A DNA stretch of 64,000 bases from Mayamaea pseudoterrestris. Lineage: Eukaryota. A program made the translations under genes and the position numbers. Positions 1 to 64,000 of the stretch are shown here, piece after piece (position 1 is the stretch's first letter; the number at the start of each line of letters is the position of its first letter). The notes beneath the pieces were generated by a model. That model did not search any database, was not told where the DNA came from, and saw only the letters and a list, made by a program, of their open reading frames with translations. The stretch is from assembly GCA_027923505.1 (NCBI GenBank), contig BROI01000001.1, positions 2,108,001 to 2,172,000 of the forward strand, given 5' to 3'.

Positions 1-390
1 CGATCGATAGCGACTATGTGCATTCGTCGCCATGACTGTGGCAGAGTTTAAAAAGTCGTCAAACGCGTCGTTGACTGGTAAAGCTGCATCAGACTCCTGC
101 TGCTGCTTCAAATCCAACCGCTCCGTTCCTCCCTTCCAGCAATCATTCACAACGTCGTCCGGTAGTAACGCACTGCTCCGCCGCCGCACCATGTTTCGTC
201 CCTCATCGACGAACAAGACGCGAGGAACGTAAAGACTGTTGTGTAGAAGGTGCGAAAGGTTTACGTCGCAGTAAGCTTGATCATGGCTAGTCGAGGTGGC
301 CGCCAAGCCTTGGAGGTTGATTAAATGAGTCGTCAATTCGCACGCCTCGGCGCCGAGTGCAAGATGCAGAATCTGGCGGCGATTGGACAT
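1..390 (-). CDS. Misato/DML1-like tubulin-related protein, 5' part (runs off the window start)
   Basis: Not in the ORF track. Manual translation from ATG 390 is open to base 1: MSNRRQILHLALGAEACELTTHLINLQG...LYVPRVLFVDE. This resembles the Misato N-terminal pattern (REIxxLxLG...H.xNxQ...YxPRxLxxD). Confidence 0.55.
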   Translation of the reverse strand, partial: MSNRRQILHLALGAEACELTTHLINLQGLAATSTSHDQAYCDVNLSHLLHNSLYVPRVLFVDEGRNMVRRRSSALLPDDVVNDCWKGGTERLDLKQQQESDAALPVNDAFDDFLNSATVMATNAHSRYRS

Positions 391-857
391 GGTAAAGCAT
401 GCGTCAAATGCATATACTTAGGCTAGCAGGATCAATGCTGATACATGTTGACAAAGGACAAATCGAATGGTGTTGTGAAGAATGAGCGGCTCTGCGTGGC
501 AAGCAACTCCTCGCGCGGGCGATGAGCGCGTACCGGTACTCAGTCATTGCGGTGAAAACTGCAGTACGTCGTAGAGTACTGGCATTAGTCATTTTGCAGT
601 CATCAAACGCGCGAAATCGGAACCCATGCCGAACTCCAAGCACCAATCGCAAGCGCCCAAAAGTGCAGCGGTAGGAGTCGGTCGGGTGTGGCCATTCGCA
701 AATGCGGGCAATACCGCTTCACGATCACCGCGTCGCCTATCGCTTCGCTTGCAGGAGACAATAGTAGCGCTGCTACTTCCTCCGCAGACTCGCATCTTTA
801 GCGTGGACCTGAGTCAACGAGCCACTGTCAGAGCAACTACCGGTAGTGCAAGTGATT

Positions 858-2649
858 ATGGAAGCGCCAGTTTCGTTGAGTCCGGCAAGTCGCGTGACGC
901 AGCAATCCACTGCGCCGGAGGGAGAAGCGGAGCGTTTCACTGATGCAGGTCATGACACGAATAATGCATTGACCATGGCGCAGGAGGAAACGGTGCGTCG
1001 ATTCGCCGCCTTGCTCTCCAGCGACGGCAAACCCGCGCCGCTAAAGGACCTTTCGTCACTGCTGGCTTCGTCCGTGGCGGAGGATTCGGTCATTTTGACG
1101 CTGCCGCTGCTGGATCTGCGTTACGCGGAAACGGACAATAGTTCGAGTAGCAGCAGCAGTGCGTTACCAAAGATTGGAGAAAAGAAGGTGATTCATAATG
1201 CTCATTGCAATAGTAGCAGACCAAGCATGACAGCCTCCGTCTTGTCAGGAACAAACGTTGATGGTGCAGGGGGATCTCTGCAGGTGACAGACTCCACCAA
1301 GGCATCATTATCAGCTACTACAAGTCACACCAAATCCACCTCCTGGACCAAGTCCACGTTAGCGTACGCCTCCCACGCGCTCGCCACCAACGTGACGGAT
1401 TTCTTCTCCAACCTCATTGACTCGCGGGTCAAGGCCTGGACGCTGCTGTTGCTGCGGCATTCACTGTCGACGGGCGACACGGAGAGTCGGGCGCGCCTCC
1501 TGGGCATGCTGTCCACCTCCATTTTAGTGCAGCAGGCAACCACCAATCTAAAGACCTTGCCCATGCCGTCGTCGGCGGCGGGGCAGCGCAAGGAAGCCGA
1601 TGTCATTTTGCCGCTGCTGTTGGAAGTGTTTCTGCAATTGTCGATTCAGGACAAGCCGTCGACGATCAAGTTGCTGGCGCCGGGAACTATATCAGGTGCG
1701 TACTACTTGTGGTGTGTGGTATCTTTGATTTTTAACACTTTCGCTTACTACCTTCTTTACAATTGCAGCTGACTTTGAACAAGCCACATTGTCGCCAGGA
1801 GCACTCAAGAAAGTTGTTATCAATCTCGATACCGGCATTATGCTTAGTTGCATGATTGATCAGGCCAGGCTTATTGTCTTCAAGGCTGTCGCCAACGTCA
1901 CCAAAGCCAAGCTACCCTCGTCCATGTCAACCGTCGGGGTCGGATCAACGGAAGACCATGCAAACACGGACAGCAGTAGTAAGGAAAAGCCTGCAAAGCA
2001 AGGAAACTTGTTTCATCAAGCAGAGCCGTCACCAGCTCCCACAAGATTGACGACAGGCTTTAAAAGCTCTCTCGGCTTGTCCACCCTGCCAGTGGCAAGC
2101 GCAGCATCACCAACCTTGCAAAAGGCCAGGAACAGTGCTCTGCGCCTAAACTCCATCTTGCTCGGCAAGCCCGACAGTCAGAGCAAGCCCGCGCAGCTTG
2201 GCATGCGCAAAGGTCGGTCCGTGCAATGGGGCAGTCCTGCACAAATACCAACCATTGCAGCTCCTTTGGCAACCAAGAAACAACGAATGATTGAAAACGC
2301 CGCCAAACTGACCAGCATCAAGTCGTTTGGTCGTCCACACGGTGGGGACTTTGGTAGTGGGCCGCGCAACGCCACGTTTGGAGAGTACGGCCAAGGGGTG
2401 CGCATGTGGGGACGGGACGGACGCATGGCCCACCATCCGCTTCCCATGCAGTGCGCCGTCATGGATGATCAAGTTGGTTTGACTGGCATTGTGGAGCGGA
2501 ATGCAACGTTTGATTGCTCCTCCGCGAAAACTATACCGGCGATGGTTGCGCCAAGAATGGGAATGGGAACTGCGTCGGCGCTTCCAAGGACTGCGACTGG
2601 TCTTGAGAATTGGTTGTTAAAGACCTCCACCGCCAGTCACAAGTGTTAA
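858..2649 (+). CDS. Hypothetical protein, 2 exons (858-1695, 1769-2649)
   Basis: ORFs 846..1772 and 1789..2649 are joined in frame by a GT..AG intron at 1696-1768 (TCA G|CT GAC). Ser/Thr-rich, no recognised domain. Confidence 0.7.
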
Positions 2650-2921
2650 ACAAAAAGCGCACGTTCAAACTCTGATACCAATAAATAGGATGGTAATCTT
2701 GCATATTTACATATCGTCCTATTCGAAGAGTAGGTGGCACGACGCTGTGGTGCGTTTAAAGTCGCACCATTTGTTTGCTCAGCAACAGCTACGAGTAAGC
2801 ACGAGATAATTTGCTGCTTTGCGGACATGCACAGCTTAGGTGTTCAATACCAGCCGGTTCGAGCCCAACAACCTGAATATACTGTATACTCACGTCGTCT
2901 AGATATAAAGCAACAGTTTAT

Positions 2922-4304
2922 TTAACTGCTTACAGCTGTCTCTTCCTCCTCCGTACTTGCAATTGCCGACCAGCAAAAGCGATCCAGGATTCGCTGACAC
3001 AAATCCAAACTCTTGCCGTAAACTCCAATCGTCATCTTGGTAAAGCCCGACTTGAGCTCGACAAACGAGAACAAGACAACTTTGCTATTCTTGGCCTTGG
3101 CATTGTGACGAGAAACTTGCTCCAAGAGCTCCGAAGCCGTTCCTTCATAGCGGACCGAGTCCTTGCCATGTTTATATAAGCAATACTCCATCCCCAGCCA
3201 CTGCAGCATCATGACGGCTGGTAACGTCGCCGTCACGCGCGGATAAACATGTGTCAAGTATCCCTGCGTGTTCTTTTTGAACAAAACATCCATTCCGACA
3301 TTGCCCCAGTAACCCAGCGATCGACAATAGTGGACAACATCGCGACAGAATAAAAGCTGTAAATCTCTCAAATAATCTTGCGACGACAAAGTCAATATAG
3401 ATGTTTCACCTTGGCAGATCTCATTTGATCCCAACCAAATAACAGATCCATTGGGATGAATGAAAAAGTGTCCACTGACGGCAAGTTCCGCTTGGAAGTA
3501 TTCCGTGACAATGTAGCTTGACTGTCCACTATCCACCAAGTATTGCGCAAACTTTTCTTCATCCAGCGTCGACTTGATGACAAAGGTTCCCTTGTCATTC
3601 GATAGCGCATGCGTCACCTTGACGATGCAGGGGCGCTCCACCGTTGCGAGCAGTCGTGGTGTTCGTTTCGTTAGCAAATGCAAACTGTCAAGCCCCGACA
3701 AGTGGAAATGCATAAATGGATCATTGATATGCGTCGGAATGCTTTCGCAGGGTGCATAGGCATAGACGCGCGCGTTCACGTCAATCTCCGACACAAACTT
3801 GGGCTCGACAAAGACACTCGGCAAAACGTCCCTCCAATGTTCAAGCAAACCAGCTGGCGGCCGGCCATGCTGCAGGTACATGGGAAAGGCAGTTCCATGG
3901 ACAAGGGCGTACCGACAAGGACCAAGGACGGTACGTGCCAACGGTGTATCGGGTGGGTAGTCGCAAATCCGATAGACTTGATGGTTGAAAAACCGCGCCG
4001 TCCGACTAGCCGATGATGGACTCTCGTAGAGCGCCACAACGTTTGCCGTATCTTGCTGCAAATAATCTAGTCCCTCTAGAATCATGTTTGATACCAGCGT
4101 CTTTTTATCCCACGCCACGACCGAAAATCCGCTGTAGCGTTGCTGCGAATGAAAGGGCCGAGGCAGCGACACAAAATCCGAAAGGCTCGAAAGGGTGCTC
4201 GAGTGGCTGCTTTCGTCGTCGTTGGCGTCATCGTCAATGTCATCATTGCTTTCGCCTCCACTGCTTCCACCAATGTGAATGACCGTCGGTACCTTGACAG
4301 TCAT
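2922..4304 (-). CDS. ATP-grasp-fold-like protein, possibly catalytically degenerate
   Basis: Single ORF, ATG 4304. ATP-grasp-like motif order: PCIVK...KGTFVI, YIVTEY, GNVGMDVLF, xVxPR. Confidence 0.55.
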   Translation of the reverse strand: MTVKVPTVIHIGGSSGGESNDDIDDDANDDESSHSSTLSSLSDFVSLPRPFHSQQRYSGFSVVAWDKKTLVSNMILEGLDYLQQDTANVVALYESPSSASRTARFFNHQVYRICDYPPDTPLARTVLGPCRYALVHGTAFPMYLQHGRPPAGLLEHWRDVLPSVFVEPKFVSEIDVNARVYAYAPCESIPTHINDPFMHFHLSGLDSLHLLTKRTPRLLATVERPCIVKVTHALSNDKGTFVIKSTLDEEKFAQYLVDSGQSSYIVTEYFQAELAVSGHFFIHPNGSVIWLGSNEICQGETSILTLSSQDYLRDLQLLFCRDVVHYCRSLGYWGNVGMDVLFKKNTQGYLTHVYPRVTATLPAVMMLQWLGMEYCLYKHGKDSVRYEGTASELLEQVSRHNAKAKNSKVVLFSFVELKSGFTKMTIGVYGKSLDLCQRILDRFCWSAIASTEEEETAVSS

Positions 4305-4760
4305 TGTAGTCGGCGGCTCATAGAAATTGGAGTCAATAATAAAAAGAGCACCGTGGAAGGAACCAGCAAACAAATCGGAAGCTGCAAGTTGAATAAATCC
4401 TAGGGATGCGTACGCAGTCTACGAAAATTTCCTTTCTCCTCTCTGCTACTGCTTTGTGAAAGCTACTGAATTAGTAAAAGAGTAGCCATGTGCCGTCAAA
4501 GGTTAAAGAAGAATTGTGATGGTGGTTCCATCCCAGAGCTGAGCGAGAAGCGGCTCTCGTCCTTGTGAACGTGCGTGATGCGCGCATCAATGGCACGCTA
4601 CTCGCAAGCGGTCGAGAAAAGTCATTGTGCGTCACGTTTGAGTCACAAAACAGCTGACTGCAAGATCTCGTCGCGCAGACTTTGAATTCTGTGAACGATG
4701 TCGAGACGCCTGCGGGACCTGCTAGAGAGTTTGAGCAAGTCAAGGATATAGTGGTATACC

Positions 4761-5741
4761 ATGCCGTAAGTAAGCTGTGCAAGATTTATCGATTTTAGCG
4801 TCATGAGCTTGCTGCTCACGATATTCCTCTGCTCTCGCTTTGCATTGAGCAGCTCGTTCCTTCCTCATGTAAGTCGTGGTGTATGATACACATCAAATCA
4901 GTACATTAAATCTAGCCTCATTTGATCTTGCTCATTACTCGTTCACTGCTGGCAGGGATCTCTGACATTCGTGGCCCTCTTGTTCGCTGCCGCGGCCTAC
5001 GCGTTCTCACTCTTTGGTGCCTTTGGAAACAAAACGTTCAAGCTAGAGTTTGATGACACTCAAGATAACATTGCCAATGATCGTCTTGGTTCGATAGACT
5101 TTGGATATTTTGGTTACTGTGGAATCAACGGCTGTCAAAATTACAAGGATGGCGACGAGAGTTTCATCAAGAATTACGACAATGCAATCTTGCTGACAGG
5201 CGTCAGTGTCGCCCTCATCATTGCAGTGCTCGGAGGAGTCTTTTTGTTGTTTCTGCTGTTAACACTTTGCATTCGCATGACGCGATGGATTATGGTGACA
5301 ATGGGTCTCGTCTTTGGCGTATGCCTTTCGCTGCCGGCTCTGTCGTTGGTGATTTCCGGTGTTGGTTTCGGATCACCCGATTGCTTCAACAATTTTGACG
5401 ATGACAACTTTTTGACTGCAAACTTTACGTGGAACACGACAACGGATCAGTTTTATTATTGCCGTCCGGCGATTGGTAGCATCTTGGCGTTTATATCAGC
5501 GGTTCTGTGGATAATTACCTTGAGCATGCTATGTTGCTGCATGACGTCCGATCGTGAAGAGCAGTTGCAGCCGACGCATGACATGGAGCAGCCGTATGTA
5601 GTTGATGCTCAATCAGTGTATTCCCAGTCGCCTTCCAAGATTGGAGAGGCACAATCGAACTCTTGGGCACAGCCCCAGTATGCCGGCACTGCGACGACAG
5701 GGCTCGAGGAGGATCGTAAATCTGTCGGGTCGCCTCGATGA
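4761..5741 (+). CDS. Multi-pass (about 4 TM) membrane protein, claudin/tetraspan-like topology; 5' exon structure uncertain
   Basis: Main exon 4956-5741 has four hydrophobic segments, an FGYFGYC motif in the first loop and a CCC motif after the last TM. The start is either ATG 4803 (intron 4869-4955) or ATG 4761 with an extra intron 4766-4852. Confidence 0.6.
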
Positions 5742-5993
5742 GTTCGGCTAAAATTTTACGTCACCTCCATCCATGTAATAATAGTCTTGATAGTCAAACA
5801 AGCTGGAGCTTTTCAAACTGTATATATATATATCCTATCTACTGTTATATGCATCAGCTTCAACGAAATGTGTAGTTTAAGTGATATTGAGTAGCAGCGA
5901 TGCAAGTCGCATGTTGCAGATCACGCACCACCATGGATAAAAATAATACAAGGCAAAGCAAGTACATCATGGATTTCATTAACGTAATTATCT

Positions 5994-6859
5994 TTACGTC
6001 TCCATTGCTTCCATAGCCTCCTTTCCTTCCTCATCAGAATCGTGTGTCTCCTTTACCTCCAACTGATCCAAGTAAGGCTTCAGCTCATCACCTTCCAATA
6101 ACTCATATTCCTGTCCCACTCCAACAATCGCAATACTCGCATTCTCCGGCGTCAACTCATCGTCACCACTGACGCATCCGACCAGCGCTTGCAAGGCATG
6201 CACAATCAATTGTTCCTTGCTCGCCGACGCAAACCCATCAGCATGCTTCTCCAAATACGTCTTGGCACTTTGACTACGGGCTCCAATGGCCGACGCATAA
6301 AACTCGTACAAGTTTCCACTCGGACAAGTCTGATACAAGTGCGGCTGCGAATGGTACACGCTCGCTACCAGCAAGCCGACTCCAAAGGGACGTCGAACGT
6401 AGGTTTGCGTCGTGCGCTGATGCTTGTCCGCAAGGTCAGCCATGAGCTGATGCGGCGGAATGGGATTGCCGTAAACGTACTTGTGGTTGAGACATTCGCT
6501 GCGCATGTACTTGGCAAGTGTGCGAGCGTCAGCGGTGAGTCCAGCGATGCCGCAGCAAATGTGAGAGTCAATCTCGAGAATCTTCTTTTGGTGGCTTGAG
6601 AGTTCTGAAACGGACCGCTTGAGAGCACCAAGGACGCAGAACTTGTCACTGCGGATGCCGACGCAAGCAGATCCTTGCTTGACGGATTCAATGGCGTACT
6701 CGACCTGAGTAGACGAACGCAAGCGACGGAATGAGTGAGATACTTGTGCAAGTTCCGTCGCAAACCAACAATCTCACAATTTTATTGTCGGCTTACCTGC
6801 AAGAGGCGGCCTTCCGGGCTCCAGACTGTCACGTCGGTATCATATTGGTTGCGAAACAT
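5994..6859 (-). CDS. PSMA1: 20S proteasome subunit alpha type-1 (alpha6), exons 6859-6797 and 6704-5994
   Basis: MFRNQYDTDVTVWSPEGRLLQ|VEYAIESVKQGSACVG, plus YQTCPSGN and AIGARSQSAKTYLE. GT-AG intron 6705-6796. Confidence 0.95.
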
Positions 6860-7086
6860 TCTTTAAAAAGCTATGCAGTAAATGAACAAGACAATACTAC
6901 GCAGCGACTGCAAGCTCATGGTTGTGCGAGGCGGTCGACCATCGATGCTCAAAGATCTGTCGTATAGGGACTCAATTCTTTTTTGTCGTATCGTGAGTCA
7001 CCCAGCCGTTGACGACCTACCCGAGCGAGCCGACCCTCATTGCTTGCTCTGCACCTCTCGCCATTGCAAACCATTCTCTCATCACC

Positions 7087-7881
7087 ATGGCCACTTCCAG
7101 CGTTCCTTCCAAGCGCAACAATAACTTTGTCGCTGAATCCGACTATCTTGCAGCTCTCGCTGCCATTGACGCCCGATTTGATACCACAAGAATTCGGCCC
7201 GTTGTGGAGGATCCTCGCGTCGCCTGGGCCCTGATCAATGCGGCCAAGCAAAGTCTTCCGGCAAACCTGGCGCGGGTCGTTCAAGTTGTAAGCGATGAAG
7301 CCTACCATGTTTATAAACATCAAATGAGTGGGGGAAATAAATCGAGGGAAAATAGTATAGATAAAGAATTACCAGCAACTGATGCAGCAGCTTCACATGA
7401 CTTTCGGTTTGACGAATCCGAACTAATCGACCCCGATACTCTCACCAAAGTACAAGCACTACGCAAGCAAGTCCGAGAGCAGTCGGCCGCCGTAACAGTT
7501 TTGCGCGCGTCGGTCTTGGACCGCAGCGTCCGCTTGGCCGAGCGACAGGTTCACCTCTGGCAGCAGCAGTACCCAGTCGACACTTCAAGCAACGACGACG
7601 AATCAAAGTCGGAACATGTTGGCGACGCAGATACCGCAGTCTACCACGAGGCCGTTCAGGAAATGGCCTCCAATTTACAAACAATGCTTGTGGCGCTGGA
7701 GGAGACCATGGCGCACGTACCAAAGTCCATTGCGAGTCTGCAGGAGACAACCTTGGCCATTCAGCAAAACCAAAAGTTAGATGCCAAAGGAGCACTACAA
7801 CCAAAGGCGACGAACGTGCAAGAGGCTACTAACATTGACACTGATCCTGAGAGCATGTTTTTGAATGGATTGGTTCGTTAG
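7087..7881 (+). CDS. Coiled-coil hypothetical protein, possibly Nsl1/Mis14-like
   Basis: ATG 7087. The segment FDESELIDPDTLTKVQALRKQVREQSAAVTVLRASV is followed by a predicted coiled coil. Confidence 0.5.
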   Translation: MATSSVPSKRNNNFVAESDYLAALAAIDARFDTTRIRPVVEDPRVAWALINAAKQSLPANLARVVQVVSDEAYHVYKHQMSGGNKSRENSIDKELPATDAAASHDFRFDESELIDPDTLTKVQALRKQVREQSAAVTVLRASVLDRSVRLAERQVHLWQQQYPVDTSSNDDESKSEHVGDADTAVYHEAVQEMASNLQTMLVALEETMAHVPKSIASLQETTLAIQQNQKLDAKGALQPKATNVQEATNIDTDPESMFLNGLVR

Positions 7882-7942
7882 AAGGTAACGAGTAAAAGTA
7901 GAATGAAATGCATTATAAAGTAAAGGCTGTGAAATGAATTGA

Positions 7943-8812
7943 TCAATCTCTTCGTCTCGACGCACTAGCTGGTTGCTGCTCCTCATTTCGCTTTAGCAAA
8001 GGCATTGCAAAATCGTAGATTTTTTGCAGAATGCTCAAGACGATTGAAATGCTAACATGAAGCGTTGCGACAATGACTCGTTGCGAAAACGTCATGAATT
8101 TGCTCCACAAACCTGCTGCTGCATGTTGGCTTGTCCCATGCTTTGGTAGCTGGTCCTTTTCGCTCGTTCCCATGACTAGGAGCTGCGGCTTTCCGTGAAG
8201 AGGTTGCGAGTGACTCAAAAGCAATTCATTGATTTCTTCCTCGCTTCGATTCGTTGGAGACGGAAACAGCACCTTGCCCTTGTGCAAAATCTGTCGCAAT
8301 AAGAAGACAATGTTAATATGTGAAAGTCGGAACGAAATATCTACAGAAAGGTATCCTGCAAAACTTACTTTCATGTCTGCAGCATTCAAGCCCAAGGCTT
8401 GCGCTATCCTCGCTTGAACCGTCTTGGGAGCGCTCGCGCCGGACGACGACCCCATGTGCAACCAAGAACTCGCGTGACTATTAGGCTTTGCCCCCTCATC
8501 CGGTAGAGTCAGCTCGTACGTCAATCTTCCATGCTTTAACGTTACTGTTTGAGATGCAGGATCCAGGGCTGCCTCATCTCGCACCATGGCAATGGCAAGC
8601 TCGCACGTGGGACATGTGACGGCTCCATGCGAAGCATGACTTCGACAACGATCCAAGAGCTCTTCGAATGCAAGTCTGTGCCCGCAAGTTTGGCCGTCCT
8701 TGTCATATACAAGTGCAATATCGAAAGGAGACAGCATGGATAAGCTTTCAACCTGCTGCTGACTCTTGTCTTTGGCAGCCGCTGCTGCGGTGCTGGAAGC
8801 GACGGCGGCCAT
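7943..8812 (-). CDS. Hypothetical protein with N-terminal Cys/His cluster, ubiquitin-like domain and C-terminal hydrophobic segment; in-frame intron 8291-8368
   Basis: CGH...C...CPTC cluster. Splicing the 78-nt GTAAGT..CAG intron gives DMK|ILHKGKVL...LLVMGT, a UBL-like pattern. Confidence 0.55.
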   Translation of the reverse strand: MAAVASSTAAAAAKDKSQQQVESLSMLSPFDIALVYDKDGQTCGHRLAFEELLDRCRSHASHGAVTCPTCELAIAMVRDEAALDPASQTVTLKHGRLTYELTLPDEGAKPNSHASSWLHMGSSSGASAPKTVQARIAQALGLNAADMKVSFAGYLSVDISFRLSHINIVFLLRQILHKGKVLFPSPTNRSEEEINELLLSHSQPLHGKPQLLVMGTSEKDQLPKHGTSQHAAAGLWSKFMTFSQRVIVATLHVSISIVLSILQKIYDFAMPLLKRNEEQQPASASRRRD

Positions 8813-9013
8813 GGTGACAACGAAAGAGTGATGATGGCACGGATCTCGATCATGCTCTCAAGCGGGCGCGGTCTGCGAGCGCTCGCGAGTATTCACTCGC
8901 AGCGTCGGGATCAGAGCGCGTTTCGACTTGCGCACAATGCACATCCCGCCGAGACGTTCCATCACAGCTTGCCTCCTACTTTCAATTGAAACCCATAGTC
9001 TCAATCGGTAAAC

Positions 9014-10240
9014 ATGATGAGCGACGAGCATGGCGATTTCATGCACGTTGATGTTTCGCGCGCGTTCATTCGTGCCGCCTCGGTGCCAAGTGCAGCGGCG
9101 CAAGCCATGAAGGAGTTCAAAGCTGCCTTGAAGGAGGCCGCCATCAATCCCGACGCGTCAGACACCGTGGTCGAGTTTACTCTTGAAGGAAGCGCCTATA
9201 CGCAGGAAGAGTTGGCTGTTTGCGATGAGATTGCCAAGATTTTGCTCAAGCTCAAGCCCCGTCACGTCAAGAAATTGGTGTTCACCATGCGCCATGGACG
9301 CGACTTGCAGGCGGCGGAACGCATTGTGACTGGAGCCAACATTCGGAAAATTACCTTGCGGAGAGAGGACTATCCTCCAAACTCTTTCACCGTTGCCGCG
9401 ACTGAGGATGGACATGCCATGGACCGTATGCTCTCAAACAAGGCGGTCCAAAAGATTACCTTTCGCGGGCTCGTTTTTGCAGGCGACGTTTACAACGACG
9501 GATTGGCGGCAAGCTTGGTTCAATCAAGGGCACGCTTAACATTCGACGAGTGTGCCTTCTTGGGGGACGTGGATCCGTTTGTCAAAGCTCTTGCTGCGAA
9601 TACCAAGTTGACCGTTGCCAAGTTTACCGACATGCTGCTGATTCAAGAGGCCCACGACTTTACAATCAAACTTTTGCGTACCGCCTGGTCATCCAAGCTC
9701 CAGTGTTTGACGCTATGTGTACCTGCGTGGACGAAGGAGTTGGAACTTGCACTCGCTCAGTTTTTGGAAGCAAAGAATTGCATCAGTACCTTGTCGCTCA
9801 ATGTCCCGCGCAACATGATCCAGCACATGGAGCATCCCGGCCGGCTACTTTTGCAGTCCATCAAAAAGTCATTCGCGCGCACCACTCTCAAGCTCCATGA
9901 GCATCGCGATCCATTCCAGGGCCCCTACTTGATGGAGTTTGCCTCATTGTTTGGGCGGGAAACTGGATCTCTCGTTTACATTTACTTACGTCTCAACAAG
10001 GCGGGACGGCTTCGCAGCATTTGTAGTTCCAAGTGCTTGGTACGAATAGATAGCTTTGCCACTCTTGGCTCTGTCAGTTACGAGTTGGATTGCTTGTTTG
10101 TGCATTTGAAAGAGATACCCGGCTTCTTTGGAGCGAATGCCTTGCAGCCGCGCGCAGCAGCAACTGCTGCTCTCGGTAGCAAGCCGGCGCTGGCTGGCGA
10201 CCGAAAGCGGAAAGCAAGTAGCCTTTCAATGGAACCTTGA
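9014..10240 (+). CDS. Hypothetical RNI/LRR-like protein
   Basis: 408-aa single ORF with repeated LxxLxL-type segments (VKKLVF, IRKITL, LQCLTL, ISTLSL), YLRLNKAGR near the C-terminus and a basic RKRK tail. Confidence 0.6.
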   Translation: MMSDEHGDFMHVDVSRAFIRAASVPSAAAQAMKEFKAALKEAAINPDASDTVVEFTLEGSAYTQEELAVCDEIAKILLKLKPRHVKKLVFTMRHGRDLQAAERIVTGANIRKITLRREDYPPNSFTVAATEDGHAMDRMLSNKAVQKITFRGLVFAGDVYNDGLAASLVQSRARLTFDECAFLGDVDPFVKALAANTKLTVAKFTDMLLIQEAHDFTIKLLRTAWSSKLQCLTLCVPAWTKELELALAQFLEAKNCISTLSLNVPRNMIQHMEHPGRLLLQSIKKSFARTTLKLHEHRDPFQGPYLMEFASLFGRETGSLVYIYLRLNKAGRLRSICSSKCLVRIDSFATLGSVSYELDCLFVHLKEIPGFFGANALQPRAAATAALGSKPALAGDRKRKASSLSMEP

Positions 10241-10801
10241 GCAATGTGAAGAACTTTGTTTGAGGATTAGGAGGAGAATAATGAGTCCATGATTCGGTCG
10301 TTGCCAGTTGCATAAGAGGGAGCTGCGATACATTATAATATGCACGAAAGACACTACATAATACACAGTTAGCTAGTGTTTTGTGAGAGCTCGCTAATTT
10401 ATGCAGGGAGGCAGAGTCAGGAAGTAGATATATTAGCGTCGTCAACGTACATTGCATGTCCGCTAGTTGCGTAGTGCAAACTGACAACTACCAACACCTT
10501 CCACCCACTTCCAGAGGCGTACATTGATCCCGAGCAAAGAGACTAAAGGATTGCCGGTGCGTGTGAATCTTCCACCACCTTTCAAAGGCGTACATGCACT
10601 CCCGAGTAAAGAGCCACATGATTGGCGTTGCTTGCGTATACGACGCAAAAACTTGATCGGCGTCGGCCGCCGTCGACAAAGGTTGCCGCAAAACGCGTTT
10701 ACCGCAATCAGCCCATGCGAGTTGGTCGCGCTCTATGAGCACCATTCTTCCGCACAAACATCACTCATCTAGTGACCCTCCTCGGACAAACAAAAGAGAT
10801 T

Positions 10802-11629
10802 CTACAGTGGAGCCATGTCGGCCAAAATGGCAAGCATCTCGTCTTCGTCCATGTCGCCGCCTTCGTCTGCCCCTGCTACCGACAATTTTACACCATCAAC
10901 CTTTTCATCTTCTACCAGTGCTGCGGTAGCAGCATAATCTTGCATCAACTCCTCCACGTTGACTGTGTTTCCATCATTGTCGCGCGGCGTCGGCGGATTC
11001 AACCAAAACGAGCCAGGCGTGGCAACGTCCTGCAGCCACACGTTTTCAAAGTCGTGTATGACGGCATCCGCCAAATTATTGTCCGTCAAACTCAGGACGC
11101 GACATCCAGTGGCTCGCGCCGCTCTCGTTTGATGAAGCGTCGTGCCAAAGACAACGACGCGTGACATTAAGGGGAAACGAGGCGGTTCCGCTCGTTGCGC
11201 GGCGGCAAAGCCGGAGGAACCTCCAAACGGCTGGGGTTGTATTTCAATGGAGTGAATCGCTTGCCATAAATCCTTTGGATTGGGAGGAGGGCTTGTTTCT
11301 TGGTGAAACATGATGCAGCTCGACTTTGTCGTCGTTGCTTGGTACCTTTGAATGGCCGTCTCGGAATATCCAATCGCAAGCACCAAGGTTTTGGTTTCGC
11401 GGCACTCGTCCAGCAAGTCGCCTAGTCCATTCGTTTCCAGTGACAGTTCCGGCCCATATATAACGATGGCTTCTGGATAGTCAATGTTTCGAACCATGCC
11501 AAGTGCGACGAAAGAATGATCATGAATGAGTCGGTGCCGTCTCGACGCAAGGAACGCATGGCAAATGTCGATGAGCATGAAAGTGAAAGCGCAAGCAACC
11601 CTTGTCATTCTCTCAGTATACATCATCAT
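10802..11629 (-). CDS. Putative plastid-targeted HAD-fold-like hypothetical protein
   Basis: Signal-like N-terminus ending CHA-F. PPPNPKDLWQAI and VVVFGTTLHQTRAARATGCRVLSL resemble HAD motifs III/IV. Confidence 0.5.
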   Translation of the reverse strand: MMMYTERMTRVACAFTFMLIDICHAFLASRRHRLIHDHSFVALGMVRNIDYPEAIVIYGPELSLETNGLGDLLDECRETKTLVLAIGYSETAIQRYQATTTKSSCIMFHQETSPPPNPKDLWQAIHSIEIQPQPFGGSSGFAAAQRAEPPRFPLMSRVVVFGTTLHQTRAARATGCRVLSLTDNNLADAVIHDFENVWLQDVATPGSFWLNPPTPRDNDGNTVNVEELMQDYAATAALVEDEKVDGVKLSVAGADEGGDMDEDEMLAILADMAPL

Positions 11630-11843
11630 CGTATTGATTATCTATATGAATGTAGTGGTAGCGTACCAGTAGCTGCATCGGCCATGGGCAAAAAATAAAT
11701 GAATGTGACCGTCTCTTTCGGTCATGTCGCATTGGGTACCGCTATGACTTCGAGTCAGTCACGAAGCGAGTTCGCTTCGACCATGATGTGAATGCGATCT
11801 TTTTCGACCACAAAACGACAGCGTGCCACGACGAAAAAGACCC

Positions 11844-13968
11844 ATGATGAACCATTCATCGACGCGTCTGCTGCTCCAGCATGGCAAGCGGTCAATGTTT
11901 GTAAGTGTAGTGTGTCGAGGGGAAGTTGGTAAGGCTGTGAATCCATCGCTCAACTCACGACATCATCGCCTTCTTTCCTCCACTCGGCTTGACGAAACAG
12001 AAGCATGTTTCAGCAACAAGTACTCGACTTCTATCTACAACAGCAACGAATCCTCCCTTATTCAATCTCGATGCCGACCCCGCCATTGTCAAAGTCCGTT
12101 TCCGAAAGCTCCTCGAGGAGGAGCGCCAGCAGGCGCTACTGGGTGGTGGTCAAGCGCGCATCACCAAGCTCCACGCTCGCGGAAGCTTGACGGCGCGGGA
12201 GCGACTCGAACTACTGTTTGATCCAGGATCGTTTCAGGAAATTGATCAGCTTAAGGCGCATCGCTGCATGGAGTTTGGAATGGATCAGCAAAAGTACCCT
12301 GGTGATGGTGTCGTGACGGTGAGTGTCAAGAGTGTACTCACTCTGCGCTTGCATACTGAAGGAGCGTCCTGTGAAATGACATCTGGTGATGGATGGCTTT
12401 ATAAGAAGCGACCATACATGTATGCGAGCGATTCATTGTATGAGTTAATTTTGATGGACGTGTCTCAATCGCCACTTTCCCATCAATCATTACAAATCTA
12501 CTGCAGGGTCACGGAACTGTCAATGGACGTATTGTTTACGCCTTTTCGCAAGATTTTACGGTACTTGGAGGGTCCTTAAGTGAGACTCACGCACAAAAGA
12601 GTAAGTTCGTTGCCTAGTGTCAGTCTTAAGTGTGATGTTTCGTCGTAAACTGCTGACATTCTTCACCTACTGTCATGCGTCACTAGTTGTCAAAACCATG
12701 AACATGGCTCTTCGCGTCAAGGCTCCAGTCATTGGCCTAAATGACTCTGGCGGCGCTCGCATTCAAGAAGGTGTCGATTCCTTGGGAGGTTATGCTGATG
12801 TGTTTCAGCTTAACGTTGATGCATCCGGAGTTATTCCACAGCTCTCGGTGATCATGGGGCCATGCGCCGGAGGAGCAGTCTACTCTCCCGCCATGACTGA
12901 CTTTATCTTCATGACAGAAAACACGAGCTATATGTTTGTCACGGGTCCGGAAGTCGTCAAGACGGTGACGAATGAAACGATTGACAAGGAAGGTCTGGGA
13001 GGTGCATCGGTTCACACGGCCAAGAGCGGCGTCGCGCACGGGTCGTTTGCCAACGACGTAATGGCGTTGCGAGCGATGCGGTCGCTTTTGGATTTTTTGC
13101 CCAGCTCCAATGACAGGTCAACTCTGCCGATCAAGGAAGTGACGGACGATCCGAACCGTCTCGTCCCCGAGGTTGAGCTTCTTGTTCCATACGATCCAAA
13201 CACACCCTATGACATGAAAGATGTCGTTCGTCGCATCGTAGATAATGGAGACTTGTTTGAAATAATGCCAGATTTTGCGCAAAACATTGTCACCGGTTTT
13301 GCGCGCATGGAAGGACGGACAGTCGGAATTGTGGGAAATGTAAGTGGGGTTTATATCTATGAGTTACTGTCACGTCTGGTTCTTGCACATAACTTGGCTA
13401 ACGTGATTATTGCTGCGTGCAGAACCCTCTTACTCTGGCGGGGTGTCTTGACATTGACTCGAGCACAAAAGCTGCCCGCTTTGTCCGCTTCTGTGATGCT
13501 TTCAATATTCCACTAGTAACATTTGTTGACGTTCCAGGCTTTTTGCCAGGCACTGATCAAGAGCATGGTGGCATCATTCGCAATGGCGCAAAGCTTCTGT
13601 TCGCGTATGCCCAAGCGAACGTTCCAAAAGTGACGGTAATTACTCGAAAGGCGTATGGCGGTGCATACGATGTCATGTCAAGCAAGCATTTGCGTGGAGA
13701 TGTCAATTACGCCTGGCCTGGTGCAGAAATTGCCGTAATGGGCGCTAAAGGTGCTGTTGAAATTATTTACGGCGGCAAGAATGCGGCGCAACATACGGTT
13801 GAGTACACGAAACGGTTCGCAAACCCGTTGGTTGGTGCTCAGCGGGGCTTTATCGACGATATCATTCACCCGAAGGACACTCGCAGACTCTTATGTAATG
13901 ATCTCCGTGTCCTCCGAACGAAAGACCTTCCAAACATTCCACGGAAGCATACGAACATGCCTTTGTAA
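11844..13968 (+). CDS. PCCB: Propionyl-CoA carboxylase beta chain (mitochondrial), exons 11844-11900, 12001-12318, 12507-12600, 12687-13339, 13423-13968
   Basis: [76 protein letters not shown]. All introns are GT-AG and restore the frame. Confidence 0.95.
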
Positions 13969-14107
13969 AGCACAATATACACGATGTTGAGATATAAACA
14001 TTTTTAATAGTAAGCTTGTAACCCGGAGCGAACTAGTTGATACAGCCATATAAACATCGTTTGTTACTTTTATGACGTAAGCTTTAGTGTCACACTCTGG
14101 CGACATG

Positions 14108-17031
14108 CTATTCCCATCTGTTCCAGCCGGAAGTTTTGTGCGAAGGCAAGGGGATATTCGGTAAGTCTTTTGGTACGCGGCCAGTACCAGCCAAAGTTTG
14201 AAGCCATAAGCTAATCGTCGCCAAGGCATCACATGCCATGATTCTTATATCGGTCGAAGAATCTGGATGATGCGCGAGATGGACCAGCGTCGCCACAACA
14301 TTCTTAGTATTGGTGATCGCCACTACTGCTCCTGGTTCGGTGCTGACATTGTATAGAAACGCAACCGAAGCCTCTCGCTCTTCTGCTTTGTTGCGAAGAG
14401 CACAAACAGTAATTTTGCTGAGTACTGCTTCTGTCGCCAGTAGAGCCTTGCTGGATGAGTCTGCCGACATGTTTTGAAGCGAGCGTAGAGCGAATATGCG
14501 ATCTACTTCGACTGGTGAATCAGCTGCTTCTATAAGTATCTCCACTAGGCCTGCGTAGCGAGTTAGAAAACTTGTGTTTGAAGGGAAGCGGGTCAAATTG
14601 CTGATTATTTCGAGACATTTTGAATGAAGCTGATTTTCAGTTTCACCCGCCACCTGTACCAGGGACTCGACAACCTTGGAATCCGAGCAAAGGTGACTCT
14701 GTGGTAAAAGAGGGTAATAAACGGTCAGTTGAATTGTTATTCTGCAGATCTTCACGCGTGCATGTCACACAAGCGACTTACCGAGACGGCGCAGTGCTTG
14801 GATAAGTGTAGTAGTACGGCACACGCGTTCGATCTCGCTTTTGGAAGAAATTCTGCAATTTTTTCTGCAACCTTCTGTTTGTGTGTCTTGTGTTCTTGAT
14901 CGGATAATCTTTCTTTACTTTCAATGATTCGCGACTCGTGGCCGTAAGTGGAAGCTTCAGACAAAGTCGAATTGTCGGACGATATGCTCTCATCGTCGGT
15001 TTCTCTACCGCGGCTGTCATTTTCTTCGTCGTGCTGACTATGACTGTGCTCGTTCTCGCTGTCCTCTGATTCTGATGCCGATCCTGATTTCTCGTAGCTT
15101 CCAAGGCCATTCGTAGAATGAGACAGCTCAGATTCTTTAGAAGCAAAGCTATCGAGTTTGTCGAGCGACTGATCATAGGCATCGCCTTTCAGAACACCGG
15201 CCAAAAGAGATAGAAGCCCTTCCATGCTAGCCATGGGTTCGCGACATTCGGCTGTTTTGGCGAGAAATGCAAGCGCCATGCAAGCAAGTGCACGAGCCTC
15301 GCCGCGGTCTTCGCGAATGACCTTGGCGAAGCACTCCATGTTGCCAGCATGCATGAGAACGTGGATTCGGTTGTCTCTCGGCTCACAAACATTCTTAAGG
15401 CAAGCTATGGCCCGTGTTCGTGCAGTCAAGGCAAGCTCGTGGTCATCATTTATCGGAATGTCCTGGTTGGCGGCAAAAACTAGTGCCTCCAAAAAGCTGT
15501 CAGTGCGAGCAAGCGTCAACTGATTCTTCTTTTGCCCCGTCAAGACCTTAAGTGCTCCACAAGCATTGCTGCGACGGGCGAGAGAGTTGCCCATGGCAGC
15601 GACTATGAGCTGTCGCAGATCACTCTTGGGTCTAACCCAGCGAATAGGAAAGTCTGGAGTTCCTAAGGCATGCTCGGCAATCATTTCTGCTGCCACGCGC
15701 GGGCGATTTGGAGGCTTGATCACTGGAAACGTATCGCGGAAGCGAATCCGTCTCGACTTGCGATTGATGGTTTCTTCAACCTCTTTTACTTTTGCTTCCG
15801 CCTTTGATTCAAGATTTGGTTCAGGCTGTGGCTCTTTCTTCTTTGGCGGCTTGACTACAGGCTCTGGAAGTTCCTCGATTACTGGGCAGTTCCAAGGCAC
15901 GACTAAATGCAAATTAGAATCATCTTCCTTCTTTTCATCATCCATTTCCTCGTGCAATGGAGCACCTTCGAGTAACGGAAGCTCTGGAGGTGGACTCCTG
16001 TTCAATGAGTTGGAAGTGAGAAAGACGGATTTGAAAGTTTCTCGACGCTCCTTCAATGTGTCCAATATTGCTCGTGCTCGTTGAGCATTTCGCGTCCCAC
16101 CAAGCGAAGTACCAATGGATGCAGCATCATGGTCTGAAGACGCCTTGTCGTTATTTATTTCTTCGTCGACTCGCGTCGCTGATAACGCATTCAAGCTTCT
16201 TTCGTCCAGTCTTTGCACATTTTCTTGTCCGCCTCGCCTGTCAAAACTTTCCCAGCTGCTTGATCTCGGCACTCTATGCCGCGCCGGGATAGTTTCCACT
16301 GTCGTCGCTGGTGAAATTGATCGAAGTATACCAATGTCTCTGGTTCCAACCGTCGCTAGTGATTGGTCGTCTATGCCAGTAAAATCGTTGTGTCGAATTG
16401 GTGAGACGATATGCTGCTGCTTCTGGTCCCCGCAATCTTTAAACTCATCCGCAAAGTAATCAAACGCTGAGAATTCGTCTCCTCCGCTAAACAAGCTTAT
16501 TTGATCGTCTCGATGCATGTCATTAAATTCCTTCTGGAACTCCTCGCCGACTGCTCCCGCAGTGCGACGCTCATCCGAAGCGAAACTCCGAGCACCTAAA
16601 ATTTCGTCATCAACCAATCTACTAGCCAGACTTCCAATCCTTGGAGTCGCTGCACTTGGATCAGCTGCAGTCGCAACATGAGGTTTATGAACATGCATGG
16701 CATTCGCCGCCGCAGCCAATCGAGCAGCAGCAATCTCCTGCTCGACGCGTTTAATGATCGAGTCGGCGCTTGCCTCTGATTGACAAAAGCTTCCTGATCC
16801 AATGTCTTGTTCCACGTCGGAGAAGAATCGTTCCGATAGCACCTCAGAGTCTGGCGACAAAATGTCGTCCATCATGTTGGTCGAAATGTCCGACGTGTTT
16901 GCTCGGAGCGAGGTTGGTCGATTATTCCACTGAGGATTGTTATCGGTGGTGGCATCACTAGATGATGGGCTTGGATTGTTGCGAATAGGCGGAGTGGCCT
17001 TGTGAAACTTGTTTTCCCAGGGAAATGGCAT
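14108..17031 (-). CDS. Armadillo-repeat protein with long disordered N-terminus; intron 14699-14781
   Basis: ARM-like helices (RSNACGALKVL, RAIACLKNV, ALRSLQNMS, VAFLYNVS). The GTAAGT..CAG intron joins CAVS|SHLC. Confidence 0.75.
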
Positions 17032-17463
17032 GTTGCGGACGCGCAAGATTTTAAAGGTTGTTTAAAGTCTAAGGAGCTGGACGATTGCTTGATCGCTTGG
17101 ACACCAACAACTTCCTACCCAAGCTACTTGAGTCTAGACCTCTAAAAGTCTCTCGTTTGCACGTTGGCTCACGTTGTCCTGCCACGGTCACGATGATGGC
17201 AATGGTCGTCGCTCGTCCCTCGTGGTGGCGTCGCCAAGGCTTGTCGCCGGCCGATGTTTTGGCGATATCGAAACGCAAACTTTACTATAGTGTCAACAGT
17301 ACTTTGGATACCACTTCACTTTTGGCGCGAAAACTCGCGACGCACCTCAGCCGCCCATTCTTGGAAGGCTCGATTGACGCAAATCTTTCGACGGCGCATC
17401 TTTCGTGCGACCTCACTATTTGCATCACAACTGCTGTATTGCAATACCTCGTCTACAATTACT

Positions 17464-18396
17464 ATGCGGATATCAATAAGCATGACTCTACTCTCAAGCC
17501 TCGTTGCCTCGTCTACTAGAGCGTTTTCCCAAAGTGTGGCGTTTCGGTCGCAGCGCAGCCTTTTAACAGTGACGGCTCGCAGCCTCAGCTCACGAGGCGG
17601 TGGCAGCGAACCCATGCCGCATTCCGACGAGCAAATGCCATTCTATGCGCTCGGAATGAATTTAGCCATGCAAGTTGGTGGACAGAGTCAGCTCAAGACG
17701 TTGCTGGAGGATGATGAACTCGATCTTGTGTTGGAAGCCTTTTGCGACACGATTCGGGGAAGCAACGTTGTAGATGCTCGCACTGTATTGGAACGGTATG
17801 GACAAGATTTGAACAAGATTTTGGGGTCGCGAACGGATAACATTGTTGACCGCGTCAAGAAGGACGGAGAAGAATACATTGAAGGGTTCTTGGCGGCGAA
17901 CGATGACGCTATCAAGACGGCCAGTGGAATGGTGTACTGCGAAATGACCAAGGGAGAAGGCAAGCAACCGTCGCTTGGATCGACTGTTGAAGTCCACTAC
18001 CATGGAACCCTGACGGATGGAACCGTATTTGACAGTTCTGTGGATCGCGGACAGACTCTATCATTTCCACTTGGTGGAGTCATCAAAGGATGGTGAGTAA
18101 AGTTTAGCCATGCATGTCGGATGTCGGCACACTTCGCGGCGTATACTTAATCAAGATTCTTTATTCGCAGGCAAGAAGGTCTACAAATGATGCGAGAGGG
18201 AGGCAAGGCGACCTTGGTCATTCCTTCGGATCTTGCATATGGCGATGCTGGATCAGGCGAGGTACGATTTTTGGCTGCAAGCATTTCAATGCGCTTGGCA
18301 GCAACTCATGTTAACTGACCGCTAATCGTTTCCATACAGGTTATCCCTCCAGGCGCCACGCTAAAGTTTGAAGTCGAGCTCTTCAGCGTACAGTAA
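17464..18396 (+). CDS. FKBP-type peptidyl-prolyl cis-trans isomerase (FkpA/Mip-like), organelle-targeted; exons 17464-18092, 18171-18261, 18340-18396
   Basis: [51 protein letters not shown]. Confidence 0.92.
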
Positions 18397-18499
18397 CTGC
18401 TGCGAAACTCCCATCTCGATTACCGAGACGATACAGCTAATCAACATTTTAAACCGGACAAGCGTCCTTGATATCAATATCTGTTTTCGATATGAACTC

Positions 18500-19048
18500 T
18501 TACATATCCCCCTGCACGTCTCCGTCATCAATCAATCCCAAATAGTTCTCCTTGATAGTGCCAATGGCCGATATCGCTCCCTGCTCCACTGTTCGCCCCT
18601 TGATACGCAACCGTACTCCTGAGCCAGAACTAATCACAACCTCTTTGTCGTCGCTCACCCACGCATCTTTTTCTCCATCAAACCCATTAAACATGTCCTC
18701 TGGCATGCTATGCTTGCTGACAAAGATTCGCAGGGGTCCGCAAAAGGCAAAGAATCCAAGCGGATTGCATTGACTTACAACAGCGTCCAAAACTTCGTTC
18801 ATAAAGGGCCGCAGCAAGAGAGCAGTGTATTTTACTGTGAATACTACATTTCCTGTATCATATTCAATGATACCTGACTTGACTTGATTCTCTGGAATGT
18901 CGATCACGTTGACAACGAATCCGTAATTGGCCAAGGCCAAGCCTTCCACTTGTTCCTTGAGTAGACGGACAATGGTCTGCCGTAGTTTGGGTCCCATGTG
19001 CACCGGCTCAAGGGTTATTTCATGATCTAGTTCTTTGACGTAAAACAT
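18500..19048 (-). CDS. RPB7: RNA polymerase II subunit RPB7
   Basis: MFYVKELDHEITLEP, LRPFMNEVLDAVV, GPLRIFVSKHSMP, AIGTIKENYLG. Confidence 0.92.
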   Translation of the reverse strand: MFYVKELDHEITLEPVHMGPKLRQTIVRLLKEQVEGLALANYGFVVNVIDIPENQVKSGIIEYDTGNVVFTVKYTALLLRPFMNEVLDAVVSQCNPLGFFAFCGPLRIFVSKHSMPEDMFNGFDGEKDAWVSDDKEVVISSGSGVRLRIKGRTVEQGAISAIGTIKENYLGLIDDGDVQGDM

Positions 19049-19301
19049 GATAAGCAGATTCAATGGATATGCAAATCAAGGAGATGTAAAGCCATGGTTG
19101 CAATCGGATGGAGAGAGGTGCAATTTTAGTACCGCTACGATAGATATGTTGTCTCATCTAAAGTATCTTCCCTATCGCCGCTACAAGTACTTGTACAAGT
19201 ATCACGAAAGTACCACCAGACGTACATAAACCGTTTGATGATGTTACACCTATCGGTACATTAGATAGCTTTAAGGTGAGTTTTGATGAAGACTTCTTGC
19301 A

Positions 19302-20012
19302 TCAAAGCTTGGGCGCCTTGTTCTTCCACTGCAATCGGATCAGTCGAATGTTTTCTGGCTCATCAAGCTGCAAGTAATGATCCATGATATCCTCCGAATG
19401 CGTCCCCAAGTCATGAGTTGTAAAATGATTCAACGATATTGTAGTATACTCGGAGAGACTCGAAATTCCCATCTTATCCGATGCCTTTACTAATGCTGCT
19501 GCTTCGAGCCCTCGCGAATCGTCTTCGAGCACAAAGTCAATGGCATAGCAGCTACTGAGTTCCTTCAAATGACTAGCAACTGCCACATAGTATGTCATAA
19601 TGAATGGAAGGTAGACGACTCCATCCCTTTGCAGCATTTCTTTGGTCAGTGCGATCAACGTCTTGTAGATCCAAGCGGAACGAATATTGTTCTTTAGGTA
19701 GCGATCCGGCATGTTTCTCCAGTCAAACATGACTTGATCAAAGCGAACGCCTTCCCACTTTGTGTGGAACTCCTTTTGAAGCTTGCGATTGGTGATGCTG
19801 CAGTTGATATGCCGCTCATGATGGCTGTCTTGGATGGAACATGTGTACGCTTTGAAGTGACAAAGCGCCTCCAAAAGATCCAATCGCTGCGTATCAAGGT
19901 CCTTGGGATCCCGAAAGGTCATGAGAAAGCAGAGTACATTCTTTGGGGACTTGGCGGCTCGTTTTAGTGACACTCTTTGGGGAACTATGGCCCGGTTGCT
20001 GCTGCTCGTCAT
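19302..20012 (-). CDS. Hypothetical protein
   Basis: 236-aa ATG-initiated ORF between RPB7 and the GH99 gene. FDQVMFDW and LQRDGVVYLP are weakly methyltransferase-fold-like. Confidence 0.5.
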   Translation of the reverse strand: MTSSSNRAIVPQRVSLKRAAKSPKNVLCFLMTFRDPKDLDTQRLDLLEALCHFKAYTCSIQDSHHERHINCSITNRKLQKEFHTKWEGVRFDQVMFDWRNMPDRYLKNNIRSAWIYKTLIALTKEMLQRDGVVYLPFIMTYYVAVASHLKELSSCYAIDFVLEDDSRGLEAAALVKASDKMGISSLSEYTTISLNHFTTHDLGTHSEDIMDHYLQLDEPENIRLIRLQWKNKAPKL

Positions 20013-20588
20013 GTTGGAACGAGTGCGATATCGGATCCAGGTGTATGTTTTGCTTTCAATGCAGCGTTCCCTTGTGGCTGCAAATTAAGCTCTTTGCGAT
20101 TGAGAGATGCAGGCTTCGAGAAGTTCGTTACTCTACGTCTGCCGTCCTGAATTTCAAGTGCTCGGCCAATGGTTGACAGTCGATCGTCGATCACTCCAAC
20201 GCTGCGTCTTCGCTGAAAGGCGAGCTACAGCTGCAATAGTGTTGAGGTTAACAGTATGTTGGAGTAAGTTTGACACGATCGGCTGACGTCACCCGAAGTG
20301 ATTTCAATCTTGTGTGCGTTGCACGGGAGTGCGCGCTTTTGAAATTTTCATCGAACCTCGATCAACGCCGTATGGCAACTGCAACGACCAACTCTGTCAA
20401 CGCGATTCACTCTTGTCACTTGTGCATTGTTATCGTCGAAGGCTTTTCCATTCCAGACACGAACCTCTTCTCGTTCCTGCACCAAAGTTATCGGTCTCAT
20501 CTTTAGCAGCAGTCTTCTTTGTTCAACCGGTGGTATTTTCTCGAACAATTCGCCAACGTTTGCTATCTAAATATAAACAACCGCTACC

Positions 20589-22580
20589 ATGCGATGCATC
20601 AGATCCCTGCTCGTCCTGCAGTGGCTACTGGCAGTCGCATACATGACAGTGCACGCTAATGTCTTGGATGAGTTTGGCGCTGTTCAAGACATGGACGGAG
20701 ACGGGGATATAGACGAGTACGACGTCAAGAGTTGGGAGCAGCAAGTTCTATGGCACTCAGCGCTTGAGACTGTCAATGACTTGCCATGGTGGGTCGACGA
20801 GGAAGGTGAAACTGGGCATGATGGAGGAAGAAAGCTCAGCGATGAGGAGGAAACTAGCTTTTTACGCGAATTGGCACACAATGAGACAAGTCGTCGAACC
20901 AGGGTCAAGAGGAACAGGCTTCGTTTAAATACGAAAATAACGGAAGGATTTTGCTTACCTCCACCACGGGCTCTCTTTACGCCACAAGGTACCTGTCGTA
21001 GCAGAAAGCAGAGTTGTGGAGGTTCGAGTGGAAACTGCTGTTCAGGACTCGAATGTCGAAAAGGCAGGTGTAAAACAACGTGCATAGGTCCGGGGAGAGA
21101 GTGCGGCGCGACTACTATTTGCTGCAGTAAGCAATGCGTTAAATGCACGGAAGGTTGCGGAGACAAGTGTGGACTGGGAATTGAAAGTCCAAAGGATAAC
21201 ATCCAGGTGCGCCGATTTGGAGTGCAAATTATTTTTATTGGTGTTCATACCTGATCTCACACACTTCTTTCGCAGGCTTTCTACTATCCATGGTATTCTA
21301 ATGTCGACACGGACGGCAAATTCAGGCATTGGGCCATACCTGGCCGAGGCCAAGATGGAGGAGTATACGATCCTTTAAACAGAGATTTACCAGCCCACTA
21401 TTATCCAAGTCTCGGCGCTTACAGTCCAAACTCGCCCGACACGCTGAACCAGCATATGGAGTGGCTCAAGCGAGCTGGGATAGGTACTTTAATAATGTCG
21501 TGGTGGGGAATCAAGTCGTGGTGAGTGCTCTTAGCAGGTCGTTGCGCTCCTCCCACCGCCCAACTCATGCTCCACATGCTTGCCTTCAGGGAAGATTCAC
21601 TCACGTGGAAAATACTCAACGCCGCCGATGACCACCAGTTGAAAGTGGGTTTTTACATCGAGCCGTATGGAGGGGGCTACGTTGTGAATCCCGACTCGAA
21701 TGTGACTGCAGGGACCCGCACACCTCAGACTGCCAAAGAGGACGTCAAATACATTATCAACACGTATGGGTGTCATCGGGCCATGTACCGCCGCAAAGGT
21801 CGACCAGTCTTCATGTTCTTTGCGGCTCGTACGTATGATAACGGTAACCAAGCTGATTGGAAGCTGGCTTGGGATGAGCTGCACGCGGACGCCAGATACA
21901 ATCCCATTGTCATCGCCCACGACATAAACTTGAAGGTATGTTCGCTATCCCTTTCATAATTTTATCCAAACGTGACCTATTTCACTAAACAATTCTTCTC
22001 AGGACCGCATCATCAAGGGAGGTTGGGACGGAGGGCATGATTATGGTACAGAAGCTGCATTCAAAACGTCTGCCGGCTGGAAGACCCTGTCAGCATCCTA
22101 CGCTCTCGCGCAAAAGGTTTTCTACTTTACCGCCTCTCCCGGTTTTGACAATACCCGACTGAGTGACCCTGACAAACCTATTATCGGCCGTCAAAATGGA
22201 TTACTATATGACTATCTATGGAAGCGTGCGATTGAGTTAAGAGCCACTACGAACCCTGTCATCATCACATCATTCAACGAGGCAAGTACATTAGTCGCAT
22301 ATTGGTGTCATGACGCAAGTAATCTTGATTCTCACTCGCTGTTAATCGCTTGCCATAACCATCACAGTGGCACGAAGGAACGCACATTGAACCTGTTACT
22401 GCGACTACAATCTCTGCTTACAACTACAAGGGCCAAGATCGAAGCGAGTTTACCTATCAGGACTATGAAGGCGCGTACAGTATGACTGGCCCCAATGCAT
22501 CCTTTGCGTACATTGACGCGACGGCTTGCTACGCTAAACAGTATACAAGCATGGATGTTCCAGTTACGGCTTGCATATAG
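20589..22580 (+). CDS. GH99 endo-alpha-1,2-mannosidase/mannanase-like protein with N-terminal Cys-rich region; exons 20589-21206, 21276-21520, 21590-21935, 22003-22281, 22368-22580
   Basis: Spliced product contains AFYYPWY, HYYPSLGAYS, AGIGTLIMSWWG, FYIEPY and IITSFNEWHEGTHIEP, all GH99 hallmarks. Signal peptide present. Confidence 0.88.
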
Positions 22581-23021
22581 TGACTGCGAGGACGAATGCT
22601 TCTGCAAGTTGTGGCATTGTCCGCGGCGATCGACACCATCCGTCGTGGTCACAGCTTCTCATCCAGCAGGCAACAATGGGATACAATAATGTATCTCTTA
22701 GCATAGTTTATAACAACAAAGGAGTAGACCATCTAAATCATAGAAGGATGGGAAGCTACCCTTAGCGTGTTGTATGTTTTGCGCTGCTTCGAACTTTACT
22801 ATTAGCTCGATCCATCACGGGTAGTGCTGCGACATTGCGTGAATTGGTTTCGACATCACATTCTGTGAGAGGACGAGGACCATGGGCGCCATTTTTTGCT
22901 CTTGCAACGTTCGTACACGCCATAAACAGCATTACAACCCGTTGCATGTGTAGTTCAATGCCGTCTGAGTCAGAAGTTACGTTTGCTGACTGTGAAAGTG
23001 GTCGGAGCGTGCTAATTGACG

Positions 23022-24509
23022 ATGCATCGTCTAGCAAGTCTACGTTCGGTAGCTTCTCGCTGCGTAGGCGTTGTTCGAAACGTACATACTTCAGCCGCTG
23101 ACTACCGAATCCCGACGAAGGAAAATGTTGCAGCTTTTCGGACGCTTCTGGATGACGATGCGTCTGCCTTAATGCAAGGCAAGAGTGACCTCGAACATCG
23201 CAACGTTGATTGGACGCACCACTACAAGGGTCAGTCGGAACTTTTGCTGAAACCATCGACTGCCGCTCAAATTTCCAAGATTCTTGTCTACTGCAATGAA
23301 CATCGAATTCCGATTGTCACCCAAGCCGGCAAGACTGGCCTCGTCGGCGGAAGCGTACCGATGGGCCAAGAAGTCATTCTTTCGACGGAACGACTGAATC
23401 ATATACATGGGATTGACAGTTCTGGAATACTCAAGAGCCAAGCTGGATGCATATTGCAGGACCTTCAGACCTACTGTGCCGAACGAAGCTTCCTGTTTCC
23501 GGTCGACCTTGGTGCAAAGGGTACTTGTCAGATTGGAGGCAACGTGGCTACCAACGCGGGTGGGCAATACTACTATCGCTACGGATCCATTGCTGCTAAC
23601 TTACTGGGAATGGAAGTTGTATTGGCGGATGGTCGTATTCTGCAGTGTCGGAGCAACATTAAAGACAATACTGGCTACAAGGTCCATCAAATGTTTGTCG
23701 GTTCGGAAGGCACGTTGGGAATCATCACGGAGGTTTCCTTTCTTTGCCCACCGTTGCCCACGTCCAAGCAAGCCGTCTTTCTGGCATGCCGCACCTATTC
23801 CGACGTTTTGAAAGTCATGAAAGAGGCTAAAAGTAGCCTGGGCGAAGTCATGGCTGCGTTTGAATGGATGGACCAGGCGATTGTTCGACTCGTTGACGAA
23901 CGACACGTTCGCTGTCCACTGCCTATACATGATGAGTATCGCTACTTTTTGCTCATCGAGACGCACGGTTCCAACGAACACCATGATTTGGAAAAGATGG
24001 AAGGTTTTCTCGATAAACTCTTGTCTAACGCTGCTGTTGCGGACGGTGTGCTCGCCCAAGATTTGACGCAGATGCAATCCTTTTGGAAGTTACGCGAGTC
24101 GGCAAATCCAGTCATGGCTGGAGCTGGATATACTTACAAGTACGATGTTTCCTTGCCGATTGAGTGTTTTGAGGAGTTTGCGGAGCACATGAAGCAACAT
24201 CTCACGGCATGCTTGGTTGTTCATGGCGACTGGGGCCACATTCTTGACGGCAATCTTCATTTCAATGTCTGTACGCCGGGTGTTACAACAGTGGACGAGC
24301 AAGTCTTGGCTCGTTTAGAGCCTTACTTGTTTGAACAAGTCATGTTGCGAAATGGCTCCATTTCAGCTGAGCATGGACTCGGCCAATCCAAGAACAAATA
24401 TCTAACGATGGTGCACGATGAAGCAACACTTGTAACCATGCGTCAGGTCAAGCGTTTGTTTGATCCCAACTGCATTCTTAACCCCGGCAAGTATTTGCCT
24501 GTCGCCTAG
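23022..24509 (+). CDS. D2HGDH: D-2-hydroxyglutarate dehydrogenase (FAD-linked), mitochondrial
   Basis: TGLVGGSVP, DLGAKGTCQIGGNVATNAGG, KDNTGY, GSEGTLGIIT, YKYDVSLP, GHILDGNLH, GSISAEHGLG, FDPNCILNPGK. Confidence 0.93.
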   Translation: MHRLASLRSVASRCVGVVRNVHTSAADYRIPTKENVAAFRTLLDDDASALMQGKSDLEHRNVDWTHHYKGQSELLLKPSTAAQISKILVYCNEHRIPIVTQAGKTGLVGGSVPMGQEVILSTERLNHIHGIDSSGILKSQAGCILQDLQTYCAERSFLFPVDLGAKGTCQIGGNVATNAGGQYYYRYGSIAANLLGMEVVLADGRILQCRSNIKDNTGYKVHQMFVGSEGTLGIITEVSFLCPPLPTSKQAVFLACRTYSDVLKVMKEAKSSLGEVMAAFEWMDQAIVRLVDERHVRCPLPIHDEYRYFLLIETHGSNEHHDLEKMEGFLDKLLSNAAVADGVLAQDLTQMQSFWKLRESANPVMAGAGYTYKYDVSLPIECFEEFAEHMKQHLTACLVVHGDWGHILDGNLHFNVCTPGVTTVDEQVLARLEPYLFEQVMLRNGSISAEHGLGQSKNKYLTMVHDEATLVTMRQVKRLFDPNCILNPGKYLPVA

Positions 24510-25089
24510 CACGTGCAATGTATCAACCAAGAACGGCAATGCAGCTTCATGATTGCTTTCAACTCATCATAGACTTTAAGTATCATCTGGTCGCAACTAT
24601 GGCTCCATAGCTGGGGCACATTAAACACATTCGCAGAGCGGGCAGAGCGGGGAGGTAGTAGAATCAAAGCTTTTTAGTGAGCAGTGGCATTCGCGCGCTT
24701 CGCGTACGCAAACACTGTCAAACATAGACAAAGTAAAATTGATACTGGCCTTCAAAGTAACAATTTGCTTATTGTAGCCAGAATCTAGGTGGATTGATGC
24801 CAACAATTCCTGTCTATTGGAACACAAGGAGAGGCGAGATATAGCAGTAATTGAGTATATAACTCTTTGAGAGCATACTCCTAAAGTAAACAATGTGTTT
24901 TGGGATAGCTAACATGGTCATTGTGAAGGGAAATTGCATGCGCGCAGCGTTTGACGTCATCTGCGTCGCAGTGGCAGCGCACGAATTAATGTCGTGAAGC
25001 ATGTTCGGATAGATCCTACGAACTGAATCAAACCAAGCGAGTCCAAGGTATCTCGCTAGTACAGGAGGTATGGAGGAAGAACTGCCACA

Positions 25090-25399
25090 AAGCTCAAGGT
25101 ATAAGCATTTGAATAGGCATGGCAGCTGCTGGCTGAGACTGGTGACAAGTTATCACCAATCACATCGCAGTCCACGGAGACACCAGCCAGTACCTTATCT
25201 TCTAGCGAACCTGAAGAAAGGATGTAAGCACCATCTTGGCTTATTTTGGGCATACACATGGCTCAAGGCATGGGCATTTGAAAGGCATGGCAGCTGTTAC
25301 TGGCTGAGACTGGTGACAAGTTAACACCAATCACATTGCAGTTCACGTAGACACCGGCCACTTTTCTGTTGGGCACCTGAAATAAGGATGTTAGCACCA
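25090..25399. repeat. Satellite family A, ~2 diverged 169-bp units
   Basis: gctcaagg..gcatttgaa recurs at about 25092 and 25261. Both units carry gctgagactggtgacaagtt, shared with 47.9-48.8 kb and 60.4-64 kb. Confidence 0.85.
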
Positions 25400-25706
25400 A
25401 TCTCACCGCGTGTGTGTCCCCAAGGATAGCCAGAGGAGAATTCATGGAACAGACCTATTGGGGGGTAGTCTTTGAAGGCCTTACACTGGAGCAACCTGGA
25501 GCTTGTTTCTGTGTGGATCTTTGCCCTCCCAAACAACTGGTGCTACATGTGAGCCGGGAATGATTGTTATGCACCAATCTCACTGCATATAAGTCCCCAA
25601 GCATAGCCAGACCTGAAATCATGGGACAAGACTATTGGGGGTAGTCATTGAAGGCCACACACTGTAGCACCTTGTAGCTGATTACTGTGTGGATCTTTGC
25701 CCTCCA
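25394..25706. repeat. Satellite family B, ~1.8 units of 177 bp
   Basis: gcaccaatctcac at 25394 and 25571. ctattgggggtagtc and ctgtgtggatctttgccctcc each occur twice. Confidence 0.85.
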
Positions 25707-28700
25707 AAGTTGATCTATGTTCAAGCTCAGCGCAGTGGTCTGGCAGGCTCCAAGGCTACAGACAATCATTCCGGGAATTAAAAGATCAAACTCATGCAAC
25801 ATGAAAGTGATCTTGCAAGACTTGGGTTGCTCCTACAAGGAGCTCATGCATGCTGGAGCTATGATTTTCAAGCTCAGCGCAGTGGTCTGGCAGGCTCCAA
25901 GGCTACAGACAATCATTCCGGGAATCAAAAGATCAAACTCATGCAACATGAAAGTGACCTTGCAAGACTTGGCTGCTCCAACAAGGAGCTCATGCATGCT
26001 GTAATGCGCTCCACAAAGTTGATCTATGATCAAGCTCAGCACCTTGGTCAGACAAGCCCAAGGCTACAGATCCTCATTCCGGGAATCAAAAGATCAATCT
26101 CATGCAGCATGAAAGTAACCTTGCAAGACTTGGCTGCTGCAACAAGGAGCTCATGCATGCTGTAATGCGCTCCACAAAGTTGATCTATGATCAAGCTCAG
26201 CGCAGTGGTCTGGCAGGCTCCAAGGTTACAGACTATTATTCCGGGAATCAAAAGATCAAACTCATGCAACATGAAAGTGACCTTGCAAGACTTGGGTTGC
26301 TCCTACAAGGAGCTCATGCATGCTGTAATGCGCTCCACAAAGTTGATCTATGATCAAGCTCAGCTCAGCTCAGTGGTCTGGCAGGCTCCAAGGCTACAGA
26401 TCCTCATTCCAGGAATCAAAAGATCAATCTCATGCAACATGAAAGTGAACTTGCAAGATTTGGCTGCTCCAACAAGGAGCTCATGCATGCTGTAATGCGC
26501 TCCACAACGTTGATCTATGATCAAGCTCAGCGCAGTGGTCTGGCAGGCTCCAAGGCTACAGACAATCATTCCGGGAATCAAAAGATCAAACTCATGCAAC
26601 ATGAAAGTGACCTTGCAAGACTTGGGTTGCTCCTACAAGGAGCTCATGCATGCTGTAATGCGCTCCACAAAGTTGATCTATGATCAAGCTCAGCACCTTG
26701 GTCAGACAAGCCCAAGGCTACAGATCCTCATTCCGGGAATCAAAAGATCAATCTCATGCAACATGAAAGTGACCTTGCAAGACTTGGCTGCTCCAACAAG
26801 GAGCTCATGCATGCTGTAATGTGCTCCACAAAATTGATCTATGTTCAAGCTCAGCACCTTGGTCTGACAAGCCCAAGGCTACAGACAATCATTCCGGGAA
26901 TCATAAGATCAAACTCATGCAACATGAAAGTGACCTTGTAAGATTTGGCTGCTCCAACAAGGAGCTCGTGCATGCTGTAATGTGCTCCACAAACTTTATC
27001 TATGATCAAGCTCAGCGCAGTGGTCTGGCAGGCTCCAAGGCTACAGACAATCATTCCGGGAATCAAAGGATCAGTCTCATGCAACATGAAAGTGACCTTG
27101 TAAGACTTGGCTGCTCCAACAAGGAGCTCATGCATGCTGTTATGTGCTCCACAAAGTTGATCTATGATCAAGCTCAGCGCAGTGGTCTGGCAGGCTCCAA
27201 GGCCACAAACAATCATTCCGGGAATCAAAAGATCAAACTCATGCAACATGAAAGTGACCTTGCTGGCTGCTTCTACGAGGAGCTCATGCATGCTGTAATG
27301 TGCTCCACAAAGTTGATCTATGATCAAGCTCAGCTCAGCTCAGTGGTCTGGCAGGCTCCAAGGCTACAGACAATCATTCCGGGAAATAAAAGATCAATCT
27401 TGTGCAACATGAAAGTGACTTTGCAAAACTTAGGTTGCTCCTACAAGGAGCTCATGCATGCTGTAATGCGCTCCACAAAGTTGATCTATGATCAAGCTCA
27501 GCACCTTGGTCAGACAAGCCCAAGGCTACAGATCCTCATTCCGGGAATCAAAAGATCAATCTCATGCAACATGAAAGTGACCTTGCAAGACTTGGCTGCT
27601 CCAACAAGGAGCTCATGCATGCTGTAATGCGCTCCACATTGTTGATCTATGATCAAGCTCAGCGCAGTGGTCTGGCAGGCTCCAAGGCTACAGACAATCA
27701 TTCCGGGAATCAAAAGATCAAACTCATGCAACATGAAAGTGACCTTGCAAGACTTGGGTTGCTCCTACAAGGAGCTCATGCATGCTGTAATGCGCTCCAC
27801 AAAGTTGATCTATGATCAAGCTCAGCGCAGTGGTCTGGCAGGCTCCAAGGCTACAGACAATCATTCCGGGAATCAAAAGATCAATCTCATGCAACATGAA
27901 AGTGACCTTGCAAGACTTGGCTGCTCCAACAAGGAGCTCATGCATGCTGTAATGCGCTCCACAAAGTTGATCTATGATCAAGCTCAGCGCAGTGGTCTGG
28001 CAGGCTCCAAGGCTACAAACAATCATTCCGGGAATCAAAAGATCAATCTCATGCAACATGAAAGTGACCTTGCAAGACTTGGCTGCTCCAACAAGGAGCT
28101 CATGCATGCTGTAATGCGCTCCACAACGTTGATCTATGATCAAGCTCAGCGCAGTGGTCTGGCAGGCTCCAAGGCTACAGACAATCATTCCGGGAATCAA
28201 AAGATCAAACTCATGCAACATGGAAGTGACCTTGCAAGACTTGGCTGCTCCTACAAGGAGCTCATGCATGCTGTAATGCGCTCCACAAAGTTGATCTATG
28301 ATCAAGCTCAGCGCAGTGGTCTGGCAGGCTCCAAGGCTACAGACAATCATTCCGGGAATCAAAAGATCAATCTCATGCAACATGAAAGTGACCTTGCAAG
28401 ACTTAGATGCTCCAACAAGGAGCTCATGCATGCTGTAATGCGCTCCACAAAGTTGATCTATGATCAAGCTCAGCGCAGTGGTCTGGCAGGCTCCAAGGCT
28501 ACAGACAATCATTCCGGGAATCAAAAGATCAAACTCATGCAACATGGAAGTGACCTTGCAAGACTTGGCTGCTCCAACAAGGAGCTCATGCATGCTGTAA
28601 TGCGCTCCACAAAGTTGATCTATAATCAGATGGGCGGACGAGCCCAATGGCTACATCTAATAAAGATCAATTTCATGCAACATGAAAGTGACCTTGTAAG

Positions 28701-31700
28701 ACTTGGCTGCTCCAACAAGGAGCTCATGCATGCTGTAATGTGCTCCACAAAGTTTGATCTAAGATCAAGCTCAGCGCAGTGGTCTGGCAGGCTCCAAGGC
28801 TACAGACAACCATTCCGGGAATCAAAAGATCAAACTCATGCAACATGAAAGTGACCTTGCAAGACTTGGCTGCTCCAACAAGGAGCTCATGCATGCTGTA
28901 ATGCGCTCCACAAAGTTGATCTATGATCAAGCTCAGCGCAGTGGTCTGGCAGGCTCCAAGGCTACAGACAATCATTCCGGGAATCAAAAGATCCATCTCA
29001 TGCAACATGAAAGTGACCTTGCAAGACTTGGCTGCTCCTACAAGGAGCTCATGCATGCTGTAATGCGCTCCACAAAGTTGATCTATGATCAAGCTCAGCA
29101 CAGTGGTCTGGCAGGCTCCAAGGCTACAGACAATCATTCCGGGAATCAAAAGATCAAACTCATGCAACATGAAAGTGACCTTGCAAGACTTGGCTGCTCC
29201 TACAAGGAGCTCATGCATGCTGTAATGCGCTCCACAAAGTTGATCTATGATCAAGCTCAGCGCAGTGGTCTGGCAGGCTCCAAGGCTACAGACAATCATT
29301 CCGGGAATCAAAAGATCAATCTCATGCAACATGAAAGTGACCTTGCAAGACTTGGCTGCTCCAACAAGGAGCTCATGCATGCTGTAATGCGCTCCACAAA
29401 GTTGATCTATGATCAAGCTCAGTGCAGTGGTCTGGCAGGCTCCAAGGCTACAGACAATCATTCCGGGAATCAAAAGATCAACCTCATGCAACATGGAAGT
29501 GACCTTGCCAGACTTGGTTGCTCCAACAAGGAGCTCATGCATGCTGTAATGCGCTCCACAAAGTTGATCTATGATCAAGCTCAGCGCAGTGGTCTGGCAG
29601 GCTCCAAGGCTACAGACAATCATTCCGGGAATCAAAAGATCCATCTCAGGCAACATGGAAGTGACCTTGCAAGACTTGGCTGCTCCTACAAGGAGCTCAT
29701 GCATGCTGTAATGTGCTCCACAAAGTTGATCTATGATCAAGCTCAGCGCAGTGGTCTGGCAGGCTCCAAGGCTACAGACAATCATTCCGGGAAAAAAAGA
29801 TCAAAAGCTCAGCACAGTGGTCTGGCAGGCTCCAAGGCTACAGACAATCATTCCGGGAATCAAAAGATCAAACTCATGCAACATGAAAGTGACCTTGCAA
29901 GACTTGGCTGCTCCTACAAGGAGCTCATGCATGCTGTAATGCGCTCCACAAAGTTGATCTATGATCAAGCTCAGCGCAGTGGTCTGGCAGGCTCCAAGGC
30001 TACAGACAATCATTCCGGGAATCAAAAGATCAATCTCATGCAACATGAAAGTGACCTTGCAAGACTTGGCTGCTCCAACAAGGAGCTCATGCATGCTGTA
30101 ATGCGCTCCACAAAGTTGATCTATGATCAAGCTCAGTGCAGTGGTCTGGCAGGCTCCAAGGCTACAGACAATCATTCCGGGAATCAAAAGATCAACCTCA
30201 TGCAACATGGAAGTGACCTTGCCAGACTTGGTTGCTCCAACAAGGAGCTCATGCATGCTGTAATGCGCTCCACAAAGTTGATCTATGATCAAGCTCAGCG
30301 CAGTGGTCTGGCAGGCTCCAAGGCTACAGACAATCATTCCGGGAATCAAAAGATCCATCTCAGGCAACATGGAAGTGACCTTGCAAGACTTGGCTGCTCC
30401 TACAAGGAGCTCATGCATGCTGTAATGTGCTCCACAAAGTTGATCTATGATCAAGCTCAGCGCAGTGGTCTGGCAGGCTCCAAGGCTACAGACAATCATT
30501 CCGGGAAAAAAAGATCAATCTTGTGCAACATGAAAGTGACTTTGCAAAACTTAGGTTGCTCCTACAAGGAGCTCATGCATGCTATAATGCACTCCACAAA
30601 GTTGATCTATGATCAAGCTCAGCGCAGTGGTCTGGCAGGCTCCAAGGCTACAGACAATCATTCCGGGAATCAAAAGATCCATCTCATGCAACATGAAAGT
30701 GACCTTGCAAGACTTGGCTGCTCCAACAAGGAGCTCATGCATGCTGTAATGCGCTCCACAAAGTTGATCTATGATCAAGCTCAGCGCAGTGGTCTGGCAG
30801 GCTCCAAGGCTACAGACAATCATTCCGGGAATCAAAAGATCAATCTCATGCAACATGGAAGTGACCTTGCAAGACTTGGCTGCTCCAACAAGGAGCTCAT
30901 GCATGCTGTAATGCGCTCCACAAAGTTGATCTATGATCAAGCTCAGCGCAGTGGTCTGGCAGGCTCCAAGGCTACAGACAATCATTCCGGGAATCAAAAG
31001 ATCCATCTCAGGCAACATGGAAGTGACCTTGCAAGACTTGGCTGCTCCTACAAGGAGCTCATGCATGCTGTAATGCGCTCCACAAAGTTGATCTATGATC
31101 AAGCTCAGTGCAGTGGTCTGGCAGGCTCCAAGGCTACAGACAATCATTCCGGGAATCAAAAGATCAACCTCATGCAACATGGAAGTGACCTTGCCAGACT
31201 TGGTTGCTCCAACAAGGAGCTCATGCATGCTGTAATGCGCTCCACAGAGTGTTCTATGATCAAACTCAGCATCTCGGTCTGACTAGCCCAAGGCTACAGA
31301 CAATCATTCCGGGAATCAAAAGATCAAACTCATGCAACATGAAAGTGACCTTGCAAGACTTGGCTGCTCCAACAAGGAGCTCATGCATGCTGTAATGCGC
31401 TCCACAAAGTTGATCTATGATCAAGCTCAGCGCAGTGGTCTGGCAGGCTCCAAGGCTACAGACAATCATTCCGGGAATCAAAAGATCAATCTCATGCAAC
31501 ATGGAAGTGACCTTGCAAGACTTGGGTGCTCCAACAAGGAGCTCATGCATGCTGTAATGCGCTCCACAAAGTTGATCTATGATCAAGCTCAGCGCAGTGG
31601 TCTGGCAGGCTCCAAGGCTACAGACAATCATTCCGGGAATCAAAAGATCAAACTCATGCAACATGAAAGTGACCTTGCAAGACTTGGCTGCTCCAACAAG

Positions 31701-34700
31701 GAGCTCATGCATGCTGTAATGCGCTCCACAAAGTTGATCTATGATCAAGCTCAGCGCAGTGGTCTGGCAGGCTCCAAGGCTACAGACAATCATTCCGGGA
31801 ATCAAAAGATCAAACTCATGCAACATGGAAGTGACCTTGCAAGACTTGGCTGCTCCAACAAGGAGCTCATGCATGCTGTAATGCGCTCCACAAAGTTGAT
31901 CTATGATCAAGCTCAGCGCAGTGGTCTGGCAGGCTCCAAGGCTACAGACAATCATTCCGGGAATCAAAAGATCCATCTCATGCAACATGAAAGTGACCTT
32001 GCAAGACTTGGCTGCTCCTACAAGGAGCTCATGCATGCTGTAATGCGCTCCACAAAGTTGATCTATGATCAAGCTCAGCGCAGTGGTCTGGCAGGCTCCA
32101 AGGCTACAGACAATCATTCCGGGAATCAAAAGATCAAACTCATGCAACATGGAAGTGACCTTGCAAGACTTGGGTTGCTCCTACAAGGAGCTCATGCATG
32201 CTGTAATGCGCTTTACAAAGTTGATCTATGATCAAGCTCAGCGCAGTGGTCTGGCAGGCTCCAAGGCTACAGACAATCATTCCGGGAATCAAAAGATCAA
32301 ACTCATGCAACATGAAAGTGACCTTGCAAGACTTGGCTGCTCCAACAAGGAGCTCATGCATGCTGTAATGCGCTCCACAAAGTTGATCTATGATCAAGCT
32401 CAGCGCAGTGGTCTGGCAGGCTCCAAGGCTACAGACAATCATTCCGGGAATCAAAAGATCAAACTCATGCAACATGAAAGTGACCTTGCAAGACTTGGCT
32501 GCTCCAACAAGGAGCTCATGCATGCTGTAATGCGCTCCACAAAGTTGATCTATGATCAAGCTCAGTGCAGTGGTCTGGCAGGCTCCAAGGCTACAGACAA
32601 TCATTCCGGGAATCAAAAGATCAATCTCATGCAACATGAAAGTGACCTTGCAAGACTTGGCTGCTCCAACAAGGAGCTCATGCATGCTGTAATGCGCTCC
32701 ACACCATTGATCTATAATCAAGCTCAGCATCTTGGTCTGGCAGGCTCCAAGGCTACAGACAATCATTCCGGGAATCAAAAGATCAAACTCATGCAACATG
32801 GAAGTGACCTTGCAAGACTTGGCTGCTCCTACAAGGAGCTCATGCATGCTGTAATGCGCTCCACAAAGTTGATCTATGATCAAGCTCAGCGCAGTGGTCT
32901 GGCAGGCTCCAAGGCTACAGACAATCATTCCGGGAATCAAAAGATCAAACTCATGCAACATGAAAGTGACCTTGCAAGACTTGGCTGCTCCAACAAGGAG
33001 CTCATGCATGCTGTAATGCGCTCCACAAAGTTGATCTATGATCAAGCTCAGCACCTTGGTCTGACAAGCCCAAGGCTACAGATCCTCATTCCGGGAATCA
33101 AAAGATCAAACTCATGCAACATGAAAGTGACCTTGCAAGACTTGGCTGCTCCAACAAGGAGCTCATGCATGCTGTAATGCGCTCCACAAAGTTTATCTAT
33201 GATCAAGCTCAGCATCTTGGTCTGGCAGGCTCCAAGGCTACAGACAATCATTCCGGGAATCAAAAGATCAAACTCATGCAACATGAAAGTGATCTTGCAA
33301 GACTTGGCTGCTTCTACGAGGAGCTCATGCATGCTGTAATGTGCTCCACAAAGTTGATCTATGATCAAGCTCAGCGCAGTGGTCTGGCAGGCTCCAAGGC
33401 TACAGACAATCATTCCGGGAAATAAAAGATCCATCTCATGCAACATGAAAGTGACCTTGCAAGACTTGGCTGCTCCAACAAGGAGCTCATGCATGCTGTA
33501 ATGCGCTCCAGAAAGTTAATCTATGAACAAGCTCAGTGCAGTGGTCTGGCAGGCTCCAAGGCTACAGACAATCATTCCGGGAATCAAAAGATCAACCTCA
33601 TGCAACATGGAAGTGACCTTGCCAGACTTGGTTGCTCCAACAAGGAGCTCATGCATGCTGTAATGCGCTCCACAAAGTTGATCTATGATCAAGCTCAGCG
33701 CAGTGGTCAGACAAGCCCAAGGCTACTGATCCTCATACCGGGAATCAAAAGATCAAACTCATGCAACATGAAAGTTTTCTTGCAAGACTTGGCTGCTCCA
33801 ACAAGGAGCTCATGCATGCTGTAATGCGCTCCACAAAGTGGATCTATGATCAAGCTCAGCGCAGTGGTCTGGCAGGCTCCAAGGCTACAGACAATCATTC
33901 CGGGAATCAAAAGATCAAACTCATGCAACATGGAAGTGACCTTGCAAGACTTGGCTGCTCCTACAAGGAGCTCATGCATGCTGTAATGCGCTCCACAAAG
34001 TTGATCTATGATCAAGCTCAGCGCAGTGGTCTGGCAGGCTCCAAGGCTACAGACAATCATTCCGGGAATCAAAAGATCAAACTCATGCAACATGAAAGTG
34101 ACCTTGCAAGACTTGGCTGCTCCTACAAGGAGCTCATGCATGCTGTAATGCGCTCCACAAAGTTGATCTATGATCAAGCTCAGCGCAGTGGTCTGGCAGG
34201 CTCCAAGGCTACAGACAATCATTCCGGGAATCAAAAGATCCATCTCAGGCAACATGGAAGTGACCTTGCAAGACTTGGCTGCTCCTACAAGGAGCTCATG
34301 CATGCTGTAATGCGCTCCACAAAGTTGATCTATGATCAAGCTCAGCGCAGTGGTCTGGCAGGCTCCAAGGCTACAGACAATCATTCCGGGAATCAAAAGA
34401 TCAATCTCATGCAACATGGAAGTGACCTTGCAAGACTTGGCTGCTCCAACAAGGAGCTCATGCATGCTGTAATGCGCTCCACAAAGTTGATCTATGATCA
34501 AGCTCAGCGCAGTGGTCTGGCAGGCTCCAAGGCTACAGACAATCATTCCGGGAATCAAAAGATCCATCTCATGCAACATGAAAGTGACCTTGCAAGACTT
34601 GGCTGCTCCAACAAGGAGCTCTTTGATGCTGTAATGTGCTCCACAAAGTTAATCTATGATCAAGCTGAGCGCCTTGGCCTGGCAGGCTCCATGGCTACAG

Positions 34701-37700
34701 ACAATCATTCCGGGAATCAAAAGATCCATCTCATGCAACATGAAAGTGACCTTGCAAGACTTGGCTGCTCCAACAAGGAGCTCATGCATGCTGTAATGCG
34801 CTCCACAAAGTTGATCTATGATCAAGCTCAGCGCAGTGGTCTGGCAGGCTCCAAGGCTACAGACAATCATTCCGGGAATCAAAAGATCAAACTCATGCAA
34901 CATGGAAGTGACCTTGCAAGACTTGGCTGCTCCAACAAGGAGCTCATGCATGCTGTAATGCGCTCCACAAAGTTGATCTATGATCAAGCTCAGCGCAGTG
35001 GTCTGGCAGGCTCCAAGGCTACAGACAATCATTCCGGGAATCAAAAGATCCATCTCAGGCAACATGAAAGTGACCTTGCAAGACTTGGCTGCGGCAACAA
35101 GGAGCTCATGCATGCTGTAATGTGCTCCACAAAGTTGATCTATGATCAAGCTCAGCGCAGTGGTCTGGCAGGCTCCAAGGCTACAGACAATCATTCCGGG
35201 AATCAAAAGATCAAACTCATGCAACATGGAAGTGACCTTGCAAGACTTGGCTGCTCCAACAAGGAGCTCATGCATGCTGTAATGCGCTCCACAAAGTTGA
35301 TCTATGATCAAGCTCAGCGCAGTGGTCTGGCAGGCTCCAAGGCTACAGACAATCATTCCGGGAATCAAAAGATCAATCTCATGCAACATGGAAGTGACCT
35401 TGCAAGACTTGGCTGCTCCAACAAGGAGCTCATGCATGCTGTAATGCGCTCCACAAAGTTGATCTATGATCAAGCTCAGCGCAGTGGTCTGGCAGGCTCC
35501 AAGGCTACAGACAATCATTCCGGGAATCAAAAGATCAAACTCATGCAACATGGAAGTGACCTTGCAAGACTTGGCTGCTCCAACAAGGAGCTCATGCATG
35601 CTGTAATGCGCTCCACCAAGTGGATCTATGATCAAGCTCAGCGCAGTGGTCTGGCAGGCTCCAAGGCTACAGACAATCATTCCGGGAATCAAAAGATCAA
35701 ACTCATGCAACATGGAAGTGACCTTGCAAGACTTGGCTGCTCCAACAAGGAGCTCATGCATGCTGTAATGCGCTCCACAAAGTTGATCTATGATCAAGCT
35801 CAGCGCAGTGGTCTGGCAGGCTCCAAGGCTACAGACAATCATTCCGGGAATCAAAAGATCAAACTCATGCAACATGGAAGTGACCTTGCAAGACTTGGCT
35901 GCTCCAACAAGGAGCTTATGCATGCTGTAATGCGCTCCACAAAGTTGATCTATGATCAAGCTCAGCGCAGTGGTCTGGCAGGCTCCAAGGCTACAGACAA
36001 TCATTCCGGGAATCAAAAGATCAAACTCATGCAACATGAAAGTGACCTTGCAAGACTTGGCTGCTGCAACAAGGAGCTCATGCATGCTGTAATGCGCTCC
36101 ACAAAGTTGATCTATGATCAAGCTCAGCGCAGTGGTCTGGCAGGCTCCAAGGCTACAGACAATCATTCCGGGAATCAAAAGATCAAACTCATGCAACATG
36201 GAAGTGACCTTGCAAGACTTGGCTGCTCCAACAAGGAGCTCATGCATGCTGTAATGCGCTCCACAAAGTTGATCTATGATCAAGCTCAGCGCAGTGGTCT
36301 GGCAGGCTCCAAGGCTACAGACAATCATTCCGGGAATCAAAAGATCCATCTCAGGCAACATGGAAGTGACCTTGCAAGACTTGGCTGCTCCTACAAGGAG
36401 CTCATGCATGCTGTAATGCGCTCCACCAAGTGGATCTATGATCAAGCTCAGCGCAGTGGTCTGGCAGGCTCCAAGGCTACAGACAATCATTCCGGGAATC
36501 AAAAGATCAAACTCATGCAACATGGAAGTGACCTTGCAAGACTTGGCTGCTCCAACAAGGAGCTCATGCATGCTGTAATGCGCTCCACAAAGTGGATCTA
36601 TGATCAAGCTCAGCGCAGTGGTCTGGCAGGCTCCAAGGCTACAGACAATCATTCCGGGAATCAAAAGATCAAACTCATGCAACATGGAAGTGACCTTGCA
36701 AGACTTGGCTGCTCCAACAAGGAGCTCATGCATGCTGTAATGCGCTCCACAAAGTTGATCTATGATCAAGCTCAGCGCAGTGGTCTGGCAGGCTCCAAGG
36801 CTACAGACAATCATTCCGGGAATCAAAAGATCAAACTCATGCAACATGGAAGTGACCTTGCAAGACTTGGCTGCTCCAACAAGGAGCTCATGCATGCTGT
36901 AATGCGCTCCACCAAGTTGATCTATGATCAAGCTCAGCGCAGTGGTCTGGCAGGCTCCAAGGCTACAGACAATCATTCCGGGAATCAAAAGATCCATCTC
37001 AGGCAATATGAAGGTGACCTTGCAAGACTTGGCTGCTCCAACAAGGAGCTTATGCATGCTGTAATGCGCTCCACAAAGTTGATCTATGATCAAGCTCAGC
37101 GCAGTGGTCTGGCAGGCTCCAAGGCTACAGACAATCATTCCGGGAATCAAAAGATCAAACTCATGCAACATGGAAGTGACCTTGCAAGACTTGGCTGCTC
37201 CAACAAGGAGCTCATGCATGCTGTAATGCGCTCCACCAAGTGGATCTATGATCAAGCTCAGCGCAGTGGTCTGGCAGGCTCCAAGGCTACAGACAATCAT
37301 TCCGGGAATCAAAAGATCAAACTCATGCAACATGGAAGTGACCTTGCAAGACTTGGCTGCTCCAACAAGGAGCTCATGCATGCTGTAATGCGCTCCACAA
37401 AGTTGATCTATGATCAAGCTCAGCGCAGTGGTCTGGCAGGCTCCAAGGCTACAGACAATCATTCCGGGAATCAAAAGATCAAACTCATGCAACATGGAAG
37501 TGACCTTGCAAGACTTGGCTGCTCCTACAAGGAGCTCATGCATGCTGTAATGCGCTCCACCAAGTGGATCTATGATCAAGCTCAGCGCAGTGGTCTGGCA
37601 GGCTCCAAGGCTACAGACAATCATTCCGGGAATCAAAAGATCAAACTCATGCAACATGGAAGTGACCTTGCAAGACTTGGGTGCTCCAACAAGGAGCTCA

Positions 37701-40700
37701 TGCATGCTGTAATGCGCTCCACCAAGTGGATCTATGATCAAGCTCAGCGCAGTGGTCTGGCAGGCTCCAAGGCTACAGACAATCATTCCGGGAATCAAAA
37801 GATCAAACTCATGCAACATGAAAGTGACCTTGCAAGACTTGGCTGCTGCAACAAGGAGCTCATGCATGCTGTAATGCGCTCCACAAAGTTGATCTATGAT
37901 CAAGCTCAGCGCAGTGGTCTGGCAGGCTCCAAGGCTACAGACAATCATTCCGGGAATCAAAAGATCAAACTCATGCAACATGGAAGTGACCTTGCAAGAC
38001 TTGGCTGCTCCTACAAGGAGCTTATGCATGCTGTAATGCGCTCCACAAAGTTGATCTATGATCAAGCTCAGCGCAGTGGTCTGGCAGGCTCCAAGGCTAC
38101 AGACAATCATTCCGGGAATCAAAAGATCAAACTCATGCAACATGAAAGTGACCTTGCAAGACTTGGCTTGCAAGACTTGGCTGCTCCAACAAGGAGCTCA
38201 TGCATGCTGTAATGCGCTCCACAAAGTGGATCTATGATCAAGCTCAGCGCAGTGGTCTGGCAGGCTCCAAGGCTACAGACAATCATTCCGGGAATCAAAA
38301 GATCAAACTCATGCAACATGGAAGTGACCTTGCAAGACTTGGCTGCTCCTACAAGGAGCTCATGCATGCTGTAATGCGCTCCACAAAGTTGATCTATGAT
38401 CAAGCTCAGCGCAGTGGTCTGGCAGGCTCCAAGGCTACAGACAATCATTCCGGGAATCAAAAGATCAAACTCATGCAACATGAAAGTGACCTTGCAAGAC
38501 TTGGCTGCTCCTACAAGGAGCTCATGCATGCTGTAATGCGCTCCACAAAGTTGATCTATGATCAAGCTCAGCGCAGTGGTCTGGCAGGCTCCAAGGCTAC
38601 AGACAATCATTCCGGGAATCAAAAGATCCATCTCAGGCAACATGGAAGTGACCTTGCAAGACTTGGCTGCTCCTACAAGGAGCTCATGCATGCTGTAATG
38701 CGCTCCACAAAGTTGATCTATGATCAAGCTCAGCGCAGTGGTCTGGCAGGCTCCAAGGCTACAGACAATCATTCCGGGAATCAAAAGATCAATCTCATGC
38801 AACATGGAAGTGACCTTGCAAGACTTGGCTGCTCCAACAAGGAGCTCATGCATGCTGTAATGCGCTCCACAAAGTTGATCTATGATCAAGCTCAGCGCAG
38901 TGGTCTGGCAGGCTCCAAGGCTACAGACAATCATTCCGGGAATCAAAAGATCCATCTCATGCAACATGAAAGTGACCTTGCAAGACTTGGCTGCTCCAAC
39001 AAGGAGCTCTTTGATGCTGTAATGTGCTCCACAAAGTTAATCTATGATCAAGCTGAGCGCCTTGGCCTGGCAGGCTCCATGGCTACAGACAATCATTCCG
39101 GGAATCAAAAGATCCATCTCATGCAACATGAAAGTGACCTTGCAAGACTTGGCTGCTCCAACAAGGAGCTCATGCATGCTGTAATGCGCTCCACAAAGTT
39201 GATCTATGATCAAGCTCAGCGCAGTGGTCTGGCAGGCTCCAAGGCTACAGACAATCATTCCGGGAATCAAAAGATCAAACTCATGCAACATGGAAGTGAC
39301 CTTGCAAGACTTGGCTGCTCCAACAAGGAGCTCATGCATGCTGTAATGCGCTCCACAAAGTTGATCTATGATCAAGCTCAGCGCAGTGGTCTGGCAGGCT
39401 CCAAGGCTACAGACAATCATTCCGGGAATCAAAAGATCCATCTCAGGCAACATGAAAGTGACCTTGCAAGACTTGGCTGCGGCAACAAGGAGCTCATGCA
39501 TGCTGTAATGTGCTCCACAAAGTTGATCTATGATCAAGCTCAGCGCAGTGGTCTGGCAGGCTCCAAGGCTACAGACAATCATTCCGGGAATCAAAAGATC
39601 AAACTCATGCAACATGGAAGTGACCTTGCAAGACTTGGCTGCTCCAACAAGGAGCTCATGCATGCTGTAATGCGCTCCACAAAGTTGATCTATGATCAAG
39701 CTCAGCGCAGTGGTCTGGCAGGCTCCAAGGCTACAGACAATCATTCCGGGAATCAAAAGATCAATCTCATGCAACATGGAAGTGACCTTGCAAGACTTGG
39801 CTGCTCCAACAAGGAGCTCATGCATGCTGTAATGCGCTCCACAAAGTTGATCTATGATCAAGCTCAGCGCAGTGGTCTGGCAGGCTCCAAGGCTACAGAC
39901 AATCATTCCGGGAATCAAAAGATCAAACTCATGCAACATGGAAGTGACCTTGCAAGACTTGGCTGCTCCAACAAGGAGCTCATGCATGCTGTAATGCGCT
40001 CCACCAAGTGGATCTATGATCAAGCTCAGCGCAGTGGTCTGGCAGGCTCCAAGGCTACAGACAATCATTCCGGGAATCAAAAGATCAAACTCATGCAACA
40101 TGGAAGTGACCTTGCAAGACTTGGCTGCTCCAACAAGGAGCTCATGCATGCTGTAATGCGCTCCACAAAGTTGATCTATGATCAAGCTCAGCGCAGTGGT
40201 CTGGCAGGCTCCAAGGCTACAGACAATCATTCCGGGAATCAAAAGATCAAACTCATGCAACATGGAAGTGACCTTGCAAGACTTGGCTGCTCCAACAAGG
40301 AGCTTATGCATGCTGTAATGCGCTCCACAAAGTTGATCTATGATCAAGCTCAGCGCAGTGGTCTGGCAGGCTCCAAGGCTACAGACAATCATTCCGGGAA
40401 TCAAAAGATCAAACTCATGCAACATGAAAGTGACCTTGCAAGACTTGGCTGCTGCAACAAGGAGCTCATGCATGCTGTAATGCGCTCCACAAAGTTGATC
40501 TATGATCAAGCTCAGCGCAGTGGTCTGGCAGGCTCCAAGGCTACAGACAATCATTCCGGGAATCAAAAGATCAAACTCATGCAACATGGAAGTGACCTTG
40601 CAAGACTTGGCTGCTCCAACAAGGAGCTCATGCATGCTGTAATGCGCTCCACAAAGTTGATCTATGATCAAGCTCAGCGCAGTGGTCTGGCAGGCTCCAA

Positions 40701-43700
40701 GGCTACAGACAATCATTCCGGGAATCAAAAGATCCATCTCAGGCAACATGGAAGTGACCTTGCAAGACTTGGCTGCTCCTACAAGGAGCTCATGCATGCT
40801 GTAATGCGCTCCACCAAGTGGATCTATGATCAAGCTCAGCGCAGTGGTCTGGCAGGCTCCAAGGCTACAGACAATCATTCCGGGAATCAAAAGATCAAAC
40901 TCATGCAACATGGAAGTGACCTTGCAAGACTTGGCTGCTCCAACAAGGAGCTCATGCATGCTGTAATGCGCTCCACAAAGTGGATCTATGATCAAGCTCA
41001 GCGCAGTGGTCTGGCAGGCTCCAAGGCTACAGACAATCATTCCGGGAATCAAAAGATCAAACTCATGCAACATGGAAGTGACCTTGCAAGACTTGGCTGC
41101 TCCAACAAGGAGCTCATGCATGCTGTAATGCGCTCCACAAAGTTGATCTATGATCAAGCTCAGCGCAGTGGTCTGGCAGGCTCCAAGGCTACAGACAATC
41201 ATTCCGGGAATCAAAAGATCAAACTCATGCAACATGGAAGTGACCTTGCAAGACTTGGCTGCTCCAACAAGGAGCTCATGCATGCTGTAATGCGCTCCAC
41301 CAAGTTGATCTATGATCAAGCTCAGCGCAGTGGTCTGGCAGGCTCCAAGGCTACAGACAATCATTCCGGGAATCAAAAGATCCATCTCAGGCAATATGAA
41401 GGTGACCTTGCAAGACTTGGCTGCTCCAACAAGGAGCTTATGCATGCTGTAATGCGCTCCACAAAGTTGATCTATGATCAAGCTCAGCGCAGTGGTCTGG
41501 CAGGCTCCAAGGCTACAGACAATCATTCCGGGAATCAAAAGATCAAACTCATGCAACATGGAAGTGACCTTGCAAGACTTGGCTGCTCCAACAAGGAGCT
41601 CATGCATGCTGTAATGCGCTCCACCAAGTGGATCTATGATCAAGCTCAGCGCAGTGGTCTGGCAGGCTCCAAGGCTACAGACAATCATTCCGGGAATCAA
41701 AAGATCAAACTCATGCAACATGGAAGTGACCTTGCAAGACTTGGCTGCTCCAACAAGGAGCTCATGCATGCTGTAATGCGCTCCACAAAGTTGATCTATG
41801 ATCAAGCTCAGCGCAGTGGTCTGGCAGGCTCCAAGGCTACAGACAATCATTCCGGGAATCAAAAGATCAAACTCATGCAACATGGAAGTGACCTTGCAAG
41901 ACTTGGCTGCTCCTACAAGGAGCTCATGCATGCTGTAATGCGCTCCACCAAGTGGATCTATGATCAAGCTCAGCGCAGTGGTCTGGCAGGCTCCAAGGCT
42001 ACAGACAATCATTCCGGGAATCAAAAGATCAAACTCATGCAACATGGAAGTGACCTTGCAAGACTTGGGTGCTCCAACAAGGAGCTCATGCATGCTGTAA
42101 TGCGCTCCACCAAGTGGATCTATGATCAAGCTCAGCGCAGTGGTCTGGCAGGCTCCAAGGCTACAGACAATCATTCCGGGAATCAAAAGATCAAACTCAT
42201 GCAACATGAAAGTGACCTTGCAAGACTTGGCTGCTGCAACAAGGAGCTCATGCATGCTGTAATGCGCTCCACAAAGTTGATCTATGATCAAGCTCAGCGC
42301 AGTGGTCTGGCAGGCTCCAAGGCTACAGACAATCATTCCGGGAATCAAAAGATCAAACTCATGCAACATGGAAGTGACCTTGCAAGACTTGGCTGCTCCT
42401 ACAAGGAGCTTATGCATGCTGTAATGCGCTCCACAAAGTTGATCTATGATCAAGCTCAGCGCAGTGGTCTGGCAGGCTCCAAGGCTACAGACAATCATTC
42501 CGGGAATCAAAAGATCAAACTCATGCAACATGAAAGTGACCTTGCAAGACTTGGCTGCTGCAACAAGGAGCTCATGCATGCTGTAATGCGCTCCACAAAG
42601 TTGATCTATGATCAAGCTCAGCGCAGTGGTCTGGCAGGCTCCAAGGCTACAGACAATCATTCCGGGAATCAAAAGATCAAACTCATGCAACATGGAAGTG
42701 ACCTTGCAAGACTTGGCTGCTCCTACAAGGAGCTCATGCATGCTGTAATGCGCTCCACAAAGTGGATCTATGATCAAGCTCAGCGCAGTGGTCTGGCAGG
42801 CTCCAAGGCTACAGACAATCATTCCGGGAATCAAAAGATCAAACTCATGCAACATGGAAGTGACCTTGCAAGACTTGGCTGCTCCTACAAGGAGCTCATG
42901 CATGCTGTAATGCGCTCCACAAAGTGGATCTATGATCAAGCTCAGCGCAGTGGTCTGGCAGGCTCCAAGGCTACAGACAATCATTCCGGGAATCAAAAGA
43001 TCAAACTCATGCAACATGGAAGTGACCTTGCAAGACTTGGCTGCTCCTACAAGGAGCTTATGCATGCTGTAATGCGCTCCACAAAGTGGATCTATGATCA
43101 AGCTCAGCGCAGTGGTCTGGCAGGCTCCAAGGCTACAGACAATCATTCCGGGAATCAAAAGATCAAACTCATGCAACATGAAAGTGACCTTGCAAGACTT
43201 GGCTGCTGCAACAAGGAGCTCATGCATGCTGTAATGCGCTCCACAAAGTTGATCTATGATCAAGCTCAGCGCAGTGGTCTGGCAGGCTCCAAGGCTACAG
43301 ACAATCATTCCGGGAATCAAAAGATCAAACTCATGCAACATGGAAGTGACCTTGCAAGACTTGGCTGCTGCAACAAGGAGCTCATGCATGCTGTAATGCG
43401 CTCCACAAAGTTGATCTATGATCAAGCTCAGCGCAGTGGTCTGGCAGGCTCCAAGGCTACAGACAATTATTCTGGGAATCAAAAGATCAAACTCATGCAA
43501 CATGGAAGTGACCTTGCAAGACTTGGCTGCTGCAACAAGGAGCTCATGCATGCTGTAATGCGCTCCACAAAGTTGATCTATGATCAAGCTCAGCGCAGTG
43601 GTCTGGCAGGCTCCAAGGCTACAGACAATCATTCCGGGAATCAAAAGATCAAACTCATGCAACATGGAAGTGACCTTGCAAGACTTGGCTGCTCCAACAA

Positions 43701-46686
43701 GGAGCTCATGCATGCTGTAATGCGCTCCACAAAGTTGATCTATGATCAAGCTCAGCGCAGTGGTATGGCAGGCTCCAAGGCTACAGACAATCATTCCGGG
43801 AATCAAAAGATCCATCTCAGGCAACATGGAAGTGACCTTGCAAGACTTGGCTGCTCCTACAAGGAGCTCATGCATGCTGTAATGCGCTCCACAAAGTTGA
43901 TCTATGATCAAGCTCAGCGCAGTGGTCTGGCAGGCTCCAAGGCTACAGACAATCATTCCGGGAATCAAAAGATCAATCTCATGCAACATGGAAGTGACCT
44001 TGCAAGACTTGGCTGCTCCTACAAGGAGCTTATGCATGCTGTAATGCTCCACAAAGTGATCTTGATCTATGATCAAGCTCACGCAGTGGTCTGGCAGGCT
44101 CCAAGGCTACAGACAATCATTCCGGAAATCAAAAGATCAAACTCATGCAACATGAAAGTGACCTTGCAAGACTTGGCTGCCACAACCAGGAGCTAATGCA
44201 TGCTGTAATGCGCTCCACAAAGTTGATCTATGATCAAGCTCAGCGCAGTGGTCTGGCAGGCTCCAAGGCTACAGACAATCATTCCGGGAATCAAAAGATC
44301 AAACTCATGCAACATGGAAGTGACCTTGCAAGACTTGGCTGCTCCAACAAGGAGCTTATGCATGCTGTAATGCGCTCCACAAAGTTGATCTATGATCAAG
44401 CTCAGCGCAGTGGTCTGGCAGGCTCCAAGGCTACAGACAATCATTCCGGGAATCAAAAGATCAATCTCATGCAACATGAAAGTGACCTTGCAAGACTTGG
44501 CTGCTCCTACAAGGAGCTGCACGTAATGTAATCGCTCCACCAAAGTGGATCAATGATCAAGCTCAGCGCAGTGGTCTGGCAGGCTCCAAGGCTACAGACA
44601 ATCATTCCGGGAATCAAAAGATCAAACTCATGCAACATGGAAGTGACCTTGCAAGACTTGGCTGCTCCAACAAGGAGCTCATGCATGCTGTAATGCGCTC
44701 CACAAAGTTGATCTATGATCAAGCTCAGCGCAGTGGTCTGACAAGCCCCAAGGCTACTCAGACACATTCGGATCAAAAGCATCAAACTCATGCAACATGG
44801 GAATTAGTGACCTTGCAAGACTTGGCTGCTCCAACAAGGAGCTCATGCATGCTGTAATGCGCTCCACAAAGTTGATCTATGATCAAGCTCAGCGCAGTGG
44901 TCTGGCAGGCTCCAAGGCTACAGACAATCATTCCGGGAATCAAAAGATCAAACTCATGCAACATGAAAGTGACCTTGCAAGACTTGGCTGCTCCAACAAG
45001 GAGCGCCCCTGGAAAGCGATGCATGATCGAGCTCAGCGGGCGCTCCGACAAAGTCAAGATCAAACAACAAACAAGCTGGCTAGACAACAGGGTTGGCAAG
45101 CAGCAGCAAGAGGTGGAGGCATGGATGGGGTCGGCAGCTCGGTCTGGTGCGTCCTACAGACGATCATTCGGGGAATCAAAAGATCAATCTCATAAGGCAA
45201 CTATGAAAGTGACCTTGCAAGACTTGGCTGCTCCAAGCATCAGCGAGAGCTCATGCATGCTGTAATGTGCTCCACAAAGTTGATCTATGATCAAGCTCAG
45301 CGCAGTGGTCTGGCAGGCTCCAAGGCTACAGACAATCATTCCGGGAATCAAAAGATCAATCTCATGCAACATGAAAGTGACCTTGCAAGACTTGGGTTGC
45401 TCCTACAAGGAGCTCATGCATGCTGTAATGCGCTCCACAAAGTTGATCTATGATCAAGCTCAGCACCTTGGTCAGACAAGCCCAAGGCAACAGATACTCA
45501 TTCCGGGAATCAAAAGATCAATCTCATGAAACATGAAAGTGACCTTGTAAGATTTGGCTGCTCCAACAAGGAGCTCATGCATGCTGTAATGCGCTCCACA
45601 AAGTTTATCTATGATCAAGCTCAGCACCTTGGTCGGACAAGCCCAAGGCTACCGACAATCATTCCGGGAATAAAAAGATCAAACTCATGCAACATGAAAG
45701 TGACCTTGCAAGACTTTGGTTGCTCCAACAAGGAGCTCATGCATGCTGTAATGCGCTCCACAAAGTTGATCTATGATCAAGCTCAGCACCTTGGTCAGAC
45801 AAGCCCAAGGCTACAGATCCTCATTCCGGGAATCAAAAGATCAATCTCATGCAACATGAAAGTGACCTTGCAAGACTTGGCTGCTCCAACAAGGAGCTCA
45901 TGCATGCTGTAATGCGCTCCACACCGTTGATCTATGATCAAGCTCAGCGCAGTGGTCTGGCAGGCGAGAGCTCATGCATGCTGTAATGTGCTCCACAAAG
46001 TTGATCTATGATCAAGCTCAGCGCAGTGGTCTGGCAGGCTCCAAGGCTACAGACAATCATTCCGGGAATCAAAAGATCAATCTCATGCAACATGAAAGTG
46101 ACCTTGCAAGACTTGGGTTGCTCCTACAAGGAGCTCATGCATGCTGTAATGCGCTCCACAAAGTTGATCTATGATCAAGCTCAGCACCTTGGTCAGACAA
46201 GCCCAAGGCAACAGATACTCATTCCGGGAATCAAAAGATCAATCTCATGAAACATGAAAGTGACCTTGTAAGATTTGGCTGCTCCAACAAGGAGCTCATG
46301 CATGCTGTAATGCGCTCCACAAAGTTTATCTATGATCAAGCTCAGCACCTTGGTCGGACAAGCCCAAGGCTACCGACAATCATTCCGGGAATAAAAAGAT
46401 CAAACTCATGCAACATGAAAGTGACCTTGCAAGACTTTGGTTGCTCCAACAAGGAGCTCATGCATGCTGTAATGCGCTCCACAAAGTTGATCTATGATCA
46501 AGCTCAGCACCTTGGTCAGACAAGCCCAAGGCTACAGATCCTCATTCCGGGAATCAAAAGATCAATCTCATGCAACATGAAAGTGACCTTGCAAGACTTG
46601 GCTGCTCCAACAAGGAGCTCATGCATGCTGTAATGCGCTCCACACCGTTGATCTATGATCAAGCTCAGCGCAGTAGTCTGGCAGGC
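25705..46686. repeat. 162-bp tandem satellite array (S162), ~21 kb, ~130 copies
   Basis: Unit ...aagttgatctatgatcaagctcagcgcagtggtctggcaggctccaaggctacagacaatcattccgggaatcaaaagatcaaactcatgcaacatg(g/a)aagtgaccttgcaagacttggctgctcc(a/t)acaaggagctcatgcatgctgtaatgcgctccac... Period is 54 codons in the ORF track. Confidence 0.98.
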
Positions 46687-46828
46687 ACACTGTAGCAAAA
46701 TGGAGATGGTTACTGTGTGGATCTTTGCCCTCCCAAACAACTGATGCTACACGTGAGCTGGAAATGATTGCTATGCACCAAGCTCACCGCATGTGTCCGC
46801 AACCATAGCCAGAACAGAATTTATGAAA
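46686..46828. repeat. Satellite family B, partial unit resuming after S162
   Basis: cacactgtagc...tactgtgtggatctttgccctcccaaacaactgatgctac matches 25.48-25.70 kb. Confidence 0.85.
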
Positions 46829-46830
46829 TT

Positions 46831-47292
46831 AAGAATCTAAAACTTGCAGTGTTGGCCATACCCACAGTGGAGGCCATACCCATGGTGTCAGTCTCCAGGC
46901 AATCCCATTTGCATTATTTGAAACTCTGCCCTCTGTCAATGGCATACCCTGGACAGGTTTTGCGTGACCCATTGGGTTGTTGGGTGGCCAGGGCATGGGG
47001 CATCTGACAGGTAAGAATCTAAAACTTGTGGTGTTAGCCATAGCCACAGCGGAGGCCGTATAAGAATCTAAAACTTGTGGTGTTAGCCATAGCCACAGCG
47101 GAGGCCGTATCCATTGTGTCAGCCTCCAGGCAGTCCTTTTTGCGCCATTTGAGACTCTGCACCTGTCAATGACATACCCTGGACAGGTCTTGCCTGACTC
47201 ATTGGGTTGTAGGGTGGCCAGGGCATGTGGCATTTGACAGGTAAAAATCTAAAACTTATGGTGTTGGCCATACCCACAGTGGAGGTCGTACG
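46831..47292. repeat. Satellite family C, ~2.3 units of ~182 bp, with an internal 49-bp duplication
   Basis: aagaatctaaaactt (or a one-base variant) at 46831, 47013, 47062 and 47243. Confidence 0.85.
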
Positions 47293-47872
47293 ACTTGTTG
47301 GATCTACTAGTGGTGCACCTCAAGTGGCAAGTGAGACTTCCAAAATGGCCTGCAGACCCCATAATACAACCAATATGGACTTGAACAACGAATGGGAGTC
47401 ATAGACTTGTCCATTTGGGTGTAGAAGCCATTACTATGCCCTGAGACTCTGCACATTCAACCAATGGTTGAATGTGCCAGCCCTGCTCCCTTTTTGGCTG
47501 CAGGGATCATCAGCATTTCCTGCTGAGCCCTCCAATTTCTTTCAAATCATGCTTGTTGTAAATGATGGGCCATAAGTTGGTCAGTTGCACCTCAGCATCC
47601 ATCACCATGTATGCCACAGTGAGACTGAACAGATCCAACAACTTGATGGATCTTGTAGTGGTGCACCTCAAGTGGCAAGTGAGACTTCCACAATGGCCAG
47701 CAGACCCCATAATACAGCCAATATGGTCTTGAACAATGAATGGGACTCATAGACATGTCCATTTGGGCGTGGAAGCCATCACCATGGCCTGAGACTCCGC
47801 ACATTCAACCAATTGGCTGCAGGGATCATCAGCATTGCCCACTGAGCCCTCCAATTTCTTACAAATCATGTT
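47293..47872. repeat. Family D direct repeat, ~348-bp period, ~1.7 copies
   Basis: gtggtgcacctcaagtggcaagtgagacttcca at 47310 and 47658. Confidence 0.85.
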
Positions 47873-48820
47873 AAATGACAGCATCTGCTGGCTGAGACTG
47901 GTGACAAATTGTCAGCAGTCACATTGCAGTCTACCAAGGGACCAGCAAGGCAATCCATCTTGTAGCGCACCTGAAATAAGGATGTTAGCACCATTCTGGC
48001 TTGATTTGGGCATACACAAGGCTATGGGCATTTGAAAATGATGGCATCTGCTGGCTGAGACTGGTGACAAGTTGTCAGCAGTCACATTGCAGTCCTCAAA
48101 GACACTAGCCCATCAACTTGTAGCGCACCTGAAATAAGGATGTTAGAACCATTCTGGCTTGATTTGGGCATACACAAGGCTATGGGCATTTGAAAATGAT
48201 GGCATCTGCTGGCTGAGACTGGTGACAAGTTGTCAGCAGTCACATTGCAGTCCTCAAAGACACTAGCCCATCAACTTGTAGCGCACCTGAAATAAGGATG
48301 TTAGAACCATTCTGGCTTGATTTGGGCATACACATGGCTATGGGCATTTGAAAATGATGGCATCTGCTGGCTGAGACTGGTGACAAGTTGTCAGCAGTCA
48401 CATTGCAGTCCTCATAGACACTAGCCCATCAACTTGTAGCGCACCTGAAATAAGGATGTTAGAACCATTCTGGCTTGAATTGGGCATACACATGGCTCAA
48501 GGTATGGGCATTTGAAAATCACGGCATCTGCTGGCTGAGACTGGTGACAAGTTGTCACCAATCACATTGCAGTCTACCAAGGGACCAGCCAGGCAATCCA
48601 TCTTGTAGCGCACCTGAAATATGGATGTTAGCACCATTCTGGCTTGATTTGGGCATACACATGGCTCAAGGTATGGGCATTTGAAAGTCAGGGCATCTGC
48701 TGGCTGAGATTGGTGAGAACTTCCCACCAGTCACATTGCAGTCCTCGACACACTAGCCCGTCAATCCATCTTGTAGCGCACCTGAAATTAGGATTTTAGC
48801 ACCATTCTGGCTTGATTTGG
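47873..48820. repeat. Satellite family A variant, ~6 units (158-bp and 169-bp)
   Basis: ttga(t/a)ttggg at 48001, 48159, 48317, 48475 and 48644. Conserved gcatctgctggctgagactggtgacaag. Confidence 0.9.
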
Positions 48821-49085
48821 ACACGGCTCTGTGTGACCTGCTACTGCTGTTAGACCTAGTCTGACTGGTACTCAGGGAAGAACAATAACGCTTCCACACA
48901 ATCCGTTTCGACGAGGCTGCGCCGAGCAGCATCAATCGTCCATGATTTTATATCTAGATATTGTTCCTACATCAAATAGAAAAGGAGTAGTCTCACTGGA
49001 GTGCAGCAGCTGTAAAGGTAGAATTGGCCTCTTTTTCAAACTCGATTCGTGGCCGTCGGCATTCGTCACTTGACACTCGACAAGG

Positions 49086-50096
49086 ATGATTCAATGCCGA
49101 AGAACGCGAGGAGTGGAAATCACTATTCTGTTATGGCTCGTCTACATCCTTCCAGCCGAGCCATTTCAACAAAAGAAACAACCCTCGTGTTATAACCTTG
49201 AGAGCCATTTGCTCCTACGGCAGCAGCATGTTGCAGCTATCCAACAAGAAGACGATAACACATCGGCAGTTGGCGTTCGACTCAACAAGGTCTTCAAGGC
49301 GACGCACAGTCGACGTCAAGCGGACGATTTGATTGCAAGTGGACGCGTCACGGTGAATGGAGCAGTGGTATCCGCCGGTCAACGAGTGGTTCCCTTTCGG
49401 GACGTGGTGCAGCTGGATGGCAAACGCATCGAAAATTGGGAAGCGTTGAATGCCATGTCGCGCCCAAACGTTGAAGACACCAGAATGCCACGAGCAGTGT
49501 TTGAATACACGAAATACTGGAAGCCGACGGGTGTCGTTTGCACCACGGACCAAAGGATACGCGACAATATCATTGACGTTTTGCGCCAAGATGGCTACTC
49601 GCCCGAACATCGCGTCTATCCGGTGGGACGCTTGGACCGCGACACGTCCGGTCTCATTCTGCTGACTTCGGACGGTCGGCTACCGAACGCCGCGCTGCGT
49701 GGCGAGCACAAGCAGCCAAAGACCTATCATGTTGGCGTCGACCGTTTCATTTCAAATCACCGCCTTGACGAGCTTCGAAGCGGCGTTGTCATTACCACTG
49801 TGGCGCAGCGGGACGGCAATCGCGCTCCACCACTCACCGCCAAAACGAACCCTTGCATCATAAAACGCATTGACGAACGATCCATGTACATGACCATTAC
49901 CGAAGGTCGCAACCGCCAGATTCGAAAAATGCTCGACGCCGTTGGTCATTCGGTCGTGTGGCTGGAACGTATTTCCTTTGCCGGCTTGGAGCTTGATCCT
50001 TTAGAAGGGCCAGGAGATTGGAGGCGACTGGACGAGAAGGAAATGCAAATGATACGAGGTATCATAGAACATGCTGATGCTGACAATGGTGGTTGA
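49086..50096 (+). CDS. RsuA/RluB/RluF-family pseudouridine synthase with S4 domain, likely plastid-targeted
   Basis: RLNKV...SRRQADDLIASGRVTVNG (S4), WKPTGVVCT, catalytic VYPVGRLDRDTSGLILLT, EGRNRQIRKM. Signal peptide followed by Phe. Confidence 0.9.
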   Translation: MIQCRRTRGVEITILLWLVYILPAEPFQQKKQPSCYNLESHLLLRQQHVAAIQQEDDNTSAVGVRLNKVFKATHSRRQADDLIASGRVTVNGAVVSAGQRVVPFRDVVQLDGKRIENWEALNAMSRPNVEDTRMPRAVFEYTKYWKPTGVVCTTDQRIRDNIIDVLRQDGYSPEHRVYPVGRLDRDTSGLILLTSDGRLPNAALRGEHKQPKTYHVGVDRFISNHRLDELRSGVVITTVAQRDGNRAPPLTAKTNPCIIKRIDERSMYMTITEGRNRQIRKMLDAVGHSVVWLERISFAGLELDPLEGPGDWRRLDEKEMQMIRGIIEHADADNGG

Positions 50097-50325
50097 TGGG
50101 AGGATTGCTTTGCCTGCCTTGCTCGAGCGTTGCAGCACCAACCGCCAATGCAATTCCCACTTGCCAGCTACGATGCACGCTGGAACAAGTACTACTGAGT
50201 AGAACTATACAGCATATAGTAACAGCACTGCAACCTATTCGGTCTATATGTATTAGTCGTCGCTATTTGATTAACTTGACGATTCTTTGCTTCATACATG
50301 TATCAGCAGCTCATACTTATGCTCT

Positions 50326-51180
50326 TCAACTGGGAGTGACAGCCGACTTGTACGTCGTGGTGAGCTCCGGATTCTCCGCCTTGCTCTTGACGAGTCCAAT
50401 CGGCTTGAGCACCGCCATAATGACTGGCTTGACCATATCCTCCGTCTTTTGCATGGCACCAAAGACAATCTTGACAATCGTCTCAATGGCGGGGTTGAGA
50501 ATATTGTCATCCACCTTGGTCAAGTTGCTCGTGACAGCACCATCCAAATCGGACATGCTAGATCCAACGACCGACACCATCTTGCCGGCAACGCCTTCGT
50601 CAATCCCGAGAAAGGGCTTGAAGACCATGACAGACTTGCCCCAGCTCCAAACATCCTTGGCGGTCACGTACGCCTTTTCGGCAGGGTTGATTTCGTAGCT
50701 AGTGCGAGCGGGAGAAGTCGGAGAGGAAGTCATGTTGGAGTCGTGGAATTGAGGGCTTGGAGGAGAGTCTGATTCAAAGGATCTGGAAAAGGTCAACGCG
50801 TCTTTCATGGGAGAATCAAAATTAGAGTGTGAGAAATTCATCGAGAGAGGATCCGCAATCGCCGTCATGAAATCCTCTTGGTCAGCCGCCGTGACAAAGT
50901 CGTCCACTGTATTCGTCGCCGTTGATCTTGCTCGCATGGTCAAGTAGAGCTGCTCCGAGAGAACCGTGGCCGAAACCGTTTGCGTATCAATTTCGCCACC
51001 GAAAAAGAATTCCTCGCCGCTACTCTTGGGAGAAATCGGAGGATGGAGATCCTCAACGTTCATTCCAGGAGTATTACTGCCGGCGCGAGGCGTCGGATTG
51101 TCCGTGTAAGGACTGCTGACGGCAACGCTGGTAGTCGTAGCGTGGACTTCAATCTGCGATCCAACGAGGCTCCGTCTCAT
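50326..51180 (-). CDS. Hypothetical protein with disordered N-terminus and amphipathic-helical C-terminus (possible lipid-droplet protein); alternative start at 51063
   Basis: 284-aa ORF. The C-terminal ~110 aa (KAYVTAKDVWSWGK...EGVAGKMVSVV...VDDNILNPAIETIVK) show helical amphipathic periodicity. Confidence 0.65.
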   Translation of the reverse strand: MRRSLVGSQIEVHATTTSVAVSSPYTDNPTPRAGSNTPGMNVEDLHPPISPKSSGEEFFFGGEIDTQTVSATVLSEQLYLTMRARSTATNTVDDFVTAADQEDFMTAIADPLSMNFSHSNFDSPMKDALTFSRSFESDSPPSPQFHDSNMTSSPTSPARTSYEINPAEKAYVTAKDVWSWGKSVMVFKPFLGIDEGVAGKMVSVVGSSMSDLDGAVTSNLTKVDDNILNPAIETIVKIVFGAMQKTEDMVKPVIMAVLKPIGLVKSKAENPELTTTYKSAVTPS

Positions 51181-51549
51181 CTTGCTCCTGGCAGCTTTAT
51201 AATGTTTCGTTCGTTGACAAAATTCAATCTTTCGACAATCTAAATGGTACTATAGTCAAATAGAATGCAATAGGAGCAGCAGCGTGTAAGAGGATTGATA
51301 TGATCCTGTTCAGAAAGATGAAGCAACGAAACGAAGAAAGCGCCTTGAGAACGCAAATCCATCCGCTCGCGCAAAACCGCAAGCGGCCGACGACGTGTTC
51401 GTGACGTCACGCTTTCGAAGGATGTCGACGTCGTCGAGTGGCGAAAAGGCGCGCTCACCATGGCGAACCCATGCGCCGCAAGCAACCAGCAAGACATGGA
51501 TTCGCAAGCAAATAACGCATGCTATATACACTGACATCTTCTAATTGTC

Positions 51550-51795
51550 TCATGAAACAAAACGCAAAAGCAAACGACCGAAAAACGACTCCGATATCCC
51601 GTCGGAACGCTTTTTCGAAAGCCAGCGTGCCTCATTAAATCTTTCCTCGCTCGCAACGCCAAAAACTGCACGCACGCAATCCATGCATTCACATACCTCA
51701 CCGGTGCTGCTAGTAGTTTCTGTTGGGCTAGAGTTGTAAATGTTCTTGGTAGGAGTCCACGGCCAGGATTTTGGAGATAGAAACTGCGGTGACAT
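51550..51795 (-). CDS. Possible small protein (81 aa)
   Basis: ATG 51795, MSPQFLSPK...CECMDCVRAVFG..., preceded by a promoter-like motif cluster. No homology recognised. Confidence 0.3.
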   Translation of the reverse strand: MSPQFLSPKSWPWTPTKNIYNSSPTETTSSTGEVCECMDCVRAVFGVASEERFNEARWLSKKRSDGISESFFGRLLLRFVS

Positions 51796-51904
51796 CAAGT
51801 TTTGTGAGGATGGGGGTTCGGCCAGTTTGGGCCTTGGCGGAGGACAAAAGAGGGCCTGGCAGAACATGCTGGTGCTGCAAATAAATGCGGTTGCCACGTC
51901 GATT

Positions 51905-52012
51905 TCGAACCAATGAGCGTGGAGTGAAAACGGAGCAAAGGTGAATGACGTCATGCGACGAGCCAATGGGACGCGTCGATGGAGTAAATTAGCCAATGGA
52001 AAGCATCCAATC
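51905..52012. promoter_or_regulatory. Cluster of CCAAT boxes plus a TGACGTCA (CRE/bZIP) palindrome
   Basis: ccaat at about 51910, 51963, 51993 and 52007. tgacgtca at 51946-51953. Confidence 0.35.
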
Positions 52013-52314
52013 CTTGGTGACGCTATATCTTTGAGTGCAGCGCGATTGAAAGGACTTTTCATTAGAAAGGATCGCGGTGGATGCACCCGCATCTTCTTTC
52101 GACGCCCATAGCTAACTTGTTTAGCTAAACTAGTAGCAAAAAGACAGCTTGCACATGCAGAGCTATGTCGAACTATCATATGTATCGACAGATGAACCTC
52201 ACCTCTGCAGGGAGTTTATTTCATCACTGCTTTGAACTATGCCAGTAGCCATCATCAAAAGTTTGAAGCATACCAGTAACCGGATTGACAAAGAAGATTT
52301 TCACGCCTCAAGTA

Positions 52315-55300
52315 GCAAAAACCCATGCTGAACCCAACCCCGGTCATTTTCCTGGAGGGATTGTAGGTCAAAATTTGAATGGATTGCACATCTTGCATCT
52401 TTAAACCGTGCCTAGCAACCGCAGAGACTCATATTGAAGCAGGCTGGCCCGTGGCTATGGCTACTGAGTGTGTTTGTGTTTTAAAAGTTGAAACCCATGC
52501 TGAAACTAACCCCAGTCATTTTCCTGGAGGGTTTGTAGGTATAAATTTGAATAGATTGCACATCCTGCATCTTTAAACATGCCTAGCAACCGCAGAGACT
52601 CATATTGAAGCAGGCTGGCTCATGACCATGGCTATTGAGTGTGTTTGTATTTGAGTAGCTGAAACCATTGTTGAACCCAACCCCAGTTATTTAACTGGAG
52701 GGTTTGAAATGGATTGCACATCCTGCATCCTCTATGCATGCCTAGCAACCGCAGAAGCTCAGATTGAAGCTGGCTGGCACATGGCTATGGCTATTGAGTG
52801 TGTAAATATTTGAGTAGCTGGACCCATGCCAAACCCAACCCTGGTCATTTTACTGGAGGAGTTGTAGGTATACCATGGAATGGATTGCACATCCTGCATC
52901 CTTTATGCATGCCTAGCAACCGCAGTGACTCATTTTGAAGCTGGATGGCCTATGGCTATGGCTATTGACTTTGAGTGTGTTTGAGTAGCTGGACCCATGC
53001 CGAACCCAACCCTGGTCATTTTACTGGAGGGTTTGATGGTAAACCATGGAATGGATTGCACATCCTGCATCCTTAATCCACGCCTAGCAACCGCAGAGAC
53101 TCATATTGAAGCTGGATGGCCCATGGCTATGGCTATTGAGTGTGTTTTTGAATAGCTGAAACCCATGTGCCTGCCAGCAACCACCAAACCCCACCCAACC
53201 CCGGTCATTTTACTGGAGGGTTTGTAGGTATACCATTGAATGGATTGCACATCCTACATTCTATATGCATGCCTAGCAACCGCAGAGACTTATATTGAAG
53301 CAGGCTGGCCCATGGCTATGGCTATTGACTGTGAGTGTGTTTGAGTAGCTGATGCCAGCCACCACAAACCCCACCCAACCCCGGTCATTTTACTGGAGGG
53401 TGTGAAGGTACATCGTTGAAGAAATTGCACATCCTACAACATTATGCATGCCTAGCAACCGCAGAGACTCATATTGAAGCGGGCTGGCCCGTGGCTGTGG
53501 ATATTGAGTTTGTTTGTATTTGAGAAGCTGAAACCCATGCTGAACCCAACCCCGGTTATTTTGCTGAAGGGTCTGTAGGTATAAATTTGAATGGATTGCA
53601 CATCCTGCAGTTTTTATGCATGCCTTACAACTGCAGAGACTCATATTGAAGCAGGCTGGCTCATGGCTATGGCTATTGAGTGTGTTTGTATTTGAGTAGC
53701 TGGACCCATGCCAAACCCAACCCCAGTCATTTTACTGGAGGGTTAGTAGGTATAAATGTTAATGGATTGCACATCCTGCATCCATAATCCACGCCCAGCA
53801 GCCGCAGAGACTCATATTGAAGCAGGCTGGCTCATGGCTATGGCTATTGAGTGTGTCTGTGTTTTAAAAGTTAAAACCCATGCTGAAACTAACCCTGGTC
53901 ATTTTCCTGGAGGGTTTGTAGGTATGCCATTGAATAAATTGCACATCCTGCATCTTTAAACCATGCCTAGCAACCGCAGAGACATATATTGAAGCAGGCT
54001 GGCCCATGGCTATGGCTATTGACTGTGAGTGTGTTTGAGTAGCTGAAACCATTGCTTAACCCAACCCCGGTCATTTTACTGGAGGGTTTGAAGGTATACC
54101 ATTGAATGGATTGCACATCCTGCATCCTTTATGCATGCCTAGCAACCGCAGAGACTCATATTGAAGCTGGCTCGCCCATGACTCTGGCTATTGAGTGTGA
54201 TTATATTTGAGTAGCTGGACCCATGCCGAACCCATCCCTGGTCATTTTACTGGAGGGTGTGAAGGTATACCATTGAATGGATTGCTCATCATGGATCCTT
54301 TATGCATGCCTAGCAACCGCAGAGACTCATATTGAAGCTGGATGGCCCATGGCCGTGGCTATCGAGTGTGTTTGTATTGGAGTAGCTGAAACCATTGCTG
54401 AACCCAACCCCGGTCATTTTACTGGAGGGTGTGAAGGTATACCATTGAACGAATTGCTCTTCTTGATCCTTTTTGCATGCCTAGCAACCGCAGAGACTCA
54501 TATTGAAGCTAGATGGCCCTTGGCTGTGGCTATTGAGTGTGTTTGTATTTGAGTAGCTGGACCCATGCCGAACCCAACCCCGGTCAATTTACTGGAGGGT
54601 GTGAAGGTATACCGTTGAAGAAATTGCACATCCTACATCCTTTATGCATGCCTAGCAACCGCAGAGACTCGTATTGAAGCGGGCTGGCCCATGGCTATGG
54701 CTATTGACTTTGAGTGTGTTTGAGTAGCTGGACCCATGCCAAACCCAACCCCGGTCATTTTACTGGAGGGTTTGAAGGTCCATTGAATGGATTGCCCATC
54801 CTGCATCGTTTATGCATGCCTAGCAGCCGCAGAGACTCATATTGAAGCAGGCTGGCACATGCCTATGGCTATTGAGTGTGTTTATATTTGAGTAGCTGGA
54901 CCCATGCCGAACCCAACCCCGGTCATTCCTCAAGGGTTTGAAGGTATACTATGGAATGGATTGCACATCCTACATTCTTTATGCATGCCTAGCAACCGCA
55001 GAGACTCTGATTAAAGCTGGCTGGCCCGTGGCTAGTGCTATATAGTGTGTTTATATTTGAGTAGCTGGACCCATGCTGAAACTAACCCCGGTCATTTTCC
55101 TGTAGGGGTTGTAGGTATACCATTGAATGGATTGCACATCCTGCATCTTTAAACCATGCCTAGCAACCGCAGAGACTTATATTGAAGCAGGGTGGCCCAT
55201 GGCTATGGCTATTGACTGTGAGTGTGTTTGAGTAGCTGATGCCAGAACCCCACCTAACCCCGGTCATTTTACTGGAGGGTGTGAAGGTATACTGTTGAAG

Positions 55301-58300
55301 AATTGCACATCCTACATCCTTTATGCATGCCTAGCAACCGCAGAGACTCATATTGAAGCAGGCTGGCCCGTGGCTGTGGATATTGAGTTAGTTTGTATTT
55401 GAGAAGCTGAAACCCATGCTGAATCCAACCCCGGTTTTTTTTTTGCTGGAGGGTCTGTAGGTATAAATTTGAATGGATTGCACATCCTGCATCATGTATG
55501 CACGCGTAGCAACTCCAGAGACTCATATTGAAGCTAGATGGCCCATGGCTGTGGCTATTGAGTGTGTTTGTATTTGAGTAGCTGGACCCATGCCGAACCC
55601 AACCCCGGTCATTTTACTGGAGGGTTTGATGGTATACCATGGAATGGATTGCGCATCCTGCATCTATTTTTGGTAATGCCTAGCAACCGCAGTGACTCAT
55701 ATTAAAGCAGGCTGGCTCGAGGCTATGGCTATTGAGTGTGTTTGTATTTGAGTAGCTGGACCCATGCTGAACCCAACCCCGGTCATTTTACTGGAGGGTT
55801 TGAAGGTATACCATGGAATGGATTGCACATCCTGCATCCTTTATGCATGCCTAGCAACCGCAGAGACTCATATTGAAGCAGGCTGGCTCATGGCTATGGC
55901 TATTGAGTGTGTTTGTATTTGAATAGCTGAAACCATTGCTGAACCCAACCCCAGTCATTTTACTGGAGGGTTTGAAGGTATACCATTGAATGGATTGCAC
56001 ATCCTGCATCCTTTATGCATGCCTAGCAACCGCAGAGACTCATATTGAAGCAGGCTGGCTCATGGCTATGGCTATTGAGTGTGTTTGTATTTGAATAACT
56101 GAAACCATTGCTTAACCCAACCCCGGTCATTTTACTGGAGGGTTTGAAGGTATACCATTGAATGGATTGCACATCCTGCATCCTTTATGCATGCCTAGCA
56201 CCCGCAGAGACTCATATTAAAGCTGGCTGGCTCATGGCTATGGCTATTGAGTGTGTTTAGATTTGAATAGCTTGACCCATGCCGAACCCAACCCCGGTCA
56301 TTTTACTGGAGGGTGAAGGTATACCATTGAATGGATTGCACATCCTGCATCCTTTATGCATGCCTAGCAACCGCAGAGACTCATATTGAAGCAGGCTGGC
56401 TCATGGCTATGGCTATTGAGTGTGTTTGTATTTGAATAACTGAAACCATTGCTGAACCCAACCCCGGTCATTTTACTGGAGGGTTTGAAGGTATACCATT
56501 GAATGGATTGCACATCCTGCATCCTTTATGCATGCCTAGCAACCGCAGAGACTCATATTGAAGCAGGCTGGCTCATGGCTATGGCTATTGAGTGTGTTTG
56601 TATTTGAATAGCTGGACCCATTGCTGAACCCAACCCCGGTCATTTTACTGGAGGGTTTGAAGGTATACCATTGAATGGATTGCACATCCTGCATCCTTTA
56701 TGCATGCCTAGCAACCGCAGAGACTCATATTGAAGCAGGCTGGCTCATGGCTATGGCTATTGAGTGTGTTTGTATTTGAATAGCTGAAACCATTGCTGAA
56801 CCCAACCCCGGTCATTTTACTGGAGGGTTTGAAGGTATACCATTGAATGGATTGCACATCCTGCATCCTTTATGCATGCCTAGCAACCGCAGAGACTCAT
56901 ATTGAAGCAGGCTGGCTCATGGCTATGGCTATTGAGTGTGTTTGTATTTGAATAGCTGAAACCATTGCCGAACCCAACCCCGAGTCATTTTACTGGAGGG
57001 TTTGAAGGTATACCATTGAATGGATTGCACATCCTGCATCCTTTATGCATGCCTAGCAACCGCAGAGACTCATATTGAAGCAGGCTGGCTCATGGCTATG
57101 GCTATTGAGTGTGTTTGTATTTGAATAGCTGAAACCATTGCTGAACCCAACCCTGGTCATTTTACTGGAGGGTGTGAAGGTATACCATTGAATGGATTGC
57201 ACATCCTACATCCTTTATGCATGCCTAGCAACCGCAGAGACTCGTATTGAAGCAGGCTGGCTCATGGCTATGGCTATTGAGTGTGTTTGTATTTGAATAG
57301 CTGAAACCATTGCTGAACCCAACCCCGGTCATTTTACTGGAGGGTGTGAAGGTATACCATTGAATGGATTGCACATCCTGCATCCTTTATGCATGCCTAG
57401 CAACCGCAGAGACTCATATTGAAGCAGGCTGGCTCATGGCTATGGCTATTGAGTGTGTTTGTATTTGAGTAGCTGGACCCATGCCGAACCCAACCCCGGT
57501 CATTTTACTGGAGGGTTTGAAGGTATACCATTGAATGGATTGCACATCCTGCATCCTTTATGCATGCCTAGCAACCGCAGAGACTCATATTGAAGCAGGC
57601 TGGCTCATGGCTATGGCTATTGAGTGTGTTTGTATTTGAATAGCTGAAACCATTGCTGAACCCAACCCCGGTCATTTTACTGGAGGGTTTGAAGGTATAC
57701 CATTGAATGGATTGCACATCCTGCATCCTTTATGCATGCCTAGCAACCGCAGAGACTCATATTGAAGCAGGCTGGCTCATGGCTATGGCTATTGAGTGTG
57801 TTTATATTTAATAGCTGAAACCATGCTGCTGAACCACCCAACCCCGGTCATTTTACTGGAGGGTGTGAAGGTATACCATTGAATGGATTGCACATCCTGC
57901 ATCCTTTATGCATGCCTAGCAACCGCAGAGACTCATATTGAAGCAGGCTGGCTCATGGCTATGGCTATTGAGTGTGTTTGTATTTGAATAACTGTAACCA
58001 TTGCTGAACCCAACCCCGGTCATTTTACTGGAGGGTTTGAAGGTATATTATGGAATGGATTGCACATCCTGCATCCTTTATGCATGCCTAGCAACCGCAG
58101 AGACTCATATTGAAGCAGGCTGGCTCATGGCTATGGCTATTGAGTGTGTTTGTATTTGAGTAGCTTGACCCATGCCAAACCCAACCCCGGTCATTTTACT
58201 GGAGGGTTTGAAGGTATACCATTGAATGGATTGCACATCCTGCATCCTTTATGCATGCCTAGCAACCGCAGAGACTCATATTGAAGCAGGCTGGCACATG

Positions 58301-60141
58301 GCTATGGCTATTGATTGTGTTTATATTTGAAAAGCTAAAACCATAGCTGAACACAACCTTGGTCATTTTACTGGAGGGTTTGAAGGTATACCATTGAATA
58401 AATTGAACATGCTGCATCTTTTATGCATGTCTAGCAACTGCAGAGACTCATATTGAAGCAGGCTGGCTCATGGCTATGGCTATTGAGTGTGTTTGTATTT
58501 GAATAGCTGAAACCATTGCTGAACCCAACCCCAGTCATTTTACTGGAGGGTTTGAAGGTATACCATGGAATGGATTGCACATCCTGCATCCTTTATGCAT
58601 GCCTAGCAACCGCAGAGACTCATTTTGAAGCTGGATGGCCCATGGCTATGGCTATTGACTGTGAGTGTGTTTGATTAGCTGATGCCAGCCACCACAAACC
58701 CCACCCAACCCCGGTTATTTTACTGGAGGGTGTGAAGGTATACCGTTGAAGAAATTGCACATCCTACATCCTTTATGCATGCCTAGCAACCGCAGAGACT
58801 CGTATTGAAGCGGGCTGGCCCGTGGCTGTGGAAATTGAGTTTGTTTGTATTTGAAAAGCTGAACCCATGCTGAACCCAACCCCGGTTATTTTGCTGGAGG
58901 GTCTGTAGGTATAAATTTGAATGGATTGCACATCCTGCATTTCTTAAGCATGCCTAGCAACCGCAGAGACTCATATTGAAGCAGGCTGGCTCATGGCTAT
59001 GGCTGTTGAGTGTGTTTGAATTTGAGTTTTGAGTAGTGGGACCCATGCCTCACCCAACCCCGGTCATTTTACTGGAGGGTTTGTCGGTATAAATTTTAAT
59101 GGATTGCACATCTTGCATCCTTAATCGACGCCTAGCAGTTGCAGAGACTCATATTAAAGCAGGCTAAATTATGGCTATGGCTATTGAGTGTGTTTGTATC
59201 TGAATAGCTGAAACCATTGTTGAACCCATTCCCGGAACTTTTACTGGAGGGTTTGAAGGTATACCATTGAATGGATTGCACATCCTGCATCCTTTATGCA
59301 TGCCTAGCAGCCGCAGAGACTCAGATTGAAGCTGGCTGGCACATGGCTATGGCTATTGAGTGTGTTTGAATAGCTGAAACCCATGCTGCCTGTCAGCCAC
59401 CAATAAACCCCACCCAACCCCAGTCATTTTACTGGGGGGCGTGAAGGTATATCATTGAATGGATTGCTCATCCTGGATCCTTTTTGCATGCCTAGCAACC
59501 GCAGAGACTCATATTGAAGCTGGATGGCCCATGGCTGAGGCTATTGAGTGTGTTTGTATTTGAGTAGCTGGACCCATGCCAAACCCAACCCCGGTCATTT
59601 AACTGGAGGGTTTGAAGGTATACTATGGAATGGATTGCACATCTTGCATCCTTTATGCATGCCTAGCAGCCGCAGAGACTCATTTTGAAGCTGGATGGCC
59701 CATGGCTATGGCTATTGACTGTGAGTGTGTTTGAGTAGCTGGACCCATGCCGAACCCAACCCCGGTCATTCCTCAAGGGTTTGAAGGTATACTATGGAAT
59801 GGATTGCACATCTTGCATCCTTTATGCATGCCTAGCAACCGCTGATACTCATTTTGAAGCTGGATGGCCCATGGCTATGGCTATTGACTGTGAGTGTGTT
59901 TGAGTAGCTGGACCCATGCCAAACCCAACCCTGGTCATTTTCCTCGAGGGTTTGAAGGTATACCATGGAATGGATTGCACATCCTGCATCCTTTATGCAT
60001 GCCTAGCAACCGCAGAGACTCAGATTGAAGCTGGCTGGCACATGGCTATGGCTATTGATTGTGTTTATATTTGAATAGCTAAAACCATTGCTGAACCCAA
60101 CCCTGGTCATTTTACTGGAGGGTTTGAAGGTATACCATTGA
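52315..60141. repeat. Satellite family E, 172-bp unit, ~45 copies
   Basis: Unit ...gaacccaaccccggtcattttactggagggtttgaaggtataccattgaatggattgcacatcctgcatcctttatgcatgcctagcaaccgcagagactcatattgaagcaggctggctcatggctatggctattgagtgtgtttgtatttgaatagct... Markers at 55929/56101 and 56442/56614/56786 are 172 bp apart. Confidence 0.97.
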
Positions 60142-60400
60142 AATGAGTCAGGAAAACATGTCCAGGGTATGCCATTGACAGGTGCAGAGTCTCAAATGGT
60201 GCAAAAAGGACTGCCTGGAGGCTGACACCATGGGTACGGCCTCCACTGTGGGTATGGCCAACACCACAAGTGTTCTTACCTGTCAAATGCCCCATGCCCT
60301 GGCCACCCAAATACCCAATGAGTCAGGCAAAACCTGTCCAGGGTATGCCATTGACAGGTGCAGAGTCTCAAATGGTGCAAAAAGGACTGCCTGGAGGCTG
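60142..60400 (-). repeat. Satellite family C in inverted orientation, ~1.5 units
   Basis: gagtcagg..ccagggtatgccattgacaggtgcagagtctcaaatgg is the reverse complement of 47.1-47.2 kb. aatgagtcagg occurs at 60142 and 60317. Confidence 0.9.
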
Positions 60401-63400
60401 AGCGTGAATAACAATGTTGGCATCATTCTGGTGTATTTTGGGCACCTACAGGGCTTGCTGTAGGGGCGTTGGCATCTGCGGGCTGAGACTGGTGACAAGT
60501 TGTCACCAAATACATTGCCATCCCCTCAGACACCAGCCAAGCCTACTATCTTGTAGCGCAGCCTGAATAATGATGGTGGCACCATTCTGGTATAATTTGG
60601 GCACCTACAGAGCTTGCTGTAGGGGCGTTTGAATGTCATGGCATCTGTGGGCTGAGACTGGTGACTAGTTGTCACCAAATACATTGCCATCCCCAGAGAC
60701 ACCAGCCAAGCCTACCATCTTGTAGCGCAGCCTGAATAATGATGATGGCATCATTCTGGTGTATTTTGGGCACCTACAGGGCTTGCTGTAGGGGCGTTTT
60801 GAATGTCATGTCATCTGCGGGCTGAGACTGGTGACAAGTTGTCACCAAATACATTGCCATCCCCTGAGACACCAGCCAAGCCTACCATGTTTTAGCGCAG
60901 CCTAAATAATGATGGTGGCACCATTCTGGTGTATTTTAAGCACCTACAGAGCTTGCTGTAGGGGCGTTTGAATGTCACGGCATCTGCGGGCTGAGACTGG
61001 TGACAAGTTGTCACCAAATACATTGCCATCCCCTGAGACACCAGCCAAGCCTACCATCTTGTAGCGCAGCCTGAATAATGATGTTGGCACCATTCTGGTG
61101 TATTTTGGCACCTACAGGGCCTGCTGTAGGGGCGTTTGAATGTCACGGCATCTGCGGGCTGAGACTGGTGACAAGTTGTCACCAAATACATTGCCATCCC
61201 CTGAGACACCAGCCAAGCCTACCATCTTGTAGCGCAGCCTGAATAATGATGTTGTCACCATTCTGGTGTATTTTTGGCACCTACAGAGCTTGATGTAGGG
61301 GCGTTTGAATGTCCCGGCATCTGCTGGCTGAGACTGGTGACAAGTTGTCACCAAATACATTGCCATCCCCTGAGACACCAGCCAAGCCTACCATCTTGTC
61401 GCGCAGCCTGAATAATGATGTTGGCACCATTCTGGTGTATTTTTGGCACCTACAGGGCTTGCTGTAGGGGCATTTGAATGTCCCGGCATCTGCCGGCTGA
61501 GACTGGTGACAACTTGTCACCAAATACATTGCCATCCCCTGAGACACCAGCCAAGCCTACCATCTTGTAGCGCAGCCTGAATAATGATGTTGGCACCATT
61601 CTGGTGTATTTTGGGCACCTACAGGGCTTGCTGTAGGGGCGTTTGAATGTCCCAGCATCTGCGGGCTGAGACTGGTGACAAGTTGTCACCAAATACATTG
61701 CCATCCCCTGAGACACCAGCCAAGCCTACCATCTTGTAGCGCAGCTTGATTAATGATGTTAACACCATTGTGGTGCATTTTGGGCACCTACAGGGCCTGC
61801 TGTAGGGGCGTTTGAATGTCCCGGCATCTGCGGGCTGAGACTGGTGACAAGTTGTCACCAAATACATTGCCATCCCCTGAGACACCAGCCAAGCCTACCA
61901 TCTTGTAGCGCAGCCTGAATAATGATGTTGGCACCATTCTGGTGTATTTTGAGCACCTACAGGGCTTGCTGTAGGGGCGTTTGAATGTCCCGGCATCTGC
62001 GGGCTGAGACTGGTGACAAGTTGTCACCAAATACATTGCCATCCCCTGAGACACCAGCCAAGCCTACCATCTTGTAGCGCAGCCTGAATAATGATGTTGG
62101 CATCATTCTGGTGTATTTTGGGCACCTACAGGGCTTGCTGTAGGGGCGTTTGAATATCCCAGCATCTGCGGGTTGAGACTGGTGACAAGTTGTCACCAAA
62201 TATATTGCCATCCCCTGAGACACCAGCCAAGCCTACCATCTTGTAGCGCAGCCTAAATAATGATGTTGGCACCATTCTGGTGTATTTTTGGCACCTACAG
62301 GGCTTGCTGTAGGGGCATTTGAAAGTCCTGGTATCTGCGGGCTGAGACTGGTGACAAGTTGTCACCAAATACATTGCCATCCCCTGAGACACCAGCCAAG
62401 CCTACCATCTTGTAGCGCAGCCTGAATAATGATGTTGGCACCCTTCTGGTGTATTTTGGGCACCTACAGGGCTTGCTGTAGGGGCGTTTGAATGTCCCAG
62501 CATCTGCGGGCTGAGACTGGTGACAAGTTGTCACCAAATACATTGCCATCCCCTGAGACACCAGCCAAGCCTACCATCTTGTAGCGCAGCCTTAATAATG
62601 ATGTTAACACCATTCTGGTGTATTTTGGGCACCTACAGGGCCTGCTGTAGGGGCGTTTGAATGTCCCGGCATCTGCGGGCTGAGACTGGTGACAAGTTGT
62701 CACCAAATACATTGCCATCCCCTGAGACACCAGCCAAGCCTACCATCTTGTAGCGCAGCCTGAATAATGATGTTGGCACCATTCTGGTGTATTTTGGGCA
62801 CCTACAGGGCTTGCTGTAGGGGCGTTTGAATGTCCCGGCATCTGCGGGCTGAGACTGGTGACAAGTTGTCACCAAATACATTGCCATCCCCTGAGACACC
62901 AGCCAAGCCTACCATCTTGTAGCGCAGCCTGAATAATGATGTTGGCACCATTCTGGTGTATTTTGGGCACCTACAGGGCTTGCTGTAGGGGCGTTTGAAT
63001 GTCCCGGCATCTGCGGGCTGAGACTGGTGACAAGTTGTCACCAAATACATTGCCATCCCCTGAGACACCAGCCAAGCCTACCATCTTGTAGCGCAGCCTG
63101 AATAATGATGTTGGCACCATTCTGGTGTATTTTGGGCACCTACAGGGCTTGCTGTAGGGGCGTTTGAATGTCCCCGCATCTGCTGGCTGAGACTGGTGAC
63201 AAGTTGTCACCAAATACATTGCCATCCCCTGAGACACCAGCCAAGCCTACCATCTTGTAGCGCAGCCTGAATAATGATGTTGGCACCATTCTGGTGTATT
63301 TTGGGCACCTACAGGGCTTGCTGTAGGGGCGTTTGAAAGTCCCGGCATCTGCGGGCTGAGACTGGTGACAAGTTGTCACCAAATACATTGCCATCCCCTG

Positions 63401-64000
63401 AGACACCAGCCAAGCCTACCATCTTGTAGCGCAGCCTGAATAATGATGTTGGCACCATTCTGGTGTATTTCTGGCACCTATAGGGCCTGCTGTAGGGGCA
63501 TTTGAATGTCCCGGCATCTGCGGGCTGAGACTGGTGACAAGTTGTCACCAAATACATTGCCATCCCCTGAGACACCAGCCAAGCCTACCATCTTGTAGCG
63601 CAGCCTGAATAATGATGTTGGCACCATTCTGGTGTATTTTGGGCACCTACAGGGCTTGCTGTAGGGGCGTTTGAATGTCACGGCATCTGCGGGCTGAGAC
63701 TGGTGACAAGTTGTCACCAAATACATTGCCATCCCCTGAGACACCAGCCAAGCCTACCATCTTGTAGCGCAGCCTGAATAATGATGTTGGCACCATTCTG
63801 GTGTATTTTGGGCACCTACAGGGCCTGCTGTAGGGGCGTTTGAATGTCACGGCATCTGCGGGCTGAGACTGGTGACAAGTTGTCACCAAATACATTGCCA
63901 TCCCCTGAGACACCAGCCAAGCCTACCATCTTGTAGCGCAGCCTGAATAATGATGTTGGCACCATTCTGGTGTATTTTGGGCACCTACAGGGCTTGCTGT
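60400..64000. repeat. Satellite family A, homogeneous 169-bp array (~21 copies), continuing beyond the window
   Basis: Near-identical 88-aa ORFs recur every 169 bp (61112, 61281, ...). Each unit contains gctgagactggtgacaagttgtcacca. Confidence 0.97.

What the first reader, a model, noticed from the sequence alone, without database searches (positions are those of the whole stretch)
25090..64000. Modular satellite-mosaic blocks: six repeat families reused in different order and orientation in two neighbouring blocks
Seen: block 1 is A-B-S162(x~130)-B-C-D-A and block 2 is E(x~45)-inverted C-A(x>20). Family A occurs at three sites in the same orientation and brackets block 1 on both sides. Family C occurs in both blocks in opposite orientations. 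In each block different modules are amplified while the others stay at about 1.5-6 copies. Five of the units are 158-182 bp (about one nucleosome) and D is 348 bp (about two). The blocks sit directly against ordinary housekeeping genes. Inference: this is a dispersed, recombining library of satellite modules that travels as a unit and expands locally. It could be a non-autonomous mobile element with internal tandem repeats (Helitron/Helentron-like elements are known to seed satellites) or a satellite-type centromere/pericentromere. The latter would contrast with the low-GC, non-satellite centromeres described in Phaeodactylum.
Basis: partly seen in the sequence, partly recalled or inferred. 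Interest (0 to 1): 0.8.

Follow-up and report, generated by a model that had tools for sequence, protein, structure and literature searches.

The report
Helitron-seeded satellite mosaics in diatom
A diatom chromosome carries patchworks of unrelated tandem repeats; the first patchwork begins at the end of a rolling-circle transposon that elsewhere in the genome carries one of these repeats whole, which shows one way satellite DNA gets scattered among genes, while a centromere role remains untested.

Summary
The mosaic is real: block 1 is A-B-S162(~129)-B-C-D-A; block 2 is E(45)-inverted C-A(63, running past the window). K abuts B at one fixed junction at about 12 places. RepHel partners with the HLE2 marker DUF6570 are in the genome. 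The blocks do not travel as units: order is unique, block 1 has no M 3' end, block 2 has no terminus, and 30 of 43 sampled islands show none. Best reading: Helitron-seeded, CpG-depleted satellite islands, later patched with other satellites and expanded locally. At least 82 clusters on 31 contigs exclude one centromere per chromosome; CENH3 is untested. The scan noted such islands before on other contigs; none of the notes I saw reported the carrier link.

The parts
23022..24509 (+). Flanking host gene, FAD-linked oxidase (D-2-hydroxyglutarate dehydrogenase-like)
   Evidence: PF01565 + PF02913; named relatives are diatoms: Fistulifera, Nitzschia, Cylindrotheca
24623..25019 (-). K: non-autonomous HLE2/Helentron-type element; this copy lacks the first 3 nt of its 5' end and has a 9-nt duplication near its 3' end
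   Evidence: 67 matches genome-wide; sharp ends, 11-bp subterminal inverted repeat, TT flanks; both ends bracket a 2373-codon RepHel frame at G000:C25:84147-92793
25020..25041 (+). 22-bp spacer; its first 9 nt equal the last 9 nt of a variant M 3' end (possible remnant, unproven)
   Evidence: compared with L130 and L135
25042..25091 (+). 5' terminus of rolling-circle family M, running into A through a short shared stretch
   Evidence: 80-90% identical to the 5' ends of the RepHel-bearing elements at C5:436646 and C8:397912
25086..25388 (+). Satellite A (169 bp), 1.8 units, the variant typical of M-borne arrays
25389..25704 (+). Satellite B (~176 bp), 1.8 units
25705..46686 (+). Satellite S162, about 129 units, 97.4% mean identity to consensus; noisy stretch 45005-45153
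46687..46830 (+). Satellite B, 0.8 unit (does not resume in register across S162)
46831..47291 (+). Satellite C (181 bp), 2.5 units with a 49-bp duplication
47292..47872 (+). Satellite D (348 bp, old dimer with palindromes), 1.7 units
47873..48824 (+). Satellite A (158-169 bp), 5.8 units, not the M-type variant; no M 3' end follows
49086..50096 (+). Host gene between the blocks, S4 + pseudouridine synthase
   Evidence: PF01479, PF00849
50326..51180 (-). Open frame of 284 aa between the blocks, no Pfam match
52311..60141 (+). Satellite E (172 bp), about 45 units
60142..60400 (-). Satellite C, 1.4 units, inverted; 94-97% identical to large C arrays on other contigs (recent templated patch)
60401..64000 (+). 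Satellite A (169 bp), 98.6% homogeneous; continues to C1:2179035, where a copia LTR begins

Best explanation
These are silent satellite islands built in two steps. Step 1, seeding: a rolling-circle HLE2 transposon (family M) took up satellite A internally and copied M-A elements to new gene-flanking sites, using a RepHel protein supplied in trans. Block 1 is the 5' part of such an element, whose 3' end has been lost or displaced. A second HLE2 family (K) joined satellite B once, and that K-B piece also spread. Step 2, remodelling: other satellites were patched into breaks in the resident array from templates elsewhere in the genome, single modules then expanded locally by unequal exchange, and LTR elements inserted. 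Shown: the termini, the partners, the orientation-specific link of M with A and of K with B, and CpG loss. Inferred: that RepHel moved the arrays, the repair route of step 2, current methylation, and the origin of block 2, which has no terminus.
For: M 5' ends: 6 real sites; 2 head RepHel-domain frames (C5, C8) and 4 of the other 4 lead into A in the same orientation (window, C1:1303401, C4:651060, C18:514563). M 3' ends: 17 sites, control 0; 11 have satellite within 1.5 kb upstream (9 with A on the element's strand), 0 downstream; three of those nine are mosaics (B-A, A-C-B-A, D-A). Complete elements: C1:1303401-1312016 (5' part, 7.6 kb A, 545-bp 3' part) and C4 (14.9 kb, 13.8 kb continuous A). 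One A variant is seen in 7 of 8 scorable M-linked arrays, including the window's left A, and in 2 of 22 others (Fisher p = 1.3e-4). T precedes 6 of 6 M 5' ends and follows 17 of 17 3' ends. DUF6570 + Helitron_like_N in all 4 RepHel frames, PIF1 in 3. K next to an array in 10 of 19 B-selected islands versus 1 of 23 others (p = 8e-4; not independent events). CpG o/e is 0.15-0.31 in all window modules versus 1.08 in genes, and CpG transitions are 3-6 times more frequent than other C/G transitions in the three window arrays.
Against: 30 of 43 islands chosen by satellite sequence show no K or M piece (many had one end outside the fetched DNA). Block 1 has no M 3' end, block 2 none of either kind. 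M has only a 7-bp inverted repeat and mostly no 3' hairpin. The M variant of A is a small minority: 39 exact copies of a 38-mer at 11 loci, 5 of them beside a known M end and 6 not (the probe came from M-linked arrays), against 7,340 A motifs. No empty site was seen. Microhomology at junctions is not above simulation (7 of 65 with 9 nt or more, versus 8%). In one of 7 arrays tested (A inside the C4 element) CpG transitions were not raised. Satellites could have been patched into resident M copies instead of being carried by them.
Confidence: 0.68

Rival explanations
1. Transposons are passengers. Satellites spread only by repair-mediated copying or circle reintegration into any silent DNA, and M and K ends sit beside them because they are landing pads in the same silent patches.
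For: Most islands have no terminus (30 of 43). The inverted C in block 2 is a 259-bp piece 94-97% identical to distant arrays. 15 of 65 junctions carry 15 nt or more of filler versus 0% in simulation (the simulation had no indels). Copia LTRs and a TIR element also insert into arrays. A similar route is described for Rsp-like into 1.688 (PMC7403614, passages). 14 of the 14 best K loci have no satellite within 1.5 kb.
Against: It does not predict satellite always inside and never outside M ends (11 upstream versus 0 downstream), A on the element's strand in 9 of 9 3' ends and 4 of 4 5' ends, or an M-linked A variant.
Confidence: 0.2
2. The islands are centromere units, either one large block per chromosome or many dispersed units as in the repeat-based holocentromeres of Rhynchospora. 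This is compatible with Helitron seeding.
For: Eight of 11 units are 162-183 bp and the other three (347, 371, 511 bp) show internal dimer or trimer similarity. A and D carry palindromes longer than in 100 of 100 shuffles. Arrays of 1-20 kb lie among genes, as do ~20-kb Tyba arrays spread by Helitron TCR1 (10.64898/2026.01.17.700053, passages).
Against: At least 82 clusters on 31 contigs rule out one per chromosome. No single family marks all islands. GC is 45-52%, while Phaeodactylum centromeres rest on under 33% GC (10.1101/096016, passages). 9 of 11 units have no unusual palindrome. There is no chromatin data.
Confidence: 0.1
3. The mosaic order is partly an artefact of long-read assembly across similar repeats.
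For: Noisy stretches inside arrays (window 45005-45153, L019, L039). The far end of block 2's island shares at least 9 kb of gene-bearing flank with C15 at 95-98%, and the two copies diverge inside the satellite.
Against: Short-read contigs span the three left junctions exactly; identical junctions recur on different contigs.
Confidence: 0.07

Closest known systems
Cg_HINE non-autonomous Helentrons of Crassostrea gigas (PMC7492417; 12 passages including part of the abstract)
   Same: Dispersed short satellite arrays inside HLE2-type termini, fixed array orientation, TT target, no target duplication.
   Different: Cg_HINEs carry one, exceptionally two, arrays and nearly all arrays keep both flanks. 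Here up to five families in seven segments follow one terminus, arrays inside intact elements reach 13.8 kb, most islands have lost or never had termini, and coding partners with the same ends are in the genome.
DINE-1/HINE and Helentron/Helitron2 (PMC4067079, passages); HLE2 and HLE2-reverse (PMC11417382, passages)
   Same: K has an 11-bp subterminal inverted repeat at the very 5' end and about 22 nt from the 3' end, T-rich flanks, and a partner with DUF6570-RepHel.
   Different: No endonuclease domain was found in the partners. K's 3' stem is weak (3 bp). M has a 5' stem-loop, a 7-bp inverted repeat and mostly no 3' hairpin.
Tyba arrays and Helitron TCR1 in Rhynchospora holocentromeres (10.64898/2026.01.17.700053, passages)
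   Same: Many kb-scale satellite arrays among genes, partly spread by a Helitron.
   Different: Tyba is one family with shown CENH3 binding; here there are at least 11 unrelated families and no chromatin evidence.
Rsp-like inserted into 1.688 clusters in Drosophila (PMC7403614, passages)
   Same: New satellites appear inside older dispersed clusters, with junctions that carry filler.
   Different: Microhomology was not above simulation here, many more families mix, and no eccDNA data exist.

Membership tests
HLE2 (Helentron/Helitron2), family K | Subterminal inverted repeats of 11 bp or more | tested here: met
   Perfect 11-bp pair in the C25 element and its derivatives
HLE2 (Helentron/Helitron2), family K | Stem-loop behind the 3' repeat | tested here: inconclusive
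   Only a 3-bp stem, -1.7 kcal/mol
HLE2 (Helentron/Helitron2), family K | Insertion between T and T | tested here: met
   TT before 34 of 40 5'-motif hits, T after 34 of 45 3'-motif hits; overlapping loci and tandem copies not removed
HLE2 (Helentron/Helitron2), family K | Coding partner with RepHel and DUF6570 sharing both ends | tested here: met
   C25:84147-92793, 2373-codon frame: DUF6570, Helitron_like_N, PIF1, Peptidase_C48
HLE2, family M | RepHel with DUF6570 behind the same 5' end | tested here: met
   C5 frame of 1931 aa with PIF1; C8 frame truncated at 790 aa
HLE2, family M | Insertion between T and T, sharp ends | tested here: met
   6 of 6 5' ends and 17 of 17 3' ends
HLE2, family M | 12-16-nt inverted repeats and 3' stem-loop (canonical form) | tested here: not met
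   7-bp repeat; stem-loop at the 5' end (-3.8 kcal/mol in C5), none at the C8 3' end; closer to the HLE2-reverse description
Helentron in the strict sense | Endonuclease fused to RepHel | tested here: not met
   No endonuclease family in Pfam scans of 4 frames
HLE1 (canonical Helitron) | 3' hairpin plus CTRR, A-T target | tested here: not met
   None of the 17 M 3' ends or the aligned K ends finishes in CTRR
HINE with central repeats (block 1 as one intact element) | Both termini present around the arrays | tested here: not met
   5' end present; no 3' end in the window or in C1:2172001-2222000
HINE with central repeats (block 1 as one intact element) | Empty site or insertion polymorphism | not testable with these tools
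   The block exceeds the 20-kb limit for laying reads; no related genome is held
Satellite centromere (mono- or holocentric) | CENH3 occupancy | not testable with these tools
   No chromatin data
Satellite centromere (monocentric) | One locus per chromosome | tested here: not met
   At least 82 clusters on 31 contigs, 8 on C1 (hand-collected lower bound from the search listings)

The most novel reading that the evidence does not exclude
The islands are Helitron-dispersed centromere units: a diatom with a repeat-based, multi-family holocentromere (or polycentromere), in which RepHel seeds new units and any nucleosome-length satellite can serve.
Probability: 0.07. Interest if true: 0.92.

Novelty: new variant of a known kind. 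Interest (0 to 1): 0.55.

Why it matters
It gives a compact, gene-dense genome in which the carrier, its coding partner, intact carrier-plus-satellite elements and decayed multi-family mosaics can all be seen together, so the transposon-to-satellite route can be tested directly (empty sites, circles). Family A alone is about 1.2 Mb, or 4% of the assembly (7,340 x 169 bp). My searches found no report of satellite families or satellite-carrying Helitrons in diatoms. The shared unit length of 11 unrelated families is unexplained and points to chromatin constraint.

Tried and rejected
Shared termini at the first-chosen flanks (24900-25100, 48821-49000, 52100-52310): no match in the first 13 loci; the left terminus only appeared through read depth and a wider query. 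The right flank of block 1 and the left flank of block 2 matched nothing in the loci held. A CTAG at about 48855 has no partner in other loci and was rejected as a Helitron end. S162 as a protein repeat: frames of 1998 and 1666 aa on the two strands follow from 162 = 54 codons; no Pfam stretch passed. Microhomology-driven junctions: not above simulation. Fixed breakpoint phases for whole blocks: phases are scattered. Two motif hits were dropped as chance before counting M 5' ends: C5:974866 and C26:289443. Termini for the fourth RepHel (C12): none found. Metagenome scan with an A 25-mer: 0 hits. No RNA holder was listed, so expression was not assessed. Sequence look-up in earlier findings with K + M: nothing. 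Term search in PMC9724779, a paper on the species named in note e1-7561499: 0 hits for satellite, tandem repeat, helitron, centromer, rolling (main text only; supplements not seen).

Full report
Setting. The window is G000:C1:2108001-2172000 of a 30.6-Mb assembly in 41 contigs. The flanking gene's named relatives are diatoms.

Observation. Block 2's A array runs on to about 63 units and ends at a copia LTR; further A, D and B arrays and copia copies follow to C1:2212822. The S162 count is soft because of a noisy stretch and exact internal duplications.

A genome-wide library. A has 7,340 exact motif matches. S162, B, C and D each occur on several other contigs, and E was met on C2 and C33. Five more families turned up in fetched loci: 371, 173, 174, 511 and 168 bp. 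Eight of the 11 units are 162-183 bp; the 347-, 371- and 511-bp units show internal similarity at about half or a third of their length. Coordinates collected by hand from the listings give at least 82 clusters on 31 contigs, 8 on C1. Module order differs from island to island. All window modules are CpG-poor (0.15-0.31 versus 1.08 in genes), and CpG sites mutate faster in 6 of 7 arrays tested; long-standing methylation is the inference.

Read depth showed that the flank at about 24630-25100 is itself repeated. It holds two transposon ends. K (24623-25019, minus strand) is a ~380-bp dispersed element with sharp ends, an 11-bp subterminal inverted repeat and TT flanks, sometimes in head-to-tail runs. 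Its two ends bracket a 2373-codon frame with DUF6570, Helitron_like_N, PIF1 and a Ulp1 protease on C25. DUF6570 is described as an HLE2 marker (PMC11417382, passages). K meets B at one fixed position at about 12 places on 10 or more contigs, counting one duplicated pair once, and forms K-B-K composites with unique flanks on C3 and C15. In the window K is not at that junction; it lies outside the M end, so here it may simply be a neighbour.

The second end (25042-25091) is the 5' terminus of family M. It also heads the RepHel elements on C5 and C8. Of 6 real 5' ends, the 4 that do not head RepHel all lead into A on the same strand (two chance hits dropped). Of 17 3' ends, 11 have satellite within 1.5 kb upstream, 6 have none, and none has satellite downstream; several are mosaics. 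Two elements are complete, with 7.6 and 13.8 kb of A inside. No A was found inside the C8 element, which was fetched whole, so A was taken up rather than derived from M. The window's left A carries a variant seen in 7 of 8 M-linked arrays and 2 of 22 others, and its best matches are M-linked arrays; the right A and block 2's A lack it. Genome-wide, an exact probe for that variant hits 11 loci, 5 beside known M ends and 6 not.

Limits. Block 1 has no M 3' end and block 2 no terminus. Of 43 islands picked by satellite sequence, 13 show a K or M piece and 30 do not, though many ends lay outside the fetched DNA. Only 1 of the window's 8 satellite junctions recurs elsewhere. Some shared junctions between contigs belong to duplications that include flanking genes (C1/C15, C3/C18, C8/C18) and were not counted as independent. 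Junction overlaps are not longer than in a simulation, while unassigned filler is common. So the blocks are not mobile units; they are seeded and then remodelled in place.

Mechanism. Most likely (0.68): RepHel copies M-A and K-B pieces to T-T sites between genes; the arrays become methylated; breaks in them are repaired from other satellite templates, adding short modules such as the inverted C that is 94-97% identical to distant arrays; unequal exchange amplifies one module per site; LTR elements insert. The rivals are passenger transposons (0.2), centromere units (0.1) and assembly joins (0.07).

Comparison and novelty. Helentron-borne satellite arrays are known in oyster (PMC7492417, passages) and Drosophila (PMC4067079, passages), and Helitron-spread centromeric arrays in Rhynchospora (10.64898/2026.01.17.700053, passages). 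K passes most HLE2 tests; M works like an HLE2 but fails the canonical repeat-length and 3' hairpin tests; block 1 is not an intact HINE. Searches listed no paper on diatom satellite families or their carriers; subscription journals and supplements were not seen. The scan has 133 notes on such islands in this genome, of which I saw 8, and 6 Helitron notes, all seen; none of these links the satellites to Helitron ends. Verdict: new variant of a known kind, interest 0.55.

Noticed in passing
G000:C5:402345-436646 (L089, L090, L120, L124) and C8:397912-411029 (L093, L121): M 5' and 3' ends in matching orientation bracket 34 kb on C5 and 13.1 kb on C8, with shared internal genes. These may be the 33-kb and 13-kb Helitron islands of notes e1-7504473 and e1-7504815 (not verified); if so the termini favour one giant element on C5.
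   Followed up: partly
L043:823-9878 versus G000:C15:285001-293992 (L063, L142): At least 9 kb of gene-bearing flank is shared at 95-98% between C1 and C15, and the two copies part inside the satellite island: a rearrangement, haplotype difference or misassembly at an island.
   Followed up: partly
L011:7036 to L014:5704 (C1:2179036-2207704): Copia-type elements with a 328-bp LTR, two in tandem sharing an LTR, inserted into A arrays; the same LTR abuts D on C7 and lies near K on C5.
   Followed up: partly
L032:6002-7065, L060:1688-2774, L042:1577-2648: A 1.06-kb non-coding element with terminal inverted repeats; one copy sits inside a D array.
   Followed up: no
L061:2709-8222 (C3:747709-753222): A large inverted duplication of an A-B-K unit, with a further direct copy.
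   Followed up: no
L091-L092 (C12:207853-220278): A fourth RepHel frame (1823 aa) lies about 1.2 kb from an H-D-B-H satellite island; no termini were found.
   Followed up: partly
window 25108-25203: Summed short-read contig depth at the A motif is over 10,000 times that of the flanking gene in 3 runs; not a copy number, but a hint that arrays are collapsed in the assembly.
   Followed up: no
window 38200-44196 (+) and 39037-44037 (-): S162 is open on both strands, giving spurious frames of 1998 and 1666 aa that gene callers may annotate.
   Followed up: yes
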